From: Mycobacterium phage prophiT36-1
Length of the DNA stretch: 64,000 bases
Direction: 5' to 3' (one strand)
Sequence record: OQ417966.1
In this document: positions 1-64,000 of the stretch, piece after piece
Layout of the letters: the number at the start of each line of letters is the position of its first letter
Numbering within the stretch: the stretch's first letter is position 1
Position numbers and translations under genes: made by a program
The notes under the pieces: generated by a model
What the model was told of the DNA's origin: nothing
The model's database searches: none
What the model saw: only the letters and a program-made list of their open reading frames with translations

Positions 1-1437
1 ATGGCCTACCGCGGATACTTCGCCCTCAACGGCGTGGAGATCGCCAACAGCTCCCGGGTGATCGCGCACCTGGGCCAGGATGTGCCAACCAGCGACATCG
101 GTGTCTTTGGCGACGATCCGAGCACCGACTGCGCGCTCATCGAATCCACCGAATTTCCGGGGTTCTACGAAATCCCCGACAGCTCCACCGAAGTGAGCCC
201 CGGCCTGCTCACGCCGCCCAACGGTGCCCGCCGGCTGGGGCCCGGCCTGTTTGAGATCAACGGCACGTGCTGGGGTCCGATCGCGTTCTGCGGCTCGTGC
301 TCCACAATCGTCACCTACGATGATTCGTGGCCAGGTCTTCGGGAATTCCTGGGCGACAACATCTATCGACCCGAGCTGGCACCGTGGTACAGCACCGAAC
401 TGCCCGAATCCACAGAGTTCGGTGGCGTATGGGTGATGAAAATCGACGGCCTGGGAGCAACACCGGTAGAACGGCCCATCACCCAGATGACCGGATCAGG
501 GGCCGCGGCCGGCCCGCATAGAGACCTGTCACGCACCCTCACGTTCGAGGCGCTGATGATCGCCTGCACTCACGCTGGCGTCGAGTTTGGCATGGACTGG
601 TTGTCCTGCATCCTGCGGGACACCATCGACGACAACACCAGCGTTCTGCGTTATCTTGCTGCCAGCCCAGCGCATTCGGGCGTCGATCCGGCATCGTTGG
701 TGCGTGAGGTGCATGGCGTTGTCTTGACCAAAGAGCCGCGGATCATCTCGGAATACAACACCCAGGCCGGCCAGCATCACCAAGCCAACCTGTATCGCAT
801 CAGCTGGGAAATGACGGTGCTCTCGCCCTATGCCTACCTGCCGCAGGTAAGGGTGCCGGTCGACTGGGACGAGATCACCAGGCAGCCGGTCAACTGGGTT
901 CACGCTGCCGACTGCGAAAAGCCCTCCACCTGTTCGGACATGCCGGTGCTGTTCTCCGCTGACTGCGTGCCCGAGGAGATCGCGATCCTGGACACTCCGC
1001 CGCCGGTGTGCGGCGGGTGCCTGCCGGTCGGCGAGATCGACAAGTACAGCTTCCGTATCCCCACCATGGATTACGCGTTCCGTTGCCGGGACACCGCGGT
1101 CAGTATCGCGATCCGTAACCTCGGCGGGACGCCGTTGACACTGCAAGCGTTTCTGCGGGTGTGCGGCACCGATGTGCGCTGCGAAGACAACCGATTCCCG
1201 CTGCAGGTATCGGGTCTGCCACCACTGACAGAGCTGGTCCTCGACGGCATCTCGGGGCGCTACTGGGCCATCTATGACGACCGCAAGCACCGCGCCGTCG
1301 GGATCGTCGGCACCCCCAACGGCGCGCCCTGGCGACCACCACGTATCGACCGCGAAACATGCTGGGATTTCATCGTTCAAACAGCTAGCACCTCGCAATT
1401 CGAGGTCACCATGACACTCACCGATCGGGAGCCGTGA
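1..1437 (+). CDS. phage minor tail protein (may be 5'-partial at window edge)
   Basis: Long plus-strand ORF (478 aa) at the head of a co-directional, tightly packed gene block. The next gene starts 4 nt after its stop. Position upstream of a Gly-rich tail protein and the lysis cassette is typical of mycobacteriophage minor tail genes. Confidence 0.55.
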   Translation: MAYRGYFALNGVEIANSSRVIAHLGQDVPTSDIGVFGDDPSTDCALIESTEFPGFYEIPDSSTEVSPGLLTPPNGARRLGPGLFEINGTCWGPIAFCGSCSTIVTYDDSWPGLREFLGDNIYRPELAPWYSTELPESTEFGGVWVMKIDGLGATPVERPITQMTGSGAAAGPHRDLSRTLTFEALMIACTHAGVEFGMDWLSCILRDTIDDNTSVLRYLAASPAHSGVDPASLVREVHGVVLTKEPRIISEYNTQAGQHHQANLYRISWEMTVLSPYAYLPQVRVPVDWDEITRQPVNWVHAADCEKPSTCSDMPVLFSADCVPEEIAILDTPPPVCGGCLPVGEIDKYSFRIPTMDYAFRCRDTAVSIAIRNLGGTPLTLQAFLRVCGTDVRCEDNRFPLQVSGLPPLTELVLDGISGRYWAIYDDRKHRAVGIVGTPNGAPWRPPRIDRETCWDFIVQTASTSQFEVTMTLTDREP

Positions 1438-1440
1438 GCC

Positions 1441-2478
1441 GTGCCGGTCATCAGCACTGAACAGATCGTGTCGCTGCGCACCGCCAGCGGCAAGCAACTC
1501 GACCAATTCCTGGCCACGCATCAGGAGTCGTTGAAATGGACCCGCGAGCAGCGGCAAGTATCGGTGCTGGAAATGACCGTGCCGAGCGTGATCGACGCCG
1601 GCCGCATGGACATCACACCGTGGCTGCATTGGATCGACGTGTTCGATGATCAGGGCCGCGAGCTGTACTGGTCAGGACCGATCCAGCGGGTCTCAGCTAG
1701 CCGCTCACGAACCTCCATTTCCGCGCGGGATATGTCGGCGTTGATGACCCGCACCCGCTGCCCGTTGACGAAAAACTGGGATGCAGCCGACCCCTCGAAG
1801 ATCGCGGGCGAGCTGTGGGCCGCGATGATCGCCCACCACGGACTGAACACTCGAGCCATCGAACGCGTGGACCCGCGCGGCGACCACTTCGATTTCGAGG
1901 CTATCGCCGACGAGCAGATGATGAGTGCGACGTTCGATCGGCTCGTCGGGCTGGGGCTGCACTGGACAGTCGTGGGCGGTGTGCCCATCCTGGGCCCGGC
2001 CCAGCTCAAATCGATTGTGGCGCTCGGCGAAGACGACTTCACGGGCGGGGAGTTCTCGATCGTGCGTGATGGCAGCCAGACCTACAACGATGTCCTACTG
2101 CGCGGCGGCGACAACCTGGCTCGCGCCAGCGTGCCGATGGGCGGTCTGCGGTTGCAGACGATCAACAACATCGACGACATGTTCGGTGTTTCCAACGTCG
2201 ACCGCGCAGCCAAGCAATACGTGCGCTACACCGGGGCCATCAAAGACACCTTGGTGCTCTCTGACGGTGCCGTGCTGCATCCTGATGCTCCGCTAGACAT
2301 TTCGCAGCTGATCCCGTCAGTACGGTTCAACGTCGAAGCACTGGGGGTGCTGCAACTGATGGAACTGCAGAACGTCACAGTCACCGGTGACGGAGCCGTG
2401 GCGCTCACGCTGGCTTCGGTCAACGACGACCTACCGGAACTGGTGGAGATCGCCCAGAAAGGGGCGGTGACACAGTGA
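1441..2478 (+). CDS. phage minor tail protein
   Basis: 345-aa ORF with a GTG start immediately after the upstream stop. Its end overlaps the next gene by 4 nt, indicating translational coupling in the tail block. Confidence 0.55.
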   Translation: MPVISTEQIVSLRTASGKQLDQFLATHQESLKWTREQRQVSVLEMTVPSVIDAGRMDITPWLHWIDVFDDQGRELYWSGPIQRVSASRSRTSISARDMSALMTRTRCPLTKNWDAADPSKIAGELWAAMIAHHGLNTRAIERVDPRGDHFDFEAIADEQMMSATFDRLVGLGLHWTVVGGVPILGPAQLKSIVALGEDDFTGGEFSIVRDGSQTYNDVLLRGGDNLARASVPMGGLRLQTINNIDDMFGVSNVDRAAKQYVRYTGAIKDTLVLSDGAVLHPDAPLDISQLIPSVRFNVEALGVLQLMELQNVTVTGDGAVALTLASVNDDLPELVEIAQKGAVTQ

Positions 2479-4841
2479 GCCGAGTTCCAGGCCAGGCGCC
2501 GCGCACCGACCAGGAGTGGACACGCGAGGTGGCGCAGCGGCTCTCAGCACTCGAAAATCCGCGAACAATCCGGGTGGGGAAGTGGGTTCTGTCCGCGGTC
2601 GCCGGCCGACTCATGGCGACCAGCCCAGGTGAAGTGCTTGAAGTCGGGCAGGAACCGACGCCCGTTGCGGTTGATTTGAGCCAGCGCGGCAGCCAGGTTT
2701 CTGAGCAGGAGATCGCCGAGGCCGTCACGGGCGGCAACGGTAAGACGTTCACCTCGATCACCGACTGGTTGACGGCGAAGTGGTCGGAGCTCTCGAGTAC
2801 GACGACGAATGCGAATACCGGCCTCGGGAACTGGACGTCATGGCTCACCGGGGGTTCGTGGGCCAACGTCGGTGCCGCGGTGTCCGACTTCCTGAGCACC
2901 AAGAGCACCGCGGCGACTGCCGGAACCAATGCGGCTACGGGGCTGGGCAATTGGACATCGTGGCTCAGTGGTGGATCGTGGGCGAGCATTGCGGCATCTG
3001 TTGCTGATTTCCTGGGGACGAAATCAACTGCGAACACCGCGGGCACGAATGCCGCAACCGCGATGGCCGACGCGAGCGCCGCGTCGTCGGCGGCCAGTGC
3101 CGCGCAGACCAGCGTTCAGAGCACGATCGATGCCGGTATTAACGCGATCCGCAACACCCCTGGTGTGGCCGGTCAGGCGGTCGAAGGATTGGCCGAGGCG
3201 CTGGCGTCGATCCCGACCCAGCTGTTCAATCAGTTCGGCGGCAACAATGTGCCCCGGGCATCCCAGGAGCAGGCTAACGCGGCGATGGCTTCGCTGGTCA
3301 ACACGGTCAATTCCCAAGGCGCGGCGATCAATGCGCTGCAAAACATCCTCTCCGATGTCGGCGGATTCAGTGCCTCGATCACGTTCCGCCCGGCGGAAAC
3401 CACCGTATTCACCGGTCCGGGCACTGCGCCGTGGACACCTCCGGCATGGGCGGCAGGTGGGTACGGCGAGTATGTGATCGCGCCGGCCGCCGGTGGTGGC
3501 GGTGCCGGTGAAGGCGGCTCGGGAGCATTCGGTGTCGGCGGCTATCCCGGAGCGTGGGCCACCGGCACCTTCCCCATCGAGGCTGGGGCGTATTCGATCT
3601 TCGCCGGCGGCGGCGGTCTGGGCGGGCAAGACGAGGGTTTGGGCTTCGGCGATAACGGCAGCGCTGGTGATACCTCGACGATCACCAGCCCCACCGGCAC
3701 ACCGGTGGCCACCGTGGCGGGCGGCGCAGGCGGTGAGGGGGCGCGGCGCGGCGGCAGCGGGCAGAACGGGAAAACCATCAGCCCCCAAACCTTGTCGGCG
3801 TTCGGGGAGGCCTTCACCGCCGGATCCGGGGGTACCGGCAACGCGGGCACCGGTGGCGTGGCCGGTGGCGGTGCGGGCGGTAACGGTGGCCTGTTCGGCA
3901 ACTACACCAAGGGTGGCACCGGCGGCCCGGCCAAGATCTGGATGCGCGCCCGCGCACCAATCCCGCCGCAGTTCACCGCCATGGGCACCCTGATCTTGCC
4001 CACACTCAAACTCAACACCGGGGTCGCCCAAACCGATTCGATGACCGCGGCCGGGCAGTGGCGCACCATCGCGCCCGGCGGGGCGGCCGGCGGCTACATG
4101 CTGATCATCCGCGCCAATTCGGGGTTTACCGATTACGTCTATCTGTGGATCTGGGATGTCTCTGGTGTCACGCACTACGAGCTGGGCCGGGTGGCTTCCG
4201 GGGTCAAGTCCGCGTGGAAGACCGGCACGGTCGGGGCGGCGATCCCGTTCAACGCTTTCACCCTGACCTCCGATGCCGCCCGCACCTTCACCGTCGGGGT
4301 CAACGGGACCGCGTTCGACTCCTACAACGACTCCGGTGCCACTTCCCTGATGGGCGCGGCCTACCGCTCCGGCGGCTGGGCATCCTCGGACCCGGCGCTG
4401 CCCGGCTCGATGTCACAGTTCGCGTTCCTGGACACCGGCACCCCCGCCCGCATCGTTTCAGGCACCATCGCGACCGCCCAAGGCACCAACAGCACCGCCG
4501 CCTACGTGGACCTGACCACTCCCGGGCCTTCGGTCACTCTGAACGTGCCCGCCAGCGGTGAGGTCACTATCGATGTGTCGGCCGCGTACTCCTCCGGCGG
4601 GGCTGCCGCGCAAACCGGATACATGGGCTGTGCGCTCTCGGGCGCCAACACCCGCGCCGCAACCGATGCCACTGCCGCCTACGGGCGCACCGTCACCGCC
4701 GGACTGTTCGGCACCCTGGCGCGCCGCATCCACCTGACCGGCCTGACCCCGGGCACCACCACGTTCAAAGCCGTCTACAAAACCAGCACCAGCACCGCGA
4801 CCTTCTCCGACCGCCACATCATCGTCGAACCCAAACCCTAA
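2475..4841 (+). CDS. glycine-rich (collagen-like) minor tail protein
   Basis: 788-aa ORF with long GGxGG/Gly-Ala-Thr-rich tracts (GGGGAGEGGSGAFGVGGYPG..., GTGGVAGGGAGGNGG). Contains a 40-aa internal tandem repeat. This is the hallmark composition of mycobacteriophage minor tail proteins. Confidence 0.7.
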   Translation: MSRVPGQAPRTDQEWTREVAQRLSALENPRTIRVGKWVLSAVAGRLMATSPGEVLEVGQEPTPVAVDLSQRGSQVSEQEIAEAVTGGNGKTFTSITDWLTAKWSELSSTTTNANTGLGNWTSWLTGGSWANVGAAVSDFLSTKSTAATAGTNAATGLGNWTSWLSGGSWASIAASVADFLGTKSTANTAGTNAATAMADASAASSAASAAQTSVQSTIDAGINAIRNTPGVAGQAVEGLAEALASIPTQLFNQFGGNNVPRASQEQANAAMASLVNTVNSQGAAINALQNILSDVGGFSASITFRPAETTVFTGPGTAPWTPPAWAAGGYGEYVIAPAAGGGGAGEGGSGAFGVGGYPGAWATGTFPIEAGAYSIFAGGGGLGGQDEGLGFGDNGSAGDTSTITSPTGTPVATVAGGAGGEGARRGGSGQNGKTISPQTLSAFGEAFTAGSGGTGNAGTGGVAGGGAGGNGGLFGNYTKGGTGGPAKIWMRARAPIPPQFTAMGTLILPTLKLNTGVAQTDSMTAAGQWRTIAPGGAAGGYMLIIRANSGFTDYVYLWIWDVSGVTHYELGRVASGVKSAWKTGTVGAAIPFNAFTLTSDAARTFTVGVNGTAFDSYNDSGATSLMGAAYRSGGWASSDPALPGSMSQFAFLDTGTPARIVSGTIATAQGTNSTAAYVDLTTPGPSVTLNVPASGEVTIDVSAAYSSGGAAAQTGYMGCALSGANTRAATDATAAYGRTVTAGLFGTLARRIHLTGLTPGTTTFKAVYKTSTSTATFSDRHIIVEPKP
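2808..3047 (+). repeat. 2 x 120-bp diverged in-frame tandem repeat inside the Gly-rich tail gene
   Basis: Protein repeat NA(N/A)TGLGNWTSWL(T/S)GGSWA..DFL.TKSTA.TAGT occurs twice back-to-back. The nucleotide copies are roughly 75% identical. Confidence 0.6.
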
Positions 4842-4870
4842 GACCGCACCGCGAAAGGCATAGAGAAATC

Positions 4871-5182
4871 ATGGGATTCACCAACGCGACACCGCTGAAA
4901 CAGACCACCTACCAGGCCATGTACTTCGACGGCACACCGCAGAGCGCCGCGCAGACCTTGATGATGATCGACTCGCTGCTGACCGCCCGCAAGCTGCACT
5001 ACGGCATCATCCACGGTTCCCAAGAAGTAGAAAACCCCACCGCCTGGCGTATCCAACTCGCGCGCCGCGACGGCTCAGCCGAACTCATCGCCCTCGCCGA
5101 CCGCTGGATCGTCGTTTCCTCGACCGGCCAAATCCGCGTACTCACGCCCGCCGACTACCGCGCCGAATTCGCCGTTGAGTGA
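4871..5182 (+). CDS. hypothetical phage protein (tail region)
   Basis: 103-aa ORF with an ATG start, co-directional with the tail block. The next gene overlaps its stop (GTGA). Confidence 0.5.
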   Translation: MGFTNATPLKQTTYQAMYFDGTPQSAAQTLMMIDSLLTARKLHYGIIHGSQEVENPTAWRIQLARRDGSAELIALADRWIVVSSTGQIRVLTPADYRAEFAVE

Positions 5183-5442
5183 CCGGCGCCGGCACCGCTG
5201 CTCGCTACCCTGCCGCCATGGACGGATACCTGCGCGGTTCGGTGAAGACCCACCCGGACTATCCCGAGAACCCGACCATCGCGCTGCGCAGCGTGTTTGA
5301 CGACGACGACGCCACCGGCTGCAACTCGTGGCTGGTCGTCTCGGCGAGTTCTGGGGCGCTCTATCGCACGGAGTCGTTCGTCGCCGACTGGCCCGACGCA
5401 GACGGGCTGACGTTGACGACCACGCTCACCCCGGCTCCGTAA
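5179..5442 (+). CDS. hypothetical phage protein
   Basis: 87-aa ORF with a GTG start overlapping the upstream stop. An alternative ATG lies at 5218. Confidence 0.4.
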   Translation: MTGAGTAARYPAAMDGYLRGSVKTHPDYPENPTIALRSVFDDDDATGCNSWLVVSASSGALYRTESFVADWPDADGLTLTTTLTPAP

Positions 5443-5452
5443 CCTCACGGTC

Positions 5453-6094
5453 GTGGCGATCACGGAGTACACCGAGCCGAACGTCTGCATCGGGGAGAAC
5501 CTCACCACCGATGCGGCCGGTCAGCTGCGGCTCCAACCGTGGGCGCTGGTACGCCCTGTGGTCGATATCCGGGCACTCTCGGGCGGTGACGGTTCGATCA
5601 TCGCGCCGCTGATCGCGCTGCCCGGCAAGCTGCTGATCGACCAGAAAGCGTCCTGGCGCAACGATTCCCCGCTGCCGCAGATGGTGCTGATCCGCGTTAC
5701 GCGCGGGCCGCGGTCATGGCTCACCTCGAACCCGAACGCTATCCAATTCCGCGACCGGTGGACTACTGCGATCGACACGGATGCCGCGATGCCGGTGACC
5801 ACCGGCATCTACAACTCCCAGTGCGGATCGGCCTGGGACTTGGGAACGAACAGCGTCGCGGAGCCCAACCCTGGACGACAGTGGCGATGGGCCGACGCCA
5901 ACAGCATGGACGAATGGGTGGGCCCGATCGATCCAGGAGCCACGCTCAACCTCTGGTACCGCTGCTATGTGTGGACCCCGCCGCCGTGGTCGAACAACGC
6001 GAACAAGAATCAGCCGCAGCACGAGGCCCGCGCGAACTGGACGCGCATTGAAATGCGGGCCTTCCCGCAGCAGGGAAATGTGGTGACCGGATGA
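5453..6094 (+). CDS. hypothetical tail-associated protein
   Basis: 213-aa ORF with a GTG start. Its stop overlaps the next start (ATGA at 6091). Confidence 0.55.
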   Translation: MAITEYTEPNVCIGENLTTDAAGQLRLQPWALVRPVVDIRALSGGDGSIIAPLIALPGKLLIDQKASWRNDSPLPQMVLIRVTRGPRSWLTSNPNAIQFRDRWTTAIDTDAAMPVTTGIYNSQCGSAWDLGTNSVAEPNPGRQWRWADANSMDEWVGPIDPGATLNLWYRCYVWTPPPWSNNANKNQPQHEARANWTRIEMRAFPQQGNVVTG

Positions 6095-6690
6095 GCATCA
6101 AGGTGTGCACCTCGGAGTACATGCTCTCCACCGTCAACGGGCTCGACATGAGGCGAAACTGGTTCCCCAGCATCGTCGCTGAGCGATTCCTGCAGTCCAA
6201 GAAGGACGGGCAGATCAGCCGATCACCCGACCCGGTGACGATGATCGACGGTGATCTCACCTACTTCAACAACACCCCAGACCCGGTGTACATCACCGTG
6301 CAAGTCATCCGGGCTCCCCGCAGCATCGTTGCCCAAAACCCGGGCACCGTAGTGATTCACGACGCCTGGTCCTGGGCTGTCGGCAAGTCGCCCACAGCTG
6401 ACTTTCCCTCGGTAATCCAGGACTCATTCGGCGGCAGGGGACAGGTGGACCGACCCGAAAACGCCGCGGACAAGCTGCTGTTCGGACGGTTCTTCGCTGA
6501 CGGAGACAGCTCCCAAGCCTGGGTCAACGTCGGCCAACTCGACGCGCAGGATTCCCTGCACTTCCGATACCTGGCCGCTGTCCAAACCCCAGGCGTATGG
6601 ACCACCCCTTCAGAGTTCGAGCCGCGCTGGGAAGCACAAGCCCGCTGGACTCGACTGCTGGCGTTCGCGATGCCGATTGGTTCGGCATGA
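6091..6690 (+). CDS. hypothetical tail-associated protein
   Basis: 199-aa ORF. Coupled ATGA overlaps with neighbours on both sides. Confidence 0.55.
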   Translation: MSIKVCTSEYMLSTVNGLDMRRNWFPSIVAERFLQSKKDGQISRSPDPVTMIDGDLTYFNNTPDPVYITVQVIRAPRSIVAQNPGTVVIHDAWSWAVGKSPTADFPSVIQDSFGGRGQVDRPENAADKLLFGRFFADGDSSQAWVNVGQLDAQDSLHFRYLAAVQTPGVWTTPSEFEPRWEAQARWTRLLAFAMPIGSA

Positions 6691-7967
6691 GCGAGCACTT
6701 CGGGATCGTCGGCGACGCCATAGCTCCGCTGCCCTGGATGCAGATGCGCCACCTCAAAGGCGCCGAAGTGCCTTCGGTGTCAAAGTCTTACGACACATCA
6801 GGTGGCGGCAACAAGAACGACGCAGTCCACGCTGTCGTGGTGTCCTGGACGAACAACACACCGATTCCGCAATCGGTCTACGGCATGGTGACCCGGGAGG
6901 GCGCCCAGGTGACGCTGCAGGCACGGTCCCGCGGCTACCTGCTCACCCTCCACGGCCGCGATATCACCGCAACCGCGGCGGTGCCGACATCGTGGGACAT
7001 GGCCGAGGTCAGCAAGTTCGGTATCGGCGGCGACATCGGTAAGGGCGGAATCCTGGCTCTCGGCACCGGATTCGGGGTCAGCGAGATCCGGCAGAACTCC
7101 GCCAGCATCCCGTTGATGCCGCACTGGACCGGCTGGAGCATCGTGGCACCCGGGCAGACGTTCCACGGCCGGGTGGAGGTGCGGTTCCGGACGGACTTCT
7201 GGGAGAACACCTCGATCGATGGCGGTGACCAAAACACCGAGTCGGGCTTCATCTCCGGCGGCACCCGACTGGATCTCTACGCCACCCCGGTCATCGGTGA
7301 GCCACCTGTCTTGTCGACCCCCACGGTTGTCGGGATAGAGCACTCGGTGAACAACACCTTCCACACCGACGTCGATGTGCCCGCGGGCACTGCCTTAGGC
7401 GACATGCTTATTGCGGTGGTATCCAACCAGTTCGGGCTCATCAGCGACATCAAGCCCGAGCAGACCGGCTGGACACAGGTCCACGCCCGCGACGGCGGCT
7501 GGGAAGACGCCCACATGAAGGTGTACGTACGGGCCGCCAAAGCCACCGAACCGGCCTCCTACACGTTCGGCAACGGCCTACTGGCTGAGTCCATCGCACA
7601 CCTGATCACCGTGCGCGGCGCCAACCAGCTGCTCGATGAGGGCTGGCAGTTCGCATCATCGCTACGCAAGAGATGGTGGGAACGCTACGACGGCCATATC
7701 TGCCCATCGATCGACCGCGCCGGACAACTGCTGCTGTTGGTGTCCTACATTCCGCACAACGCGCTCCAAACCACATTCACGCAGACCGTGCCGGCCGGGA
7801 CGACGGAACTGGAGAATGTGGACGGGAACCTGGCATGCAGCGCCGTGGCCGCGCTGCCGAACCCGCCGCGGCCGACAGGGGAGCGCACGTTCGTCGCATC
7901 AGAGGAACCGTCCTGGGCCGGCCGCTCCATCACGGCATCGATCCTGGTGCCCGGCAAGTTCCAGTAG
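6687..7967 (+). CDS. hypothetical minor tail protein
   Basis: Roughly 426-aa ORF. The ATG at 6687 overlaps the upstream TGA. The track ORF 6597-7967 is in the same frame with an upstream extension that is probably not used. Confidence 0.6.
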   Translation: MSEHFGIVGDAIAPLPWMQMRHLKGAEVPSVSKSYDTSGGGNKNDAVHAVVVSWTNNTPIPQSVYGMVTREGAQVTLQARSRGYLLTLHGRDITATAAVPTSWDMAEVSKFGIGGDIGKGGILALGTGFGVSEIRQNSASIPLMPHWTGWSIVAPGQTFHGRVEVRFRTDFWENTSIDGGDQNTESGFISGGTRLDLYATPVIGEPPVLSTPTVVGIEHSVNNTFHTDVDVPAGTALGDMLIAVVSNQFGLISDIKPEQTGWTQVHARDGGWEDAHMKVYVRAAKATEPASYTFGNGLLAESIAHLITVRGANQLLDEGWQFASSLRKRWWERYDGHICPSIDRAGQLLLLVSYIPHNALQTTFTQTVPAGTTELENVDGNLACSAVAALPNPPRPTGERTFVASEEPSWAGRSITASILVPGKFQ

Positions 7968-7986
7968 TTGCGCCTCGGAGGTTCAC

Positions 7987-8337
7987 ATGTACGACCCGCC
8001 AGACAGTTTCGACGACATGCTCGGTGACGCGGACCTCGTCCCGCAGACGGGCCCGTTCGTCCCGCTCGAAGTCCCCGGTGTCGGGGTCGTCAGGGCGCGC
8101 CGGCCGATGCCCAACGCCGTGCCGGTGCTGGCCATGTCGGTGAACGCCAAGATCGATGTTGTCGACAAGCAGGGCTACCTGACCTTGTTCCTGCAGAATC
8201 ACCTGGAATCCGGTGAGCACGAACGCATCTTGGTCACCATGATGGGCGGCGAACTGCCGGCCGACAGCATGGGCAGGGTTGCCCGCGCGATAGCGACATG
8301 GGGCACGGCCCGCCCTACCTTGCCGTCATCACGCTAA
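7987..8337 (+). CDS. hypothetical phage protein
   Basis: ATG at 7987 (MYDPPDSF...) lies 20 nt after the upstream stop. Same frame as the longer track ORF 7636-8337. Confidence 0.5.
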   Translation: MYDPPDSFDDMLGDADLVPQTGPFVPLEVPGVGVVRARRPMPNAVPVLAMSVNAKIDVVDKQGYLTLFLQNHLESGEHERILVTMMGGELPADSMGRVARAIATWGTARPTLPSSR

Positions 8338-8342
8338 GTGTG

Positions 8343-8669
8343 ATGGCGGCTACTCACTGGCGGGCGATTCGGACCCGGATGCGGGGCGACGGTATCGCTG
8401 ATCCGATGCGGCAGTTGCCGCACATGCACGCACTGATCGACGAAGCCGAGAAGGTGTGGCTGGAGGCCCTGCACACCGGCAACGAGGAAAAGGACAAGCA
8501 AGAGCGCGAGCAGCTGTTGGACCGGCTGTATGCGCCGACCACAGACGACGCCGAGACGCTGAACGGCGACGGATACCAAGCCAAACGCACGCCGCCGCCC
8601 GGGTTTGAAGATCCGGCCGAGGTCGAGGCCAACTTCGATGCGGTCGCGCGGGCTTTCGGCGGCCGGTAG
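8343..8669 (+). CDS. hypothetical phage protein
   Basis: ATG at 8343 lies just after the upstream TAA (8335-8337), in frame with track ORF 8298-8669. Confidence 0.45.
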   Translation: MAATHWRAIRTRMRGDGIADPMRQLPHMHALIDEAEKVWLEALHTGNEEKDKQEREQLLDRLYAPTTDDAETLNGDGYQAKRTPPPGFEDPAEVEANFDAVARAFGGR

Positions 8670-8698
8670 TTGCACGCCGCCGCCTTAGCCTGCCCGGC

Positions 8699-9112
8699 AT
8701 GGCGAAGGTGGTCCCGTATCTCGACACGTCGGCCCCGCGCGGCCAGCGCCTCGCACCGGAGATGCGTGAGGAGATAGCCGAAGCCGCGCCGTCGACCCTG
8801 AACGATGGCGCGGTCAAGACAGCGAAGCTGGCCGAAGGAGCAGTCACCGAACTGAAACTGGCTGCCGGAGCGGTTACTTCTCCCAAGATCGCGTCGAAGG
8901 GCGTCAAGGCCGTCAACATCGACGACGCTGCCGTTGGCACACCCCAGCTGGCCGCTGGTGCTGTCACCGCAGCCAAGGCCGGCGTCGGTGTTGTCACCGC
9001 CCACGACAGCGCAGGCAACGCCATCAAGCTCGACGCAGTGCCCATGACCTCGACCGACTACACAGCGCTGACGACCAAAGAACCCAACGTCCTCTACCTG
9101 CTGAGCGACTGA
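8699..9112 (+). CDS. minor tail protein with short GAVT-K repeats
   Basis: 137 aa with repeated (D/E)GAVT..K/AAGAVT motifs, as found in small mycobacteriophage minor tail proteins. Stop overlaps the next ATG (TGATG). Confidence 0.55.
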   Translation: MAKVVPYLDTSAPRGQRLAPEMREEIAEAAPSTLNDGAVKTAKLAEGAVTELKLAAGAVTSPKIASKGVKAVNIDDAAVGTPQLAAGAVTAAKAGVGVVTAHDSAGNAIKLDAVPMTSTDYTALTTKEPNVLYLLSD

Positions 9113-9810
9113 TGCCCGGTATCTACCTCGGCGGCACCGCTATCAAGGCAATGATGCTCGGCGAGAAGGCCATCACCCGGGCGTATCTCGGCGAAACCCT
9201 GGTGTGGTCAGCGAACCGAATCCGCGACGACTTCAACCGCGCTGACGGCGATCTCGGCGTCAACTGGGTGATCAGCCCCAGCATCGACGGCTATAAGCCC
9301 AGTGTGGTCGGCAATGTGTGCCGCCTCGGAGTGCCGGACGGGCTGCTCTCGCTGCAGCTGAACGGCGCTCACGCCCGCTACGTCGCCACGCTGGACCGCG
9401 ACGACGGCTATGTGGAGTTCCGCATCGGCAGCCAGGGTTCAGGGCCGAGCCTAACCGGTGACCTGTGTAGAACCACGATCCTGGGGCGCGGGTCCAACAA
9501 TGCTGTCACCGGTGGCGTTGGGGTGCAAATGGATTCATCGACGCTGCGGATCGTGCGGAGGGCCGGGGTGGACACTGTGGTCAAGACGATCGGCACATTC
9601 GGCGCTGGCGATGTCATCCGGCACAACTTCGTCGGGAACGTGCACACGTTCCGCCGCAACGGCAGCCTGCTCGAAGAGTGGAACGACGAGAACGCCACCG
9701 CCCCCAAGGGAACAGGGAACCGGTCGCTGATCATCTCCGTGCAGGGTTCCAAGGATCTTCTGGGGCCACGCAGGTTTGGCCCCGCGATCGACTACGTGGA
9801 GATGGGCTGA
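9112..9810 (+). CDS. hypothetical minor tail protein
   Basis: 232-aa ORF. ATGA/TGATG coupling on both sides. Confidence 0.55.
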   Translation: MPGIYLGGTAIKAMMLGEKAITRAYLGETLVWSANRIRDDFNRADGDLGVNWVISPSIDGYKPSVVGNVCRLGVPDGLLSLQLNGAHARYVATLDRDDGYVEFRIGSQGSGPSLTGDLCRTTILGRGSNNAVTGGVGVQMDSSTLRIVRRAGVDTVVKTIGTFGAGDVIRHNFVGNVHTFRRNGSLLEEWNDENATAPKGTGNRSLIISVQGSKDLLGPRRFGPAIDYVEMG

Positions 9811-10040
9811 TGTCGGCCAAGTCCTTCGCGCAGCTCGTCAAGTATCCGCTGTTCTACATCGCGCTGGCCGGGGTCTCGTTCCGGATTGGTTGGTGTGCAG
9901 CCCATTACGTCAGTGACCGCATGGACAACTTTGATCCAGATATCGGTAGGGGTTATGTTCTGTTGAGACGTTTGTCTTGGAGGTATGTCGATGAGCGATC
10001 GAGCGTATCGGGTTGTTTACGGAGCTTACGCTGGGCTTGA
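9810..10040 (+). CDS. small membrane protein whose 3' part is altered by the element insertion (junction at 9949)
   Basis: ATG at 9810 overlaps the upstream TGA. One hydrophobic helix (LFYIALAGVSFRIGW). The reading frame runs across the element boundary at 9949 into element sequence. The original continuation would be the unique sequence at 55485 onward. Confidence 0.4.
   Translation: MSAKSFAQLVKYPLFYIALAGVSFRIGWCAAHYVSDRMDNFDPDIGRGYVLLRRLSWRYVDERSSVSGCLRSLRWA
9949..9970. repeat. left-end motif of the element: GGGGTTATGTTCTGTTGAGACG
   Basis: Contains TTATG and TGTTGAGACG. Their reverse complements (CATAA, CGTCTCAACA) occur at the right end (32669-32710). The same holds at 32717-32738 versus 55437-55478 in copy 2. 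Confidence 0.5.
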
Positions 10041-11379
10041 CGCAGCCGAGGTGCAGTTTCCCGGTGTGACCCGATGCCTTCCATCTGTGGAGCAGCAGTT
10101 CGGGGATGGGTTTCCTGTGCTTGTTGATGCCGATGGTTTGCCGGTGGAGGAATCGTTGGCGTTTCTAGTATCGCGGGTAGGGGCATCGACCTCAACATTG
10201 GCGCAGTACGCACGCGCTTTGATGGGGTTTGTCGAATTCCTGGGCTACCGGGGGGACGCCCGGCTTTTAGATGCGGCGCCCCGTGACTTGACGGCGTACC
10301 GGTTGTACCGAACGAGGACGGGGGAATCTCCTGTCTCGGAATACTCGTTCCGGGTGGAAGCCTCGGCACTGCGACAGTTCTATGCGTGGGCAGTTGAGAC
10401 TGGCCTCCTGGAGCGCTCTCCTGTCAAGCAGTTGTCACGCAATGGCTGGGACAACCTTTCTACCAACAGAATGCGTCATTCTAAGATTCGTCATGTAGAT
10501 AAGTTTCTGTACGAAGCACTGCTGCGAGCGGCTGCTCAGGGCAGCGTGGATGCGGGCGTTCGGAGTGCTTCGCTACGGAATGTGGCTGCAATCAAGACAT
10601 TTGCAACGACTGGGCTTCGCCTTGGTGAGCTTGCGAGCCTTCTGACCTTCGATATTGATCATGCTGTCAGATTGCGCCGGGCGCTATCTGTGGAGATGGA
10701 GTCGATCACAAAGTACCGAGTCAACCGCAATGCGTTGATTCCGTTCTATGCCACAGACGCGATCCGGCGGTATCGAAAACTTGAGCGCCCTAACGTGGTG
10801 GTTCGGCATCAGCGCGCGTTGGGCAAACGTCTGGACAGTCTTTTTGTGATCAGCGATTTCAATGAATCCACTCGCCGTGTCTCCGGCCGGTGGCGAGGTC
10901 GACGGCACCAGTATCTGCTGCATTTGGTGCCTGTTGAGCTGCGGTTGAAGGCTGTTTCAGTTAATTCAAATGGCAGCGTGGAGCCGCTGTGTTTGTTCTT
11001 GAGCGATAGCCGAGGGCAAGGGATGACGAGGTCTGGGTGGGAAGGAGTGTTCTCCGAGGTCAGTGATCAGATGATGCGCCAGGATCCGACGGATGGGCGG
11101 ATCCGGAAGGTCACCCCGCATGATCTGCGGCATACGTTCGCTATCAATTATTTGAGGGCGGCCCATGGGGAACGGGCCAAAGTGCTCCAGGAGACACCGT
11201 TCAAGGATGGGCCGCCGCTGCGTGATCCGTTGATCGATCTTCAAGAGCTGTTGGGACATGCGACCGCAGCACAAACGATGCGTTACTTGAGGTATGTCGA
11301 GGACATCGACCGACTCATTGCGTCGGCTGTTCCCGGCCAGGGTGATGCGGGAGGGGGCGAGCATGCCCCGCAGAAATGA
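9985..11379 (+). CDS. tyrosine recombinase (phage-integrase family), first of trio (RitA-like)
   Basis: 464 aa. C-terminal catalytic signature HDLRHTFA ... LLGHATAAQTMRYLRY (H-x-x-R ... H ... Y). N-terminal SAM-like core-binding region. The GGAGG RBS spacing favours the second ATG at 9991. Confidence 0.85.
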   Translation: MSMSDRAYRVVYGAYAGLDAAEVQFPGVTRCLPSVEQQFGDGFPVLVDADGLPVEESLAFLVSRVGASTSTLAQYARALMGFVEFLGYRGDARLLDAAPRDLTAYRLYRTRTGESPVSEYSFRVEASALRQFYAWAVETGLLERSPVKQLSRNGWDNLSTNRMRHSKIRHVDKFLYEALLRAAAQGSVDAGVRSASLRNVAAIKTFATTGLRLGELASLLTFDIDHAVRLRRALSVEMESITKYRVNRNALIPFYATDAIRRYRKLERPNVVVRHQRALGKRLDSLFVISDFNESTRRVSGRWRGRRHQYLLHLVPVELRLKAVSVNSNGSVEPLCLFLSDSRGQGMTRSGWEGVFSEVSDQMMRQDPTDGRIRKVTPHDLRHTFAINYLRAAHGERAKVLQETPFKDGPPLRDPLIDLQELLGHATAAQTMRYLRYVEDIDRLIASAVPGQGDAGGGEHAPQK

Positions 11380-13267
11380 ACGCAAGGACCTCGACCGTGA
11401 GGGTGTTGACGTTGCGCGAGGCGCCGCCGAATCTCGGCCAGCTGCGGTGGGAGTTCGCAGGCTCGCTCAACCGGGCAGGCCCGGCATGCAGGGGACCGCA
11501 CAGATAGATCCCAGCTCATACCAATGCCGCCGTCTGGCGGCCCAGCTGGCCGACCAGTGGGTTGAGATGGCGGCTGGGCGTTCGCGCTCGGTGATCGCCG
11601 TTCACCGTCAGGCGCTTGATAATTTCCTGAAATATGTTGATAAGTTGCATGATTCAGATGTGAGCCTGGATCATGATCCCGCGGTAGTAATGGCGGTGTT
11701 TGATGCATGGGCCAAGGATCTGATTGCACTGTATGACGAAAATTCGATCATGCCGTACCGGATGTCGAACATCGTCCAGACACAGATGGCTGGTGCTGTT
11801 GTCGATGGGGTGATCACCGACGAGGTGTTGGCAGCATATGCGCGTGGGCCCGCGGTAGTCCCGAAACCGCGAGCACAACCGCTCGACGAGTTCAGTAAAG
11901 ACGAACTCAAGCGCATGGTGCTGGCTGCGCGCGCACATATACGAGCAGCTCGAAAGATCAGGGAATGGGCCACGAAAACTATCCGTGCGTACGAATCTGG
12001 GAAATTGACCCACGCGGATCAACGCTGTCTGGGCCACATGCTGCAGATGGCTACCCGAGGCGAGCGCATCGCCATACAACAGCCGTGGGATGCACATCCG
12101 GAGTCGCTGCGCGATCTCTTCCCCGACGAGGCCTGGTCGCTTTATCAGGCAACAGGCCTGAACGAGACGAAGAATTCAGTTGCCTTGTCCTGCTACCGCG
12201 CGACCCTCGCCCGGCCAATCGACCTGGTTCCTTATCGGGTATTGCTTATGGCAGGCACAGGCGTTGCAGTGGAAGAGATCTCGGCATTGACTGTGTCAGA
12301 TATCGAATGGCTCGAAGATGGCGTCAGAGTGCAGATGACCAAATCGCGAGCCCGGCGGTCAAAAGGACGGTACTTCCCAGGATCCGCTGAGCGCGGTGGC
12401 TGGGATGTTCCCGCGCTTTTGCAGTCGCTGCTGGATTTCACTGAACCGGTCCGCGCGATCGCAGGTGCACAGTTCCAGGACTGCCTGTGGCTATCGTTCA
12501 AGACAAAAAGACAGTCCCACAGTGAATCTGGTTGCGCCCCGGCTCCCGCAGACTTCGGAACCGCCAACTTGGCATCCTGGATCGATTCGGTCAAGACAGT
12601 CCACGACATGGGCGATATTTCCACCCCACATGACATGCGGCGGATACGTAAGACAAAGGTCGCCCAGCGTGCAATTGATCTGCGTGGCGCAATGGCCGAC
12701 ATCGCTGGCGATGACCACACCAGCAGAGTCTTCTTCCAGCATTACGGACAGACAACATCGCTGAAAGTGTATTCAGGATCGGTAATTTCGGGCTTCCAAA
12801 CCTCACTCGCTGAGGCAGTAAAGACAGGCTTCACTGCCTTCCTGGACAGACGTGCTGCGGTACCGGCGTCGATCTTGACCGAGGCGCTGCCCATCGAGCC
12901 CGCTCAGGCACACAGTCTGCGCTCCGGTGCTCACGACATGGGAGTTGTCGACTGCCAGAACCCGTTTAACTCGCCCTTTACCAAACAAGGCAAGTTATGT
13001 GGGTCCGCGCCCTTATCATGTCTGATGTGCGAGAACGCGGTTGTCTTCACCGACCATCTCCCCAACATCGTGGCGCTTATACAAGCAATGGACAACGCGA
13101 AGCGGTCACTGGCACCCGATGACTGGATTGCCACCTGGGGGCGGCAATACGCTGCGGCGCAGGCATTGATGTCATCGGTGCCCGAACGAGCTCGCGCCGC
13201 CGCGGCGCGCAAGGCCGCTGCCGCGGTAACAGATCTGCCGGCCTGGTTGGGGCCGGGTAACCAGTGA
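11363..13267 (+). CDS. tyrosine recombinase-like protein, second of trio (RitB-like; Arg-I position appears substituted)
   Basis: ATG at 11363 is preceded by a GGGAGGGGG RBS and overlaps the first gene's end by 17 nt. The track ORF 11294 start is internal to gene 1. Motifs: PHDMRRIRKT (HxxR) and DDHTSRVFFQHYGQTTSLKVY (H...Y). Confidence 0.65.
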   Translation: MPRRNERKDLDREGVDVARGAAESRPAAVGVRRLAQPGRPGMQGTAQIDPSSYQCRRLAAQLADQWVEMAAGRSRSVIAVHRQALDNFLKYVDKLHDSDVSLDHDPAVVMAVFDAWAKDLIALYDENSIMPYRMSNIVQTQMAGAVVDGVITDEVLAAYARGPAVVPKPRAQPLDEFSKDELKRMVLAARAHIRAARKIREWATKTIRAYESGKLTHADQRCLGHMLQMATRGERIAIQQPWDAHPESLRDLFPDEAWSLYQATGLNETKNSVALSCYRATLARPIDLVPYRVLLMAGTGVAVEEISALTVSDIEWLEDGVRVQMTKSRARRSKGRYFPGSAERGGWDVPALLQSLLDFTEPVRAIAGAQFQDCLWLSFKTKRQSHSESGCAPAPADFGTANLASWIDSVKTVHDMGDISTPHDMRRIRKTKVAQRAIDLRGAMADIAGDDHTSRVFFQHYGQTTSLKVYSGSVISGFQTSLAEAVKTGFTAFLDRRAAVPASILTEALPIEPAQAHSLRSGAHDMGVVDCQNPFNSPFTKQGKLCGSAPLSCLMCENAVVFTDHLPNIVALIQAMDNAKRSLAPDDWIATWGRQYAAAQALMSSVPERARAAAARKAAAAVTDLPAWLGPGNQ

Positions 13268-15750
13268 AGACAGCACAGCTCGGTTCCCCAGGGCCAGTCG
13301 CGGCACCGGTTTCGTCCGACATCTTCGCCGACACCGAAGATGTATTCCTGTCCCGCCCGGACAGGATCGCTGGCGCCCCCGCATGCCTGTTTAGCGAGCA
13401 GGTATGGGATGCGACGGGTGTGCTGCCTCGGCGCGCTAACATCGGCCGCCATCAATTGCGCATAATCTTTCCGCAGCATCCGGCGTGGTCGCTGCGGTCT
13501 CGTGAGATTGCGATGACCTTGCTTAACAGCACCGACCCACGGTTGCTCGCACGATCGGTCTCCTTCGGCAGCCGTACGTTCTCCCTGGCGCATGTGCGAT
13601 CGCGCTGCGAGACATACAAAACCGTGGCGGCGTGGCAGACAGCTCAAGGCTTACCTGACGACATTTCGGCCTGGGGCGCCCGCGACTGGGTAGCGATGGT
13701 CGAAGCCGAAATCGCCAGGGGCGTCAAAAACGGGACCGTGCGCAATCTCATCTGCGCTATCCGCGACCTTGTCTTCCTTGGGCCCATCTTGACTGGCGGC
13801 GGCATCGCATCAGACCCATGGAACGGCAAGGCAACGAAACTCATCGCCAAAGGCGCCGTGGCAGGACGAACTGAAGTAATCGCCCCGGCACGTTGGATAC
13901 CGCTGATAGGTGCGTGCTGGACATACATCGACACCTTCGCCGAAGACATCCTGAGTCTGCGTGTGAGCCATCAGTGTGACCTGCGCCCCGGCATGCCGGA
14001 ATGGAGGCGCCGCTCGGAAGTAAGCGATGACGAGCTGCTCACCGCATACCTGGAGTCCTCCGGTGCCGTTATTCCCGCTAAGACTCGTGACGGTGGCCCG
14101 GACCCGAGCTGGTGGCGCCTATCCAAATTGGTAACCGCCGACCGGTCTTCGGCAATCTTCAAAGAAGACAGGGCAGCGGGGCGCCGCCGCAGAGAGATGG
14201 TGTATCAGGCGCTCGCCAACAACGTGGCCCGTTATGTAGCCCTCACTGCCAGTGAATTCGAAAATCTTTTGGCACAAGGGATTTCCAAGAAACTCGCGGG
14301 CAGCGATGCCGAGACCATAGTACGGATCCAGGGCGCCGACGAGATGCTCGATGCGTGGATTGACGCTGCCAGCAACCGAGTCGCAGTCACGTCCACAGAA
14401 CTATGCAGCTCGCCGGGAAAGATCGCTGAAGACGACATCAATTGGGCATTGATGGAACGGATCGTGTTCCGTTCAGAAGGCGTGACTGGCCTGCTCGGGA
14501 AGGGCTGGGCAACCTCTGTCCGCCGCAGGCGCAAACTACTTAAACTCGCCCGCTCAGGCCGAGTTTTCGCATCCGCCAGTGGTGTCGGTGTGATGGGCGT
14601 ACCGCGCGACTGCACTGGCTTCACCCTAGTCGGCGCACCAGGCAGGCAGATCCCTTGGCGGGAATCAATGTCGGACTATGAGGCGCGGTGCGAACTGCGC
14701 GCCTTGCGGGCATCCTGCTATGTCTTCATCGCCGCGATAACAATGATGCGCGACAGTGAGATTCAAGATATGAAGCGAGGCTGTATACGTACCGATTACG
14801 GCGTCGCTTCTGTGAAATCACACCTTTACAAGGGGCGTTCGGGCAAGACGGTCGCACACTGGTGGATCATCGATGAAGTAGCCACAGCAATCAGAGTGCT
14901 GGAACGACTCAGCTGTCATCCAGAGTATCTGTTCGCACGATTCGTCGACGGAGAACTCGAGAATCCTGAACCCGGTATCAGGTCAGGACTCGAGATTGCG
15001 TTTCTGCTCGATCATTTGGCGGCCACCGGCGCCCGAAGCGGGATCGCACCGGTGCCCGAGGGGCCCGTGATTTCCGCGCGAGCTCTGCGCCGTACCACTG
15101 CATCCATCAGCCGCGAACTGGGAGGCAACGAGCTTGCGGTAAGTCATCAACTCAAACACGCCATCAACTACGGCTACTCGAACGTTACCAGCGCCTATAT
15201 GGCACCAGACCCGGCATGGGCAGACCTGCTCAACACCAACAGGTCCGAGGACAACCTTGAGCACATGGTGACCGTCGTGCAGCAGTCCGCGCGCACCAGC
15301 GCCTCCTTGGCCGGTCGCGGCGGTGAGCGGCTGACCCAACAGATTGCCCAAGCGGTCGAACAGAGCGCAGGCCCTGGATACCCCGGTTCGGTGCTCTCCG
15401 ATGAGGAGCTAGCCATCCTGCTGAGAAAAATCGCGCCGCAGATCCGTTTCGGACCTGCCAACGCGTGTCTGTACGACGAAGAGAACGCGCTATGTCGGCG
15501 CGATGCCACCACCGAAATCCAGGGGCCGCTTCTGGGACTGTGTCAACCGTCGCGCTGCGCAAACTCGGTGATCGGTACCGAACACATGCCTGTGTGGGTC
15601 ACCGAGTTGCAGACATTGCAGAAGACCATCGCCAGCCCCCGCGTGAGTCCGCCTCGACGACAGGCACTTTCAGAACGAATCACCGACGTACAGCACGTAC
15701 TGAGCCAGCTCCAAACACGACCGCAAGCGGGCGACCATGGGCAGCCGTGA
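13264..15750 (+). CDS. large tyrosine recombinase-like protein, third of trio (RitC-like, 828 aa)
   Basis: GTGA/ATGA overlap with gene 2. Box I-like MMRDSEIQDM, then ALRR and SHQLKHAINYGYSNVTSAYM (R...H...Y). Unusually long N-terminal region. Confidence 0.6.
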   Translation: MKTAQLGSPGPVAAPVSSDIFADTEDVFLSRPDRIAGAPACLFSEQVWDATGVLPRRANIGRHQLRIIFPQHPAWSLRSREIAMTLLNSTDPRLLARSVSFGSRTFSLAHVRSRCETYKTVAAWQTAQGLPDDISAWGARDWVAMVEAEIARGVKNGTVRNLICAIRDLVFLGPILTGGGIASDPWNGKATKLIAKGAVAGRTEVIAPARWIPLIGACWTYIDTFAEDILSLRVSHQCDLRPGMPEWRRRSEVSDDELLTAYLESSGAVIPAKTRDGGPDPSWWRLSKLVTADRSSAIFKEDRAAGRRRREMVYQALANNVARYVALTASEFENLLAQGISKKLAGSDAETIVRIQGADEMLDAWIDAASNRVAVTSTELCSSPGKIAEDDINWALMERIVFRSEGVTGLLGKGWATSVRRRRKLLKLARSGRVFASASGVGVMGVPRDCTGFTLVGAPGRQIPWRESMSDYEARCELRALRASCYVFIAAITMMRDSEIQDMKRGCIRTDYGVASVKSHLYKGRSGKTVAHWWIIDEVATAIRVLERLSCHPEYLFARFVDGELENPEPGIRSGLEIAFLLDHLAATGARSGIAPVPEGPVISARALRRTTASISRELGGNELAVSHQLKHAINYGYSNVTSAYMAPDPAWADLLNTNRSEDNLEHMVTVVQQSARTSASLAGRGGERLTQQIAQAVEQSAGPGYPGSVLSDEELAILLRKIAPQIRFGPANACLYDEENALCRRDATTEIQGPLLGLCQPSRCANSVIGTEHMPVWVTELQTLQKTIASPRVSPPRRQALSERITDVQHVLSQLQTRPQAGDHGQP

Positions 15751-16135
15751 GGAAATCCGTGCCGCGATGGAACGCCTCCTAAACGGCGACGCCCAGCACA
15801 CCGACGGACGCCTAACCAAAACCAACCTTGCGGTAGAAGCCGGCGTGGGTCGGGCGACCCTCTACCGCCAGCACGACCTGATGGCCGAATGGGCGCGCCG
15901 CGTCACCGAATCAGACATCGCCCCACCCGCCGCGTCTGCCGCGGCCACGATCGCACACCTGACCCGACAGCTGGCCGACGAACGCTCCCGCCGCCGCGAA
16001 TCCGACCGCATCGCCAACGGCCTGGCCTTCGTGGTAGCCGAGCTCTACCGCGCGCTAGAGGCTCGGACTCCCCCAAATTCTTCACGCGGCACGATCATCC
16101 CGATAAACGCCAAAACGCGAAGGCGCGCAGACTAG
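15737..16135 (+). CDS. small HTH DNA-binding protein (TetR/IS3-OrfA-like helix-turn-helix)
   Basis: ATG overlaps the end of gene 3 by 14 nt. TNLAVEAGVGRATLYRQH is a classic HTH. Arg/Glu-rich helical C-terminus. Confidence 0.5.
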   Translation: MGSREEIRAAMERLLNGDAQHTDGRLTKTNLAVEAGVGRATLYRQHDLMAEWARRVTESDIAPPAASAAATIAHLTRQLADERSRRRESDRIANGLAFVVAELYRALEARTPPNSSRGTIIPINAKTRRRAD

Positions 16136-16196
16136 CCTGAGCCCATTTCACATACGAGCGAATGAGTTCATTGCTGATCGAAGCAGTACGGGATTC

Positions 16197-19100
16197 GTGC
16201 GTGGGAGCGGTGCCCGCCATGAATGGACAGCGCCGGCATCTGATCGGGACCGTTCGAGCGCGACTTACGTGGGGAGAGGTTACGTGGCCGACAGCCAGGC
16301 ACTTCGGAAAGTTCGGTATGCAGACAAGTTCCGGGGCTATCAGGGCCAGGCTATTGCTATGGCCCGGAAGTATCGGCGCAGCTTCCACGACGAGGACGGC
16401 GCGCAGGGGCTTGATGCCGCATTGGTTTACCACCCCACGGGTACGGGCAAGACAGCCGTCATTGCCGGTCTAACGCACGCGGCACACGAAATCGGCAATG
16501 TCCTGGTGCTGACCACACGCGAAGTCATACGTGATCAACTGGTGCGCGAGCTCAGCGGTGGCCTCTTCATTGACGAGAACAAGTTCGCGCTGCCCATGCG
16601 CCACAAACTTTCTAAGGTCTGCTTCGCGGTGGCCGAGTCCCGCCAATTACTCGGCACAGCATTAGCGTTGCATGCGGCGACGCGAAAACGCATCCCCGAC
16701 CAGGTGGTCCGGGAGTTCAGTCAGCGGCAGTTCGAGCGGCTTGCACCCGAGCCCGACATCGACATCGTGAGCCACTTGCATGAACAGAACTCTGTTCTCA
16801 TTCTCACCGTCCAAATGCTGGCCCGCTTGCACCGAGGCCGCACCGGGCAGTCACCGATATACGACGTCTTGCGTCAACACGTAGACCTGGTCGTCTTCGA
16901 CGAAGGACACTACGAACCTGCACCGCGCTACAGCGAGGCAGTGCGGGATCTAGGGCGCCCTACTGTGCTGTTGACCGCTACCCCTTTCCGTAACGACCTG
17001 AAAGCTTTTCGCATCACACCCGAGCATGTCGACATTTATCGATTCACCCAGGCGGTGCAGCAGCAGCACATCAGAGAAGTCCAGATCGTGCAGCGCACAC
17101 CGACACGTGACCCGGACAAGTTCTGCGCCGATGTTCTCGATTTCTGCACATCGGTGTGGGGACCCGATCCAGGGCAGTGGACCCGCCGGATCATTATTCG
17201 CTGCGACGATGTCGAGTGCGTAACACGCCTTGGCGAAGCATTCATAGCCCATGGCTTCAAGGACCGAGTCATCGGCATCCATGACCGCTACACCAACCCT
17301 GGGCAAGGCGACGGGCAGCCATGGCAATACCGCACAGTCCCAGCGCCGTCGGAAACCCAAGCACTAGTATGGATTCACCAGCATAAACTGCTAGAGGGCG
17401 TCGATGATCATCGCTTCCAGATTCTGGCTTTCTTCAACCCACCGACCAATGTGCGCGCCATTGTCCAACAAATCGGCCGAGTCGTAAGGACCAAGCCTGG
17501 TGGCCAAGACGCAGGCAACGCATACGTTTTGGACTATTTCGCCGGGCGCATCGCTAGATACTGGAGTCTATATCGCGGGTATGACGCTGCAGCCACGCCC
17601 GAGGCAGTCACTATGACCGCATCACGGTTCTACCTCACGAGATTCACCGCTGCACTGCCGCAGTTCGATTACATCGACCAAAAGTTTCGCCAGCGGCTCG
17701 ATCTGTTCGACCACGACCAGCAAGCCCAGCTCACTGACACCATCGCCGACGAGATCTTCTTCAAGCGCACTGTGGCACTTAGACAGATACCAAACACCCT
17801 GACGATCCAGGACGTTGTCCCGCTTCTCGAGATCGCCCTTAAGGAAGGCGATTACGAGTACCAGCGATTCGATGTGTCGAAGATATGCCCCAATACCGCT
17901 CTATTCCTGTGTTCCCGGGTGAACAATGTCGACTTTCTCAACACTTACTTCTTCCCCGAGCCGCACCTAGAAGCCCGGCTCGTGATGCTCTTCCCAGAAC
18001 ACGCACTGCTGGCCTCGACAAGTACAGCAGGCGCATCGGTCAAAGATGGACTAGGGATTCTTGCGCGGTACGATCCGACCCGACTTGAGCGACTCCTATT
18101 GCCGGGCAACGATAACCGGGGACGCATCACCAGCGTTTCCTCTAAGAACATGAACCTCAGTAGCCGGGCAGTGCGCGGTCGGGTCGTCTACGCAGCATCC
18201 ATGGCTGACATCCCGGCAGCCCTCGATGAGCACGGCCATGTCGTCTCCACGGTCACCGGCTACAACGGCTCGGCTCCACAGGTCATAGACCACCTCGAAT
18301 ACCAAGTAAGTGTGTTGGCCGATGAACTTGCCAGATCAGGGGCGACCACCGAAGGGCCTGGCACTGGTGCAACCCTTGTGCGCCGTTACGTGGGCATCGC
18401 AAGCGGTCACGTGACTGAGTACCTTCCACCACTGCGCATCAAGGCATTCCGTACTTGGGTGCAATCACTGGCGAACCAGATGGATGACCCCGCACGCTAT
18501 GACCGAGTCTTTAGTCGCTACGCCGAGCTCGCGGTAGGCGAGACGGTCTCGGGCGCAGCCCAGAACCTGCTATTGGACTTCACCGAGCTCACCGAGCTCT
18601 ACCGGCACCGCCTCACCGGCCAATGCGTTATCAGCGATGATGTGTGCGCCGACAGATTAGGCGATCCATACGGTACACCCGAACAGCCTGCGGCACAGTT
18701 CATCATGACGATAAATGACACCCCATACACAATAGCCGCCACCTTCAACACCTCGTCCAAGCGGTACCGCATCGAGTGCCCGGCGCTCGACTATGACTTC
18801 ATCCCGATCGATGACCGCGACGGCTCGTTGATACGTGCGATAAACCAGATGCAGGCTTTCACGGTGGTCCCAGAGGACCGAGATCGCATCTACGCGCACG
18901 GGAGCTTCTATGCGCCGTCCCTGAAGTTCGGGCCAGACCGATTTAACCCCAACGGTTTCCCTATCGGACACCTGCTTTACCCCTCGCAACAGTTCAAGTC
19001 TAAAGAGACAGAAAAAGGGGATAAAGTCATTGGCGGCAACCGTTACCAGACACACAGCCTGTTCGGCCTGATCGACAGCTGGAAGTCAGGTTTCGATACC

Positions 19101-19682
19101 GCAGAACTCGATCTCGACCCTCACTGGGTGCGGCGCAGTGGCTATGTCCCTGAATCGCTCTCGTTTTCACCCACTGCGCTCATCGTGGACGACATGGGTT
19201 GCGAATGCGCCGATTTTATTATTGCCGACACGCTCGGGCGGCGGGTTGTGCTGATTCATGGCAAGGCATCCGAGACGTGGCGCCCGTATTCGGCCTCAGC
19301 TCTGCAGGAGATCTGTGCGCAGGCTCAAAAGAACACAGCGCTGTTCTCCTCGCGTGAGCCCCGCATGCCGCCAAACATCACCTTGTGGGACAAGGCACAC
19401 AACTTCAACAACCTGTCGGTAGCTAAACGAATCCGGAAGCCGAACAGAGATACGGCGGAGAGGATTTGGCACGACCAACTGGCGCCGCTGTTAGCCAACC
19501 CACTCACTTCGCGCGAGATCTGGCTGGTGCTTGGCAACATGCTGTCGGCCTCAGAGATCATCGCGCAACTAAAGACTGACCGGCCTGCCGCCGAAGTCCT
19601 ACAGCTAACGCAACTACTGCACACCACAATGGAAGCCGCACGCGGCGTAGCAGCAAATCTGCGAATCTTCTGTTCGCCATAG
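16197..19682 (+). CDS. SF2 (DEAH/ResIII-like) helicase fused to a roughly 700-aa uncharacterised C-terminal region
   Basis: Motif I HPTGTGKT, motif II VVFDEGHY, motif III LLTATPFRN, motif VI QQIGRVVRT. The C-terminal 700 aa have no obvious motif except a possible nuclease-like segment ALIVDDMGCECADFIIAD..VVLIHGK. GTG start at 16197. An alternative ATG at 16359 is in frame. Confidence 0.75.
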   Translation: MRGSGARHEWTAPASDRDRSSATYVGRGYVADSQALRKVRYADKFRGYQGQAIAMARKYRRSFHDEDGAQGLDAALVYHPTGTGKTAVIAGLTHAAHEIGNVLVLTTREVIRDQLVRELSGGLFIDENKFALPMRHKLSKVCFAVAESRQLLGTALALHAATRKRIPDQVVREFSQRQFERLAPEPDIDIVSHLHEQNSVLILTVQMLARLHRGRTGQSPIYDVLRQHVDLVVFDEGHYEPAPRYSEAVRDLGRPTVLLTATPFRNDLKAFRITPEHVDIYRFTQAVQQQHIREVQIVQRTPTRDPDKFCADVLDFCTSVWGPDPGQWTRRIIIRCDDVECVTRLGEAFIAHGFKDRVIGIHDRYTNPGQGDGQPWQYRTVPAPSETQALVWIHQHKLLEGVDDHRFQILAFFNPPTNVRAIVQQIGRVVRTKPGGQDAGNAYVLDYFAGRIARYWSLYRGYDAAATPEAVTMTASRFYLTRFTAALPQFDYIDQKFRQRLDLFDHDQQAQLTDTIADEIFFKRTVALRQIPNTLTIQDVVPLLEIALKEGDYEYQRFDVSKICPNTALFLCSRVNNVDFLNTYFFPEPHLEARLVMLFPEHALLASTSTAGASVKDGLGILARYDPTRLERLLLPGNDNRGRITSVSSKNMNLSSRAVRGRVVYAASMADIPAALDEHGHVVSTVTGYNGSAPQVIDHLEYQVSVLADELARSGATTEGPGTGATLVRRYVGIASGHVTEYLPPLRIKAFRTWVQSLANQMDDPARYDRVFSRYAELAVGETVSGAAQNLLLDFTELTELYRHRLTGQCVISDDVCADRLGDPYGTPEQPAAQFIMTINDTPYTIAATFNTSSKRYRIECPALDYDFIPIDDRDGSLIRAINQMQAFTVVPEDRDRIYAHGSFYAPSLKFGPDRFNPNGFPIGHLLYPSQQFKSKETEKGDKVIGGNRYQTHSLFGLIDSWKSGFDTAELDLDPHWVRRSGYVPESLSFSPTALIVDDMGCECADFIIADTLGRRVVLIHGKASETWRPYSASALQEICAQAQKNTALFSSREPRMPPNITLWDKAHNFNNLSVAKRIRKPNRDTAERIWHDQLAPLLANPLTSREIWLVLGNMLSASEIIAQLKTDRPAAEVLQLTQLLHTTMEAARGVAANLRIFCSP

Positions 19683-19718
19683 TTGTTGCTACAGAGTATA
19701 AATCAAGATCTGCCGGAC

Positions 19719-19976
19719 TCAGTGGTCGGCGAAGAAGTCGCCCGCTGAAGCATCCAACGCCTCCGCAATGTCGACGAGGCGTTCATACAGAAGTCCCCGG
19801 CGGCCGTGCTCGACGTCAATGAGTACGTTGCGAGTCACACCCGACGCCAACGCGAGCGCCTCTTGAGTCAGGCCCCGCGCAAGACGCAACGCGCGGATGC
19901 GGGCGCCGACCGCCTGCCGAGTATGTTCCCAGGCAATCACACGCTCGGGATCGTTCTGCTGAGGGCGGGTAGGCAT
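19719..19976 (-). CDS. XRE-family (Cro/CI-type) HTH transcriptional regulator
   Basis: 85 aa. LRLARGLTQEALALASGVTRNVLIDVEHGRR is a canonical XRE HTH. Divergent from the downstream plus-strand genes. Confidence 0.75.
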   Translation of the reverse strand: MPTRPQQNDPERVIAWEHTRQAVGARIRALRLARGLTQEALALASGVTRNVLIDVEHGRRGLLYERLVDIAEALDASAGDFFADH

Positions 19977-19986
19977 TAACCCAGTT

Positions 19987-20727
19987 ATGGAGCGCCCGTA
20001 CCAAAAGTCTGCCCTACTAGTAGTACATTGCTGTGTTGTGTTTGAATTCGATCCCGAAGATGCGTCTGTAGAGACTGTTTCGGCACTGGCCCTGGATGCG
20101 ATGGACGAGCTGCGCAGGAAGTTGATCGAATGCCTTCTGGTGTTGCAAACGTTGTCTGATGAAGCTGATCTGAATTTCGTCGATCTAATTAGCGATCTGC
20201 AGGCCGTTCACCGAGGTACTCAAGAGGCGTATCGAGCAGCTAGTCTGGTGCATCAGGGTGCTCAGCTAGACGGCCGATGGGGTAACAGTTTGTCCAAGCC
20301 CAAAGCCGTTTTCGCTCGCCATAATTCAGCAGTGCGTCGCGGCGCCAAAAAGGTAATCCCGATGTCGGCACCATCTGACCTGGTGGAGCAGAGTTTGTAT
20401 CACTTGCCCAAGCCCGACCGCGTTCAAGCAACCGTGGGTGACCGGCCCCAATGCGCGGGCACCGTTCGTTCCACAGGTGAAAGCTGTGCCAGCTCCGCCA
20501 TGTATCTGGGTTCGGGAGCATTTGCAGCGCACTGTTATTCGCACGCTACTCCCGCTGAACGTGAGCGGTACAGGGTCTATCACAAGGAGATTGATGCGCG
20601 ACGTGCGCGCACATATGACGATTTGCGCGAGCGTCAGTGGGCGGTCGGTCGCGAGATTCTCGCTCACTGGATCTCTAGTCGCGAACATGGCATCGAGTGG
20701 CTTGAGAAAGCTATCGCTGAAGTTTAG
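19987..20727 (+). CDS. hypothetical protein with Cys/His cluster (CAGTVRSTGESC...HCYSH)
   Basis: 246-aa ORF with an ATG start, divergent from the XRE gene. Possible zinc-binding cluster. No recognisable catalytic motif. Confidence 0.5.
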   Translation: MERPYQKSALLVVHCCVVFEFDPEDASVETVSALALDAMDELRRKLIECLLVLQTLSDEADLNFVDLISDLQAVHRGTQEAYRAASLVHQGAQLDGRWGNSLSKPKAVFARHNSAVRRGAKKVIPMSAPSDLVEQSLYHLPKPDRVQATVGDRPQCAGTVRSTGESCASSAMYLGSGAFAAHCYSHATPAERERYRVYHKEIDARRARTYDDLRERQWAVGREILAHWISSREHGIEWLEKAIAEV

Positions 20728-21084
20728 AAGCGCAGGGCGTTTTACTGCTCCTTCACGAGCGCACGGGCAGGAGTCACAACGATTCCGTCAGCCAATCGGA
20801 CCGCGAGTGGGCTACGCCACGTAGAGCGAAGATCATTTACACAGATTGGGCATCTAAGTCTTTGCCCTGCGATGAAATGCTCGTTGTTTCGGACGACGCG
20901 CACCCATGACGGAAGCTGCCGACAGGATGCCTACCCTTGGCCGAACGAAACATTGAGGCAGTCCTGCAAGCGCAGCGAGGACGGTCGGCGGGCCTCCAGT
21001 GTGCGGGCAGGACATCACGGTGATCTTGCGGGCTGTTGGGCTGGCCCGCTCTGCCTCGACGGCCCGTAAGGGCACGTAATTCGT

Positions 21085-22857
21085 TTGCTCTTTACGGGCG
21101 GTCGCGTAGCTTTGTTTTGTGTTCCTTTCCATCCGGGGCCATTGGCTTGCCGCTTTACGTATCTTGGACCGTTGGTGAAGCTGCGGCGCCTGACGCGGCG
21201 CGAAACAAACGAGAGCCTGCGCCGGCGATGGGCATTTTTTCAGGCGCATCTTCGCGACGAATTTGTCCACTCCGCACAAGGCGAGCAGGTACTCAAGTAC
21301 GCCTTTGAGTTGCGCCGGGTTAATCGGCCAGATACTGATGTCGAACATTTCAAGGCGGTGGTCGCTGCCGAGCGTGACGTGTGCGAGGCGCGGGCACGAG
21401 CAGCTCTAGACCGGGTGAACCCGGCCAGTGTTCTGGTGCTGGGGGTGATTCTTGAGCGCGCCGGTCAATCGCGTTACCGGCAGTTCCTGGGCGCGTTTGG
21501 GATGTCGCGGCTCGTATGGTTGATCGGAGCGGCCGGCGGGGGCACTGGACCTCTCGGTGAAGGTATTCGAGAGTTCTTCGATTGTGCAGTGCCCTGGTTA
21601 GCTGTTACCGCATTGGAAAGTGAGCTGTGGTGGCAGCCCACGGGACGTGACCCTGATGATGCGACCGTGACAGCGGTTGGTTCGCGCATGGTCAATGCGC
21701 ATACCCGCCTGTGGTGGGGCTCGTTGATGGTCGCGCGCTCACTGCTGCGGCAGGCACGCCGACCCGAGTTACCCGAAACGATCGTCCCGGAGCTGGTGCA
21801 GTATCTCGTCGCAGCCAACGGGGCCAACCTGCGCGAGCGCGCAGAATTCATTCTGCCGCCGCTGAGCACTCAGGCCCGCACATTTGCGACCGCATGTTCA
21901 GTGCGGGCCGGTCAGTACGCGGGCCGTCGGCTCGATGACCTGGTCAATACCCGCATTGACGGTGAGAGCTCGGGTGGGCAACCGTGCGAGACTTACCCGT
22001 TCATTCTCGTAGGTGAGCAGCTCGTGCCGGCCACGATCTATGTCTTGCGCGGCAGCCTGCACGTTATGTTCGTGGACTACCTGCGTAGAACGCTCAAAGA
22101 CGAAGGCTCCCAAATCTTTGAGCGCACGTGCGGGGACCTGATCCGTGAGCTGCTGGGCACGGACGGTGAAATGCTCACCGACGTCAATATTCGGATATCC
22201 CATGCGGAACGAAAACATAAGGGCCAAACTGATTTCGCGGCACTTTGGCAATCAGTCCTGCTTATCGGGGAGGTTAAGGCTGCGTTGGAGCCGGTCTTGC
22301 CACGTAAATCTGGGGCGTCCTATGACCGTGACGTGGGTAAAGCATTCACGCAGCTCAATGAGCGATTGGCCGCCGCAGCTGCCGGAAGCTCGGTGTCGGC
22401 GGCCGGTCGGATGGTTAAGGCCGAAGAATATTCACAAGTGCGAGGACTTGGGGTGGTGATGCACGATTTCGGCGGCGAGATCTGGCGGCATAGAGCACAT
22501 GGCGGGAAGTTCAAAGACTCTGCAAGACTGCCGATTATTACGGTCCAGGACCTCGCAGTGATCGCTCACACATTGAGCGGGATGGATGAGTTTCTCCGGT
22601 ACCTGGACTTCCGTCAGCAGCTCCTGGGGGCAGGTGTGCGGGCTATGGAGGAGTTCGACATTCTCGCCGGTTTCCTGGCGCGAGGCCCGGGCCCGGGTCA
22701 GCAGCTTACTCGTGCGCAGAGGCGTGCGACACGAAATGGCAAAGGGCACATCAGGCTTGCGGCCCGCGCTGTTCCCTTGTCTTTGCAGCATGTCTTCGAG
22801 CCGCCGGTGGATAAAGCTGGCTGGCGTCAGATCGTCGCCGGAATGCCCAGGGTCTGA
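21085..22857 (+). CDS. hypothetical protein with PD-(D/E)xK-like nuclease motif (start uncertain)
   Basis: 590-aa ORF with a TTG start. The true start is probably downstream. HKGQTDFAALWQSVLLIGEVKA gives D-x(12)-E-V-K, preceded by ERTCGDLIREL. Confidence 0.5.
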   Translation: MLFTGGRVALFCVPFHPGPLACRFTYLGPLVKLRRLTRRETNESLRRRWAFFQAHLRDEFVHSAQGEQVLKYAFELRRVNRPDTDVEHFKAVVAAERDVCEARARAALDRVNPASVLVLGVILERAGQSRYRQFLGAFGMSRLVWLIGAAGGGTGPLGEGIREFFDCAVPWLAVTALESELWWQPTGRDPDDATVTAVGSRMVNAHTRLWWGSLMVARSLLRQARRPELPETIVPELVQYLVAANGANLRERAEFILPPLSTQARTFATACSVRAGQYAGRRLDDLVNTRIDGESSGGQPCETYPFILVGEQLVPATIYVLRGSLHVMFVDYLRRTLKDEGSQIFERTCGDLIRELLGTDGEMLTDVNIRISHAERKHKGQTDFAALWQSVLLIGEVKAALEPVLPRKSGASYDRDVGKAFTQLNERLAAAAAGSSVSAAGRMVKAEEYSQVRGLGVVMHDFGGEIWRHRAHGGKFKDSARLPIITVQDLAVIAHTLSGMDEFLRYLDFRQQLLGAGVRAMEEFDILAGFLARGPGPGQQLTRAQRRATRNGKGHIRLAARAVPLSLQHVFEPPVDKAGWRQIVAGMPRV

Positions 22858-23227
22858 ACTCGCCGCAGGACCCGGGAACGGCCGACCTCCGCTAAGCCTG
22901 CCTGCCCAGTGCATCGGTGGGTCGGTAGTGGTTTGGGACTGTGTCTGATTGCCAGCCATTCGGATTGGGCGAGCTATGCCTGACAGTTCGCACCTGACTC
23001 TCGCTGTCAGTTGTCGCCCACATACCGCTCCAACGCTATCCAGACTGGTCCTGGCACTTCCGAAGTAGCGACGTACTGTGATCTTTCAGTTCAGAACAGT
23101 GTTTACGCGGGGGTCCTTCGCGGCAGCTCCTCGCAAAGTCGGCGGCCGGTAGATATTGTGTCGCACTGCGACAACAATCAGATTCAGATCCCACCGTCTA
23201 CCTGTCGCGTCTAACTGAGGGGGTTCC

Positions 23228-25033
23228 ATGACGGCTGAGCCAGCACCGCTCGGCGAAGGCATCGCCGAGCACTTCGGGTTTGCTATTGCGGGGGTCAGAG
23301 TCGGTGATGGTGAGATGCTCGACTTGCCTGGAGCGGGGAGCGTCATAGCTGTTGTGGGGGCGAACAATGCCGGAAAGTCCACGTTCCTACGTCAATTGCA
23401 GGAGATCTTGGCGTGGCACGGACTCACCAAGGAAATGACGCCCCGCGTTGTTACGGAAATCGCGGAGCCATGGGTTGGTTCGGTCGAAGATTTCACCGCG
23501 TGGCTGATCGCTAACGCCCAGATTGACGAGCACACGGGTCTAAGGAATGTGACCCGCAACGGCACTCACCCGCAAATACCGTTGCAGAACACTGCCTCGA
23601 TCCGGAACCAACCCACACCTGGCGCTGTCCTGCACTGGTTTGTCGGCAATCATCAGCCAGGCGACCGGCAACACGCCTGTTCGATGTCAGGTAGAGCTGA
23701 CCCGGCAGGATTACCCCCACAGACACCCATGCAGGCCCTGTTCGCAGACATACCGAAACGCAAAAAGGTGATTGACCTCGCTGCCCGCTTGTTCGGCGTT
23801 CAACTGCACTTCGATACCGTCAGTGCGTCTATCGGCTTCCGTATCGGCAAACCCGACTTGCCGGCGCCAAACGTTAACGAGATAGACGCTCAGTATGCTC
23901 GCGCGGTTGGAAAACTGCCACCTCTGATCGAACAAGGTGACGGCATCAAGTCAGCGCTCGGCCTCTTGATCCCTCTGATTACCAACGCGAACCCGCTGTC
24001 GATCGTGGACGAACCCGAGGCCTTCCTCCACCCACCGCAGGCAGAGCTTCTCGGCTTCGAGATAGGGAAAATTGCTCGGGACAACAGATCCCAGGTTGTC
24101 CTCGCGACTCACGACAAGAATCTTCTGCAGGGGATCGCGAGGAGTGGAGCCCCCGTATCGATTATTCACTTACAGCGAGCTGGAGACACCACGACGGCTA
24201 TTCGTCTCGGGGCCGAAGATATCGAAGACCTCTGGAAAGATGTGACCCTTCGGTATGGCAATGCGCTCGACAGCCTATTTCATCGCGCGGTCGTCATCAC
24301 CGAAGGTGATCGGGATTCGCACTTTTTTCGTGCGGCGATTGATGCGGTTCATGAGGGCATACACCCGCAGCCTCCCGCACACAACCTGATGTTTCTAAGC
24401 AGCTATGGCAAGCAGAACATGGCGCACATCGTCGAACGTCTTCGAAAGCTGGGCGTACGGGTCGTCACATCTCCCGACCTCGACATTCTCAACAACGAAA
24501 CGCTGCTGCGCCGGCTCGTTGTTGCCCACGGCGGCGACTGGAACTCGATCATGCAGCTTTACAAGCAGGCAACGAACGAATTCCTCGGTCCTGCAAAGCC
24601 TCCCACGATCGACGACGTACGCACAAAGATTGATGACGCCCTGAGTAAATCGACCGATGGCGTCTTGGACAGGCCTTTAGCTCAGGCGCTAGCTGTGGCC
24701 GTTGCGCTCCCAACAACAAACTGGGGCAAGCTAAAAGAGGCCGGCACCCGGGCATTTAATGCAGACAAGAAATCGGCGACTGAACTTCTGGATGCTCTGG
24801 ACGCGATCGGCATCGTTGCCGTCAAGGTCGGGGAGCTGGAAAAGTTTGTAACAAACGCTAACCCGCCAAAAGGCCCCGAGTTCCTCCCTGTCGCCTTCGC
24901 TGCGGGAGCGCACATCGCGCCGGAGGCAGGGGAACATGCAAATCGGCTATTGATAGCAGCCGGAATCACGGTTCCAGAGACGCGCCCTGTTCACGATCAA
25001 TGCTTGCCCGCATGCGCCCAGACCTCAGGCTGA
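23228..25033 (+). CDS. OLD-family ATP-dependent nuclease (N-terminal ABC ATPase plus C-terminal TOPRIM), class-1-like
   Basis: Walker A GANNAGKST. Walker B LSIVDEPEAFLHP. H-loop VLATHD. TOPRIM glutamate VVITEGDRD and DxD motif VTSPDLDIL. GAGGGGG RBS before the ATG. 601 aa, similar in size to P2 Old. Confidence 0.8.
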   Translation: MTAEPAPLGEGIAEHFGFAIAGVRVGDGEMLDLPGAGSVIAVVGANNAGKSTFLRQLQEILAWHGLTKEMTPRVVTEIAEPWVGSVEDFTAWLIANAQIDEHTGLRNVTRNGTHPQIPLQNTASIRNQPTPGAVLHWFVGNHQPGDRQHACSMSGRADPAGLPPQTPMQALFADIPKRKKVIDLAARLFGVQLHFDTVSASIGFRIGKPDLPAPNVNEIDAQYARAVGKLPPLIEQGDGIKSALGLLIPLITNANPLSIVDEPEAFLHPPQAELLGFEIGKIARDNRSQVVLATHDKNLLQGIARSGAPVSIIHLQRAGDTTTAIRLGAEDIEDLWKDVTLRYGNALDSLFHRAVVITEGDRDSHFFRAAIDAVHEGIHPQPPAHNLMFLSSYGKQNMAHIVERLRKLGVRVVTSPDLDILNNETLLRRLVVAHGGDWNSIMQLYKQATNEFLGPAKPPTIDDVRTKIDDALSKSTDGVLDRPLAQALAVAVALPTTNWGKLKEAGTRAFNADKKSATELLDALDAIGIVAVKVGELEKFVTNANPPKGPEFLPVAFAAGAHIAPEAGEHANRLLIAAGITVPETRPVHDQCLPACAQTSG

Positions 25034-25452
25034 TACGACCGCGACGCCGGCTACTGACCTTGCGGACGTGCTCAATACAAGTGCTCAGTTGCGCGCGGAG
25101 CTAATCTGCAGTTGGGTCAGGTATGTACTCGATTGTCGCTTATGGTGGTTGGCGAGTGGTATTGAATCGTGGGGGACAGGGTTATCTTTAGGCATGTACT
25201 TGTCGGTGTATATGGCTGGTGCTAACGGATTTCAGCGCTGTGAATGTTTTATTCGGCCGAGCATCTCAGCCTTCGGGGCAAGCGATCAGTTTCTCCACGG
25301 CTGCTGGTCGAACCTCGACATGGATTCGTCTGAGGCCTGCAACAGGTGGCACTAACCCGACCTCTATCCATGCGGATACTTAATCGACATCCGCGAGAGC
25401 GGCACCCTGTTCGCGCGACCCCAACTGGCGTTCCTACCCAGCTACGGGCATA

Positions 25453-26247
25453 TTGCTGCCAAATCTGTTGGTAAACACCAGTTTACGGCTTTCGCCGTAT
25501 ACACCAATTCTCGTGCGAAGAGACGCATCTGAAGCGCTCCCAGCCTCTCCGGTCGCAGGAAAGAAAATACTCTGGCCGATACGTGGTTCGATTATGCCCA
25601 TGCATGGTTTCCCTTTGGCCCCAGGCTCTTTGGGCTACAAGCGCTGCCACCTCACCGTCGGGGGAGAGTTTCGACTGTCACAGACTGATTGTTGCGATGC
25701 CGGCCAAGACGAGTTGTTCGGCGTCCTCGACGACCGATCAGCTGTGGTGTTCATCCACCCAAACGCGCTTCCCGCTGCGCCACCTGACGGCGTACCGCCG
25801 TTCGCGGTCGACTTCCTGCTGGACACCACTCGCGCGGCCTACCTGTTAGTGCATAACGGCATTCGTGCGCGGTTTCCGAATACCCATTTCATACTCAGCC
25901 ACGGCGGGGGCTTCGTGCCTTACGCCTCCCACCGGATGGCATTCTCGCTCGAATTGGAAACCGGTAACCCCGCTGAGGAGATGCTGGCATTGTTGTCGAG
26001 CTTCTATTTCGACACGGCCGTGACGTCCAGCCCTGCATCCTTGCCGAGCCTGCTGGCCTTCGCCGACTCCGGCCATGTCGTCTACGGATCGGATTGGCCC
26101 TTCCTACCTGCCGACGCCGCTAGGAGGTTCACCGGTAATCTGGGTCGTTACCTTGGATTAGATGATCGGGCCCGCGCCGCAATCGATCGCGGCAACGCCG
26201 AAAAGATCTGGGGAACACCGCCGCCAACCCGTGACGAGGTCGGCTAG
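25453..26247 (+). pseudogene. amidohydrolase-2 (TIM-barrel metal-dependent hydrolase) gene remnant, N-terminally truncated
   Basis: C-terminal amidohydrolase_2-like motifs (VVFIHPN, FILSHGGGFVPY, VVYGSDWPF). The N-terminal HxH metal-binding region is absent and the start is TTG. Preceded by a lower-GC non-coding stretch. Confidence 0.45.
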
Positions 26248-26820
26248 TCGGCGGGCAGGCGCTGTGGCCGACAAGGATCGGGCCAACAAGCAACCGCCAA
26301 CATCAGGGCGCTCTCAGAGTATCGCGATCGCGCCATCCACCTGTACAACGCCCAGGGTCTTGGCGCGCGTTCGTGCTGGTCGTAGCTTCCGTCGGGATGG
26401 ATGAGAGGTCAGGCGCACCCCAAGCCGATCAGCACTCGATTGCCGTTGTTCGCCGGTATTCTGGGGTAGGTTGCGGCGTCCGTATTCCGTCTGGCTGATT
26501 CATGAAAACCCGCTTGCTTGCATCAGGTTTTGAAGATTGAGACGAACCGCCGAGGGACCGAGCAGAGGCTGCTGAACTACTAGGTGCTGCCCCCCGGTGA
26601 ATTCGCCCGTCGACCGGTTGACTGTCAGCGCCCGGTGCGCCTTCCCCGAGCAATAGACATCCAGAGCAGCGGAGCCGAGTTAGCGCTTGTAGTGGCAAGC
26701 AATTACCCCTTCAGAATCGAACTCTGAGCGAGCTATGTTTGCGAGCCAGCACCGAACGCCGCTCGACCGCGATCGGCACATAGTGCCCGGCCATCGGCCG
26801 GGCTGCGAGATGATTGATCT

Positions 26821-27171
26821 ATGCGGTACATCAAGCGAACCAACACTGTGGAACTGACGGCTCGAAACGTCACCGCGCTGCTCGCCAAGCTCGACGACAG
26901 ACTTTCCGCTCGTACACTGATTTCACCTGACGACGACTTCGTCGTGCGAGCCATAGAGAACAACGTCAGCCTCGACAGTGCCGAGCCGCCAAAGGCGGTC
27001 CCTGTCCATACAACGGTGACGCTTACCCGCGACGACCTGTGGTACCTGACCACGCCGGGCGCGACGCTTACCCACGGCGCATTTACGTTGCGGTCTGTTA
27101 CGGACGAAGCGCACTACAGCGATCGCGCCCCTGGAGCTGTCTACATGCCCGAGTCCGGGGTTCAGTGGTAG
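26821..27171 (+). CDS. hypothetical small protein
   Basis: 116-aa ORF with an ATG start, within a long intergenic-looking region. No motif recognised. Confidence 0.4.
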   Translation: MRYIKRTNTVELTARNVTALLAKLDDRLSARTLISPDDDFVVRAIENNVSLDSAEPPKAVPVHTTVTLTRDDLWYLTTPGATLTHGAFTLRSVTDEAHYSDRAPGAVYMPESGVQW

Positions 27172-27324
27172 CAAATACCGTATGACGACGACCGTCCCAC
27201 GAGCTCCGGAAGGGCACTCCCCTCCCGCCGCGAGGCTGCGAGCAGCCGCACCATACATCGCGGGTGTTGACCAAACCAGTTGGTGAACTCGAGCTAGTAG
27301 CAACCCAGGTCCCGACAGACGATC

Positions 27325-28929
27325 GTGCTGTCGGCGCCAGCAGGCACACTGAGTGTCGTGGGCACAGATCTGGAGGTCTATAGGCGCGGGGCCCCATGGA
27401 CACCGCAAGAGATCACTGAGCTCATCGAGCGCATCCGCGCAGGGTCAGGCCGCACCGACATCGCGCGCACCCATGGCCGCACACCCGGGGCCCTCGACGC
27501 GGTAGCCTGGCGCCTCCTGTCAGCAGACCACAGACCTGAAAAGAAGACCCGCCAGGCAGTGGAGTTGCTACGTGCCGAGATCAACGACATCTCCGCAGGG
27601 GCAGAGACGGATTGGTGGGCGCGCTATCTCCAAGGCCGCAAGATAGCCAACGCCGCGAAACCCGCAAGAACCAGGTCTCCCCAGGCGCCCAAAACGACTG
27701 CGACACCGAAAACCCCCAAACCGCTTCTGCCACTACCGGAGTGTGTGCAAACGTTCGCCGAGCAGCCAGCAATTGACTGGACGCAGCCAGGGACGGAAAG
27801 CGAACTTGGCCTACTGATCGTTCAAGTCGTCAACGAGATCGTGGACCCACGGAACCGATACATCATGGCCCGGCGACTCGGATTGATCGACGGATCAAAT
27901 ACTTTGGAATCCATCGGCGAAACACTGAACCTAACCCGCGAACGGGTCCGCCAACTACAAAACACCGCGATCACACAGGTCCAGCACGACGCACACCGCC
28001 TCGGATCGGCCGCCGCAACGCTCGCAGTGGTCTTCAACTTCCTCGATAAGGACCCCACCGCAATCGAGGCACTGGCCCAATCCTTGTTGACCGCCGCACA
28101 AGAGCTATTCAGCTGCCAACCGACCTGGCTTATCAAATCCGTCAGCCGCATGGGCGGGCGCACACCACGACAGGCTGACGAGATCGCCGCGGCAGCTGCG
28201 GCGATCCGTGACGCCGAACGTCGGCGCGGACGCGAACTTGCCCATGAACAACGGCAGATCCTCACCTGCGATCGCATCGTCGACAAATGGATTCACGCAG
28301 CCACCTGGCCCCCGCACCTGAAACACGCCGATTCCGAGCGCAGCACACAACGGCGCCGAATGCCAACGCCCTCAGGAATTGCCTCCGTCGGCTCTTTCGA
28401 TTCCGAAAAGAACGGCACCGTTGTCCATTTCGAATCCCTACTTGAAGAATCCGTGTTCATCACCGCCGAAGGCAGCGACAAGATCCTCACCTATCAAGAG
28501 CAGCCCTGCCAGATCGCATACATCGGGGAGGACGGGCAATCACACACGTACTACCCTGACCTACTCCTGACGCTCAACGATGGCCGCATGCTGCTAGCCG
28601 AGGTCAAGCCACTTTGGCAGATGGCATTGACCACTAATCGCATCAAATGCGAAGCAGCGCAACGCTATGCGGCACAAACTGGATGGGGATGGGTATCGGT
28701 TGGCTCCAGCGGCCAAGCCTACCGAGACCTTGAACAACGAGATATCAGTGACTTGACGCGCGCATCGCTTACCGCGGCGCTCAACGAAGGCCCGGTGTCC
28801 TGGGCGCACTTGCAGGAGCTACGAACTCAGGCGCCAATCACAGCGATGGACGTCGCGGCATTCGCCGTGCAAGAAAACATAGGGCTTGAACTGTTTCCAT
28901 ATCGCCTGTACCACGTCAACGACGTGTGA
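27325..28929 (+). CDS. sigma-70 region-4-like HTH fused to a C-terminal PD-(D/E)xK (restriction-endonuclease/TnsA-like) domain
   Basis: LESIGETLNLTRERVRQLQNTAITQV resembles the sigma70 r4 HTH. The C-terminus has YYPDLLLTLNDGRMLLAEVKP, a classic D...E-V-K motif. GTG start, so the start is uncertain. Confidence 0.6.
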   Translation: MLSAPAGTLSVVGTDLEVYRRGAPWTPQEITELIERIRAGSGRTDIARTHGRTPGALDAVAWRLLSADHRPEKKTRQAVELLRAEINDISAGAETDWWARYLQGRKIANAAKPARTRSPQAPKTTATPKTPKPLLPLPECVQTFAEQPAIDWTQPGTESELGLLIVQVVNEIVDPRNRYIMARRLGLIDGSNTLESIGETLNLTRERVRQLQNTAITQVQHDAHRLGSAAATLAVVFNFLDKDPTAIEALAQSLLTAAQELFSCQPTWLIKSVSRMGGRTPRQADEIAAAAAAIRDAERRRGRELAHEQRQILTCDRIVDKWIHAATWPPHLKHADSERSTQRRRMPTPSGIASVGSFDSEKNGTVVHFESLLEESVFITAEGSDKILTYQEQPCQIAYIGEDGQSHTYYPDLLLTLNDGRMLLAEVKPLWQMALTTNRIKCEAAQRYAAQTGWGWVSVGSSGQAYRDLEQRDISDLTRASLTAALNEGPVSWAHLQELRTQAPITAMDVAAFAVQENIGLELFPYRLYHVNDV

Positions 28930-29325
28930 CCGACGTTCGCCGTCAACCGTTGCGGGAATGCGCCCCGTGAGATGAGTATTCGCCCATCGGCGGCCGCCCA
29001 TGGGCACTCGTATGGATACATACACGATGGGTACTCACCCAAACAGGTACCCAGCTGCGCGGGCGACGCGAGCCGGCGTGCCATCTCGGATTCCTAGCTA
29101 ATCCAATGCTTGGGCTGTTTCTGCGCACATGTCACACATATACTGATCGCCACGTAGCTGCAGGTTACGCATCGGTTCGGTACTAAGCCCGCCTGTGACG
29201 CTCGATATAGCAAACATAGAGATCTCGCAGACGCCTGGACATAACCCAGTTTATTCTGTCATGATTCTCGCATCAGCTGCACCCACACGCGGTGTACAGC
29301 AAGTATCGGGAGGGGCAAGCTGCGC

Positions 29326-30513
29326 ATGATTATGAGTGATCTTTGGCGCATGTCGACGGGTTTGCGTAGAGCTTCGGCGGTGGTCGCCGGTGTGGCGCTA
29401 GCCTTCGGTGGAGCGAAGGTGACCAGCGACCACACCGTGCCTGGCAGCGGGTTTTCGACACTCCAGACAGCCGCTGCGGATCCGACCGGTCCCACGGGTG
29501 GCCCTGGCGGGGGGCCGGGTGGGATGAATGGATCCCAGTTCCAGCCCCCAGGCTTGCCGCCGCAGATGCCTGACTATCAGGGCGGTATCAACCAGCCGCC
29601 GTTAGATCAGAATTCTGGTATCAGCATCTACAACACGGGATCGCCAGGAGCACAGCAAGTTCCATCGCAGCAAGGTGCACAACAGTCTCAACAGGGGCAG
29701 CAGCCTGCGCACGGAACCCAAATCCCTGATTATCAAACAGCAACCCCATACACTCAGGGTCCCGGTACGGAGAATCCGGATTACCAAGCACCACAACAGA
29801 ATTCTCCCCAGCAGGACCATCAGCAAAATAATGCTCCCACGCAGACTCAGCAGCCCAGTCAAAAAGACCAGCAGGACCGCGAACTGCAACAGCAATGTCA
29901 GCAACAGGCTCAGTATTACGGTCTTGCTGAACAGATGGCCAGCTTTATCGCGTCGGCAATGGGTGGTGCCGGGAGCCTCTTCGGGCAACCCAGTCGCCAG
30001 TGGGGGCCTGCCTTTGAATGCAGTTGCGCACCTGAGCAGGGTGGCCCCCATAAGCAATCACCTGGCGACGATGAAACAAGTCAGCCGTGCGTACCAACCG
30101 ATGGCATTCCAAAAAGGATCGTGGGCGCGGATTACACCTACAATTTGGCCACACAACAACTATCCTGGTTAGGCACTTTCCCAGGTTTGATGCCGTTCTC
30201 GGGAACCGTAAGTGTGGCTCCCGGCGCCTCAGTTTTCATACCGGGCAACGCCCAATGGACAAGCGCGACTTTGACAATCTGCCAAGCGCCCTCCGAAGGC
30301 CCTAGCGGTCGCAATCCAGCGCAAGATAAGCTCCTAACCAAGGGAGACATCAAGAAGTTGGAGGACGCCGGATTTGACGTTCACGAGCTTAAAGGCGGTA
30401 AGAACGCCTCGAAGTTCGATCTGTACAAGGACCGAGAGGGAAATATCTACGTGAAGCCAAAAGGCGGGCGTGGCGAGGGCGATCCGCTAGGGATAAATAT
30501 CAATGACATCTGA
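29326..30513 (+). CDS. secreted Pro/Gln-rich protein with a distinct C-terminal domain (polymorphic-toxin-like architecture)
   Basis: Strong RBS (GGGAGGGG). N-terminal signal-like segment (RRASAVVAGVALAFGGA). Long PDYQ/Q-rich low-complexity linker. C-terminal roughly 150-aa globular region ending FDLYKDREGNIYVKPKGGRGEGDPLG. Confidence 0.6.
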   Translation: MIMSDLWRMSTGLRRASAVVAGVALAFGGAKVTSDHTVPGSGFSTLQTAAADPTGPTGGPGGGPGGMNGSQFQPPGLPPQMPDYQGGINQPPLDQNSGISIYNTGSPGAQQVPSQQGAQQSQQGQQPAHGTQIPDYQTATPYTQGPGTENPDYQAPQQNSPQQDHQQNNAPTQTQQPSQKDQQDRELQQQCQQQAQYYGLAEQMASFIASAMGGAGSLFGQPSRQWGPAFECSCAPEQGGPHKQSPGDDETSQPCVPTDGIPKRIVGADYTYNLATQQLSWLGTFPGLMPFSGTVSVAPGASVFIPGNAQWTSATLTICQAPSEGPSGRNPAQDKLLTKGDIKKLEDAGFDVHELKGGKNASKFDLYKDREGNIYVKPKGGRGEGDPLGININDI

Positions 30514-30913
30514 GCTCGATCCTTCCAGTATTCCCGTTATCAGAACGCTGCTGAACATTACGGGCTTGTTTGACCCCGACACATTTACAGCTGCAGTTTT
30601 ACTGACGCCAACACGGACTGTGCGTGCAGGAGAAGCGCGCTCTCCACAACTCGCCTTCACTGAAGACGCCTGGAAAATTGACCTCGGCAAGCACGAGGCC
30701 GTCCACTTAGAGAGCGAAATGGATCGGCTACTCGCCCTGCTTTTACCAGTGGGTGAGAGATTCCGCGAAACTGTGGCAGCGATGGGCCTCAGCGCCGAAG
30801 TAGCATTTCAGTGCAGTGCGGACGCGGGATACTATCCTTCAATATCTTTGCGCCATGACCAGATAAAGCAGCTAGCTGCCCTTGGGCTTTCGCTCGATAT
30901 TGACATTATCTAG
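30503..30913 (+). CDS. small protein translationally coupled to the secreted protein (putative immunity/partner)
   Basis: ATG at 30503 overlaps the upstream stop by 11 nt. 136 aa, acidic, no signal peptide. Confidence 0.45.
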   Translation: MTSELDPSSIPVIRTLLNITGLFDPDTFTAAVLLTPTRTVRAGEARSPQLAFTEDAWKIDLGKHEAVHLESEMDRLLALLLPVGERFRETVAAMGLSAEVAFQCSADAGYYPSISLRHDQIKQLAALGLSLDIDII

Positions 30914-30963
30914 ATAGCAGACCGGAATTACGGCTGCTACCGATTATATTCATTCGAGGGGAT

Positions 30964-31530
30964 ATGAAGATTCGAATTCTCGTAATTGCGGCGTGTGCCG
31001 TAGCCTTAACGGCGTGTGGGCAATTAGAAAAACCAACACCTGCCGATCCTGCATCGCCGTCAACTCGTGAGTCGACGGACTTCAATAACATCCCCGGACA
31101 GTTCCCTTCGCCGGCGACACTGACCACGAACGGGCAGGCTGAAGCGCCAGTCGGAGGCTGCGTGAATCTGAGCGGACCCGCAGTCAACGCCTTACTCACA
31201 CTCGTTGATTGTGGCTCGCCACAACATACGTACCGGATCGTGCAGCGCGTCAACGTTCCCCAGGAATGCGGTGATATTGACCGTTCGTACTACCACAATT
31301 CCCAGGCCACTGGCCAGTACACCGCGTGCCTCGACTTAGCCTGGGATGCCAGCGCCTGCATCAGCCTGGCCCAGCCTGTAGCGAAAGTCTCCTGCACCGA
31401 TCCGAACGCGCCCCGCAAGATCAAACCAACAAAGATTGTCCTCGATTCAACGACCCTCGATAGCTGCCCTGACGGAGGATATCCGCACCCGGTACGCAAA
31501 TTCACCGTCTGTACCGAAACCCAGGACTAA
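30964..31530 (+). CDS. lipoprotein (Cys-rich C-terminus)
   Basis: GAGGGG RBS. Signal peptide with lipobox LTAC|G. Six further Cys. A diverged copy of its C-terminus lies at 32385-32492. Confidence 0.6.
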   Translation: MKIRILVIAACAVALTACGQLEKPTPADPASPSTRESTDFNNIPGQFPSPATLTTNGQAEAPVGGCVNLSGPAVNALLTLVDCGSPQHTYRIVQRVNVPQECGDIDRSYYHNSQATGQYTACLDLAWDASACISLAQPVAKVSCTDPNAPRKIKPTKIVLDSTTLDSCPDGGYPHPVRKFTVCTETQD

Positions 31531-31746
31531 GCGGTGGTGTCCTGGGGCGTCCAGGCGCAGGTGGATGCGGTAGTTCGCTTTCGTTGAGGCGCTGTGCGCC
31601 TGGTTGTCGTAGAGGTTGTGGCCGATGCTGCGGACGGCGTGTGTTCTGGTGATCAAGCCCAGAGCACGTAGTAACCGGAGGTAGTGCGGCGCCGATGATT
31701 GCTCCGTGCCTACAGCTTCTGCGAGGTCACTGACCGGGTGCGGCAA
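31447..31746 (-). CDS. possible winged-helix regulator (uncertain)
   Basis: 99-aa minus-strand ORF with a helix-turn-helix-like segment (HYLRLLRALGLITRTHAVRS). Overlaps the lipoprotein gene's 3' end by 84 nt, so it may be spurious. Confidence 0.25.
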   Translation of the reverse strand: MPHPVSDLAEAVGTEQSSAPHYLRLLRALGLITRTHAVRSIGHNLYDNQAHSASTKANYRIHLRLDAPGHHRLVLGFGTDGEFAYRVRISSVRAAIEGR

Positions 31747-31863
31747 GCCGTATGGGGCGAGTCGGGGAGCGGCACATTCAGCGGTACGGACAAATCTCTC
31801 GGCGGCGTGATCGGCATATTCGAGTGGTAACTCCGGTGACGGCTGGTTGCTGCGATTGGCTTG

Positions 31864-32385
31864 ATGGGTTTGCCCTGGGCGGCTAGTTTGTTGGGAATGT
31901 CAGGTTGGTGGGGCCGGTGGAGGTCCGCAGGTCGGGCCTCGGTAAGTAGTCAGCACACGGTGGTTGTTGATGCGGTCGAACACGTATTGGCTGGAGTTTC
32001 CGTATCAGATTGCTCGGTACCTGCGTTGGCGCAGCAGTGGGTGCAGGGCGAGGGGCGGGAGTTGGTGATCGAGGATGTGGTGTTGCCTGCGGGGGTGTTC
32101 GGACGTTGGCTCTCGGTGCCGGGGCAAGACATTGTCCAGGTGGGTGCCGGCGTTGTCGGCCGTGACCGCACGATCGCTCATGAGTTGGGGCACATGGTGT
32201 TGGGGCATCGGGGCCGCCCAGTTACTGAGTATGTCGAGGGATTGGTGCAGGCCGCTTCTGCGGATCTGATTACGCACATGTTGCAGCGGGCGTGCACAGA
32301 GGAGCCGGGGCAGCAAGAGGCGGCCGGATGGCGGCAGGACGAGTTGGCGGAGCATGCGACGACGCTAGCGCGCCTAATCGATTGA
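31864..32385 (+). CDS. ImmA/IrrE-family HExxH zinc metallopeptidase-like protein
   Basis: TIAHELGHMVLGH (HExxH) preceded by a Gly/Val-rich segment, as in ImmA/IrrE anti-repressor proteases. ATG at 31864. The track ORF begins with TTG at 31861. Confidence 0.55.
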   Translation: MGLPWAASLLGMSGWWGRWRSAGRASVSSQHTVVVDAVEHVLAGVSVSDCSVPALAQQWVQGEGRELVIEDVVLPAGVFGRWLSVPGQDIVQVGAGVVGRDRTIAHELGHMVLGHRGRPVTEYVEGLVQAASADLITHMLQRACTEEPGQQEAAGWRQDELAEHATTLARLID

Positions 32386-32492
32386 AACCGACGAAGGTCA
32401 TCCTGAACTCCGTTAGCGTCGAAGGTTGTCCGACAGGTGGTTTCGCGCATCCGCTACGCCGGTTCACCATTTGTACGGAGATGCAGAAGTAG
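32385..32492 (+). pseudogene. remnant of a paralogous lipoprotein gene (C-terminal 35 codons only)
   Basis: KPTKVILNSVSVEGCPTGGFAHPLRRFTICTEMQK* aligns with the C-terminus of the 30964-31530 lipoprotein (KPTKIVLDSTTLDSCPDGGYPHPVRKFTVCTETQD*). No upstream coding partner. Confidence 0.5.
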
Positions 32493-32668
32493 ACGCATGC
32501 GGCCGACAGCCGGGAGGTTTGGCCGGGATCGAGTACCGCACCTCGAGTGCATGTCTGACGGACGTGGGATCCAGGTGACAATGGCATTCGAGGCCACAGT
32601 GGAGCGGTAGACGGTCACGAGCTTTTTCGGGGTTGGCCGAGGGGGCTCCATGATCGCTGCACGGATTC

Positions 32669-32716
32669 CGTCTCAACATGTCTGTAGAGACAGCTTGACG
32701 TCCGTACATAACGCGG
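32669..32716. repeat. right-end motif of the element: CGTCTCAACA...TGTCTGTAGAGACA...CATAACGCGGGG
   Basis: Inverted match to the left-end motifs. Also carries an internal palindrome TGTCT-gtag-AGACA. Confidence 0.5.
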
Positions 32717-32752
32717 GGGGTTATGTTCTGTTGAGACGTTTGTCTTGGAGGT

Positions 32753-34147
32753 ATGTCGATGAGCGATCGAGCGTATCGGGTTGTTTACGGAGCTTACGCT
32801 GGGCTTGACGCAGCCGAGGTGCAGTTTCCCGGTGTGACCCGATGCCTTCCATCTGTGGAGCAGCAGTTCGGGGATGGGTTTCCTGTGCTTGTTGATGCCG
32901 ATGGTTTGCCGGTGGAGGAATCGTTGGCGTTTCTAGTATCGCGGGTAGGGGCATCGACCTCAACATTGGCGCAGTACGCACGCGCTTTGATGGGGTTTGT
33001 CGAATTCCTGGGCTACCGGGGGGACGCCCGGCTTTTAGATGCGGCGCCCCGTGACTTGACGGCGTACCGGTTGTACCGAACGAGGACGGGGGAATCTCCT
33101 GTCTCGGAATACTCGTTCCGGGTGGAAGCCTCGGCACTGCGACAGTTCTATGCGTGGGCAGTTGAGACTGGCCTCCTGGAGCGCTCTCCTGTCAAGCAGT
33201 TGTCACGCAATGGCTGGGACAACCTTTCTACCAACAGAATGCGTCATTCTAAGATTCGTCATGTAGATAAGTTTCTGTACGAAGCACTGCTGCGAGCGGC
33301 TGCTCAGGGCAGCGTGGATGCGGGCGTTCGGAGTGCTTCGCTACGGAATGTGGCTGCAATCAAGACATTTGCAACGACTGGGCTTCGCCTTGGTGAGCTT
33401 GCGAGCCTTCTGACCTTCGATATTGATCATGCTGTCAGATTGCGCCGGGCGCTATCTGTGGAGATGGAGTCGATCACAAAGTACCGAGTCAACCGCAATG
33501 CGTTGATTCCGTTCTATGCCACAGACGCGATCCGGCGGTATCGAAAACTTGAGCGCCCTAACGTGGTGGTTCGGCATCAGCGCGCGTTGGGCAAACGTCT
33601 GGACAGTCTTTTTGTGATCAGCGATTTCAATGAATCCACTCGCCGTGTCTCCGGCCGGTGGCGAGGTCGACGGCACCAGTATCTGCTGCATTTGGTGCCT
33701 GTTGAGCTGCGGTTGAAGGCTGTTTCAGTTAATTCAAATGGCAGCGTGGAGCCGCTGTGTTTGTTCTTGAGCGATAGCCGAGGGCAAGGGATGACGAGGT
33801 CTGGGTGGGAAGGAGTGTTCTCCGAGGTCAGTGATCAGATGATGCGCCAGGATCCGACGGATGGGCGGATCCGGAAGGTCACCCCGCATGATCTGCGGCA
33901 TACGTTCGCTATCAATTATTTGAGGGCGGCCCATGGGGAACGGGCCAAAGTGCTCCAGGAGACACCGTTCAAGGATGGGCCGCCGCTGCGTGATCCGTTG
34001 ATCGATCTTCAAGAGCTGTTGGGACATGCGACCGCAGCACAAACGATGCGTTACTTGAGGTATGTCGAGGACATCGACCGACTCATTGCGTCGGCTGTTC
34101 CCGGCCAGGGTGATGCGGGAGGGGGCGAGCATGCCCCGCAGAAATGA
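32753..34147 (+). CDS. tyrosine recombinase, first of trio (copy 2)
   Basis: Identical 464-aa translation to 9985-11379. Confidence 0.85.
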   Translation: MSMSDRAYRVVYGAYAGLDAAEVQFPGVTRCLPSVEQQFGDGFPVLVDADGLPVEESLAFLVSRVGASTSTLAQYARALMGFVEFLGYRGDARLLDAAPRDLTAYRLYRTRTGESPVSEYSFRVEASALRQFYAWAVETGLLERSPVKQLSRNGWDNLSTNRMRHSKIRHVDKFLYEALLRAAAQGSVDAGVRSASLRNVAAIKTFATTGLRLGELASLLTFDIDHAVRLRRALSVEMESITKYRVNRNALIPFYATDAIRRYRKLERPNVVVRHQRALGKRLDSLFVISDFNESTRRVSGRWRGRRHQYLLHLVPVELRLKAVSVNSNGSVEPLCLFLSDSRGQGMTRSGWEGVFSEVSDQMMRQDPTDGRIRKVTPHDLRHTFAINYLRAAHGERAKVLQETPFKDGPPLRDPLIDLQELLGHATAAQTMRYLRYVEDIDRLIASAVPGQGDAGGGEHAPQK

Positions 34148-36035
34148 ACGCAAGGACCTCGACCGTGAGGGTGTTGACGTTGCGCGAGGCGCCGCCGAAT
34201 CTCGGCCAGCTGCGGTGGGAGTTCGCAGGCTCGCTCAACCGGGCAGGCCCGGCATGCAGGGGACCGCACAGATAGATCCCAGCTCATACCAATGCCGCCG
34301 TCTGGCGGCCCAGCTGGCCGACCAGTGGGTTGAGATGGCGGCTGGGCGTTCGCGCTCGGTGATCGCCGTTCACCGTCAGGCGCTTGATAATTTCCTGAAA
34401 TATGTTGATAAGTTGCATGATTCAGATGTGAGCCTGGATCATGATCCCGCGGTAGTAATGGCGGTGTTTGATGCATGGGCCAAGGATCTGATTGCACTGT
34501 ATGACGAAAATTCGATCATGCCGTACCGGATGTCGAACATCGTCCAGACACAGATGGCTGGTGCTGTTGTCGATGGGGTGATCACCGACGAGGTGTTGGC
34601 AGCATATGCGCGTGGGCCCGCGGTAGTCCCGAAACCGCGAGCACAACCGCTCGACGAGTTCAGTAAAGACGAACTCAAGCGCATGGTGCTGGCTGCGCGC
34701 GCACATATACGAGCAGCTCGAAAGATCAGGGAATGGGCCACGAAAACTATCCGTGCGTACGAATCTGGGAAATTGACCCACGCGGATCAACGCTGTCTGG
34801 GCCACATGCTGCAGATGGCTACCCGAGGCGAGCGCATCGCCATACAACAGCCGTGGGATGCACATCCGGAGTCGCTGCGCGATCTCTTCCCCGACGAGGC
34901 CTGGTCGCTTTATCAGGCAACAGGCCTGAACGAGACGAAGAATTCAGTTGCCTTGTCCTGCTACCGCGCGACCCTCGCCCGGCCAATCGACCTGGTTCCT
35001 TATCGGGTATTGCTTATGGCAGGCACAGGCGTTGCAGTGGAAGAGATCTCGGCATTGACTGTGTCAGATATCGAATGGCTCGAAGATGGCGTCAGAGTGC
35101 AGATGACCAAATCGCGAGCCCGGCGGTCAAAAGGACGGTACTTCCCAGGATCCGCTGAGCGCGGTGGCTGGGATGTTCCCGCGCTTTTGCAGTCGCTGCT
35201 GGATTTCACTGAACCGGTCCGCGCGATCGCAGGTGCACAGTTCCAGGACTGCCTGTGGCTATCGTTCAAGACAAAAAGACAGTCCCACAGTGAATCTGGT
35301 TGCGCCCCGGCTCCCGCAGACTTCGGAACCGCCAACTTGGCATCCTGGATCGATTCGGTCAAGACAGTCCACGACATGGGCGATATTTCCACCCCACATG
35401 ACATGCGGCGGATACGTAAGACAAAGGTCGCCCAGCGTGCAATTGATCTGCGTGGCGCAATGGCCGACATCGCTGGCGATGACCACACCAGCAGAGTCTT
35501 CTTCCAGCATTACGGACAGACAACATCGCTGAAAGTGTATTCAGGATCGGTAATTTCGGGCTTCCAAACCTCACTCGCTGAGGCAGTAAAGACAGGCTTC
35601 ACTGCCTTCCTGGACAGACGTGCTGCGGTACCGGCGTCGATCTTGACCGAGGCGCTGCCCATCGAGCCCGCTCAGGCACACAGTCTGCGCTCCGGTGCTC
35701 ACGACATGGGAGTTGTCGACTGCCAGAACCCGTTTAACTCGCCCTTTACCAAACAAGGCAAGTTATGTGGGTCCGCGCCCTTATCATGTCTGATGTGCGA
35801 GAACGCGGTTGTCTTCACCGACCATCTCCCCAACATCGTGGCGCTTATACAAGCAATGGACAACGCGAAGCGGTCACTGGCACCCGATGACTGGATTGCC
35901 ACCTGGGGGCGGCAATACGCTGCGGCGCAGGCATTGATGTCATCGGTGCCCGAACGAGCTCGCGCCGCCGCGGCGCGCAAGGCCGCTGCCGCGGTAACAG
36001 ATCTGCCGGCCTGGTTGGGGCCGGGTAACCAGTGA
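34131..36035 (+). CDS. tyrosine recombinase-like, second of trio (copy 2)
   Basis: Identical to 11363-13267. Confidence 0.65.
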   Translation: MPRRNERKDLDREGVDVARGAAESRPAAVGVRRLAQPGRPGMQGTAQIDPSSYQCRRLAAQLADQWVEMAAGRSRSVIAVHRQALDNFLKYVDKLHDSDVSLDHDPAVVMAVFDAWAKDLIALYDENSIMPYRMSNIVQTQMAGAVVDGVITDEVLAAYARGPAVVPKPRAQPLDEFSKDELKRMVLAARAHIRAARKIREWATKTIRAYESGKLTHADQRCLGHMLQMATRGERIAIQQPWDAHPESLRDLFPDEAWSLYQATGLNETKNSVALSCYRATLARPIDLVPYRVLLMAGTGVAVEEISALTVSDIEWLEDGVRVQMTKSRARRSKGRYFPGSAERGGWDVPALLQSLLDFTEPVRAIAGAQFQDCLWLSFKTKRQSHSESGCAPAPADFGTANLASWIDSVKTVHDMGDISTPHDMRRIRKTKVAQRAIDLRGAMADIAGDDHTSRVFFQHYGQTTSLKVYSGSVISGFQTSLAEAVKTGFTAFLDRRAAVPASILTEALPIEPAQAHSLRSGAHDMGVVDCQNPFNSPFTKQGKLCGSAPLSCLMCENAVVFTDHLPNIVALIQAMDNAKRSLAPDDWIATWGRQYAAAQALMSSVPERARAAAARKAAAAVTDLPAWLGPGNQ

Positions 36036-38518
36036 AGACAGCACAGCTCGGTTCCCCAGGGCCAGTCGCGGCACCGGTTTCGTCCGACATCTTCGCCGAC
36101 ACCGAAGATGTATTCCTGTCCCGCCCGGACAGGATCGCTGGCGCCCCCGCATGCCTGTTTAGCGAGCAGGTATGGGATGCGACGGGTGTGCTGCCTCGGC
36201 GCGCTAACATCGGCCGCCATCAATTGCGCATAATCTTTCCGCAGCATCCGGCGTGGTCGCTGCGGTCTCGTGAGATTGCGATGACCTTGCTTAACAGCAC
36301 CGACCCACGGTTGCTCGCACGATCGGTCTCCTTCGGCAGCCGTACGTTCTCCCTGGCGCATGTGCGATCGCGCTGCGAGACATACAAAACCGTGGCGGCG
36401 TGGCAGACAGCTCAAGGCTTACCTGACGACATTTCGGCCTGGGGCGCCCGCGACTGGGTAGCGATGGTCGAAGCCGAAATCGCCAGGGGCGTCAAAAACG
36501 GGACCGTGCGCAATCTCATCTGCGCTATCCGCGACCTTGTCTTCCTTGGGCCCATCTTGACTGGCGGCGGCATCGCATCAGACCCATGGAACGGCAAGGC
36601 AACGAAACTCATCGCCAAAGGCGCCGTGGCAGGACGAACTGAAGTAATCGCCCCGGCACGTTGGATACCGCTGATAGGTGCGTGCTGGACATACATCGAC
36701 ACCTTCGCCGAAGACATCCTGAGTCTGCGTGTGAGCCATCAGTGTGACCTGCGCCCCGGCATGCCGGAATGGAGGCGCCGCTCGGAAGTAAGCGATGACG
36801 AGCTGCTCACCGCATACCTGGAGTCCTCCGGTGCCGTTATTCCCGCTAAGACTCGTGACGGTGGCCCGGACCCGAGCTGGTGGCGCCTATCCAAATTGGT
36901 AACCGCCGACCGGTCTTCGGCAATCTTCAAAGAAGACAGGGCAGCGGGGCGCCGCCGCAGAGAGATGGTGTATCAGGCGCTCGCCAACAACGTGGCCCGT
37001 TATGTAGCCCTCACTGCCAGTGAATTCGAAAATCTTTTGGCACAAGGGATTTCCAAGAAACTCGCGGGCAGCGATGCCGAGACCATAGTACGGATCCAGG
37101 GCGCCGACGAGATGCTCGATGCGTGGATTGACGCTGCCAGCAACCGAGTCGCAGTCACGTCCACAGAACTATGCAGCTCGCCGGGAAAGATCGCTGAAGA
37201 CGACATCAATTGGGCATTGATGGAACGGATCGTGTTCCGTTCAGAAGGCGTGACTGGCCTGCTCGGGAAGGGCTGGGCAACCTCTGTCCGCCGCAGGCGC
37301 AAACTACTTAAACTCGCCCGCTCAGGCCGAGTTTTCGCATCCGCCAGTGGTGTCGGTGTGATGGGCGTACCGCGCGACTGCACTGGCTTCACCCTAGTCG
37401 GCGCACCAGGCAGGCAGATCCCTTGGCGGGAATCAATGTCGGACTATGAGGCGCGGTGCGAACTGCGCGCCTTGCGGGCATCCTGCTATGTCTTCATCGC
37501 CGCGATAACAATGATGCGCGACAGTGAGATTCAAGATATGAAGCGAGGCTGTATACGTACCGATTACGGCGTCGCTTCTGTGAAATCACACCTTTACAAG
37601 GGGCGTTCGGGCAAGACGGTCGCACACTGGTGGATCATCGATGAAGTAGCCACAGCAATCAGAGTGCTGGAACGACTCAGCTGTCATCCAGAGTATCTGT
37701 TCGCACGATTCGTCGACGGAGAACTCGAGAATCCTGAACCCGGTATCAGGTCAGGACTCGAGATTGCGTTTCTGCTCGATCATTTGGCGGCCACCGGCGC
37801 CCGAAGCGGGATCGCACCGGTGCCCGAGGGGCCCGTGATTTCCGCGCGAGCTCTGCGCCGTACCACTGCATCCATCAGCCGCGAACTGGGAGGCAACGAG
37901 CTTGCGGTAAGTCATCAACTCAAACACGCCATCAACTACGGCTACTCGAACGTTACCAGCGCCTATATGGCACCAGACCCGGCATGGGCAGACCTGCTCA
38001 ACACCAACAGGTCCGAGGACAACCTTGAGCACATGGTGACCGTCGTGCAGCAGTCCGCGCGCACCAGCGCCTCCTTGGCCGGTCGCGGCGGTGAGCGGCT
38101 GACCCAACAGATTGCCCAAGCGGTCGAACAGAGCGCAGGCCCTGGATACCCCGGTTCGGTGCTCTCCGATGAGGAGCTAGCCATCCTGCTGAGAAAAATC
38201 GCGCCGCAGATCCGTTTCGGACCTGCCAACGCGTGTCTGTACGACGAAGAGAACGCGCTATGTCGGCGCGATGCCACCACCGAAATCCAGGGGCCGCTTC
38301 TGGGACTGTGTCAACCGTCGCGCTGCGCAAACTCGGTGATCGGTACCGAACACATGCCTGTGTGGGTCACCGAGTTGCAGACATTGCAGAAGACCATCGC
38401 CAGCCCCCGCGTGAGTCCGCCTCGACGACAGGCACTTTCAGAACGAATCACCGACGTACAGCACGTACTGAGCCAGCTCCAAACACGACCGCAAGCGGGC
38501 GACCATGGGCAGCCGTGA
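36032..38518 (+). CDS. large tyrosine recombinase-like, third of trio (copy 2)
   Basis: Identical to 13264-15750. Confidence 0.6.
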   Translation: MKTAQLGSPGPVAAPVSSDIFADTEDVFLSRPDRIAGAPACLFSEQVWDATGVLPRRANIGRHQLRIIFPQHPAWSLRSREIAMTLLNSTDPRLLARSVSFGSRTFSLAHVRSRCETYKTVAAWQTAQGLPDDISAWGARDWVAMVEAEIARGVKNGTVRNLICAIRDLVFLGPILTGGGIASDPWNGKATKLIAKGAVAGRTEVIAPARWIPLIGACWTYIDTFAEDILSLRVSHQCDLRPGMPEWRRRSEVSDDELLTAYLESSGAVIPAKTRDGGPDPSWWRLSKLVTADRSSAIFKEDRAAGRRRREMVYQALANNVARYVALTASEFENLLAQGISKKLAGSDAETIVRIQGADEMLDAWIDAASNRVAVTSTELCSSPGKIAEDDINWALMERIVFRSEGVTGLLGKGWATSVRRRRKLLKLARSGRVFASASGVGVMGVPRDCTGFTLVGAPGRQIPWRESMSDYEARCELRALRASCYVFIAAITMMRDSEIQDMKRGCIRTDYGVASVKSHLYKGRSGKTVAHWWIIDEVATAIRVLERLSCHPEYLFARFVDGELENPEPGIRSGLEIAFLLDHLAATGARSGIAPVPEGPVISARALRRTTASISRELGGNELAVSHQLKHAINYGYSNVTSAYMAPDPAWADLLNTNRSEDNLEHMVTVVQQSARTSASLAGRGGERLTQQIAQAVEQSAGPGYPGSVLSDEELAILLRKIAPQIRFGPANACLYDEENALCRRDATTEIQGPLLGLCQPSRCANSVIGTEHMPVWVTELQTLQKTIASPRVSPPRRQALSERITDVQHVLSQLQTRPQAGDHGQP

Positions 38519-38903
38519 GGAAATCCGTGCCGCGATGGAACGCCTCCTAAACGGCGACGCCCAGCACACCGACGGACGCCTAACCAAAACCAACCTTGCG
38601 GTAGAAGCCGGCGTGGGTCGGGCGACCCTCTACCGCCAGCACGACCTGATGGCCGAATGGGCGCGCCGCGTCACCGAATCAGACATCGCCCCACCCGCCG
38701 CGTCTGCCGCGGCCACGATCGCACACCTGACCCGACAGCTGGCCGACGAACGCTCCCGCCGCCGCGAATCCGACCGCATCGCCAACGGCCTGGCCTTCGT
38801 GGTAGCCGAGCTCTACCGCGCGCTAGAGGCTCGGACTCCCCCAAATTCTTCACGCGGCACGATCATCCCGATAAACGCCAAAACGCGAAGGCGCGCAGAC
38901 TAG
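38505..38903 (+). CDS. small HTH protein (copy 2)
   Basis: Identical to 15737-16135. Confidence 0.5.
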   Translation: MGSREEIRAAMERLLNGDAQHTDGRLTKTNLAVEAGVGRATLYRQHDLMAEWARRVTESDIAPPAASAAATIAHLTRQLADERSRRRESDRIANGLAFVVAELYRALEARTPPNSSRGTIIPINAKTRRRAD

Positions 38904-38964
38904 CCTGAGCCCATTTCACATACGAGCGAATGAGTTCATTGCTGATCGAAGCAGTACGGGATTC

Positions 38965-41900
38965 GTGCGTGGGAGCGGTGCCCGCCATGAATGGACAGCG
39001 CCGGCATCTGATCGGGACCGTTCGAGCGCGACTTACGTGGGGAGAGGTTACGTGGCCGACAGCCAGGCACTTCGGAAAGTTCGGTATGCAGACAAGTTCC
39101 GGGGCTATCAGGGCCAGGCTATTGCTATGGCCCGGAAGTATCGGCGCAGCTTCCACGACGAGGACGGCGCGCAGGGGCTTGATGCCGCATTGGTTTACCA
39201 CCCCACGGGTACGGGCAAGACAGCCGTCATTGCCGGTCTAACGCACGCGGCACACGAAATCGGCAATGTCCTGGTGCTGACCACACGCGAAGTCATACGT
39301 GATCAACTGGTGCGCGAGCTCAGCGGTGGCCTCTTCATTGACGAGAACAAGTTCGCGCTGCCCATGCGCCACAAACTTTCTAAGGTCTGCTTCGCGGTGG
39401 CCGAGTCCCGCCAATTACTCGGCACAGCATTAGCGTTGCATGCGGCGACGCGAAAACGCATCCCCGACCAGGTGGTCCGGGAGTTCAGTCAGCGGCAGTT
39501 CGAGCGGCTTGCACCCGAGCCCGACATCGACATCGTGAGCCACTTGCATGAACAGAACTCTGTTCTCATTCTCACCGTCCAAATGCTGGCCCGCTTGCAC
39601 CGAGGCCGCACCGGGCAGTCACCGATATACGACGTCTTGCGTCAACACGTAGACCTGGTCGTCTTCGACGAAGGACACTACGAACCTGCACCGCGCTACA
39701 GCGAGGCAGTGCGGGATCTAGGGCGCCCTACTGTGCTGTTGACCGCTACCCCTTTCCGTAACGACCTGAAAGCTTTTCGCATCACACCCGAGCATGTCGA
39801 CATTTATCGATTCACCCAGGCGGTGCAGCAGCAGCACATCAGAGAAGTCCAGATCGTGCAGCGCACACCGACACGTGACCCGGACAAGTTCTGCGCCGAT
39901 GTTCTCGATTTCTGCACATCGGTGTGGGGACCCGATCCAGGGCAGTGGACCCGCCGGATCATTATTCGCTGCGACGATGTCGAGTGCGTAACACGCCTTG
40001 GCGAAGCATTCATAGCCCATGGCTTCAAGGACCGAGTCATCGGCATCCATGACCGCTACACCAACCCTGGGCAAGGCGACGGGCAGCCATGGCAATACCG
40101 CACAGTCCCAGCGCCGTCGGAAACCCAAGCACTAGTATGGATTCACCAGCATAAACTGCTAGAGGGCGTCGATGATCATCGCTTCCAGATTCTGGCTTTC
40201 TTCAACCCACCGACCAATGTGCGCGCCATTGTCCAACAAATCGGCCGAGTCGTAAGGACCAAGCCTGGTGGCCAAGACGCAGGCAACGCATACGTTTTGG
40301 ACTATTTCGCCGGGCGCATCGCTAGATACTGGAGTCTATATCGCGGGTATGACGCTGCAGCCACGCCCGAGGCAGTCACTATGACCGCATCACGGTTCTA
40401 CCTCACGAGATTCACCGCTGCACTGCCGCAGTTCGATTACATCGACCAAAAGTTTCGCCAGCGGCTCGATCTGTTCGACCACGACCAGCAAGCCCAGCTC
40501 ACTGACACCATCGCCGACGAGATCTTCTTCAAGCGCACTGTGGCACTTAGACAGATACCAAACACCCTGACGATCCAGGACGTTGTCCCGCTTCTCGAGA
40601 TCGCCCTTAAGGAAGGCGATTACGAGTACCAGCGATTCGATGTGTCGAAGATATGCCCCAATACCGCTCTATTCCTGTGTTCCCGGGTGAACAATGTCGA
40701 CTTTCTCAACACTTACTTCTTCCCCGAGCCGCACCTAGAAGCCCGGCTCGTGATGCTCTTCCCAGAACACGCACTGCTGGCCTCGACAAGTACAGCAGGC
40801 GCATCGGTCAAAGATGGACTAGGGATTCTTGCGCGGTACGATCCGACCCGACTTGAGCGACTCCTATTGCCGGGCAACGATAACCGGGGACGCATCACCA
40901 GCGTTTCCTCTAAGAACATGAACCTCAGTAGCCGGGCAGTGCGCGGTCGGGTCGTCTACGCAGCATCCATGGCTGACATCCCGGCAGCCCTCGATGAGCA
41001 CGGCCATGTCGTCTCCACGGTCACCGGCTACAACGGCTCGGCTCCACAGGTCATAGACCACCTCGAATACCAAGTAAGTGTGTTGGCCGATGAACTTGCC
41101 AGATCAGGGGCGACCACCGAAGGGCCTGGCACTGGTGCAACCCTTGTGCGCCGTTACGTGGGCATCGCAAGCGGTCACGTGACTGAGTACCTTCCACCAC
41201 TGCGCATCAAGGCATTCCGTACTTGGGTGCAATCACTGGCGAACCAGATGGATGACCCCGCACGCTATGACCGAGTCTTTAGTCGCTACGCCGAGCTCGC
41301 GGTAGGCGAGACGGTCTCGGGCGCAGCCCAGAACCTGCTATTGGACTTCACCGAGCTCACCGAGCTCTACCGGCACCGCCTCACCGGCCAATGCGTTATC
41401 AGCGATGATGTGTGCGCCGACAGATTAGGCGATCCATACGGTACACCCGAACAGCCTGCGGCACAGTTCATCATGACGATAAATGACACCCCATACACAA
41501 TAGCCGCCACCTTCAACACCTCGTCCAAGCGGTACCGCATCGAGTGCCCGGCGCTCGACTATGACTTCATCCCGATCGATGACCGCGACGGCTCGTTGAT
41601 ACGTGCGATAAACCAGATGCAGGCTTTCACGGTGGTCCCAGAGGACCGAGATCGCATCTACGCGCACGGGAGCTTCTATGCGCCGTCCCTGAAGTTCGGG
41701 CCAGACCGATTTAACCCCAACGGTTTCCCTATCGGACACCTGCTTTACCCCTCGCAACAGTTCAAGTCTAAAGAGACAGAAAAAGGGGATAAAGTCATTG
41801 GCGGCAACCGTTACCAGACACACAGCCTGTTCGGCCTGATCGACAGCTGGAAGTCAGGTTTCGATACCGCAGAACTCGATCTCGACCCTCACTGGGTGCG

Positions 41901-42450
41901 GCGCAGTGGCTATGTCCCTGAATCGCTCTCGTTTTCACCCACTGCGCTCATCGTGGACGACATGGGTTGCGAATGCGCCGATTTTATTATTGCCGACACG
42001 CTCGGGCGGCGGGTTGTGCTGATTCATGGCAAGGCATCCGAGACGTGGCGCCCGTATTCGGCCTCAGCTCTGCAGGAGATCTGTGCGCAGGCTCAAAAGA
42101 ACACAGCGCTGTTCTCCTCGCGTGAGCCCCGCATGCCGCCAAACATCACCTTGTGGGACAAGGCACACAACTTCAACAACCTGTCGGTAGCTAAACGAAT
42201 CCGGAAGCCGAACAGAGATACGGCGGAGAGGATTTGGCACGACCAACTGGCGCCGCTGTTAGCCAACCCACTCACTTCGCGCGAGATCTGGCTGGTGCTT
42301 GGCAACATGCTGTCGGCCTCAGAGATCATCGCGCAACTAAAGACTGACCGGCCTGCCGCCGAAGTCCTACAGCTAACGCAACTACTGCACACCACAATGG
42401 AAGCCGCACGCGGCGTAGCAGCAAATCTGCGAATCTTCTGTTCGCCATAG
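38965..42450 (+). CDS. SF2 helicase with large unknown C-terminal region (copy 2)
   Basis: Identical to 16197-19682. Confidence 0.75.
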   Translation: MRGSGARHEWTAPASDRDRSSATYVGRGYVADSQALRKVRYADKFRGYQGQAIAMARKYRRSFHDEDGAQGLDAALVYHPTGTGKTAVIAGLTHAAHEIGNVLVLTTREVIRDQLVRELSGGLFIDENKFALPMRHKLSKVCFAVAESRQLLGTALALHAATRKRIPDQVVREFSQRQFERLAPEPDIDIVSHLHEQNSVLILTVQMLARLHRGRTGQSPIYDVLRQHVDLVVFDEGHYEPAPRYSEAVRDLGRPTVLLTATPFRNDLKAFRITPEHVDIYRFTQAVQQQHIREVQIVQRTPTRDPDKFCADVLDFCTSVWGPDPGQWTRRIIIRCDDVECVTRLGEAFIAHGFKDRVIGIHDRYTNPGQGDGQPWQYRTVPAPSETQALVWIHQHKLLEGVDDHRFQILAFFNPPTNVRAIVQQIGRVVRTKPGGQDAGNAYVLDYFAGRIARYWSLYRGYDAAATPEAVTMTASRFYLTRFTAALPQFDYIDQKFRQRLDLFDHDQQAQLTDTIADEIFFKRTVALRQIPNTLTIQDVVPLLEIALKEGDYEYQRFDVSKICPNTALFLCSRVNNVDFLNTYFFPEPHLEARLVMLFPEHALLASTSTAGASVKDGLGILARYDPTRLERLLLPGNDNRGRITSVSSKNMNLSSRAVRGRVVYAASMADIPAALDEHGHVVSTVTGYNGSAPQVIDHLEYQVSVLADELARSGATTEGPGTGATLVRRYVGIASGHVTEYLPPLRIKAFRTWVQSLANQMDDPARYDRVFSRYAELAVGETVSGAAQNLLLDFTELTELYRHRLTGQCVISDDVCADRLGDPYGTPEQPAAQFIMTINDTPYTIAATFNTSSKRYRIECPALDYDFIPIDDRDGSLIRAINQMQAFTVVPEDRDRIYAHGSFYAPSLKFGPDRFNPNGFPIGHLLYPSQQFKSKETEKGDKVIGGNRYQTHSLFGLIDSWKSGFDTAELDLDPHWVRRSGYVPESLSFSPTALIVDDMGCECADFIIADTLGRRVVLIHGKASETWRPYSASALQEICAQAQKNTALFSSREPRMPPNITLWDKAHNFNNLSVAKRIRKPNRDTAERIWHDQLAPLLANPLTSREIWLVLGNMLSASEIIAQLKTDRPAAEVLQLTQLLHTTMEAARGVAANLRIFCSP

Positions 42451-42486
42451 TTGTTGCTACAGAGTATAAATCAAGATCTGCCGGAC

Positions 42487-42744
42487 TCAGTGGTCGGCGA
42501 AGAAGTCGCCCGCTGAAGCATCCAACGCCTCCGCAATGTCGACGAGGCGTTCATACAGAAGTCCCCGGCGGCCGTGCTCGACGTCAATGAGTACGTTGCG
42601 AGTCACACCCGACGCCAACGCGAGCGCCTCTTGAGTCAGGCCCCGCGCAAGACGCAACGCGCGGATGCGGGCGCCGACCGCCTGCCGAGTATGTTCCCAG
42701 GCAATCACACGCTCGGGATCGTTCTGCTGAGGGCGGGTAGGCAT
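42487..42744 (-). CDS. XRE-family HTH regulator (copy 2)
   Basis: Identical to 19719-19976. Confidence 0.75.
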   Translation of the reverse strand: MPTRPQQNDPERVIAWEHTRQAVGARIRALRLARGLTQEALALASGVTRNVLIDVEHGRRGLLYERLVDIAEALDASAGDFFADH

Positions 42745-42754
42745 TAACCCAGTT

Positions 42755-43495
42755 ATGGAGCGCCCGTACCAAAAGTCTGCCCTACTAGTAGTACATTGCT
42801 GTGTTGTGTTTGAATTCGATCCCGAAGATGCGTCTGTAGAGACTGTTTCGGCACTGGCCCTGGATGCGATGGACGAGCTGCGCAGGAAGTTGATCGAATG
42901 CCTTCTGGTGTTGCAAACGTTGTCTGATGAAGCTGATCTGAATTTCGTCGATCTAATTAGCGATCTGCAGGCCGTTCACCGAGGTACTCAAGAGGCGTAT
43001 CGAGCAGCTAGTCTGGTGCATCAGGGTGCTCAGCTAGACGGCCGATGGGGTAACAGTTTGTCCAAGCCCAAAGCCGTTTTCGCTCGCCATAATTCAGCAG
43101 TGCGTCGCGGCGCCAAAAAGGTAATCCCGATGTCGGCACCATCTGACCTGGTGGAGCAGAGTTTGTATCACTTGCCCAAGCCCGACCGCGTTCAAGCAAC
43201 CGTGGGTGACCGGCCCCAATGCGCGGGCACCGTTCGTTCCACAGGTGAAAGCTGTGCCAGCTCCGCCATGTATCTGGGTTCGGGAGCATTTGCAGCGCAC
43301 TGTTATTCGCACGCTACTCCCGCTGAACGTGAGCGGTACAGGGTCTATCACAAGGAGATTGATGCGCGACGTGCGCGCACATATGACGATTTGCGCGAGC
43401 GTCAGTGGGCGGTCGGTCGCGAGATTCTCGCTCACTGGATCTCTAGTCGCGAACATGGCATCGAGTGGCTTGAGAAAGCTATCGCTGAAGTTTAG
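42755..43495 (+). CDS. hypothetical Cys/His-cluster protein (copy 2)
   Basis: Identical to 19987-20727. Confidence 0.5.
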   Translation: MERPYQKSALLVVHCCVVFEFDPEDASVETVSALALDAMDELRRKLIECLLVLQTLSDEADLNFVDLISDLQAVHRGTQEAYRAASLVHQGAQLDGRWGNSLSKPKAVFARHNSAVRRGAKKVIPMSAPSDLVEQSLYHLPKPDRVQATVGDRPQCAGTVRSTGESCASSAMYLGSGAFAAHCYSHATPAERERYRVYHKEIDARRARTYDDLRERQWAVGREILAHWISSREHGIEWLEKAIAEV

Positions 43496-43852
43496 AAGCG
43501 CAGGGCGTTTTACTGCTCCTTCACGAGCGCACGGGCAGGAGTCACAACGATTCCGTCAGCCAATCGGACCGCGAGTGGGCTACGCCACGTAGAGCGAAGA
43601 TCATTTACACAGATTGGGCATCTAAGTCTTTGCCCTGCGATGAAATGCTCGTTGTTTCGGACGACGCGCACCCATGACGGAAGCTGCCGACAGGATGCCT
43701 ACCCTTGGCCGAACGAAACATTGAGGCAGTCCTGCAAGCGCAGCGAGGACGGTCGGCGGGCCTCCAGTGTGCGGGCAGGACATCACGGTGATCTTGCGGG
43801 CTGTTGGGCTGGCCCGCTCTGCCTCGACGGCCCGTAAGGGCACGTAATTCGT

Positions 43853-45625
43853 TTGCTCTTTACGGGCGGTCGCGTAGCTTTGTTTTGTGTTCCTTTCCAT
43901 CCGGGGCCATTGGCTTGCCGCTTTACGTATCTTGGACCGTTGGTGAAGCTGCGGCGCCTGACGCGGCGCGAAACAAACGAGAGCCTGCGCCGGCGATGGG
44001 CATTTTTTCAGGCGCATCTTCGCGACGAATTTGTCCACTCCGCACAAGGCGAGCAGGTACTCAAGTACGCCTTTGAGTTGCGCCGGGTTAATCGGCCAGA
44101 TACTGATGTCGAACATTTCAAGGCGGTGGTCGCTGCCGAGCGTGACGTGTGCGAGGCGCGGGCACGAGCAGCTCTAGACCGGGTGAACCCGGCCAGTGTT
44201 CTGGTGCTGGGGGTGATTCTTGAGCGCGCCGGTCAATCGCGTTACCGGCAGTTCCTGGGCGCGTTTGGGATGTCGCGGCTCGTATGGTTGATCGGAGCGG
44301 CCGGCGGGGGCACTGGACCTCTCGGTGAAGGTATTCGAGAGTTCTTCGATTGTGCAGTGCCCTGGTTAGCTGTTACCGCATTGGAAAGTGAGCTGTGGTG
44401 GCAGCCCACGGGACGTGACCCTGATGATGCGACCGTGACAGCGGTTGGTTCGCGCATGGTCAATGCGCATACCCGCCTGTGGTGGGGCTCGTTGATGGTC
44501 GCGCGCTCACTGCTGCGGCAGGCACGCCGACCCGAGTTACCCGAAACGATCGTCCCGGAGCTGGTGCAGTATCTCGTCGCAGCCAACGGGGCCAACCTGC
44601 GCGAGCGCGCAGAATTCATTCTGCCGCCGCTGAGCACTCAGGCCCGCACATTTGCGACCGCATGTTCAGTGCGGGCCGGTCAGTACGCGGGCCGTCGGCT
44701 CGATGACCTGGTCAATACCCGCATTGACGGTGAGAGCTCGGGTGGGCAACCGTGCGAGACTTACCCGTTCATTCTCGTAGGTGAGCAGCTCGTGCCGGCC
44801 ACGATCTATGTCTTGCGCGGCAGCCTGCACGTTATGTTCGTGGACTACCTGCGTAGAACGCTCAAAGACGAAGGCTCCCAAATCTTTGAGCGCACGTGCG
44901 GGGACCTGATCCGTGAGCTGCTGGGCACGGACGGTGAAATGCTCACCGACGTCAATATTCGGATATCCCATGCGGAACGAAAACATAAGGGCCAAACTGA
45001 TTTCGCGGCACTTTGGCAATCAGTCCTGCTTATCGGGGAGGTTAAGGCTGCGTTGGAGCCGGTCTTGCCACGTAAATCTGGGGCGTCCTATGACCGTGAC
45101 GTGGGTAAAGCATTCACGCAGCTCAATGAGCGATTGGCCGCCGCAGCTGCCGGAAGCTCGGTGTCGGCGGCCGGTCGGATGGTTAAGGCCGAAGAATATT
45201 CACAAGTGCGAGGACTTGGGGTGGTGATGCACGATTTCGGCGGCGAGATCTGGCGGCATAGAGCACATGGCGGGAAGTTCAAAGACTCTGCAAGACTGCC
45301 GATTATTACGGTCCAGGACCTCGCAGTGATCGCTCACACATTGAGCGGGATGGATGAGTTTCTCCGGTACCTGGACTTCCGTCAGCAGCTCCTGGGGGCA
45401 GGTGTGCGGGCTATGGAGGAGTTCGACATTCTCGCCGGTTTCCTGGCGCGAGGCCCGGGCCCGGGTCAGCAGCTTACTCGTGCGCAGAGGCGTGCGACAC
45501 GAAATGGCAAAGGGCACATCAGGCTTGCGGCCCGCGCTGTTCCCTTGTCTTTGCAGCATGTCTTCGAGCCGCCGGTGGATAAAGCTGGCTGGCGTCAGAT
45601 CGTCGCCGGAATGCCCAGGGTCTGA
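43853..45625 (+). CDS. hypothetical protein with PD-(D/E)xK-like motif (copy 2)
   Basis: Identical to 21085-22857. Confidence 0.5.
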   Translation: MLFTGGRVALFCVPFHPGPLACRFTYLGPLVKLRRLTRRETNESLRRRWAFFQAHLRDEFVHSAQGEQVLKYAFELRRVNRPDTDVEHFKAVVAAERDVCEARARAALDRVNPASVLVLGVILERAGQSRYRQFLGAFGMSRLVWLIGAAGGGTGPLGEGIREFFDCAVPWLAVTALESELWWQPTGRDPDDATVTAVGSRMVNAHTRLWWGSLMVARSLLRQARRPELPETIVPELVQYLVAANGANLRERAEFILPPLSTQARTFATACSVRAGQYAGRRLDDLVNTRIDGESSGGQPCETYPFILVGEQLVPATIYVLRGSLHVMFVDYLRRTLKDEGSQIFERTCGDLIRELLGTDGEMLTDVNIRISHAERKHKGQTDFAALWQSVLLIGEVKAALEPVLPRKSGASYDRDVGKAFTQLNERLAAAAAGSSVSAAGRMVKAEEYSQVRGLGVVMHDFGGEIWRHRAHGGKFKDSARLPIITVQDLAVIAHTLSGMDEFLRYLDFRQQLLGAGVRAMEEFDILAGFLARGPGPGQQLTRAQRRATRNGKGHIRLAARAVPLSLQHVFEPPVDKAGWRQIVAGMPRV

Positions 45626-45995
45626 ACTCGCCGCAGGACCCGGGAACGGCCGACCTCCGCTAAGCCTGCCTGCCCAGTGCATCGGTGGGTCGGTAGTGGT
45701 TTGGGACTGTGTCTGATTGCCAGCCATTCGGATTGGGCGAGCTATGCCTGACAGTTCGCACCTGACTCTCGCTGTCAGTTGTCGCCCACATACCGCTCCA
45801 ACGCTATCCAGACTGGTCCTGGCACTTCCGAAGTAGCGACGTACTGTGATCTTTCAGTTCAGAACAGTGTTTACGCGGGGGTCCTTCGCGGCAGCTCCTC
45901 GCAAAGTCGGCGGCCGGTAGATATTGTGTCGCACTGCGACAACAATCAGATTCAGATCCCACCGTCTACCTGTCGCGTCTAACTGAGGGGGTTCC

Positions 45996-47801
45996 ATGAC
46001 GGCTGAGCCAGCACCGCTCGGCGAAGGCATCGCCGAGCACTTCGGGTTTGCTATTGCGGGGGTCAGAGTCGGTGATGGTGAGATGCTCGACTTGCCTGGA
46101 GCGGGGAGCGTCATAGCTGTTGTGGGGGCGAACAATGCCGGAAAGTCCACGTTCCTACGTCAATTGCAGGAGATCTTGGCGTGGCACGGACTCACCAAGG
46201 AAATGACGCCCCGCGTTGTTACGGAAATCGCGGAGCCATGGGTTGGTTCGGTCGAAGATTTCACCGCGTGGCTGATCGCTAACGCCCAGATTGACGAGCA
46301 CACGGGTCTAAGGAATGTGACCCGCAACGGCACTCACCCGCAAATACCGTTGCAGAACACTGCCTCGATCCGGAACCAACCCACACCTGGCGCTGTCCTG
46401 CACTGGTTTGTCGGCAATCATCAGCCAGGCGACCGGCAACACGCCTGTTCGATGTCAGGTAGAGCTGACCCGGCAGGATTACCCCCACAGACACCCATGC
46501 AGGCCCTGTTCGCAGACATACCGAAACGCAAAAAGGTGATTGACCTCGCTGCCCGCTTGTTCGGCGTTCAACTGCACTTCGATACCGTCAGTGCGTCTAT
46601 CGGCTTCCGTATCGGCAAACCCGACTTGCCGGCGCCAAACGTTAACGAGATAGACGCTCAGTATGCTCGCGCGGTTGGAAAACTGCCACCTCTGATCGAA
46701 CAAGGTGACGGCATCAAGTCAGCGCTCGGCCTCTTGATCCCTCTGATTACCAACGCGAACCCGCTGTCGATCGTGGACGAACCCGAGGCCTTCCTCCACC
46801 CACCGCAGGCAGAGCTTCTCGGCTTCGAGATAGGGAAAATTGCTCGGGACAACAGATCCCAGGTTGTCCTCGCGACTCACGACAAGAATCTTCTGCAGGG
46901 GATCGCGAGGAGTGGAGCCCCCGTATCGATTATTCACTTACAGCGAGCTGGAGACACCACGACGGCTATTCGTCTCGGGGCCGAAGATATCGAAGACCTC
47001 TGGAAAGATGTGACCCTTCGGTATGGCAATGCGCTCGACAGCCTATTTCATCGCGCGGTCGTCATCACCGAAGGTGATCGGGATTCGCACTTTTTTCGTG
47101 CGGCGATTGATGCGGTTCATGAGGGCATACACCCGCAGCCTCCCGCACACAACCTGATGTTTCTAAGCAGCTATGGCAAGCAGAACATGGCGCACATCGT
47201 CGAACGTCTTCGAAAGCTGGGCGTACGGGTCGTCACATCTCCCGACCTCGACATTCTCAACAACGAAACGCTGCTGCGCCGGCTCGTTGTTGCCCACGGC
47301 GGCGACTGGAACTCGATCATGCAGCTTTACAAGCAGGCAACGAACGAATTCCTCGGTCCTGCAAAGCCTCCCACGATCGACGACGTACGCACAAAGATTG
47401 ATGACGCCCTGAGTAAATCGACCGATGGCGTCTTGGACAGGCCTTTAGCTCAGGCGCTAGCTGTGGCCGTTGCGCTCCCAACAACAAACTGGGGCAAGCT
47501 AAAAGAGGCCGGCACCCGGGCATTTAATGCAGACAAGAAATCGGCGACTGAACTTCTGGATGCTCTGGACGCGATCGGCATCGTTGCCGTCAAGGTCGGG
47601 GAGCTGGAAAAGTTTGTAACAAACGCTAACCCGCCAAAAGGCCCCGAGTTCCTCCCTGTCGCCTTCGCTGCGGGAGCGCACATCGCGCCGGAGGCAGGGG
47701 AACATGCAAATCGGCTATTGATAGCAGCCGGAATCACGGTTCCAGAGACGCGCCCTGTTCACGATCAATGCTTGCCCGCATGCGCCCAGACCTCAGGCTG
47801 A
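45996..47801 (+). CDS. OLD-family ABC-ATPase/TOPRIM nuclease (copy 2)
   Basis: Identical to 23228-25033. Confidence 0.8.
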   Translation: MTAEPAPLGEGIAEHFGFAIAGVRVGDGEMLDLPGAGSVIAVVGANNAGKSTFLRQLQEILAWHGLTKEMTPRVVTEIAEPWVGSVEDFTAWLIANAQIDEHTGLRNVTRNGTHPQIPLQNTASIRNQPTPGAVLHWFVGNHQPGDRQHACSMSGRADPAGLPPQTPMQALFADIPKRKKVIDLAARLFGVQLHFDTVSASIGFRIGKPDLPAPNVNEIDAQYARAVGKLPPLIEQGDGIKSALGLLIPLITNANPLSIVDEPEAFLHPPQAELLGFEIGKIARDNRSQVVLATHDKNLLQGIARSGAPVSIIHLQRAGDTTTAIRLGAEDIEDLWKDVTLRYGNALDSLFHRAVVITEGDRDSHFFRAAIDAVHEGIHPQPPAHNLMFLSSYGKQNMAHIVERLRKLGVRVVTSPDLDILNNETLLRRLVVAHGGDWNSIMQLYKQATNEFLGPAKPPTIDDVRTKIDDALSKSTDGVLDRPLAQALAVAVALPTTNWGKLKEAGTRAFNADKKSATELLDALDAIGIVAVKVGELEKFVTNANPPKGPEFLPVAFAAGAHIAPEAGEHANRLLIAAGITVPETRPVHDQCLPACAQTSG

Positions 47802-48220
47802 TACGACCGCGACGCCGGCTACTGACCTTGCGGACGTGCTCAATACAAGTGCTCAGTTGCGCGCGGAGCTAATCTGCAGTTGGGTCAGGTATGTACTCGA
47901 TTGTCGCTTATGGTGGTTGGCGAGTGGTATTGAATCGTGGGGGACAGGGTTATCTTTAGGCATGTACTTGTCGGTGTATATGGCTGGTGCTAACGGATTT
48001 CAGCGCTGTGAATGTTTTATTCGGCCGAGCATCTCAGCCTTCGGGGCAAGCGATCAGTTTCTCCACGGCTGCTGGTCGAACCTCGACATGGATTCGTCTG
48101 AGGCCTGCAACAGGTGGCACTAACCCGACCTCTATCCATGCGGATACTTAATCGACATCCGCGAGAGCGGCACCCTGTTCGCGCGACCCCAACTGGCGTT
48201 CCTACCCAGCTACGGGCATA

Positions 48221-49015
48221 TTGCTGCCAAATCTGTTGGTAAACACCAGTTTACGGCTTTCGCCGTATACACCAATTCTCGTGCGAAGAGACGCATCTGA
48301 AGCGCTCCCAGCCTCTCCGGTCGCAGGAAAGAAAATACTCTGGCCGATACGTGGTTCGATTATGCCCATGCATGGTTTCCCTTTGGCCCCAGGCTCTTTG
48401 GGCTACAAGCGCTGCCACCTCACCGTCGGGGGAGAGTTTCGACTGTCACAGACTGATTGTTGCGATGCCGGCCAAGACGAGTTGTTCGGCGTCCTCGACG
48501 ACCGATCAGCTGTGGTGTTCATCCACCCAAACGCGCTTCCCGCTGCGCCACCTGACGGCGTACCGCCGTTCGCGGTCGACTTCCTGCTGGACACCACTCG
48601 CGCGGCCTACCTGTTAGTGCATAACGGCATTCGTGCGCGGTTTCCGAATACCCATTTCATACTCAGCCACGGCGGGGGCTTCGTGCCTTACGCCTCCCAC
48701 CGGATGGCATTCTCGCTCGAATTGGAAACCGGTAACCCCGCTGAGGAGATGCTGGCATTGTTGTCGAGCTTCTATTTCGACACGGCCGTGACGTCCAGCC
48801 CTGCATCCTTGCCGAGCCTGCTGGCCTTCGCCGACTCCGGCCATGTCGTCTACGGATCGGATTGGCCCTTCCTACCTGCCGACGCCGCTAGGAGGTTCAC
48901 CGGTAATCTGGGTCGTTACCTTGGATTAGATGATCGGGCCCGCGCCGCAATCGATCGCGGCAACGCCGAAAAGATCTGGGGAACACCGCCGCCAACCCGT
49001 GACGAGGTCGGCTAG
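48221..49015 (+). pseudogene. amidohydrolase-2 gene remnant (copy 2)
   Basis: Identical to 25453-26247. Confidence 0.45.
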
Positions 49016-49588
49016 TCGGCGGGCAGGCGCTGTGGCCGACAAGGATCGGGCCAACAAGCAACCGCCAACATCAGGGCGCTCTCAGAGTATCGCGATCGCG
49101 CCATCCACCTGTACAACGCCCAGGGTCTTGGCGCGCGTTCGTGCTGGTCGTAGCTTCCGTCGGGATGGATGAGAGGTCAGGCGCACCCCAAGCCGATCAG
49201 CACTCGATTGCCGTTGTTCGCCGGTATTCTGGGGTAGGTTGCGGCGTCCGTATTCCGTCTGGCTGATTCATGAAAACCCGCTTGCTTGCATCAGGTTTTG
49301 AAGATTGAGACGAACCGCCGAGGGACCGAGCAGAGGCTGCTGAACTACTAGGTGCTGCCCCCCGGTGAATTCGCCCGTCGACCGGTTGACTGTCAGCGCC
49401 CGGTGCGCCTTCCCCGAGCAATAGACATCCAGAGCAGCGGAGCCGAGTTAGCGCTTGTAGTGGCAAGCAATTACCCCTTCAGAATCGAACTCTGAGCGAG
49501 CTATGTTTGCGAGCCAGCACCGAACGCCGCTCGACCGCGATCGGCACATAGTGCCCGGCCATCGGCCGGGCTGCGAGATGATTGATCT

Positions 49589-49939
49589 ATGCGGTACATC
49601 AAGCGAACCAACACTGTGGAACTGACGGCTCGAAACGTCACCGCGCTGCTCGCCAAGCTCGACGACAGACTTTCCGCTCGTACACTGATTTCACCTGACG
49701 ACGACTTCGTCGTGCGAGCCATAGAGAACAACGTCAGCCTCGACAGTGCCGAGCCGCCAAAGGCGGTCCCTGTCCATACAACGGTGACGCTTACCCGCGA
49801 CGACCTGTGGTACCTGACCACGCCGGGCGCGACGCTTACCCACGGCGCATTTACGTTGCGGTCTGTTACGGACGAAGCGCACTACAGCGATCGCGCCCCT
49901 GGAGCTGTCTACATGCCCGAGTCCGGGGTTCAGTGGTAG
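49589..49939 (+). CDS. hypothetical small protein (copy 2)
   Basis: Identical to 26821-27171. Confidence 0.4.
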   Translation: MRYIKRTNTVELTARNVTALLAKLDDRLSARTLISPDDDFVVRAIENNVSLDSAEPPKAVPVHTTVTLTRDDLWYLTTPGATLTHGAFTLRSVTDEAHYSDRAPGAVYMPESGVQW

Positions 49940-50092
49940 CAAATACCGTATGACGACGACCGTCCCACGAGCTCCGGAAGGGCACTCCCCTCCCGCCGCG
50001 AGGCTGCGAGCAGCCGCACCATACATCGCGGGTGTTGACCAAACCAGTTGGTGAACTCGAGCTAGTAGCAACCCAGGTCCCGACAGACGATC

Positions 50093-51697
50093 GTGCTGTC
50101 GGCGCCAGCAGGCACACTGAGTGTCGTGGGCACAGATCTGGAGGTCTATAGGCGCGGGGCCCCATGGACACCGCAAGAGATCACTGAGCTCATCGAGCGC
50201 ATCCGCGCAGGGTCAGGCCGCACCGACATCGCGCGCACCCATGGCCGCACACCCGGGGCCCTCGACGCGGTAGCCTGGCGCCTCCTGTCAGCAGACCACA
50301 GACCTGAAAAGAAGACCCGCCAGGCAGTGGAGTTGCTACGTGCCGAGATCAACGACATCTCCGCAGGGGCAGAGACGGATTGGTGGGCGCGCTATCTCCA
50401 AGGCCGCAAGATAGCCAACGCCGCGAAACCCGCAAGAACCAGGTCTCCCCAGGCGCCCAAAACGACTGCGACACCGAAAACCCCCAAACCGCTTCTGCCA
50501 CTACCGGAGTGTGTGCAAACGTTCGCCGAGCAGCCAGCAATTGACTGGACGCAGCCAGGGACGGAAAGCGAACTTGGCCTACTGATCGTTCAAGTCGTCA
50601 ACGAGATCGTGGACCCACGGAACCGATACATCATGGCCCGGCGACTCGGATTGATCGACGGATCAAATACTTTGGAATCCATCGGCGAAACACTGAACCT
50701 AACCCGCGAACGGGTCCGCCAACTACAAAACACCGCGATCACACAGGTCCAGCACGACGCACACCGCCTCGGATCGGCCGCCGCAACGCTCGCAGTGGTC
50801 TTCAACTTCCTCGATAAGGACCCCACCGCAATCGAGGCACTGGCCCAATCCTTGTTGACCGCCGCACAAGAGCTATTCAGCTGCCAACCGACCTGGCTTA
50901 TCAAATCCGTCAGCCGCATGGGCGGGCGCACACCACGACAGGCTGACGAGATCGCCGCGGCAGCTGCGGCGATCCGTGACGCCGAACGTCGGCGCGGACG
51001 CGAACTTGCCCATGAACAACGGCAGATCCTCACCTGCGATCGCATCGTCGACAAATGGATTCACGCAGCCACCTGGCCCCCGCACCTGAAACACGCCGAT
51101 TCCGAGCGCAGCACACAACGGCGCCGAATGCCAACGCCCTCAGGAATTGCCTCCGTCGGCTCTTTCGATTCCGAAAAGAACGGCACCGTTGTCCATTTCG
51201 AATCCCTACTTGAAGAATCCGTGTTCATCACCGCCGAAGGCAGCGACAAGATCCTCACCTATCAAGAGCAGCCCTGCCAGATCGCATACATCGGGGAGGA
51301 CGGGCAATCACACACGTACTACCCTGACCTACTCCTGACGCTCAACGATGGCCGCATGCTGCTAGCCGAGGTCAAGCCACTTTGGCAGATGGCATTGACC
51401 ACTAATCGCATCAAATGCGAAGCAGCGCAACGCTATGCGGCACAAACTGGATGGGGATGGGTATCGGTTGGCTCCAGCGGCCAAGCCTACCGAGACCTTG
51501 AACAACGAGATATCAGTGACTTGACGCGCGCATCGCTTACCGCGGCGCTCAACGAAGGCCCGGTGTCCTGGGCGCACTTGCAGGAGCTACGAACTCAGGC
51601 GCCAATCACAGCGATGGACGTCGCGGCATTCGCCGTGCAAGAAAACATAGGGCTTGAACTGTTTCCATATCGCCTGTACCACGTCAACGACGTGTGA
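50093..51697 (+). CDS. sigma70-r4-like HTH plus PD-(D/E)xK nuclease-domain protein (copy 2)
   Basis: Identical to 27325-28929. Confidence 0.6.
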   Translation: MLSAPAGTLSVVGTDLEVYRRGAPWTPQEITELIERIRAGSGRTDIARTHGRTPGALDAVAWRLLSADHRPEKKTRQAVELLRAEINDISAGAETDWWARYLQGRKIANAAKPARTRSPQAPKTTATPKTPKPLLPLPECVQTFAEQPAIDWTQPGTESELGLLIVQVVNEIVDPRNRYIMARRLGLIDGSNTLESIGETLNLTRERVRQLQNTAITQVQHDAHRLGSAAATLAVVFNFLDKDPTAIEALAQSLLTAAQELFSCQPTWLIKSVSRMGGRTPRQADEIAAAAAAIRDAERRRGRELAHEQRQILTCDRIVDKWIHAATWPPHLKHADSERSTQRRRMPTPSGIASVGSFDSEKNGTVVHFESLLEESVFITAEGSDKILTYQEQPCQIAYIGEDGQSHTYYPDLLLTLNDGRMLLAEVKPLWQMALTTNRIKCEAAQRYAAQTGWGWVSVGSSGQAYRDLEQRDISDLTRASLTAALNEGPVSWAHLQELRTQAPITAMDVAAFAVQENIGLELFPYRLYHVNDV

Positions 51698-52093
51698 CCG
51701 ACGTTCGCCGTCAACCGTTGCGGGAATGCGCCCCGTGAGATGAGTATTCGCCCATCGGCGGCCGCCCATGGGCACTCGTATGGATACATACACGATGGGT
51801 ACTCACCCAAACAGGTACCCAGCTGCGCGGGCGACGCGAGCCGGCGTGCCATCTCGGATTCCTAGCTAATCCAATGCTTGGGCTGTTTCTGCGCACATGT
51901 CACACATATACTGATCGCCACGTAGCTGCAGGTTACGCATCGGTTCGGTACTAAGCCCGCCTGTGACGCTCGATATAGCAAACATAGAGATCTCGCAGAC
52001 GCCTGGACATAACCCAGTTTATTCTGTCATGATTCTCGCATCAGCTGCACCCACACGCGGTGTACAGCAAGTATCGGGAGGGGCAAGCTGCGC

Positions 52094-53281
52094 ATGATTA
52101 TGAGTGATCTTTGGCGCATGTCGACGGGTTTGCGTAGAGCTTCGGCGGTGGTCGCCGGTGTGGCGCTAGCCTTCGGTGGAGCGAAGGTGACCAGCGACCA
52201 CACCGTGCCTGGCAGCGGGTTTTCGACACTCCAGACAGCCGCTGCGGATCCGACCGGTCCCACGGGTGGCCCTGGCGGGGGGCCGGGTGGGATGAATGGA
52301 TCCCAGTTCCAGCCCCCAGGCTTGCCGCCGCAGATGCCTGACTATCAGGGCGGTATCAACCAGCCGCCGTTAGATCAGAATTCTGGTATCAGCATCTACA
52401 ACACGGGATCGCCAGGAGCACAGCAAGTTCCATCGCAGCAAGGTGCACAACAGTCTCAACAGGGGCAGCAGCCTGCGCACGGAACCCAAATCCCTGATTA
52501 TCAAACAGCAACCCCATACACTCAGGGTCCCGGTACGGAGAATCCGGATTACCAAGCACCACAACAGAATTCTCCCCAGCAGGACCATCAGCAAAATAAT
52601 GCTCCCACGCAGACTCAGCAGCCCAGTCAAAAAGACCAGCAGGACCGCGAACTGCAACAGCAATGTCAGCAACAGGCTCAGTATTACGGTCTTGCTGAAC
52701 AGATGGCCAGCTTTATCGCGTCGGCAATGGGTGGTGCCGGGAGCCTCTTCGGGCAACCCAGTCGCCAGTGGGGGCCTGCCTTTGAATGCAGTTGCGCACC
52801 TGAGCAGGGTGGCCCCCATAAGCAATCACCTGGCGACGATGAAACAAGTCAGCCGTGCGTACCAACCGATGGCATTCCAAAAAGGATCGTGGGCGCGGAT
52901 TACACCTACAATTTGGCCACACAACAACTATCCTGGTTAGGCACTTTCCCAGGTTTGATGCCGTTCTCGGGAACCGTAAGTGTGGCTCCCGGCGCCTCAG
53001 TTTTCATACCGGGCAACGCCCAATGGACAAGCGCGACTTTGACAATCTGCCAAGCGCCCTCCGAAGGCCCTAGCGGTCGCAATCCAGCGCAAGATAAGCT
53101 CCTAACCAAGGGAGACATCAAGAAGTTGGAGGACGCCGGATTTGACGTTCACGAGCTTAAAGGCGGTAAGAACGCCTCGAAGTTCGATCTGTACAAGGAC
53201 CGAGAGGGAAATATCTACGTGAAGCCAAAAGGCGGGCGTGGCGAGGGCGATCCGCTAGGGATAAATATCAATGACATCTGA
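52094..53281 (+). CDS. secreted Pro/Gln-rich toxin-like protein (copy 2)
   Basis: Identical to 29326-30513. Confidence 0.6.
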   Translation: MIMSDLWRMSTGLRRASAVVAGVALAFGGAKVTSDHTVPGSGFSTLQTAAADPTGPTGGPGGGPGGMNGSQFQPPGLPPQMPDYQGGINQPPLDQNSGISIYNTGSPGAQQVPSQQGAQQSQQGQQPAHGTQIPDYQTATPYTQGPGTENPDYQAPQQNSPQQDHQQNNAPTQTQQPSQKDQQDRELQQQCQQQAQYYGLAEQMASFIASAMGGAGSLFGQPSRQWGPAFECSCAPEQGGPHKQSPGDDETSQPCVPTDGIPKRIVGADYTYNLATQQLSWLGTFPGLMPFSGTVSVAPGASVFIPGNAQWTSATLTICQAPSEGPSGRNPAQDKLLTKGDIKKLEDAGFDVHELKGGKNASKFDLYKDREGNIYVKPKGGRGEGDPLGININDI

Positions 53282-53681
53282 GCTCGATCCTTCCAGTATT
53301 CCCGTTATCAGAACGCTGCTGAACATTACGGGCTTGTTTGACCCCGACACATTTACAGCTGCAGTTTTACTGACGCCAACACGGACTGTGCGTGCAGGAG
53401 AAGCGCGCTCTCCACAACTCGCCTTCACTGAAGACGCCTGGAAAATTGACCTCGGCAAGCACGAGGCCGTCCACTTAGAGAGCGAAATGGATCGGCTACT
53501 CGCCCTGCTTTTACCAGTGGGTGAGAGATTCCGCGAAACTGTGGCAGCGATGGGCCTCAGCGCCGAAGTAGCATTTCAGTGCAGTGCGGACGCGGGATAC
53601 TATCCTTCAATATCTTTGCGCCATGACCAGATAAAGCAGCTAGCTGCCCTTGGGCTTTCGCTCGATATTGACATTATCTAG
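53271..53681 (+). CDS. coupled small protein, putative immunity (copy 2)
   Basis: Identical to 30503-30913. Confidence 0.45.
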   Translation: MTSELDPSSIPVIRTLLNITGLFDPDTFTAAVLLTPTRTVRAGEARSPQLAFTEDAWKIDLGKHEAVHLESEMDRLLALLLPVGERFRETVAAMGLSAEVAFQCSADAGYYPSISLRHDQIKQLAALGLSLDIDII

Positions 53682-53731
53682 ATAGCAGACCGGAATTACG
53701 GCTGCTACCGATTATATTCATTCGAGGGGAT

Positions 53732-54298
53732 ATGAAGATTCGAATTCTCGTAATTGCGGCGTGTGCCGTAGCCTTAACGGCGTGTGGGCAATTAGAAAAA
53801 CCAACACCTGCCGATCCTGCATCGCCGTCAACTCGTGAGTCGACGGACTTCAATAACATCCCCGGACAGTTCCCTTCGCCGGCGACACTGACCACGAACG
53901 GGCAGGCTGAAGCGCCAGTCGGAGGCTGCGTGAATCTGAGCGGACCCGCAGTCAACGCCTTACTCACACTCGTTGATTGTGGCTCGCCACAACATACGTA
54001 CCGGATCGTGCAGCGCGTCAACGTTCCCCAGGAATGCGGTGATATTGACCGTTCGTACTACCACAATTCCCAGGCCACTGGCCAGTACACCGCGTGCCTC
54101 GACTTAGCCTGGGATGCCAGCGCCTGCATCAGCCTGGCCCAGCCTGTAGCGAAAGTCTCCTGCACCGATCCGAACGCGCCCCGCAAGATCAAACCAACAA
54201 AGATTGTCCTCGATTCAACGACCCTCGATAGCTGCCCTGACGGAGGATATCCGCACCCGGTACGCAAATTCACCGTCTGTACCGAAACCCAGGACTAA
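53732..54298 (+). CDS. lipoprotein (copy 2)
   Basis: Identical to 30964-31530. Confidence 0.6.
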   Translation: MKIRILVIAACAVALTACGQLEKPTPADPASPSTRESTDFNNIPGQFPSPATLTTNGQAEAPVGGCVNLSGPAVNALLTLVDCGSPQHTYRIVQRVNVPQECGDIDRSYYHNSQATGQYTACLDLAWDASACISLAQPVAKVSCTDPNAPRKIKPTKIVLDSTTLDSCPDGGYPHPVRKFTVCTETQD

Positions 54299-54514
54299 GC
54301 GGTGGTGTCCTGGGGCGTCCAGGCGCAGGTGGATGCGGTAGTTCGCTTTCGTTGAGGCGCTGTGCGCCTGGTTGTCGTAGAGGTTGTGGCCGATGCTGCG
54401 GACGGCGTGTGTTCTGGTGATCAAGCCCAGAGCACGTAGTAACCGGAGGTAGTGCGGCGCCGATGATTGCTCCGTGCCTACAGCTTCTGCGAGGTCACTG
54501 ACCGGGTGCGGCAA
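54215..54514 (-). CDS. possible winged-helix regulator (copy 2, uncertain)
   Basis: Identical to 31447-31746. Confidence 0.25.
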   Translation of the reverse strand: MPHPVSDLAEAVGTEQSSAPHYLRLLRALGLITRTHAVRSIGHNLYDNQAHSASTKANYRIHLRLDAPGHHRLVLGFGTDGEFAYRVRISSVRAAIEGR

Positions 54515-54631
54515 GCCGTATGGGGCGAGTCGGGGAGCGGCACATTCAGCGGTACGGACAAATCTCTCGGCGGCGTGATCGGCATATTCGAGTGGTAACT
54601 CCGGTGACGGCTGGTTGCTGCGATTGGCTTG

Positions 54632-55153
54632 ATGGGTTTGCCCTGGGCGGCTAGTTTGTTGGGAATGTCAGGTTGGTGGGGCCGGTGGAGGTCCGCAGGT
54701 CGGGCCTCGGTAAGTAGTCAGCACACGGTGGTTGTTGATGCGGTCGAACACGTATTGGCTGGAGTTTCCGTATCAGATTGCTCGGTACCTGCGTTGGCGC
54801 AGCAGTGGGTGCAGGGCGAGGGGCGGGAGTTGGTGATCGAGGATGTGGTGTTGCCTGCGGGGGTGTTCGGACGTTGGCTCTCGGTGCCGGGGCAAGACAT
54901 TGTCCAGGTGGGTGCCGGCGTTGTCGGCCGTGACCGCACGATCGCTCATGAGTTGGGGCACATGGTGTTGGGGCATCGGGGCCGCCCAGTTACTGAGTAT
55001 GTCGAGGGATTGGTGCAGGCCGCTTCTGCGGATCTGATTACGCACATGTTGCAGCGGGCGTGCACAGAGGAGCCGGGGCAGCAAGAGGCGGCCGGATGGC
55101 GGCAGGACGAGTTGGCGGAGCATGCGACGACGCTAGCGCGCCTAATCGATTGA
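54632..55153 (+). CDS. ImmA/IrrE-like HExxH metallopeptidase (copy 2)
   Basis: Identical to 31864-32385. Confidence 0.55.
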   Translation: MGLPWAASLLGMSGWWGRWRSAGRASVSSQHTVVVDAVEHVLAGVSVSDCSVPALAQQWVQGEGRELVIEDVVLPAGVFGRWLSVPGQDIVQVGAGVVGRDRTIAHELGHMVLGHRGRPVTEYVEGLVQAASADLITHMLQRACTEEPGQQEAAGWRQDELAEHATTLARLID

Positions 55154-55260
55154 AACCGACGAAGGTCATCCTGAACTCCGTTAGCGTCGAAGGTTGTCCG
55201 ACAGGTGGTTTCGCGCATCCGCTACGCCGGTTCACCATTTGTACGGAGATGCAGAAGTAG
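55153..55260 (+). pseudogene. lipoprotein paralog remnant (copy 2)
   Basis: Identical to 32385-32492. Confidence 0.5.
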
Positions 55261-55494
55261 ACGCATGCGGCCGACAGCCGGGAGGTTTGGCCGGGATCGA
55301 GTACCGCACCTCGAGTGCATGTCTGACGGACGTGGGATCCAGGTGACAATGGCATTCGAGGCCACAGTGGAGCGGTAGACGGTCACGAGCTTTTTCGGGG
55401 TTGGCCGAGGGGGCTCCATGATCGCTGCACGGATTCCGTCTCAACATGTCTGTAGAGACAGCTTGACGTCCGTACATAACGCGGGGAAGTACGG

Positions 55495-55779
55495 ATGGTG
55501 ATCAAGGCCCGGATAGCTCAGTGGCGCGAGGGGTTGTTCGACAGCATCGGCAAGCACTGCGCGGCGGTGGTCCGTGAGCTGTTGGCGAAGTTCCTCAACG
55601 ATTTCCGCCAGGATGTGCGTGCCGAGGTCGCCGCGGTCGCGCGTAAGGCCGACGAATCGGTGGACAAGCTCACCGACGCCATCCCCGGCACCCTCGACGA
55701 CCGCCTGTTCGATGGCCGGTTCGGTCAACTGCTGCAACGTCTTGAACAGCTGGTCCCGCTCTTCGGTGGTGGCCGATGA
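55495..55779 (+). CDS. hypothetical phage protein immediately upstream of lysA
   Basis: 94-aa ORF. Its stop overlaps the lysA ATG (ATGA at 55776). Lies just right of the element boundary. May originally have been continuous with the 9810 gene, depending on the G-run length at the junction. Confidence 0.45.
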   Translation: MVIKARIAQWREGLFDSIGKHCAAVVRELLAKFLNDFRQDVRAEVAAVARKADESVDKLTDAIPGTLDDRLFDGRFGQLLQRLEQLVPLFGGGR

Positions 55780-57278
55780 GTTTCGTGTGGTTCCGGCCCG
55801 AAGGCCCACTGCGATCCCGTGAGCAGATCGCCCGCGAGGTGCACGCGGTGTCGCTGGCCCGCGGTCTCGACGAACTCGCCTCGGTGCTGACGCTGATGTG
55901 CATCGACGTCGAGGCCGGTGCCGACGACAACAACGGGGTTCGGCAGTGGTGGTGTCCGTGGAACGCCAATGATCCGACGTCGAAGAACTATCCGCACGAT
56001 TCGCAGTCTGATGATGGACGCTCGGTGGGCTACCTGCAGCAGCAGAACGGCACCGCCGGTGAGGTGGGGTCGGGCAGCGACAACTGGTGGGGTCCGATGC
56101 GTTCGCGGATGACGCTGGCACTGGCGGTCGATGTGTTTCAGACACGGCTGGCCGACGACTACGGGCGTGCTGCCGGAAACCCGAAACTGGCAGGGGAGTT
56201 CGTACAGCGGGTGCAACGATCGGGGTACCCGGACCGCTACGCCGAACGCTGGGACCAAGCGTGGGCGGTGCTGCGGCGTGCGCTTGCGCAAGGGCCTGTC
56301 ACTCCGAACCCTCCGCTGCCGCCGATCGGCACGGGCAGCCCGATCACGCGTTCGCGGCTGACGTCGAATCGGTACGTCGGCCGCGGTGGTAAGACGCCGC
56401 GCTGGATCGTGGTGCACACCCAGGAAGGTGGGCGTTCGGCGTGGGATCTGGCCGGGTTCCTGATTTCCACTCAGGGCACATCGGGGGCGGTGTCGTACAA
56501 CGCGTGCGTCGACGACACCGAAACTGTGCTGACCGTGAACTGGGACGACACCCCGTGGTCGGCGGTCAACGCCAACCCGTATGCATTCCACATCTGCATG
56601 GCCGGTTCCTATTCAGGCTGGGACCGCGGCAAATGGCTCGAAACCGATGCCCGCGACGGCAAGAACGAAGACCTCCAGCTGACCCGGACCGCGCAGCTGA
56701 TCGCGTGGCTGTGCCGCACCTACGACATCCCCGCCGACTACATCGGCGGCAGCGGAATCCCTTGGGGCCGCGACGGTATCTGTGGACACCGCGACTTCGG
56801 TAGCTGGGGCGGCGGACACACCGACCCCGGCCCGGACTTCCCGTGGGACGAGCTGATCCGGCGCGTCCGCCTCTACCTCGACACCAACACAGGAGATGAA
56901 GACATGGCCCAGGTACCACAATCGGAATGGCAGGAAGTCATCGATTACGTTCGAGCGCAGAACACCCCGATCCCGTCGGCCTCGCCGCTACGGCACCTCG
57001 GGGAAGGCAACGTGAACACCCGCGCCAACCTGGCGCGCGCCATCGACGCCAACCAGCACGTGACCGCAGTAGTCACCCTGGCCAAGGAAGGCCACACACC
57101 CTCGATCGCGCTGCTCTGGGAGGTATCGACCGCGGCCGACAACCCCGGCAAGTACCCGGACCGGCAGGAAGACGCCAAGCTCGCCAAGACGCTGCTGGCC
57201 AACATCAGCAAGACCAAGAAAGCCGTCGCCGCCGAGGACATCGAAGCGTGGCTCGACGCCGAGAAGGCCGCCGCATGA
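55776..57278 (+). CDS. lysA: endolysin Lysin A (N-acetylmuramoyl-L-alanine amidase, amidase_2/PGRP domain)
   Basis: 500 aa. Central amidase-2/PGRP-type segment (PRWIVVHTQEGG..., AFHICMAGS, ICGHRDFGSWGGGHTDPGPDFPWDE). Sits after the tail genes and is followed by lysB, as in mycobacteriophages. Confidence 0.8.
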   Translation: MSFVWFRPEGPLRSREQIAREVHAVSLARGLDELASVLTLMCIDVEAGADDNNGVRQWWCPWNANDPTSKNYPHDSQSDDGRSVGYLQQQNGTAGEVGSGSDNWWGPMRSRMTLALAVDVFQTRLADDYGRAAGNPKLAGEFVQRVQRSGYPDRYAERWDQAWAVLRRALAQGPVTPNPPLPPIGTGSPITRSRLTSNRYVGRGGKTPRWIVVHTQEGGRSAWDLAGFLISTQGTSGAVSYNACVDDTETVLTVNWDDTPWSAVNANPYAFHICMAGSYSGWDRGKWLETDARDGKNEDLQLTRTAQLIAWLCRTYDIPADYIGGSGIPWGRDGICGHRDFGSWGGGHTDPGPDFPWDELIRRVRLYLDTNTGDEDMAQVPQSEWQEVIDYVRAQNTPIPSASPLRHLGEGNVNTRANLARAIDANQHVTAVVTLAKEGHTPSIALLWEVSTAADNPGKYPDRQEDAKLAKTLLANISKTKKAVAAEDIEAWLDAEKAAA

Positions 57279-58447
57279 ACGGGCCCGACGGGAAGTGGAT
57301 CGGCTACGGCGAAGGCGACGAATCCGACGCGGTAATCCCGATCGAACACCGCCTCGTGCACGCCTACCCGAAAAACAGTCACGCCATCGAGCACGGCGTC
57401 GCCGTGGATCGCACATACACCGCGGGCACAGCCCAAGCGGTGCGGGATCTGACGGCGTTCATGAACAACGACCCCCGCGAGCGGGAACGGCTGGCGCGCA
57501 TGGGAATCGCCACCCCGTTGCGCAGTGACGGCGTCGCGAACCTCGACGTACGCAAAGCCATCGGCGCCTACATCGAAGCCCCCGCCAACCCGCCGCAGTC
57601 CAAGTATCCGATCCAGGGCGTGTGGGCCGATTCGCGGGCGTTCCTGAACCCGCCTACCGCGCATAGTTTCGTCAAGGCCACCAATGACTTCCGTGACGAA
57701 GCCATGCGCCTGTACCGGCCGATGGCGGGCACCCCGATCTGGCTTCTCGGCTACAGCATGGGCGGCGATTCAGTGCGCAAGATCCTGGAGGCCATGCCGC
57801 CCGAATGGCGCCAATACGTCGTCGGGGTGAGCACGTTCGGCGACCCGTCGATACCCGCCGAAGGCAGCCTGAACGGAAACGATCCGGGGGAGGGGATCTC
57901 CAGAACTCCTCAGCCCTCCTGGGTGTGGGATCGCTACTGGTCCTATTCGATCGACGGCGACTGGTACCCGCGTGCCCGCGGCCTGCTGTTCCTGTTGTAC
58001 GAGCTGCTGACTCGCGCAGAGCTGACCTTGGATTTCGCCAGCTATCTGTTCACCGTGTTCCCGAAACAGGCGTTCCAGCAGCTACTCGGGACCGCGCCGA
58101 GCGATGACCCACTGCATGGAGTGTTGAAGGGCCTGGCCGGACTGATGACGTCGGGGCCTGCGAATGTGTTTGGCGCGCTGCTCAATCCGCTGCAACTGTT
58201 CGCGATCCTGCCCGACCTGGTGCGCCTGCTATTCGATGCCATCAAGTTCATCGCCACTGGCGCACACGGCAAGTACGGGGACCCGGCCTATGCGCTGTGG
58301 GATGGCATGACAGCGGTCGACCACGCGGTGAAGACCGTCCGACAGCAAGCGCCGGACGGCTGCACCCTGTTTCTGTTCCCCGGAACGTGGGCGAACTGGA
58401 ACCAAGGCTTCCCGTTCGACGTCGCCGTAGGGCTCCAATCGCCATAG
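57275..58447 (+). CDS. lysB: Lysin B (mycolylarabinogalactan esterase, GxSxG serine hydrolase)
   Basis: ATG at 57275 overlaps the lysA TGA. Contains the LGYSMGGD (G-Y-S-x-G) cutinase/lipase nucleophile motif. The track ORF 56927-58447 is the same frame with a spurious 5' extension. Confidence 0.8.
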   Translation: MNGPDGKWIGYGEGDESDAVIPIEHRLVHAYPKNSHAIEHGVAVDRTYTAGTAQAVRDLTAFMNNDPRERERLARMGIATPLRSDGVANLDVRKAIGAYIEAPANPPQSKYPIQGVWADSRAFLNPPTAHSFVKATNDFRDEAMRLYRPMAGTPIWLLGYSMGGDSVRKILEAMPPEWRQYVVGVSTFGDPSIPAEGSLNGNDPGEGISRTPQPSWVWDRYWSYSIDGDWYPRARGLLFLLYELLTRAELTLDFASYLFTVFPKQAFQQLLGTAPSDDPLHGVLKGLAGLMTSGPANVFGALLNPLQLFAILPDLVRLLFDAIKFIATGAHGKYGDPAYALWDGMTAVDHAVKTVRQQAPDGCTLFLFPGTWANWNQGFPFDVAVGLQSP

Positions 58448-58488
58448 CCGTGCATCGCGATTGAACTATTGGTAGTCCCTAGCAGGGA

Positions 58489-58719
58489 TCACCCGCGCGG
58501 CGCTTCCCGCTTTTTCAGGTTGGTAATGCCGATTGTGAAGGCGACAACCGCGGGAATGATAACCAGCGCGTTGGCACTTTCAGCATCGATCAACCAGTAG
58601 GCGACTGCGCCAAAGACCAAGCCGATCAACGTCAGCACTGCGCTGGCAAGATCAAGTCGATATCGGGCTGTGTTCCTGTGATTCGTCGTCACCGGCTGCC
58701 CTCCTATGTCTCTCGACAC
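58489..58719 (-). CDS. small membrane protein
   Basis: 76-aa minus-strand ORF with one long hydrophobic span (LTLIGLVFGAVAYWLI...IIPAVVAFTIGITNL). Overlaps the next minus ORF by 68 nt in another frame, so the exact start is uncertain. Confidence 0.4.
   Translation of the reverse strand: MSRDIGGQPVTTNHRNTARYRLDLASAVLTLIGLVFGAVAYWLIDAESANALVIIPAVVAFTIGITNLKKREAPRG
58490..58525 (+). terminator. possible weak intrinsic terminator after lysB (convergent gene junction)
   Basis: Short GC stem (gcgg...ccgc) followed by TTTTT at about 58515-58519. Lies between convergent lysB (+) and the 58489-58719 gene (-). Confidence 0.25.
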
Positions 58720-59584
58720 TTACAACTGTCCACTTAGTCCGGAGCCGCCCATTCTTCACAGTTGCGTCTTCTCGGACCTGGAGCCAGAAGATGTCTTGCG
58801 GGCGAATGGCCAGACCTCGTGCCACCTGCCCAAGAAACTTCTCATCTTCGACAGTTACGTTACGGGTTCGAGCCCTCGTTTTCACCCTCCATCGGGTCGG
58901 GTCATCGAAATCGATGGCCGACATCTGAGCCTCTACCTCAAAGGTCTCGGAGCTCTCCTTGATCTCGTCCTCTGGTCTGACAGCGTCGTAGTCGGCGCGC
59001 TCAAGAACGAACTTCTGCGGGGCCTTGTCCTGTGCCGCGGGCTCGTGTGCCTCGACGGGGGCGGCTACATCAAGTTCGGTGACGCGGGAGTCTGCGAGCG
59101 GGGCCATGATCTGTCGCAACTGCTTCTTGCGGCGGCGCTTGTTCTTCTGCAGCTCTTTCCACACAGCGGGGGGGACTTCTTGGGCTGTGTCGTCTTGCCA
59201 GGTGATCTTCACGTTGCCGTTATCGAGGTAGGTAAAGTCCTTCACGTCCGCTCGCTGTGACTTGGTCGCCCACCAGACGATGGTTGCGAGGGATGGAACC
59301 CCGGCCGCCGCTACCGTGTCTTTTACGTTATCCCAGTTCTCTGTCACCACCCGTACGACCTCAATGAGGAAAGACCCGTTTTTCGCGGGTCGTACCAGCA
59401 CCTCGGAATCAGACGGGCCTTCGTCATGGAAGGCGCCAGCTTTATCGAAATCGCTGGTTAGCCCGACTAGCCCCTGCAGCACCTCAGCGACGTGTGCGGC
59501 CCGGAGCTCATGCAGCGCAAAGCCGTCTTCGTTCTCACCGACGAAACGAAGAGTCAACGAGTCAACAATGGCTTTGTCAGTCAT
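58652..59584 (-). CDS. hypothetical protein (minus-strand, possible lysogeny-expressed gene)
   Basis: 310-aa ORF with an ATG start, oriented opposite to the structural and lysis genes. Contains a KNKRRRKKQLRQ basic patch. No known motif. Confidence 0.5.
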   Translation of the reverse strand: MTDKAIVDSLTLRFVGENEDGFALHELRAAHVAEVLQGLVGLTSDFDKAGAFHDEGPSDSEVLVRPAKNGSFLIEVVRVVTENWDNVKDTVAAAGVPSLATIVWWATKSQRADVKDFTYLDNGNVKITWQDDTAQEVPPAVWKELQKNKRRRKKQLRQIMAPLADSRVTELDVAAPVEAHEPAAQDKAPQKFVLERADYDAVRPEDEIKESSETFEVEAQMSAIDFDDPTRWRVKTRARTRNVTVEDEKFLGQVARGLAIRPQDIFWLQVREDATVKNGRLRTKWTVVSVERHRRAAGDDESQEHSPIST

Positions 59585-59655
59585 GAAATCGGCCCCCTCT
59601 GTGTTTGATTGAGGGGACCTTACAAGATCCCACCCTGTTCAGCGGCGGTGCCGGT

Positions 59656-59961
59656 CTAGGGGTAGATGTGGTACTGCGGCTGGCCCAGGGGAGTTGGGGG
59701 AAACTCGTTCGGATCGACGGGGTAACAGCGGCCAGTCGACGGAATGAACCCGGCCACCTGACCGTACTGTCCGGAGAACGCCTGCGGCGCGGAGGTGAAG
59801 CAGCGGTCCCAGGTTCCGTCGGCCTTGATCGGGCCGTCGCAGTACTGCGCAAACGGTCCTGCTTCGCAGCCCGCGCTGGCAGGCGCGGCGAACCCGATGC
59901 CGATGCTGGCGGGTATGACAGCGGCAGAGACCGCTAGGCAGGTGCGCCTGAGCTTGGACAC
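59656..59961 (-). CDS. small secreted Cys-containing protein
   Basis: 101 aa. N-terminal signal peptide (MSKLRRTCLAVSAAVIPASIGIGFAAPASAG|C) plus 4-5 further Cys. Confidence 0.5.
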   Translation of the reverse strand: MSKLRRTCLAVSAAVIPASIGIGFAAPASAGCEAGPFAQYCDGPIKADGTWDRCFTSAPQAFSGQYGQVAGFIPSTGRCYPVDPNEFPPTPLGQPQYHIYP

Positions 59962-60171
59962 GGTTCGGCTCCCCCTCGGTTGTAGTTGAGCGGCAGATTA
60001 CAAGATCCCGTGCAGGTCAGGAGTGGTAACGCGTGTCTCCATGGTTCTGGGGACGCACTGCAGTGGGCAGTGGTCGACCAAAGATCTACTGCGAAGGGCC
60101 CTGCCAGGGCTTGTTCCCTGGCCTACGATTGCCGCAACCGCCAGCCGCGTGCGGTCGTGAATGGAGGGGAC

Positions 60172-60543
60172 ATGGGCATCGAGAATCTGATCAACAGCGC
60201 GAACGCTGGTCAGCTGGCTTTGCATATAGATGATGAGGCGTTCAACGAGCTGATCAAGGCCTGCGATACCTACATCGATTCATTGCGGGAACTGCATGAC
60301 GACGCTACGAATCTGAGTTATCACCCGCTGGGGTTCTCGGAAGATCACCTGTCGTCGGGCGCGCAGCTGGCGAAGAAGTTCCAAGATAAGGCCGGCGCTC
60401 CGGACAACAGCGCTGCGGCGACGTTCAAATCGCACATTGAGCGTGTTGAGGAATTCAAATCGCTGTTCGTGGCCGCCCGGAAGGCGTACCAGCAGACCGA
60501 GGAGCACAACACGCGGGCTTTCAAGCCAGGCGATGGCCACTAG
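60172..60543 (+). CDS. hypothetical helical protein (first gene of plus-strand cassette near attR)
   Basis: ATG at 60172 preceded by a GGAGGGGA RBS. 123 aa. Its stop overlaps the next start. Confidence 0.5.
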   Translation: MGIENLINSANAGQLALHIDDEAFNELIKACDTYIDSLRELHDDATNLSYHPLGFSEDHLSSGAQLAKKFQDKAGAPDNSAAATFKSHIERVEEFKSLFVAARKAYQQTEEHNTRAFKPGDGH

Positions 60544-61093
60544 CCGCTACGCGTGGGTCGTCGCGGCGCTGTCAACCGCCCTGCTGGCCTCGTGTAGCCA
60601 CTCGGGTATTCAGAGCACCGCAGCGAGCACCACAACCGCAACAACATCCGCCGTCGCCACCAACGCCAAGGGGCGGCCGACCGTCTCGTACGACCCCTGC
60701 AAGCAGATCCCGGCGAGCGTTATCGCTCAGCAGAAGCTAGATCGACGCCCGCCGCGGCCGAATCGTTCTAGTGACGGAGAGACCGAAAACAACACCTGCG
60801 GATACTTGGCGCCAGAGGACTACGGGGTGACGGTAGCTGCGTCGAACTACACGCTCGACATGGACAAGAAGACCTATCCGAACTCGACCGCTCTCGATAT
60901 CGGTGGTCGGCCGGCGCGGAGCTTCTTTCTCTTTGACGGGAACACTGATACCTGCGCTATCGATATCGCGGCGCCTTTCGGCACGTACGGCGTGAAGGTC
61001 GACAGCACGTCTGGCAAGTTTGGCCAGTTCCCTGATTGCCTCACCGCGGCACGTGCGCATCTGGATGCGTTCCTGCCGTATTTTCCTGCGTAG
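60533..61093 (+). CDS. lipoprotein
   Basis: ATG at 60533 (MATSRYAWVVAALSTALLAS|C). Lipobox LLASC. The upstream stop overlaps by 11 nt. Confidence 0.55.
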   Translation: MATSRYAWVVAALSTALLASCSHSGIQSTAASTTTATTSAVATNAKGRPTVSYDPCKQIPASVIAQQKLDRRPPRPNRSSDGETENNTCGYLAPEDYGVTVAASNYTLDMDKKTYPNSTALDIGGRPARSFFLFDGNTDTCAIDIAAPFGTYGVKVDSTSGKFGQFPDCLTAARAHLDAFLPYFPA

Positions 61094-61170
61094 CAAACGG
61101 TTGGACTCTGGCGGGGCACGGTAACTACACGTATAGTTCCCGGATATCCGTGATCAGAGGGGGGCCTCTC

Positions 61171-61464
61171 ATGCCTGAAGAACCGCTTAGTGTGCATCCC
61201 GAGACGTTGATCCGGCAGGCGAATCTGTTGCTGGATGGCATTACCCAATCCAAGGTCGAGCACGGCAGGCACCACGACACCCTGGCGTCAGCAGGTGCGG
61301 GGATGCTCGATGCCACCAAGGCGGCACTGGAGAAGGCGCATGAGGCGCTTGTAGATCAGACGCGCGTGCTTCATCACCAGCTGACCCAGCACGCGGACGG
61401 CATGCATGAGTTCACTGGGCTTGCGGTCACCATGGACGAGCAGAATCGGGCGGGCTTCAAGTGA
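61171..61464 (+). CDS. small helical protein (Esx/WXG100-partner-like size and position)
   Basis: 98 aa, two predicted helices, RBS-like AGAGGGGGG upstream. Its stop overlaps the GTG of the next gene (GTGA). Confidence 0.45.
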   Translation: MPEEPLSVHPETLIRQANLLLDGITQSKVEHGRHHDTLASAGAGMLDATKAALEKAHEALVDQTRVLHHQLTQHADGMHEFTGLAVTMDEQNRAGFK

Positions 61465-62831
61465 CCACCTGCGATGGTGTGGAGCATTGGGACGATGAGG
61501 GCCTGAAAAACGTCATCGGCACTATGGATGGCATTCACAAGTCCCACGTCAAGCTCGGCGACACTCTCGACGGTGTGCAGGCCAATCTCGAAAGCTGGGG
61601 CGGTCTGACGGCTGAGGCGTGGCGAGCGTATCACGGCAAGATCCGCGTCGATATCGATGCGCAAGGACACCAGGCAAAAGCCGTCGCGGACAAGCTGCGG
61701 CCCTTGTACGACGAAGTTCTGGGCATCAAGAGCCGCTTCCGCTACCTCAAGTCGACCATCGAAAACAACGGCCACTTCGGCAGCGACGGCCAAATGGTCC
61801 ACTGGAAACTCAACAACGACGGCACCATCAACACCGGCGGCTCCACCAAGAGCGCAGACGAAGCATTCGCCAAGCAACAACTCGAAGACGAGATGAAAGC
61901 GTTGCTGCACAAGGCAGATGGCGTCGACCAGGAGATCGCAGACGCGCTCAAAGCCATCACCACGCCGGGCGGTGCAGTGGCGGACGGTCCACACGTCGGG
62001 CAGCCCCCCGTGCCGACATCGCCGCACCCAGAACCCAAGCCGGAAGACAAACCCAAGGCCGACGACGCCACCATCGCCGCCGGCACACTCACCCCGGCCG
62101 ACCAGCTACCGCTTCCCTCCAAGGACGGAACGGTACCGAGCCTTACGGAAGCGAATGCACGGCACACAGGGCCGGAGAGCGGTAAAGACTTCCTGCACAA
62201 CAATCCTCGGCCGTCGCCGCTACTTGCGGGGTTGTCGGCGAATGAATGGCGGCAACGACTGGCCAACTTCAAACCCGGCGACCCGCTGCCCGATCCACGA
62301 ACTCCCACGGGCGACAAGAACATTGACACCATCGCACATGCCGCCGGGCAGCAGAACACGACCTACGCCTGGGGCGGCAACCGGGACAAGGACGGCCCCT
62401 CTGTCGGCACACTGCAGGGCGACCCGCCGCCCGGAACGCCCGGCGAGGGGCCACTCGGCGGCGGTGCCCACACCTACCAGGACAATCTGCGAACTGGCTA
62501 CGACTGCGGCGGTTTGGTCCGCTACTCGCTTGAGCAGGGTGCAGGCATAGACGTTGACCAGGGCACCAACACTATTGACCGCGGCGGGAGGTTGGAGCGT
62601 GTGGCACCACTGGTCCCCGGCGCGACCATCGGCAACGACAACACGCAGGCGGGCAACATCTTGATATTCGGAGGTTCGCAGCCTTGGGCGGCCAACTGGG
62701 ACACCACCCACACGGGCATCTACCTCGGCAACGGATACATGATCAATGCTCCCGGCTCGGGAGACCCGGTACGAGTGGATCCCGTGAAAGGCCATGGCAA
62801 CGCCGACATCTTGCGGATACCGGGATCATGA
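61461..62831 (+). CDS. WXG-motif N-terminal domain, Pro-rich linker, C-terminal NlpC/P60 cysteine peptidase (cell-wall hydrolase/effector)
   Basis: N-terminal ESWGGLTAEAW (W-x-G). Central PVPTSPHPEPKPEDKPK linker. C-terminus has YAWGG...YDCGGLVRYS (catalytic Cys) and HTGIYLGNGYMINAP (His), i.e. an NlpC/P60 fold. Confidence 0.7.
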   Translation: MTTCDGVEHWDDEGLKNVIGTMDGIHKSHVKLGDTLDGVQANLESWGGLTAEAWRAYHGKIRVDIDAQGHQAKAVADKLRPLYDEVLGIKSRFRYLKSTIENNGHFGSDGQMVHWKLNNDGTINTGGSTKSADEAFAKQQLEDEMKALLHKADGVDQEIADALKAITTPGGAVADGPHVGQPPVPTSPHPEPKPEDKPKADDATIAAGTLTPADQLPLPSKDGTVPSLTEANARHTGPESGKDFLHNNPRPSPLLAGLSANEWRQRLANFKPGDPLPDPRTPTGDKNIDTIAHAAGQQNTTYAWGGNRDKDGPSVGTLQGDPPPGTPGEGPLGGGAHTYQDNLRTGYDCGGLVRYSLEQGAGIDVDQGTNTIDRGGRLERVAPLVPGATIGNDNTQAGNILIFGGSQPWAANWDTTHTGIYLGNGYMINAPGSGDPVRVDPVKGHGNADILRIPGS

Positions 62832-63379
62832 AACGGGCCATCATCGTGCTGGCGGCCCTGTCTGCGGCCTGTGCCCCGACAACGACGACGGAAACCAAGA
62901 CCGTCGCTACAACCACTGCGATCAGCGATCCGGCGCTCACCGCCCGATTCACCAAGGTCTTGTGGCCAACGATCATGGACTACCGGTACTACGGCCAAGG
63001 CGACCCACAATCGCCGCCAGGGCCGAATTCCGATATGGCCAAATTCAAGGCGGTATTAGCACCGGGAGCCACGGTCGATATCAAGCATCGTGCACAGGGC
63101 ATCGGCGAAGTCCTCGGACCAGATGGGGTAGAACTGGGCGAGACCAATAATGTGAATCTCGCAAATACCTCCATCACGGAACTCAAAGGTTCCGATGCGA
63201 CGGTACTTGCCTGCTACACCTACGATTTCACCGCACGCAGCGAGTACCCTCACACCAACGACCACGCAGTTCCAGGCGCCTCAGAGGTCACGTTCACCCT
63301 GCGCAAGACTACCGACTGGCTCGTGAGCGACATCGCCAACAATCACACGGTGCCCGACTGCCAACCCAGCAAGGCATAA
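62828..63379 (+). CDS. lipoprotein (possible immunity/partner of the NlpC/P60 protein)
   Basis: ATGA overlap with the upstream gene. Signal peptide MKRAIIVLAALSAAC with lipobox LSAAC. 183 aa. Confidence 0.55.
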   Translation: MKRAIIVLAALSAACAPTTTTETKTVATTTAISDPALTARFTKVLWPTIMDYRYYGQGDPQSPPGPNSDMAKFKAVLAPGATVDIKHRAQGIGEVLGPDGVELGETNNVNLANTSITELKGSDATVLACYTYDFTARSEYPHTNDHAVPGASEVTFTLRKTTDWLVSDIANNHTVPDCQPSKA

Positions 63380-63499
63380 GCCGACACGTGTGACCACACT
63401 GATAACTGCCGGCTGATCGAGCGGTCCTGATTCGGCAGCTTGTAGCGGAAGTCGAATGCGGGGTTCCGCTAACAAGAGCGCACCTCTAATATCGAACAT

Positions 63500-63850
63500 G
63501 TGTTCGAAAGGTGGGGCAGCAATCCGCGGTTCCCGACCCTGAAGCGGATCTATCGGCTGGTGTACGTCAACATGCGCCGGGCTTTGCCAGAGAGCGTGGG
63601 TGGAGGTGTCCGGAACCGCAACATCACGGTGCGTGCAGAGGGGCTGCGCATCGAGGAATGGATGCGCGGCTACCAGATCGCATGGATGCGGACGCACGAT
63701 TCGCACTGGATTGGGGTGGTGCAGATCGACGTGCTCAGTGACAACGAGATGTCGAGCGTGACGATGACCCTGTGGCTGGCGCCCAGCATGTTCCAGGTCG
63801 AGCGGCCGGACGGCTTCTATGAGAATCCGTACCGGCGACGGTACCGATGA
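63500..63850 (+). CDS. hypothetical protein
   Basis: 116-aa ATG ORF between the last lipoprotein gene and the att-like site. No motif. Codon usage looks less typical. Confidence 0.3.
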   Translation: MFERWGSNPRFPTLKRIYRLVYVNMRRALPESVGGGVRNRNITVRAEGLRIEEWMRGYQIAWMRTHDSHWIGVVQIDVLSDNEMSSVTMTLWLAPSMFQVERPDGFYENPYRRRYR

Positions 63851-63961
63851 GCACCCGAATTGGGGTGTTGGATGATCCAACATTCCGATAGGTTTCCGCA
63901 GGTCGGGCATAGGTCTCAACAGGTCCGTTTTTTCGGCAAGAAAAGCTCTGACCTGCGAATA

Positions 63962-64000
63962 TAGGTGGATAACAAGGGGTTCGAGTCCCCTTAGCTCCAC
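63962..64000 (+). other. 3'-terminal fragment of a tRNA (T-arm plus acceptor strand): probable prophage attachment-site core (attR-like)
   Basis: aaGGGGTTCGAGTCCCCttagctccac has a 5-bp T-stem (AGGGG/CCCCT), a TTCGAGT T-loop, and then a 7-nt acceptor 3' strand plus discriminator. No matching 5' acceptor, D-arm or anticodon arm lies upstream, so this is a partial copy of the kind phage integration creates. Confidence 0.45.

Follow-up and report, generated by a model that had tools for sequence, protein, structure and literature searches.

SEs are site-specific elements that insert without target duplication, leaving the target 6 bp at attL and placing the donor 6 bp at attR, while the element persists at its donor locus (2023, PMC10214605). 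Their left end encodes, in order, a small catalytic recombinase, a recombinase-fold protein with an incomplete catalytic set, a large recombinase and a small HTH/coiled-coil protein. The element described here shares all of these features. Unlike it, SEs have been reported only from Gammaproteobacteria, with a median size of 15.7 kb and imperfect terminal inverted repeats of 13-19 bp. Copy-out and strand bias are features of SEs (PMC10214605); the likeness of the present proteins to Tfp and Srap is one of architecture and predicted folds.

Van Houdt et al. (2012, PMC3414803) surveyed the actinobacterial Tn554-related transposons, which occur in the chromosomes and plasmids of Mycobacterium, Streptomyces and Rhodococcus. 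They combine one ordinary with one abnormally long tyrosine recombinase of 611-828 aa, a range that includes the IntB of the present element (828 aa), and they also resemble it in having a small TnpC-like partner and a 6-bp junction sequence brought from the previous site. Tn554 itself differs in lacking the middle Tfp-like gene; in the 2012 survey this gene went unnoted, ends and targets were undefined, and cargo of such size was undescribed.

GInts (2017, PMC5385486) have at their 5' end three integrase-like genes and a fourth, small one; the cargo behind these varies and frequently contains defence or addiction genes. They also resemble the present element in their highly specific insertion, their circular intermediates and their junction sequence variants. 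In GInts, however, the non-catalytic protein is encoded by the third gene instead of the second, and the 3' end is AT-rich, whereas the present element has no such end (56-59% GC). GInts were described from Proteobacteria, Verrucomicrobia, Bacteroidetes and Firmicutes.

A tandem insertion in the Mycobacterium abscessus prophage prophiT36-1 has already been published (Amarh et al. 2023, PLoS One, PMC9934374, Fig 5), with a gene list in which a helicase, a lipoprotein, an AAA ATPase and a sigma/TnsA fusion stand beside three integrase-like genes, and without element class, ends, home site or junction analysis. The same sequence is analysed here in a stretch of 64,000 nucleotides (the window; OQ417966.1), adding the class and ends of the element, its home site in tadA, its donor footprint of 6 nt, the inner spacer of 9 nt and the recombination module of SE/Tn554 type.

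The tandem repeat and its boundaries

Self-comparison of the window showed that 9949-32718 equals 32717-55486 with 0 mismatches over 22,770 positions, at a period of 22,768, and a repeat search returned this 22.8-kb unit as the single repeat family, with nothing besides. Chance cannot produce an exact repeat of this size. The initial annotation had described an exact doubling of a recombinase-bearing mobile element within a prophage, as two identical head-to-tail copies between the tail genes and lysA. This description is correct, with no SNPs between the copies and a match 2 nt longer than the figure it gave. The identity of the copies is silent on their age if the assembly went twice through one repeat node. 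The features of the locus are as follows.

1-9946, plus strand: left flank, from a prophage of cluster MabL, coding for minor tail and tail-associated proteins as far as gene 80 (9112-9810) and the greater part of gene 81
9810-10040, plus strand: hybrid ORF in which phage gene 81 (52 aa in its native form, a small membrane-type protein) is fused into the left end of the element
9947-9952: attL 6-nt spacer TAGGGG, the central 6 bp of the phage target beside the left end of the element, defined by comparison with the empty site
9953-32711, plus strand: element copy 1, 22,759 bp, defined by self-comparison of the window
32712-32720: spacer between the copies, 9 nt, CGCGGGGGG
32721-55479, plus strand: element copy 2, identical to copy 1, every gene lying at its copy-1 coordinate + 22,768
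55480-55485: attR 6-nt spacer CGCGGG, a donor footprint identical to the 6 bp found beside the element at its tadA home site
55486-64000, plus strand: right prophage flank, with the final 16 nt of gene 81, gene 82, lysin A, lysin B and a polymorphic toxin/immunity cassette
55495-55779, 55776-57278 and 57275-58447, plus strand: gene 82, lysin A and lysin B, from the annotation

The element begins with TTATGT and ends with ACATAA (left end TTATGTTCTGTTGAGACG, right end CTTGACGTCCGTACATAA), giving a terminal 6-bp inverted repeat, which is accompanied by a displaced 10-bp inverted repeat. Its GC content is 59.0%, against 62-65% in the flanks. The ends are kept in a 37.3-kb relative on an M. lentiflavum plasmid, together with a flanking 6-nt imperfect repeat (TACTGG / TGCCGG). 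The 76-aa product of the hybrid ORF exactly matches WJJ55933.1 (PROPHIT361_81), in one contig only, of 110,792 bp.

Recombination module and cargo

Each copy carries the following genes, given at their copy-1 coordinates.

9991-11379, plus strand: tyrosine recombinase of the IntA type, 462 aa, with the full R-H-R-H-Y set and, in Pfam, Phage_integrase and SAM-like N domains
11345-13267, plus strand: Tfp/GinC-type degenerate recombinase-fold protein, 640 aa, from alignment A2 and an AF2 model
13264-15750, plus strand: IntB-type abnormally long tyrosine recombinase, 828 aa, from alignment A1, with weak Phage_integrase matches in 3 of 4 members
15737-16135, plus strand: Srap/GinD/TnpC-type small protein, 132 aa, with an N-terminal TetR-like HTH and a long C-terminal helix in the AF2 model
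16284-19682, plus strand: ResIII/SNF2-type helicase, its C-terminal domain matching the defence candidate PDC-S71
19719-19976, minus strand: XRE-type HTH regulator, 85 aa, from the Pfam matches (HTH_31/HTH_3) of its identical counterpart in L008
23228-25033, plus strand: OLD-family nuclease, with Pfam AAA_21 and OLD-like_TOPRIM (PADLOC Old, E = 3e-19)
27325-28929, plus strand: fusion of sigma-70 region 4 with a TnsA-like endonuclease N domain, 534 aa, from domain search
29326-30513 and 30503-30913, plus strand: polymorphic toxin with an Ntox33 C-terminus and putative immunity protein DUF4279, from domain search
30964-31530, plus strand: lipoprotein, 188 aa, from its signal/lipobox sequence
31960-32385, plus strand: 141-aa protein with a HELGH (HExxH) motif, from sequence, gene call and weak PADLOC matches

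In IntA, residues R210, H377, R380, H423 and Y432 are invariant (alignment A3), and 830 blocks of the sequence collection list exactly this protein. The Tfp-like protein and its orthologues (7 in alignment A2) lack the box-I arginine and keep the R-x-R motif, the His and the Tyr; its C-terminal end holds a Cys-rich motif. A Pfam match was obtained for 1 of 7 members of this family. The AF2 model of the protein has a mean pLDDT of 64, and its top 12 Foldseek PDB matches are all tyrosine recombinases, at non-significant E-values of 0.06-0.4. In IntB, R496, R609/R610, H632 and Y645 are invariant (A1), followed by a C-terminal Cys4/His motif, and homologues occur on 223 plasmid records. The 132-aa protein was modelled at a mean pLDDT of 83 with helices at 3-15, 28-35, 39-44, 46-61 and 68-110. 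Its Foldseek list consists mostly of TetR-family DNA-binding domains (probability up to 0.84, no significant E-value), the lowest E-values belonging to BusR and a phage protein.

All four module proteins have positional orthologues in M. lentiflavum, Streptomyces, Winogradskya, Serratia and Sphingomonas. Gene order, catalytic patterns and predicted folds indicate that the element is a multi-tyrosine-recombinase transposon of the SE / GInt / Tn554 group, in the 'actinobacterial Tn554-related' clade; the weak Pfam and Foldseek scores for IntB and the Tfp-like protein count against this module assignment. Within the cargo, the OLD-family nuclease (ABC-type ATPase and TOPRIM) is likely an anti-phage defence gene, and the HELGH protein is possibly an ImmA/IrrE-like metalloprotease. 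The lipoprotein is found in identical form in 530 blocks of the sequence collection.

Home site in tadA and insertion into the phage site

The element lies within tadA in every long contig examined. Its usual site, GGCACGGG-CGCGGG-CAAGACC, is the Walker A coding sequence of tadA, whose codons it splits. At least 453 M. abscessus contigs contain the TadA-element hybrid, and the reconstructed empty-site TadA (386 aa, Walker A GGTGAGKTT) was matched exactly in 104 contigs. Strand bias of the SE type, in which the donor left-flank 6-mer enters attR, is uninformative here because both tadA flanks of the element read CGCGGG.

The phage site is known in its empty form, GATATCGG-TAGGGG-GAAGTAC. Window positions 1-9948 and 55487-64000 are each 100% identical to prophiT48-1 (OQ417964.1), at 46793-56740 and 56746-65259, and the two flanks are contiguous there. 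All contigs examined with the same phage gene 80 (24/24) have the site empty. Among six empty-site loci examined, five show a target run of 5 G, and the sixth (L014) gave no motif match.

In prophiT36-1 the target 6 bp, TAGGGG, are kept at attL, and the 6 bp of the tadA site, CGCGGG, are found at attR, as is the rule for SEs and Tn554 (PMC10214605). The insertion itself is taken to be real because the junctions show the donor footprint typical of SE/Tn554 transposition, and we hold the insertion and its mechanism class with high confidence. A circular copy with the joint ACATAA-CGCGGG-TTATGT would derive from the tadA site and recombine with the look-alike phage site over the 6-nt overlap. The target 6-mer would then stay at attL and the donor 6-mer go to attR, with the target not duplicated. 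We infer that the donor copy at tadA would be retained through a copy-out mechanism.

Origin of the two copies

The inner junction holds 9 nt between the right end ACATAA and the left end TTATGT, consisting of the home-site CGCGGG and GGG. A preformed dimer that transposed into the prophage as a single unit would be the simplest account, because the outer junctions follow the monomer rule and the inner junction departs from it. Overall, an SE/Tn554-type element from tadA that moved into the prophage, with the tandem imported as a dimer, is judged the best explanation with reasonable confidence. That two copies are physically in the prophage is given slightly better than even chances, while the movement of the dimer as one unit is proposed tentatively. 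Against dimer import, the 9-nt spacer lies outside every canonical tyrosine-recombinase route, dimer formation at tadA included, all of which predict 6 nt. The hybrid protein expected from a 3-bp-shifted second insertion was not found in the sequence collection, and the inner junction was not found in any other collection. Dimer import is supported by the G count of the outer junctions, set out below, and by a complete tandem also reported between T36_00429 and T36_00464 in T36 (PMC9934374). This second locus is probably tadA; tadA fragments are found near genes 375-476 in other genomes, and the 34 genes between T36_00429 and T36_00464 equal 2 x 17.

The initial annotation also named an assembly artefact as an alternative, and this is live in view of the short single-end reads and the same tandem at both T36 loci. 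Copy number rests on one assembly; the published methods give 150-nt single-end Illumina reads with Newbler/Consed only, the route to completion of T36 being unstated (PMC9934374). One copy could lie in the prophage and one in tadA, with a looped repeat node traversed twice at both loci by the assembler or the finisher. Reads running from right to left end would then stem from circles, whether excised or copied out, or else from a tandem confined to one locus. Graph assembly makes identical copies automatically, and depth-based resolution of such a node would give the same tandem at both loci. SE-type elements also produce circular copies while the donor site stays occupied. The tandem was seen in no other strain examined: the 24 longest contigs per look-up showed no IntA gene downstream of the lipoprotein, although short-read assemblies could collapse tandems. 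In GCA_900139095.1 the spacing from IntA to the lipoprotein is that of a single copy. The attP of prophiT36-1 still amplifies from filtered supernatant, a PCR that is silent on packaging because no DNase was used. However, circles from either locus predict a 6-nt joint (CGCGGG or TAGGGG), whereas the record has CGCGGGGGG; T36 is labelled a complete genome, and its authors present the tandem as a finding. On balance a copy-number artefact is doubtful, though a serious candidate.

Formation of the dimer in place, by successive monomer circles or by an excised circle re-entering the resident copy through site-specific or homologous recombination, is improbable. In its favour, the element inserts site-specifically and half-sites arise anew with every integrated copy; an 8-G target receiving two successive insertions with xxGGGG-type overlaps would yield exactly the observed attL, inner junction and attR. 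The empty loci with a motif match have 5 G, not 8, and starting from such a target any in-place route would leave either an inner spacer of 6 nt or an altered attL or attR. The re-insertion of an excised circle put forward in the initial annotation is not supported as worded there, with 9 nt present where 6 are predicted. Whatever the inner junction, the 4 G of attL and 4 G of attR equal the 5 G of attB and 3 G of the joint, and two successive monomer insertions into a 5-G target are ruled out by this bookkeeping. In-place formation also leaves the identical tandem at the second locus unexplained.

Amplification of the integrated element by unequal sister exchange under selection for a cargo gene, also suggested initially, is unsupported and very improbable: dosage could matter for defence and toxin-immunity cargo, but such exchange requires flanking repeats and the flanking 6-mers at this site differ (TAGGGG vs CGCGGG), its joint would be 6 nt, there are exactly two copies at both loci, and no amplification was seen among hundreds of other genomes.

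With both copies, the prophage reaches 110.8 kb, compared with 65.3 kb, and should be too big for packaging, as was anticipated in the initial annotation and as Amarh et al. likewise infer (PMC9934374).

The duplication in the sequence record and its setting

Comparison of the window with itself at a shift of 22,768 nt gives 22,770 identical positions in one unbroken run (9949-32718 = 32717-55486), and a repeat finder returns it as the single long repeat family, with no second one. The initial annotation had described two undiverged copies of a recombinase-bearing element inside a prophage; its coordinates and unit length are right to within 2 nt, there is no mismatch across the 22,770 positions, the unit carries a tyrosine recombinase module and the flanks are prophage sequence. 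The GC content of the unit is 59.0%, compared with 64.8% and 62.2% in the flanks.

Layout of the insert and its flanks in the window
9953-32711: copy 1 of the element, 22,759 bp
32712-32720: inner-junction spacer between the copies, 9 nt, CGCGGGGGG
32721-55479: copy 2 of the element
Flanks: minor tail genes, small genes 81 and 82, lysin A, lysin B, polymorphic toxin cassette

Flanks 1-9948 and 55487-64000 are 100% identical to 46793-56740 and 56746-65259 of prophiT48-1 (OQ417964.1), where they adjoin each other directly. A hybrid ORF at 9810-10040 (76 aa) matches exactly WJJ55933.1, 'PROPHIT361_81 [Mycobacterium phage prophiT36-1]', which is on record from one contig of 110,792 bp. The insertion was not found in the prophages of other strains, the site being empty in 24 of the 24 examined contigs with an identical phage gene 80, and insertion at the phage site is rare. 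Phage gene 81 loses just its last 4 codons to the insertion (window 9810-9952, 55486-55779). On one and the same strand, 45.5 kb now separate the late and tail genes from gene 82 and the genes for lysins A and B, so that the lysis genes are probably expressed poorly from the late operon, whatever the packaging size.

The duplication is already published and was rediscovered here. Amarh et al. reported prophiT36-1 with a direct duplication of a segment of ~22.5 kb holding 18 genes per copy, including three integrase-like genes, a helicase, an AAA ATPase, a sigma/TnsA fusion and a lipoprotein (Amarh et al., 2023; PMC9934374, Fig 5). These authors expect the prophage to be too big for packaging, in line with the proposal of the initial annotation that the added length, if real, would preclude it. 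[quoted passage not shown]

The recombination module, its relatives and the cargo

The left end of the element carries four genes that overlap or abut on the + strand, in an order kept in eight other loci.

The four-gene module in copy 1
9991-11379, +: intA-like, protein 1, 462 aa
11345-13267, +: tfp-like, protein 2, 640 aa
13264-15750, +: intB-like, protein 3, 828 aa
15737-16135, +: srap-like, protein 4, 132 aa
12953-13030 and 15466-15585: Cys-rich motif of proteins 2 and 3; copy 2 at +22,768

Protein 1, a tyrosine recombinase, has SAM-like and catalytic Pfam domains and, with R210, H377, R380, H423 and Y432 invariant among seven orthologues, appears from its sequence to hold the full catalytic residue set. 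Protein 2 lacks the box-I arginine in 7/7 orthologues, with an R-x-R motif, a His and a Tyr invariant, and is detected by Pfam in one of seven members. The 12 best PDB matches of its AlphaFold model (mean pLDDT 64) are all tyrosine recombinases, including lambda Int, XerH, Flp and XerD, at non-significant E-values of 0.06-0.4; profile-to-PDB and profile-profile alignments are too weak to map its catalytic residues, and only the XerA alignment near box I fits the arginine loss. The invariant residues of protein 3 are R496 (within MMRDSE), R609/R610, H632 and Y645, and conservation does not extend to the box-II His; Phage_integrase Pfam matches are weak and occur in 3/4 members. Protein 4 has no Pfam or NCBIfam match. 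Its AF2 model (pLDDT 83) shows a TetR-like three-helix HTH followed by a 43-residue helix (68-110), and its Foldseek list consists mostly of TetR-family DNA-binding domains, all with E > 0.1, BusR and a phage protein ranking at the top.

A Cys-rich C-terminal motif (C-x-C...C-x2-C / C-x8-C...C-x4-C...H) is common to proteins 2 and 3 and is invariant from Mycobacterium to Serratia and Sphingomonas. This motif may form a zinc-binding domain, and we know of no described role for it.

All four genes recur in this order, as one-to-one best hits, in M. lentiflavum, M. triplex, Streptomyces, Winogradskya and a betaproteobacterial MAG, as well as on Serratia and Klebsiella plasmids. On the Sphingomonas plasmid pISP0 the first three genes lie in the same order, and a fourth small gene is neither annotated nor detected. 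A profile scan of genome contigs with the IntB alignment gave 8 loci and served to establish orthology, not tandem frequency. Among plasmids, homologues of protein 3 occur in 223 records and homologues of the Serratia counterpart of protein 2 in 182, in both cases mostly from Actinobacteria and Alphaproteobacteria; Vibrio is absent among the 60 rows and top genera listed for plasmid relatives of protein 2. Recombinase homologues lie on plasmids of Mycobacterium, Mycolicibacterium, Rhodococcus, Streptomyces and Microbacterium.

A 37.3-kb relative is present on an M. lentiflavum plasmid (NZ_CP092424.2, reverse strand, ~490-37757 of the reverse complement; locus L029) and is almost identical to the M. 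triplex copy (L019). It shares the terminal sequences TTATGTTGGCTCAAGACA... and ...ACTTGACGTCCGTACATAA and is flanked by TACTGG and TGCCGG, which confirms ACATAA as the end of the element and 6 nt as the flanking unit. Its cargo differs: it has genes for metal resistance (ars/cad) and phosphate transport (pst), for an AAA ATPase with a helicase and for an HNH endonuclease, and toxin-antitoxin genes.

As cargo, the T36 element encodes a helicase of the ResIII/SNF2 type whose C-terminus is PDC-S71-like, a regulator of the XRE type, a nuclease of the OLD family, a truncated amidohydrolase, a protein in which sigma-r4 is fused to TnsA-N, an Ntox33 toxin and its DUF4279 partner, a lipoprotein and an HExxH protein. 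The amidohydrolase ORF (window 25453-26247; 217 aa by gene callers) covers Pfam model positions 128-288 of 289 and is probably a truncated cargo pseudogene. The 395-aa form of the Ntox33 gene is that of window 29326-30513; several strains (loci L002, L003 and L006, at 8639-9550) have instead a 107-aa C-terminal fragment, and a 149-aa ORF on the opposite strand lies upstream of the short call. The N-terminal region of Ntox33 thus seems variable or disrupted among strains. Megablast of the insert against 50,697 phage records gave no match, and the insert lacks structural and terminase domains as well as any tRNA or Rfam feature; a phage satellite or second prophage was ruled out by gene content and by the lack of a match in the phage collection.

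The home site in tadA, the junctions and the class of the element

The exact element recombinase appears in 830 blocks of the searched collection and the exact lipoprotein in 530, and in every long contig examined the element lies inside the gene for the T2SSE ATPase TadA. In GCA_900139095.1 the distance from recombinase to lipoprotein is 20,973 nt, the spacing of a single copy. With a slash marking the element boundary, the tadA junctions read GGCACGGG-CGCGGG/TTATGT... and ...ACATAA/CGCGGG-CAAGACC. Taking out the element and one CGCGGG restores an intact 386-aa TadA with Walker A motif GGTGAGKTT; this exact protein occurs in 104 contigs and the TadA-element hybrid in 453. The home site thus lies in the Walker A codons of tadA. 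A diverged relative (~55-57% protein identity; P0026, P0048, P0075; Logan contig of 172,090 bp) lies in exactly the same tadA position, its hybrid reading ...GGTGAGYVVLRRMSL..., so that target choice has been kept across diverged family members.

The phage target, attB, reads GATATCGG-TAGGGG-GAAGTAC and resembles the tadA site in the pattern GG-nnnGGG-nAAG. Its run of 5 G is found in five of six empty-site loci, the motif being unmatched in the sixth (L014). In the window, the outer left junction (attL) is ...GATATCGG-TAGGGG/TTATGT and the outer right junction (attR) is ACATAA/CGCGGG-GAAGTAC. The target is thus neither duplicated nor deleted: its central 6 bp stand on the left and the tadA 6-mer on the right. 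Such 'fingerprint/footprint' behaviour has been described for SEs and Tn554-related elements (PMC10214605), and together with the identity of the right-hand 6 bp it marks tadA as the donor site. Because of the same 6-bp footprint at its junctions, the insertion cannot be a chimeric misassembly. The flanking repeat of 6 nt is perfect at tadA, 3/6 at the phage site and 4/6 in the M. lentiflavum relative; the terminal inverted repeat is 6 bp and perfect (TTATGT and ACATAA), and a 10-bp repeat is set back from the ends by 8 nt on the left and 33 nt on the right.

Several side features of the tadA region were observed. The right end of the element contains an outward-reading ATG (window 32650-32711; L002 11687-12316), whose ORF at tadA fuses to the 3' part of the gene (MIAARIPSQHVCRDSLTSVHNAGKTTLL..., 209 aa) and is annotated in 167 contigs; insertion may permit expression of an N-terminally truncated TadA. 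In one assembly the hybrid P0020 (CQA01080.1) ends in ...GGTGAGMFC, from which the left junction must differ by 1 nt (GGG-TATGT vs GGG-TTATGT), through either junction variation or sequencing error. In L003 and L007 (12232-20567) the tad locus is interrupted again just right of the element by an island with an ApeA-HEPN protein, an XRE regulator, a DUF3892 protein, an M78 peptidase and a tyrosine integrase, the tad region being a mobile-DNA hotspot.

The element belongs to a known but little studied kind, the multi-tyrosine-recombinase transposons. It resembles SEs in its one-strand module order intA - tfp - intB - srap (catalytic, degenerate, large catalytic, small HTH/coiled coil). In SEs, IntA and IntB carry the RHRY residues, Tfp has the recombinase fold without them, and Srap is a small accessory protein whose N-terminus is TetR-like and whose C-terminus forms a coiled coil (PMC10214605), an architecture that protein 4 shows in its predicted structure. 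As in SEs, the target is not duplicated; attL holds the central 6 bp from attB and attR the donor 6 bp. SEs are copied out by attL x attR recombination into a nicked double-stranded circle, leaving no empty donor site and with strict strand bias (PMC10214605); the only hint of donor retention here is the reported continued presence of the element at a second T36 locus (PMC9934374). In contrast to the 13-19-bp imperfect terminal inverted repeats of SEs (motifs C and C'), the element has the 6-bp perfect repeat. Idola et al. reported the tfp-srap blocks of SEs from Gammaproteobacteria alone and the blocks of GInts from Gamma- and Betaproteobacteria, whereas the family of the element is mainly actinobacterial and alphaproteobacterial and is likened to SEs by its organisation.

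Van Houdt et al. described actinobacterial Tn554-related transposons in Mycobacterium, Streptomyces and Rhodococcus, made up of an ordinary recombinase, a 611-828-aa recombinase and a TnpC-like partner (Van Houdt et al., 2012; PMC3414803). With adjacent, co-oriented 462-aa and 828-aa recombinases and an actinobacterial host, the element fits this class and adds an overlooked middle gene; the small protein in the TnpC position, modelled with the fold type reported for Srap, GinD and TnpC, may be the counterpart of TnpC. The GInt label, considered first in view of three integrases and a small gene, was dropped as the best one because the gene order differs and the AT-rich end is missing: in the ginABCD operon GinA and GinB are catalytic and the third protein, GinC, is not, whereas in the element the second protein is degenerate and the third has R...R...H...Y; and GInts have a short AT-rich 3' end, whereas the last 100-300 nt of the element are 56-59% GC against 59% overall. 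GInts integrate site-specifically and are flanked by 10-17-nt imperfect direct repeats; the element too is site-specific (tadA, 453 contigs), and its flanking repeat is only 6 nt. RITs (recombinase in trio), with three overlapping catalytic recombinases of ~315-410 aa, 34-bp terminal inverted repeats and no fourth gene, were ruled out by the protein sizes of 462, 640 and 828 aa, the fourth gene and the lack of long terminal repeats.

Presence and origin of the tandem

That two copies are physically present in the prophage we consider slightly more probable than their absence. The copy number would be inflated if one repeat node was passed twice in assembly, from which identical copies follow automatically. 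The only reads named in the methods of PMC9934374 are 150-nt single-end Illumina reads, processed with Newbler/Consed, and closure of T36 is not described there, no tandem occurs among the long contigs examined from other strains, and a tandem at both T36 loci is expected from depth-based resolution if circles or one real tandem raised coverage. Against such inflation, the inner junction differs from the 6-nt joint expected of circles, and the T36 genome is labelled complete. The attP of prophiT36-1 was detected in filtered supernatant without DNase treatment, and the authors suggest that RecET-mediated resolution may occur (PMC9934374); this result is compatible with presence and absence of the tandem alike. 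The inner junction, searched with a variable spacer of 0-12 nt, has no match in viral and metagenome collections, and junction-spanning ORFs (9-nt or 6-nt spacer) and the attR-spanning ORF have no exact protein match on record.

The inner junction of 9 nt equals CGCGGG + GGG, and the G residues beside the ends number 4 at attL, 6 at the inner junction and 4 at attR. Given these counts, two monomer joints (3 G each) would call for a target with 8 G, and the targets seen all have 5 G. The 4 + 4 G of attL and attR equal the 5 of the target plus the 3 of one joint, so that the outer junctions look like one canonical event by a molecule already holding the inner junction. A head-to-tail dimer would have been preformed and then copied from tadA into the prophage with the donor 6-bp footprint. 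If the second T36 locus is tadA, this model predicts there attL ...GGGCGCGGG-TTATGT and the same 9-nt inner joint. A second tandem in T36 has been published at T36_00429-00464 (PMC9934374), its 34 intervening genes being 2 x 17; since tadA fragments lie at about gene 375-476 in other M. abscessus genomes, this locus is probably the tadA site, and the preformed dimer fits the published second tandem.

In one model the extra GGG would stem from a second insertion at tadA, shifted leftwards by 3 bp, predicting attL ...GGGCGC-TTATGT; the 227-aa hybrid that it predicts is absent from the collection, which seems to be without the T36 chromosome. A 6-nt inner spacer (CGCGGG or TAGGGG) would result from every canonical route considered. 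A circular joint (ACATAA-6 nt-TTATGT) recombining with the attL or the attR of the resident copy, homologous insertion of a circle, unequal exchange and rolling-circle over-replication each give 6 nt against the recorded 9 nt, which also weighs against the idea in the initial annotation of an excised circle re-inserting into the resident copy.

As a whole, the reading of a donor-retaining SE/Tn554-type transposition caught in an actinobacterium, in which a preformed head-to-tail dimer of the 22.8-kb element moved from tadA into the prophage with a donor footprint, is put forward tentatively and judged rather unlikely. If true, the SE-type module would have a large unrecognised clade in Actinobacteria and Alphaproteobacteria, and SE-type elements could move as multimers and cripple prophages by parting the lysis cassette from the late operon.

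The value of the analysis lies in reinterpretation of a 'peculiar insertion' as a poorly studied multi-tyrosine-recombinase transposon, present in hundreds of clinical M. abscessus genomes with probable defence and toxin cargo. It offers a testable actinobacterial model for SE/Tn554-type transposition and grounds for revisiting the narrow host range that has been claimed for SE-like modules. For phage therapy of M. abscessus, the element can inactivate prophages and may add phage defence.

Follow-up and report, generated by a model that had tools for sequence, protein, structure and literature searches.

The window analysed here, the whole 64,000-nucleotide stretch of record OQ417966.1, belongs to prophiT36-1, a prophage of Mycobacterium abscessus in which gene 81 is interrupted by a large insertion. 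Window positions 1-9948 are 100% identical to positions 46793-56740 of OQ417964.1 (prophiT48-1), an otherwise 100% identical prophage in which the intact gene 81 encodes a 52-aa hypothetical protein and the empty site reads GATATCGG-TAGGGG-GAAGTACGG, with flanks 100% identical to those of the occupied site. In prophiT36-1 the 5' part of gene 81 (9810-9952, plus strand) ends in the target hexamer TAGGGG (9947-9952), whereas the right junction carries a different hexamer, CGCGGG (55480-55485), followed by the 3' remainder of gene 81 (55486-55501, plus strand), gene 82 and the lysin A/lysin B cassette. The junctions with the prophage are precise, with duplication limited to a shared run of G residues, and no flanking homology that would point to homologous recombination as the source of the prophage copy was seen. 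Both the insertion and its tandem form have been described, as has another tandem located on the T36 chromosome between T36_00429 and T36_00464 (PMC9934374), and the insertion was called a "peculiar insertion" and left unclassified (Amarh et al. 2023).

The inserted DNA (9949-55486) consists of a unit present twice as a perfect tandem with a period of 22,768 bp, positions 9949-32718 being 100% identical to positions 32717-55486. An earlier note, made on the window by itself, had proposed a 22.8-kb unit with a trio of recombinase genes at one end and inverted motifs at the other, and had suggested that the true ends be sought by finding the same trio in other genomes. The unit and its layout are as described, with four genes, here termed A to D, at the left end, and the empty site of prophiT48-1 defines the ends exactly. 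The element begins with TTATGT and finishes with ACATAA, a strictly terminal inverted repeat of 6-7 bp that matches at 9/11 positions when extended; no long inverted repeats were found. The inverted motifs correspond to TGTTGAGACG, a 10-bp subterminal repeat that occurs, in inverted orientation, nowhere but at both ends of each copy (4 matches against 0.22 expected) and is placed unequally, lying 8 nt in from the left tip but 33 nt in from the right one. Thus the left terminus of copy 1 (9953-9970, plus strand) reads TTATGT and then, 2 nt inward, TGTTGAGACG, and the right terminus (32669-32711, plus strand) reads CGTCTCAACA ... TTGACG ... ACATAA. In actinobacterial relatives a TTATG/GTTAKGT motif and the sequence TGTCTCA are conserved upstream of gene A, and alphaproteobacterial elements begin with TTATCT. 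A comparison of five Amycolatopsis/Prauserella loci shows no boundary, as they are identical, flanks included, throughout the 19.5 kb that the longest of them have in common.

Copy 2 (32721-55479, plus strand) is identical to copy 1 and repeats gene A (32753-34147), gene B (34131-36035), gene C (36032-38518) and gene D (38505-38903), all on the plus strand, followed by cargo to position 55153. Between the two copies lies an inner dimer junction (32712-32720), CGCGGGGGG, that places 9 nt between the terminal motifs, three G residues more than the outer junctions predict; a 6-bp spacer fits the outer junctions. No simple path of one or two conservative exchanges at a 6-bp core yields the 9-nt junction, and a second insertion offset by 3 bp would fit as its origin. 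Scanning the joined ends for sigma-70 promoters gave no match, and a candidate junction promoter, TTGACG-N17/18-TATGTT, was read by eye only.

Gene A (9985-11379, plus strand) encodes an IntA-like tyrosine recombinase of ordinary size (464 aa), for which other gene callers place the start at 9991 (462 aa). A profile search matched it to PF00589 (9.4e-12) and PF02899 (3.5e-8), the protein has a SAM-like core-binding domain, and its catalytic set of R212, H379-x-x-R382, H425 and Y434 is unchanged in an alignment of 36/36 relatives. The sizes of 464, 634 and 828 aa given previously for the products of A, B and C, and the overlaps of 17 nt between A and B and 4 nt between B and C, were all recovered; C and D overlap by a further 14 nt, and all four genes are co-oriented.

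The product of gene B (11363-13267, plus strand) is less conventional. Its open reading frame (11294-13267) would encode 657 aa, but independent gene calls start at 11363 and give 634 aa, with a predicted recombinase fold and a C-terminal four-cysteine domain. The earlier note had assigned catalytic signatures to all three large proteins while observing that the second appeared to lack the box-I arginine. For A and C the signatures are complete; for B the exception turns out to be the rule, the arginine position being occupied by A, T, S, N or E in 38/38 aligned proteins, although K327, H452 and Y461 are kept in 38/38. Retention of this Lys, His and Tyr suggests that B may be catalytic, unlike Tfp, the arginine-lacking protein of SE elements, which is reported without the RHRY motif altogether. 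Both B and C give only sub-threshold PF00589 matches in NCBIfam/Pfam, and a PDB sequence search returned no useful match for either, so that their folds are predicted ones. The B family comprises about 1,260 protein clusters. Because its members are usually annotated as hypothetical, elements of this kind are easily missed.

Gene C (13264-15750, plus strand), which starts with GTG, encodes a large IntB-like tyrosine recombinase of 828 aa, in which an N-terminal extension of about 450 aa precedes the catalytic domain and another C-terminal four-cysteine domain. R496, K523, R609, H632 and Y645 are each found in at least 35/36 aligned relatives. The reported ALRR in place of HxxR corresponds to R606 within RALRRT; His occupies this position in 30/36 relatives, and the residue is, as read from the alignment, a clade-specific His-to-Arg change within a retained motif. 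Gene D (15737-16135, plus strand) encodes a Srap/TnpC-like protein of 132 aa with an N-terminal helix-turn-helix (a weak HTH_7 match at residues 24-44) and a helical tail, and its N-terminal motif occurs in 78 plasmid records. The suggestion that this small gene is a fourth component of the system is borne out by its conservation in about 40 syntenic loci: the order A-B-C-D is found in about 40/48 actinobacterial loci. The module, whose order is kept on alpha- and gammaproteobacterial plasmids as well, has plasmid-borne representatives in Mycobacterium, Gordonia, Serratia, Mesorhizobium, Sinorhizobium, Gemmobacter and Novosphingobium, where it accompanies varying cargoes that include a mer operon and restriction-modification genes; the Serratia plasmid module is not listed in the SE/GInt supplementary tables.

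Downstream of the module, the estimate of a 17-kb cargo proved close, the exact ends giving about 16.6 kb (16136-32711). The cargo open reading frames of copy 1 (16197-32385, plus strand as a group) include a ResIII/SNF2 helicase with a PDC-S71-like C-terminus (16197/16284-19682), an XRE-type helix-turn-helix protein on the minus strand (19719-19976), an OLD-family AAA+TOPRIM nuclease (23228-25033), an amidohydrolase (25594-26247), a protein combining Sigma70_r4 with a TnsA-like endonuclease (27325-28929), and an Ntox33 toxin (29326-30513) with a DUF4279 neighbour (30503-30913), besides several open reading frames without an assigned function. The nuclease, helicase and toxin set probably serves phage defence or competition. 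The element carries no conjugation or mobilisation gene.

Since the insertion lies inside a prophage and its two copies are 100% identical, the genes might be thought native to the phage, as integrases or a satellite, or the tandem an artefact of assembly. Closely related prophages, however, lack the element completely, and no phage structural or packaging domains turned up when the nine largest open reading frames of the cargo were scanned with Pfam and PADLOC. Relatives were likewise found neither in the phage collection nor, for gene C, among 2.9 million viral contigs, and a megablast of the whole element against phage and plasmid collections gave no match. The T36 sequence, moreover, was completed, and the tandem was reported at two loci (PMC9934374). 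Both versions of this explanation are highly improbable, the usual home of the element being a chromosomal gene.

That home is evident from hundreds of M. abscessus assemblies in which the element is present (its proteins occur in 333 and 515 collection blocks in two listings), including a near-identical element at the chromosomal site with 2 mismatches in 15,801 bp. In all 16 places listed, from 48 contigs read, the element lies within a T2SSE gene, and at every place examined the insertion point falls in the Walker-A codons (GGTGAGKTT) of a tadA/CpaF-like ATPase gene. In 10 assemblies the chromosomal attL reads GGCACGGG-CGCGGG-TTATGT and the attR reads ACATAA-CGCGGG-CAAGACC, and joining the chromosomal flanks restores an intact 386-aa ATPase open reading frame with VTGGTGAGKTTLL. 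Because every copy examined in these assemblies occupies the Walker-A codons of the tadA-like gene, that gene is the primary site, and the prophage copy is a recent insertion at a secondary site. The prophage attL keeps the target TAGGGG, and the attR carries CGCGGG, the hexamer found on both sides of the element at the chromosomal site.

What kind of element is this? The first proposal was a RIT element that had acquired cargo, and three adjacent genes of the tyrosine-recombinase fold, overlapping by 4-17 nt where RIT genes overlap by 4-8 bp, do recall that arrangement. RIT elements, however, are described as compact, with 34-bp terminal repeats, without cargo or a fourth gene, and with proteins of 315-410 aa, every one of them catalytically complete (PMC10214605), whereas the element here measures 22.8 kb, carries a conserved fourth gene and 16.6 kb of cargo, has termini of 6-7 bp, and encodes proteins of 464, 634 and 828 aa, the second without box-I arginine in every aligned member. 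The RIT label is set apart by the description of RIT itself and was rejected on architecture, leaving it with next to no probability.

A more substantial candidate is an expanded relative of Tn554, and specifically one of the "Tn554-related actinobacterial transposons" of Van Houdt et al. 2012 (PMC3414803), rather than an SE. Those elements combine a short recombinase, an abnormally long recombinase of 611-828 aa, the upper limit being the length of C, and a TnpC-like protein, and the families were described as similar to Tn554 TnpA/TnpB (data not shown there). One of their examples, on plasmid pNL1, has a long recombinase homologous to C (tblastn E 3e-20) and shares the A-B-C order, with B annotated as hypothetical; the middle gene was not recognised in the 2012 description. 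Tn554 itself resembles the present element in pairing an ordinary with a very long tyrosine recombinase, in its small TnpC-like protein, in its target specificity, and in a candidate 6-bp core at the junctions; Tn554 is further described with a 6-bp footprint and a dependence on TnpC. Yet Tn554 proper, by its own description, consists of three genes (tnpA, tnpB and a tnpC of about 125 aa) and has no counterpart of B/Tfp, which is always part of the module in its syntenic relatives. As an exclusive label the Tn554 reading is possible though not probable, and it overlaps with the SE label more than it competes with it, since the literature has not settled how SE, GInt and Tn554 are related.

GInt elements (ginABCD; Bardaji et al. 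2017), which form the sister group to SE, also fit in loose architecture, with three integrase-like genes and a small protein co-oriented at one end, variable cargo in which restriction and defence genes are frequent, a short 3' end and site-specific insertion, and the GinD of E. coli has the 132 aa of D. This operon-plus-cargo layout is, however, common to SE as well. GInts have the protein without the first arginine in third place (GinC) and a fully catalytic GinB, whereas here it is the second protein that lacks the arginine, the third being complete; GInts are flanked by imperfect direct repeats of 10-17 nt, as opposed to a 6-bp hexamer or G run. For GInts, all four genes are needed for recombination. 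Profile comparison with one complete GInt set, that of E. coli Sakai, speaks in the same direction: actinobacterial A-D profiles matched GinB, GinC and GinD with probabilities of at most 1.8%, which is not significant, and proteobacterial-subfamily profiles reached no more than 12.7%, for C against GinC (E 0.0023). Individually, C against GinC gave 0.3% with the actinobacterial profile and D against GinD gave 1.1% and 0.1% with the actinobacterial and proteobacterial profiles, respectively, and the match of A to GinA was of generic recombinase strength only (23.5%, and 59.7% with the proteobacterial subfamily). That the element is a GInt is accordingly unlikely.

The better label, judged by gene order and by position-by-position profile matches, is SE (IntA-Tfp-IntB-Srap), elements whose properties are set out in PMC10214605 and which also appear in Nonaka 2018/2022. 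Pairwise BLASTP of A-D with two SEs and the Sakai GInt set yielded next to nothing and profiles alone were informative, but for each of the four proteins the best profile match is the positional SE counterpart. Protein A matched IntA (hhalign 96.5%, E 9e-10) and D matched Srap (96.9%, E 1.6e-10). Protein C matched IntB at 51.7% with the actinobacterial profile and at 94.6% (E 7e-8) with the proteobacterial subfamily, the catalytic residues aligning in register. The top match of B was Tfp (E 4.9e-4, 31.9%), with which it shares the absence of the box-I arginine and a TK.RA motif, and a search with a broad HMM of the B family ranked the two SE Tfp proteins, at 23.7 bits, first among non-family matches (other recombinases reached at most 13.9 bits), a score for which E would be about 2 against a whole database. 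Similarity between B and Tfp and between C and IntB is weak (hhalign 12-52% for some pairs), so that the case is carried by collinearity and by the strong matches of A and D. Homology of D to Srap, the counterpart of TnpC (Idola et al. 2023, PMC10214605), also makes the earlier comparison of the small helix-turn-helix gene with TnpC a reasonable one.

Beyond the proteins, the likeness to SE extends to a left-end set of four genes that overlap, share one orientation and follow an identical order (an ordinary recombinase, an arginine-less protein of the same fold, a large recombinase and a helix-turn-helix protein), to downstream cargo, site-selective insertion and the lack of conjugation or mobilisation genes, and to junction hexamers compatible with a 6-bp footprint rule. 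There are also differences. SEs have been reported in Gammaproteobacteria only, whereas the module here belongs to Actinomycetota with relatives in Alphaproteobacteria; SE termini are imperfect inverted repeats of 13-19 bp (motifs C and C', which a 6-bp spacer parts in the joined form) rather than a 6-7-bp repeat with a 10-bp subterminal one; and the sequence distance is beyond BLAST/PSI-BLAST detection. By their description, SEs recombine attL with attR into a nicked double-stranded circle in a copy-out process after which no empty site is left. B and D fall outside the published Tfp and Srap ortholog clusters, BLASTP giving a weak match between D and Srap and none for B. With homology confined to the profile level, the M. 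abscessus element belongs to a distant sister family outside the published SE clusters.

Taken together, the element is real and recently active, and is a new, distant relative of SE, Tn554 and GInt elements, in which genes A-D quite probably serve as recombination module for a mobile M. abscessus island of 22.8 kb that is integrative and non-conjugative. A and C would cleave and religate DNA at a 6-bp core beside the terminal motifs, B would act as an architectural subunit, either non-catalytic or partly catalytic, and D is a predicted accessory DNA-binding or directionality factor. The element would leave its site as a circle with joined ends and enter target sites resembling ...GG-nnnGGG-nAAG..... 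The CGCGGG at the right prophage junction is what the "carried 6-bp footprint" rule of SE and Tn554 would predict, by which attL retains six base pairs of the target and attR receives six from the left flank of the donor site; a fixed right end, ...ACATAACGC, combined with a crossover within the GGG common to the sites, would account for it equally well, and the two insertion sites fit both a travelling core and a fixed element end. The two copies presumably moved together as one dimer, and the inner junction, with its 9-nt rather than 6-nt spacer, is probably inactive. A broader and rather unlikely reading would unite the A-D modules of Actinomycetota and Alphaproteobacteria with SEs, GInts and Tn554 in one ancient superfamily of multi-recombinase transposons that move by strand-biased copy-out/copy-in.

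The "peculiar large insertion" of Amarh et al. 2023 thereby becomes a defined mobile element whose ends, primary target and secondary insertion are known, and the middle gene of its module, mostly annotated as hypothetical, receives a corrected annotation. Relatives have so far been described mainly in Gram-negative bacteria and staphylococci, and the reported restriction of SEs to Gammaproteobacteria is widened by distant collinear relatives across Actinomycetota and on alphaproteobacterial plasmids, with mercury-resistance, restriction-modification and defence genes as cargo. For phage therapy of M. abscessus it is relevant that a 45.5-kb insert with nuclease and toxin cargo separates the tail genes of a prophage from its lysis genes. 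Were the superfamily reading true, the M. abscessus element would represent it, in naturally active form, in a Gram-positive-type host of clinical importance, in which a "locked" dimer has moved as a 45.5-kb unit into a prophage late operon, where it would either travel with the phage or disable it, delivering its nuclease and toxin cargo. The natural pair of donor and target sites, together with the dimer, offers a system in which to study how tyrosine recombinases cooperate.

The prophage prophiT36-1 (110,792 bp in full) was reported by Amarh et al. 2023 (PMC9934374) to carry a 'peculiar, large insertion' consisting of a 22.5-kb segment duplicated in direct orientation, in which they listed three genes resembling integrases, one for a helicase, one for an AAA ATPase and a sigma/TnsA-like gene; element class and mode of movement are absent from that account, and the element is thus already in print as an unexplained insertion. 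The composition profile of the window has a period of about 22.8 kb, and direct comparison finds 9949-32718 equal to 32717-55486 base for base, so that a 22,768-bp unit stands twice in the window, head to tail and without a mismatch. The 22.8-kb unit with inverted end motifs that the earlier note had described is borne out: the termini are inverted (TTATGT/ACATAA), and the 10-mer TGTTGAGACG is found only once per end of each copy, inverted, with 4 matches in the window versus 0.22 expected.

Flanking sequence on both sides of the tandem (1-9948 and 55487-64000) is 100% identical to prophage prophiT48-1 (OQ417964.1), where 5 bp separate the two flanks. The empty site there, GATATCGG-TAGGGG-GAAGTACGG, falls within gene 81, which encodes a 52-aa hypothetical protein and has the last minor tail gene on one side and the gene 82/lysin A cassette on the other. 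By the prophiT48-1 annotation, the right arm of the prophage (55487-64000) encodes lysin A, lysin B, a lipoprotein and a polymorphic toxin with a WXG100 motif, and the window end coincides exactly with the end of the prophage record. The left prophage junction reads GATATCGG-TAGGGG-TTATGTTCTGTTGAGACG... and the right one ...CGTCTCAACATGTCTGTAGAGACAGCTTGACGTCCGTACATAA-CGCGGG-GAAGTACGG, with no target duplication at the junctions past the common G run. Between the copies (32712-32720) the sequence is ACATAA-CGCGGGGGG-TTATGT, in which 9 nt (CGCGGGGGG) lie between the terminal motifs, 3 G more than the 6 nt that fit the outer junctions, an arrangement derivable by no simple conservative exchange. 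With a spacer of 9 nt the inner site would probably be disabled, which would explain both the stability of the dimer and its movement as one unit.

The element is also found outside the prophage. A 104-kb contig from another M. abscessus sample encodes a C protein identical to that of the window; the element there, with 2 mismatches over 15,801 bp, has the same TTATGT start but a different flank. A listing of an assembly collection places the exact B protein in 515 blocks and the cargo toxin in 333. In 16 of the 16 places shown, which come from the 48 longest contigs examined, the insertion is within a T2SSE-family ATPase gene adjoined by an Rv3660c_N gene and tad genes, with junctions GGCACGGG-CGCGGG-TTATGT and ACATAA-CGCGGG-CAAGACCACG. 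When the flanks are rejoined with a single CGCGGG, the result is an uninterrupted 386-aa ORF that includes the Walker-A motif VTGGTGAGKTTLL, the target being the Walker-A codons GGC GGC ACG GGC GCG GGC AAG ACC ACG (M. abscessus chromosomal loci L056, L057-L066, L070-L075). Because the same ATPase gene is interrupted in all places shown and its ORF can be restored, the element, as read from these contigs, is usually housed in the P-loop codons of a tadA/CpaF-like gene of the tad locus, its primary target. Insertion into the prophage was a rare event at a secondary site, and probably a recent one, because T36, T38 and T48 are close relatives whose prophages are identical but for the insert (PMC9934374). 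In some genomes (L057, L058, L061, L065, about 13870-21188) the fragment of the ATPase gene is shorter, and after it come a further island, with ApeA-HEPN, HTH, DUF3892 and Peptidase_M78, and then a second SAM_1 + Phage_integrase gene of 401-433 aa; this last region may belong to a second related element at the same hotspot.

A 6-bp core fits every outer junction: the target hexamer TAGGGG is kept on the left in the prophage, and the hexamer at the right prophage junction, CGCGGG, is that of the chromosomal site. In SEs (strand-biased circularizing integrative elements, with genes IntA-Tfp-IntB-Srap) and Tn554, 6 bp of the donor left flank travels to the right junction of the new site (PMC10214605), a rule with which the outer junctions appear to agree. 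The same strings are given by a reading with fixed ends, GGGTTATGT...ACATAACGC, inserted without duplication through crossover in the common GGG.

The recombinase trio with short overlaps proposed in the earlier note is real, and occupies, with a fourth gene, the first 6.2 kb of copy 1. All four ORFs are co-oriented on the plus strand within 9985-16135: A (9985-11379, 464 aa), B (ORF 11294-13267, with a start at 11363 in independent gene calls that gives 634 aa), C (13264-15750, 828 aa) and D (15737-16135, 132 aa), overlapping by 17 nt (A/B), 4 nt (B/C) and 14 nt (C/D). Protein A is a standard tyrosine recombinase (PF00589, 9.4e-12; PF02899, 3.5e-8 in a domain scan), whose residues R212, H379, R382, H425 and Y434 are unvaried in an alignment across 36 relatives. 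Two module proteins have a complete active site, and one more is without the first (box-I) catalytic arginine, Arg-I. The C-terminal parts of B (about residues 531-556) and C (about 735-765) have in common a conserved four-cysteine motif, C..P...P....C...P..C..C.N, followed by a helical tail; SE IntB also aligned over this motif, and the domain is probably zinc-binding. At the N-terminus of D is a helix-turn-helix motif, LT..NL..EAGV.R.T.YR, kept in 78 plasmid records.

Besides ICEs and IMEs, four multi-recombinase element types are distinguished in the literature, SEs, GInts (ginABCD islands), RITs (recombinase in trio) and Tn554, and the module was compared with two SEs (pAQU1, pBT2436) and one GInt (E. 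coli Sakai ECs_3509-3512). In hhalign comparisons with SE proteins, actinobacterial profiles gave 96.5% for A/IntA (E 9e-10), 31.9% for B/Tfp (E 4.9e-4, the top match), 51.7% for C/IntB (E 1.5e-4) and 96.9% for D/Srap (E 1.6e-10), and the proteobacterial subfamily gave 92% for A/IntA, 11.8% for B/Tfp (again the top match), 94.6% for C/IntB (E 7e-8) and 27% for D/Srap, with catalytic residues in register in the module-SE alignments. SE Tfp resembles B, both being without Arg-I and having a TK.RA motif in common, and under a B-family HMM built from 131 sequences both SE Tfp proteins scored 23.7 bits, the best non-family matches among 31 candidates, as compared to 13.9 bits for the next recombinase. 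Against the proteins of the one GInt, A-D had only generic recombinase similarity; in GInts the Arg-I-less protein is the third gene product and GinB is complete, the reverse of the order in the A-D module. The proposal of a mobile element that has several recombinases, carries cargo and includes a TnpC-like fourth gene thus stands, whereas the RIT label is rejected, since published descriptions of RITs mismatch in protein size, catalytic completeness, terminal repeats, gene number and cargo. In the 'Tn554-related' actinobacterial transposons of Van Houdt et al. 2012, one recombinase is abnormally long, at 611-828 aa. One of their examples, pNL1, matches C (E 3e-20); its A-B-C order is the same, and its B is labelled hypothetical, so part of that class is the same family (Tn554 itself being compared by description only). 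These sequence comparisons make the element a new and distant member, from actinobacteria, of the SE/Tn554/GInt kind, and SEs are closest to it in organisation and profile similarity, with one GInt set and a description of Tn554 as the other terms of comparison.

When one genome per species was scanned with the C alignment, 48 loci were found, 47 of them in Actinomycetota (Streptomyces, Amycolatopsis, Kitasatospora, Mycobacterium, Tomitella, Prauserella, Kutzneria) and one in a Phycisphaerales metagenome bin; A, B, C and D are consecutive at fixed spacing in about 40. The four genes are also found on plasmids of M. lentiflavum, M. adipatum, Gordonia (followed by restriction-modification genes), Serratia, Sinorhizobium (followed by a mer operon) and Gemmobacter, and A-B-C without D on Mesorhizobium and Novosphingobium plasmids. 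In an exhaustive B profile search, 1,259 cluster representatives passed E <= 1e-3 and 153 passed 1e-30; those with a name are all 'hypothetical protein'. The left-end motif GTTAKGT + TGTCTCA recurs upstream of A in actinobacterial relatives, and in alphaproteobacterial elements the start is TTATCT and the interrupted genes are ardC-like. The compact A-B-C elements of pNL1 (L078, 2637-8232) and Mesorhizobium (L003, about 1580-7330), which have neither D nor cargo, have the left terminus TTATCTKGACAGTCTGCACCG and sit in ardC-like zincin metallopeptidase genes, directly after ...EE(I/L)VA codons. On two unrelated alphaproteobacterial plasmids, pairs of short and long tyrosine-recombinase genes (L003 1-1328 and L069 1-1396, minus strand), opposite in orientation to the module, directly abut the left end of A-B-C(-D), and may represent nested or end-targeted insertion of a Tn554-like element. 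A-B-C-D and its flanks are >99.6% identical in four Amycolatopsis species and Prauserella muralis (L010, L011, L012, L018, L048), and in those loci that are long enough this level of identity runs through all 19.5 kb; a larger plasmid or island with the module seems to have spread very recently.

By domain scan, the cargo region of copy 1 (16197-32385) encodes a ResIII/SNF2 helicase whose C-terminus is PDC-S71-like, a nuclease of the OLD family (ATPase-TOPRIM), an amidohydrolase, a protein in which sigma-70 region 4 is, unusually, fused to a TnsA-like endonuclease domain, and an Ntox33 toxin next to a DUF4279 gene, along with several ORFs without assigned function; no conjugation, relaxase or phage structural domains were found in the nine largest cargo ORFs. 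The set looks like one for defence and competition, a small defence island.

The precise ends, two insertion sites, one empty site and conserved four-gene operon suggest a mechanism in which A and C would cleave and exchange strands at the 6-bp core beside TTATGT/ACATAA, B would serve the synaptic complex as a subunit with a structural or partly active role, and D would bind DNA and control assembly or direction, by analogy with Srap in SEs and TnpC in Tn554. The element would circularise, then integrate at sites resembling GG-nnnGGG-nAAG; SEs move by copy-out, a mode that it may share. Because gene A starts only 32-38 bp inside the element and the operon is co-oriented with the interrupted gene at both sites, A-B-C-D may be transcribed from outside the element. 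Alternatively, a promoter may form when the ends join: by eye, the right end (32695-32726) contains TTGACG, and ends joined with a 6-bp core (55463-55479 + 9953-9958) give TTGACG-N17-TTATGT or TTGACG-N18-TATGTT (TANNNT), an arrangement not detected by a promoter scan of the joined ends. The element splits a pilus-assembly ATPase gene in hundreds of M. abscessus assemblies, extends the reported host range of SE-type modules, and provides a natural case of recent transposition, dimer included, in a clinically relevant species.

Follow-up and report, generated by a model that had tools for sequence, protein, structure and literature searches.

Prophage prophiT36-1 of M. abscessus T36, which makes up the 64,000-nt stretch of DNA analysed here (the window), contains two identical copies of a large element that meet head to tail at a G-rich joint, raising the questions of what this element is, where exactly it begins and ends, and how two copies of it came to lie side by side in a phage genome. 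Amarh et al. (PMC9934374) have already described this "peculiar large insertion" and its three tyrosine-integrase-like genes, leaving its ends, target, donor and element class undefined. Added here are the ends, a 6-nt footprint, the target site in the Walker-A codons of tadA, and the class. We consider it about 80% probable that the joint connects identical copies of a site-specific tyrosine-recombinase element that carries a 6-nt footprint of tadA and moved into the prophage. The element is common in M. abscessus, where it normally splits a Tad-pilus ATPase gene and carries defence and toxin genes, and a prophage bearing it is a possible vehicle for transduction.

Ends of the element and its recombination module

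Self-comparison of the window showed an exact tandem repeat (9949–32718 = 32717–55486) with a period of 22,768 nt and 0 mismatches. Within this repeat, copy 1 (9953..32711, + strand) and copy 2 (32721..55479, + strand) each extend over 22,759 bp from TTATGT to ACATAA and are 100% identical; the same ends were found in >14 chromosomal copies. The left flank of the pair (8900–9948) presented 100% identity to prophiT48-1 and 97–98% identity to other cluster MabL prophages of M. abscessus. According to the prophiT48-1 annotation and the list of open reading frames, the 3′ end of prophage gene 81 (9810..10040, + strand) is replaced by element sequence.

A sequence-only reading had proposed that inverted motifs around the joint mark the ends of the element. 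All of the motifs that it listed are present where it placed them, i.e., ggta-GGGG in the left flank (9945–9952), TGTTGAGACG in the left-end site of copy 1 (9961–9970) and again in copy 2 (32729–32738), CGTCTCAACA (32669–32678), the palindrome TGTCTGTAGAGACA (32679–32692), ACATAA (32706–32711), TTATGT at the left end of copy 2 (32721–32726), and GGGG-aagt in the right flank (55483–55490); only the distance between CGTCTCAACA and CATAA, given as 30 nt, is 28 nt. Both motif pairs, TTATG/CATAA and TGTTGAGACG/CGTCTCAACA, are inverted as described. These motifs exceed chance expectation; a perfect inverted repeat of at least 10 nt between two random 60-nt windows of the element has a probability of P = 0.0024.

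The motifs belong to real ends. We place the true ends of the 22,759-bp element at TTATGT...ACATAA because three independent comparisons (i.e., empty sites, >14 chromosomal copies, and three relatives) agree on them; the 6-nt inverted repeat TTATGT/ACATAA sits exactly at the ends given independently by the empty-site comparison, and the related genomes, in which the ends could have lain elsewhere, end at the same places. The three relatives, defined as modules with 55–64% identical recombinases, were found in M. abscessus subsp. bolletii, in M. llatzerense and on a plasmid of M. lentiflavum, and all of them start with TTATGTT. The left-end site (9953..9984, + strand), as drawn from an alignment of four left ends of the family, reads TTATGTT-N4-TGAGAC-N3-TGTCT-TGGAGG; a motif similar to it lies upstream of gene 1 in a related module on Klebsiella pKPN-8c6e. 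The right-end site of copy 1 (32669..32711, + strand) consists of CGTCTCAACA and the palindrome TGTCTGTAGAGACA followed by GAGACAGCTTGACGTCCGTACATAA. Right ends were compared between M. abscessus and M. lentiflavum, those of the bolletii and llatzerense elements lying beyond the 10-kb flanks; the last 25 nt of the M. lentiflavum element (37,269 bp) match the abscessus right end at 24/25 positions and stop at ACATAA. This relative has neither the palindrome nor CGTCTCAACA, the right arm of the 10-nt repeat in the sequence-only reading. Across the relatives, conservation is limited to TTATGT(T)/ACATAA at the termini, TGAGAC...TGTCT on the left, and GAGACA-N-CTTGACGTCCGTACATAA on the right. The GC content of the last 50 nt of the element is 48%, as compared to 59% overall.

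A module of four co-oriented genes, conserved in all relatives, starts 38 nt from the left end. Gene A (9991..11379, + strand; second copy 32759–34147) encodes a canonical Xer-like, IntA-like tyrosine recombinase of 462 aa with a Pfam Phage_integrase match (9e-12), a SAM-like domain, and invariant R210, K241, H377, R380, H423 and Y432. Gene B (11345..13267, + strand; second copy 34113–36035) encodes a Tfp-like protein of 640 aa with a recombinase fold, in which TGVAVEE stands in place of TGxRxxE, so that the first catalytic Arg is absent, and in which none of the Tyr residues is invariant in the wider family; its Pfam match is marginal, and its predicted model is of low confidence (pLDDT 64), with XerD and XerH as best fold matches. 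Gene C (13264..15750, + strand; second copy 36032–38518) encodes a large, divergent, IntB-like tyrosine recombinase of 828 aa with a Cys-rich tail; R496, K523, R609, H632 and Y645 are invariant in 16 homologues, which reach into Dietzia and Streptomyces. A weak Pfam match (residues 479–632) spans most of its catalytic domain, and the best fold matches of its predicted model (pLDDT 74) are XerH, Tn1549 Int, and Cre. The Cys-rich C-terminal motif is common to B and C. Gene D (15737..16135, + strand; second copy 38505–38903) encodes a small protein (132 aa) with an HTH-like N-terminus, similar to Srap, GinD and TnpC, and is conserved in all relatives. NCBIfam searches, PDB sequence searches, and hhalign comparisons between A, B, and C returned nothing informative.

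Downstream of the module lie 16 kb of cargo (16197..32385 in copy 1, + strand), which is variable among the relatives. It encodes a helicase, an OLD-family nuclease, an amidohydrolase, a TnsA-N/sigma protein (534 aa, with a TnsA N-terminal endonuclease domain) and an Ntox33 toxin with DUF4279; the TnsA-like gene is absent from relatives such as the lentiflavum and llatzerense elements. No Xis-like gene, relaxase, T4SS or other conjugation gene was found among the ORFs of the element. A phage collection contained no DNA match to the element, and the 464-aa and 174-aa ORF versions, like a 52-aa ORF that runs across the junction, had no exact match.

Flanking 6-mers and the target site in tadA

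Comparison with empty sites of related prophages, as the sequence-only reading had proposed, defined the insertion point exactly and showed no duplicated bases. The empty site of prophiT48-1 reads GATATCGG TAGGGG GAAGTACGG (ATCGG-TAGGGG-GAAGT, with a run of five G), while those of three other MabL prophages read TAAGGGG. On the basis of the prophiT48-1 site, the 6-mer TAGGGG at attL (9947..9952, + strand) is target (prophage) DNA that was kept beside the left end. The 6-mer at attR, CGCGGG (55480..55485, + strand), is a footprint of the tadA donor site and is the same as the 6-mer that flanks all chromosomal copies; the first base after it, G55486, resumes the prophage sequence GAAGTACGG. The insertion therefore adds the element plus 6 nt, with no target duplication. 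A GGGG run is indeed present in each flank (9949–9952 and 55483–55486), and the bases had been taken for short coupling bases derived from the flanks. Flank-derived bases without target duplication were found, the unit being a 6-mer rather than the G-run; the left GGGG is not a coupling unit because it was already present in the prophage (TAGGGG in the G5 run of prophiT48-1), and the right GGGG consists of GGG from the imported CGCGGG and one G of the target.

All chromosomal copies (>14, sampled M. abscessus) interrupt a T2SSE-family (tadA/cpaF-like) ATPase gene at one position and with one orientation; the first recombinase is recorded in 830 assembly blocks. The left chromosomal junction reads GGCACGGG CGCGGG, at which the element starts with TTATGTTCTG, and at the right junction the element ends with GTACATAA, followed by CGCGGG CAAGACCACG. 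On one contig, the left and right junctions are ~22,760 bp apart; the chromosomal copy there is therefore single. When the chromosomal flanks are joined by a single CGCGGG, an ORF of 386 aa reappears that contains the Walker A sequence VTGGTGAGKTTLL (GGTGAGKTT), while keeping both 6-mers would put Ala-Gly into the P-loop. The primary site consists of the Walker-A codons (GGC GCG GGC AAG) in a gene for a tadA/cpaF-like pilus ATPase. In tadA, the insertion points of the bolletii and llatzerense relatives fall at the same codon position (in llatzerense, GGA GCC GG is directly followed by TTATGTT).

The M. lentiflavum plasmid copy has unequal flanking 6-mers, with TACTGG on the left and TGCCGG on the right, the latter having the form of a Walker-A codon footprint. 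The tadA-type 6-mers CGCGGG, AGCCGG and TGCCGG all have the form N-GC-N-GG of GGN GCN GGN and differ only at the two wobble positions, and the 19 element bases that precede the 6-mers are identical between species. Because the variation is confined to wobble positions and the preceding 19 nt are identical, these 6-mers represent host coding sequence and not element sequence. In both informative cases (2/2, the prophage and the lentiflavum plasmid), the target 6-mer is found at attL and the imported 6-mer at attR. The prophage site shares GG-NNN-GGG-N-AAG with the tadA site (11/27 positions overall), and the lentiflavum site matches the tadA site at 15/27 positions; judged from these alignments, both look like secondary, look-alike sites. 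A 6-nt footprint of this kind amounts to a travel record, by which transfers among chromosome, plasmid, and prophage become traceable in a clinically important species.

The nine-nucleotide joint and the origin of the dimer

The spacer at the dimer junction, CGCGGGGGG (32712..32720, + strand), is 9 nt long and consists of CGC and six G, i.e., the 6-mer CGCGGG plus three extra G. The inner joint accordingly reads ACATAA-CGCGGGGGG-TTATGT, with 9 nt as opposed to the 6 nt expected from the attL/attR/attB comparisons; a standard circle, or a joint formed between attR and attL, would read ACATAA-CGCGGG-TTATGT (or carry TAGGGG in place of CGCGGG). The proposal that six G are what an end-to-end joint gives did not hold: six G are not the prediction of such a model because a standard joint carries 6 nt (CGCGGG or TAGGGG), and three nucleotides are in excess. 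The G count leads to the same excess, as the empty site has five G and two length-conserving insertions would give 17 nt of flank and junction, while the window has 20. This 9-nt joint is a genuine small anomaly, with three extra G that are unexplained, and it provides a concrete anomaly for the strand-exchange chemistry of a poorly understood class of elements.

Several routes were tried and rejected. Neither second insertions offset by ±3 nt beside a resident copy nor an attR × attL exchange between sister copies gives G4/G6/G4 from G5 with length conserved, and the three-G excess remains under heteroduplex repair and under microhomology-mediated duplication. Formally, the joint can be divided into a full right 6-mer and GGG, the 3′ half of a left 6-mer (CGCGGG or TAGGGG). 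The extra GGG may thus derive from off-register strand exchange or from a nick inside the GGG of the attL spacer; one route that would yield it is bottom-strand exchange with attL nicked 3 nt inside the spacer. Secondary nicking sites have been reported in SE-6283 at ~1% (PMC10214605), and 2- and 6-nt changes without explanation have been reported for GInts (PMC5385486). Slippage in the G-run or a homopolymer error is also a possible source of the extra G. Apart from the dimer junction, no joined form was observed. Public contigs yielded no circular junction: searching GTDB genomes for the right-end 18-mer produced a single match, by chance, in an unrelated MAG, and the pattern GTCCGTACATAA-N5-10-TTATGTT, searched for in metagenome and viral contigs, produced 25 chance matches of low GC content and 0 family junctions.

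The SEs, with which the element is compared in detail below, offer a framework for its movement. SEs have the core intA-tfp-intB-srap and form a circle with 6 bp between motifs C and C′; the target 6 bp stay at attL and the 6 bp of the donor left flank are deposited at attR, by a copy-out-like route (PMC10214605, PMC9345347; bioRxiv 10.1101/2022.09.22.508988). A 6-bp spacer/footprint rule has been published for SEs, GInts, and Tn554 relatives (PMC10214605, PMC9345347, PMC5385486, PMC12486829; bioRxiv 10.1101/2022.09.22.508988). The element studied here most probably recombines across the 6-nt spacer adjoining its ends; a circular or copied-out form with CGCGGG between ACATAA and TTATGT would have entered the look-alike site ATCGG-TAGGGG-GAAGT of the prophage, with the target 6-mer kept at attL, the imported 6-mer placed at attR, and no duplication. 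The two 6-mers of the donor are identical and are therefore uninformative as to which flank was carried. Movement from chromosome to prophage, rather than the reverse, is the direction that the footprint suggests.

The sequence-only reading also took the junction by itself to predict that the dimer formed in this prophage, and this was not borne out. A second complete dimer, reported as identical, is present elsewhere in T36 (36 genes, T36_00429–00464; PMC9934374), and the closely related strains T38 and T48 carry the prophage without the insertion. From the location of chromosomal copies at 0.46–0.55 Mb in two complete genomes, we infer that T36_00429–00464 corresponds to the tadA locus. Because an identical dimer is reported at this second T36 locus (PMC9934374), it is most likely that the whole dimer pre-existed and moved as one unit. 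A dimer at tadA may have recombined via its outer ends and been copied into the prophage, and with its 9-nt spacer the inner joint may recombine poorly, which would hold the pair together. A bolder version, in which the 9-nt joint is the signature of off-register exchange that disabled the inner att and turned the pair into a 45.5-kb unit, or in which multimeric copy-out is normal for these elements, is tentative and in our judgement unlikely to be right. If off-register exchange were responsible, SE-like elements would have a way to double their cargo, and, with either this or multimeric copy-out, the range of SE-type strand-biased transposition would come to include Actinobacteria and prophages.

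Among the competing explanations, a classical cut-and-paste element of the Tn916/CTn or phage-integrase type, which would excise both strands, form a heteroduplex at the overlap, and leave an empty site behind, in contrast to SE-like copy-out, fares best, and we regard it as improbable. The flanking 6-mers do behave like coupling sequences, the predicted structures of C resemble Tn1549 Int among others, and some GInts restore attB (PMC5385486). However, the element has no Xis-like gene and no conjugation genes, its four-gene module and gene order match those of SEs, and donor and new copies coexist in T36 (PMC9934374); the distribution of target and imported 6-mers between attL and attR, which follows the SE rule in 2/2 cases, is weak evidence in the same direction.

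Still less probable is the model that accompanied the sequence-only reading, according to which the six G are a normal circular joint with ~3 flank bases from each side, the element ends in CATAACGC, and the dimer formed in the prophage. With ends at TTATG...CGC, GGG formally borders each copy on either side and the junction reads as GGG + GGG; in addition, a circle recombining with a resident copy would place its joint inside the dimer. However, the bases that follow ACATAA change in step with the host codons, being CGC in abscessus and TGC in lentiflavum, and do so at a wobble position only; because of this wobble-only variation, next to 19 identical nt, these three bases are derived from the flank and not from the element. 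Furthermore, single insertions at two sites add the element plus 6 nt, not the element plus 3 + 3, related systems take a 6–7-nt spacer from one flank (PMC10214605, PMC12486829), and the identical dimer elsewhere in T36 (PMC9934374) argues against formation in the prophage.

It is very unlikely that the tandem dimer or the length of the G-run is an assembly or sequencing artefact, due to repeat collapse or expansion, a mis-threaded circle, or a homopolymer error turning CGCGGG into CGCGGGGGG. Assembly is difficult for two 22.8-kb copies with 100% identity at two loci, some platforms are prone to errors in G homopolymers, and three extra G fit no conservative model; on the other hand, the authors who completed the T36 genome describe the duplication for two loci (PMC9934374), the two outer junctions are clean and follow the footprint rule, and a +3 homopolymer error is atypical. 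Finally, a DDE or Tn7-like transposon with a 3-bp GGG target duplication and a TnsA-like protein in its transposase, suggested by the TnsA domain of the 534-aa protein and by the GGG that formally flanks TTATG...CGC on both sides, has a negligible probability, as a TnsB/DDE partner is lacking, the TnsA-like gene is part of the cargo and missing from the lentiflavum and llatzerense elements, the recombinases make up the conserved module, and a GGG duplication with CGC as element DNA is made unlikely by the wobble-position variation and by the lentiflavum flanks (TGG and CGG), which are not a duplication.

Comparison with known families of tyrosine-recombinase elements

The sequence-only reading had likened the movement of the element to that of conjugative transposons; the tyrosine-recombinase type of the reaction stands, while the closest analogues are SEs, GInts, and Tn554 relatives, and the element has no Xis or transfer genes. 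The resemblance to SEs is the most extensive. The same gene order is found at one end (i.e., an ordinary recombinase, a degenerate recombinase-fold protein, a large recombinase, and a small protein), matching that of SE-Pda04Ya311, whose proteins are 545, 614, 671, and 161 aa long. Further likenesses are the short, imperfect terminal inverted repeats, the target 6-mer at attL with the donor 6-mer footprint at attR, the strong site preference, the lack of mobilisation genes, and a distant, position-matched protein similarity. A 6-nt spacer would also be shared, as deduced here from attL/attR/attB at two sites, with the only joined form observed being 9 nt. By contrast, SEs have been reported only in Gammaproteobacteria, while the hosts here are actinobacterial (Mycobacteroides, Mycolicibacterium, and Mycobacterium, with distant homologues of C in Dietzia and Streptomyces), the terminal sequences are unrelated, the target here is the Walker-A codons of tadA, and the proteins are too diverged for direct BLASTP matches, except for Srap to D. 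The head-to-tail dimer with its 9-nt inner spacer is a further difference; the SE literature searched mentions no dimers or tandem copies.

In BLASTP searches of a 15-sequence database, Srap of SE-Pda04Ya311 matched D at 3.7e-4 and a Nocardioides homologue at 1.6e-5, while IntB and IntA matched Klebsiella homologues at 1e-7 and 9e-6, respectively; the match of Tfp to B was not significant in this database. Direct protein similarity to SEs is weak, and IntB is linked to C through intermediates only; the matches of C and D to such intermediates are 5e-25 (Klebsiella) and 3e-10 (Nocardioides), respectively. Two four-gene modules showed positional homology to the module described here, one on Klebsiella pKPN-8c6e (A 2e-21, B 9e-8, C 5e-25, D 2e-3) and one on Nocardioides pNOCA01 (B 1e-9, C 3e-15, D 3e-10); in the same small-database setting, these modules and D match an SE on pAQU1 whose activity has been shown experimentally. 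Neither the SE supplementary list nor the GInt entries listed include the WP accessions of the Klebsiella module. For membership among SEs, Idola 2023 uses homology to the core proteins Tfp and Srap. The element is SE-like in gene order, catalytic pattern, and footprint, and appears, from protein sequence comparison, to represent a distant actinobacterial lineage.

GInts are characterised by a ginABCD operon, by strand exchange with a stagger of 6–7 nt, and by attI variants into which chromosomal bases have been incorporated (PMC5385486). In common with them, the element has three integrase-like genes and a small gene at its 5′ end, variable cargo, a short and relatively AT-rich 3′ end, and site-specific insertion within or at the ends of conserved genes; the staggered exchange over 6–7 nt, the attI variants with chromosomal bases, and occasional non-conservative products without explanation also have their parallels here. 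However, the degenerate protein is second in the order here, while GinA and GinB are canonical and GinC is degenerate, and the Pfam matches of the four genes of the E. coli Sakai GInt (ECs_3512–3509) are integrase, integrase, none, and none, as compared to strong, marginal, and weak matches for A, B, and C. No BLASTP match better than E = 0.05 was found to ECs_3509–3512, the one GInt compared, and hhalign of C against GinC gave a probability of 0.5%. GInts have not been reported in Actinobacteria.

Members of the Tn554 family (Tn554, Tn553/"Tn552-II", Tn558, and Tn6674), as compared by gene content and footprint, resemble the element in the absence of target duplication, in a single preferred site and orientation, in carrying the donor att to the right end, and in encoding an ordinary and a large recombinase together with a small TnpC-like protein; Tn554 relatives have been described to "bring in" the donor att (PMC12486829). 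They differ in having tnpA, tnpB, and tnpC only, with no counterpart of gene B, and Tn554 is much smaller and lives in Firmicutes. Tn554-related pairs have been described in actinobacteria (PMC3414803); C matches a gene on pNOCA01, a plasmid on the Van Houdt 2012 list, an overlap at the level of the plasmid.

Tn916, Tn1549, and CTnDOT share with the element a tyrosine recombinase, tolerance of a non-identical 6-nt overlap, a circular intermediate (which we infer for the element), and the absence of duplication. Those elements have a single Int, Xis, and conjugation genes, features that are not found here, and they take coupling sequences from either flank and leave an empty site; a Tn916-type element is ruled out by the absence of Xis and transfer genes. 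RIT elements contain three recombinases of 315–410 aa, all with the catalytic Tyr, and terminal inverted repeats of ~34 bp (PMC10214605, Table 1); with proteins of 462, 640, and 828 aa, a degenerate B, a 6-nt terminal inverted repeat, and a fourth gene plus cargo, the element is ruled out as an RIT. Taken together, the element belongs to the SE/GInt/Tn554 kind of tyrosine-recombinase transposons, as a member that is actinobacterial, carried by a prophage, and dimeric, and it shows that SEs and GInts, the four-gene transposons of this type described in Proteobacteria, have mycobacterial relatives.

Disruption of tadA and of prophage gene 81

In every carrier genome sampled (M. abscessus loci L005–L020), the element was found to interrupt a Tad-pilus-type ATPase gene (tadA) within its Walker-A box; this gene adjoins T2SSF/TadB-C-like genes. 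Because the Walker-A box is split, this pilus- or secretion-type ATPase should be non-functional in carriers for as long as they retain the element. Downstream of the element, many M. abscessus genomes (L008, L012, L014, L015, L017, and L018) have a tadA 3′ fragment that is also cut short, followed by an ApeA-HEPN gene, an HTH gene, an M78 peptidase gene, and a different integrase pair (401 and 743 aa; e.g., L014 11236–20426); this region resembles a further element, unrelated to the first, stacked at the tadA locus. A 37.3-kb relative of the element is located on an M. lentiflavum plasmid (NZ_CP092424.2, about 79.0–116.3 kb) and includes genes for arsenic/heavy-metal resistance and phosphate transport. 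Its right 6-mer, TGCCGG, looks like a footprint carried over from a tadA gene (codons GGT GCC GGC) in which it resided earlier.

In the prophage (window 9810–10040 and 55486–55779), the insertion replaced the last codons of a small gene, gene 81, so that its open reading frame continues into the element and reaches a stop at 10040; attP from prophiT36-1 has nevertheless been detected in culture supernatants (PMC9934374).

Cargo genes

The cargo of the element (window 16197–31530, and +22,768 in the second copy) resembles an island of defence and toxin genes. Among the proteins encoded are an OLD-family ATPase/TOPRIM nuclease (23228–25033; PADLOC Old, 3e-19), a ResIII/SNF2 helicase of 1161 aa with a PDC-S71-like C-terminus, an MzaA-like 534-aa protein combining TnsA-N with sigma-70 region 4, and an Ntox33 toxin (29326–30513) with a DUF4279 partner; this toxin is 395 aa long in the window, but only 107 aa as called in many other strains.

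Conserved motifs of the recombination module

Proteins B (degenerate recombinase fold) and C (large recombinase) share a Cys-rich motif, C...C...C..C.N[A/S]V, in their C-terminal parts (window 12860–13100 and 15380–15560, respectively); this motif is invariant across all homologues and may represent a zinc-binding module that is a family-specific feature of these large recombinase-like proteins. Directly upstream of gene A, which encodes an Xer-like recombinase, the left end contains an inner motif, TGAGAC-N3-TGTCTTGGAGG (window 9963–9984), that may serve as a site for binding or regulation, conserved across phyla and overlapping the ribosome-binding site. The same motif is seen again in the Klebsiella pKPN-8c6e module, where it lies, as GGGAGACATATATCTGTCTGGAGG, upstream of the first recombinase gene (L056, about 2165–2190), and is also contained, as GAGGGTTGTCTTGGAGG, in the published primer for the intA knockout of the known element SE-6283.
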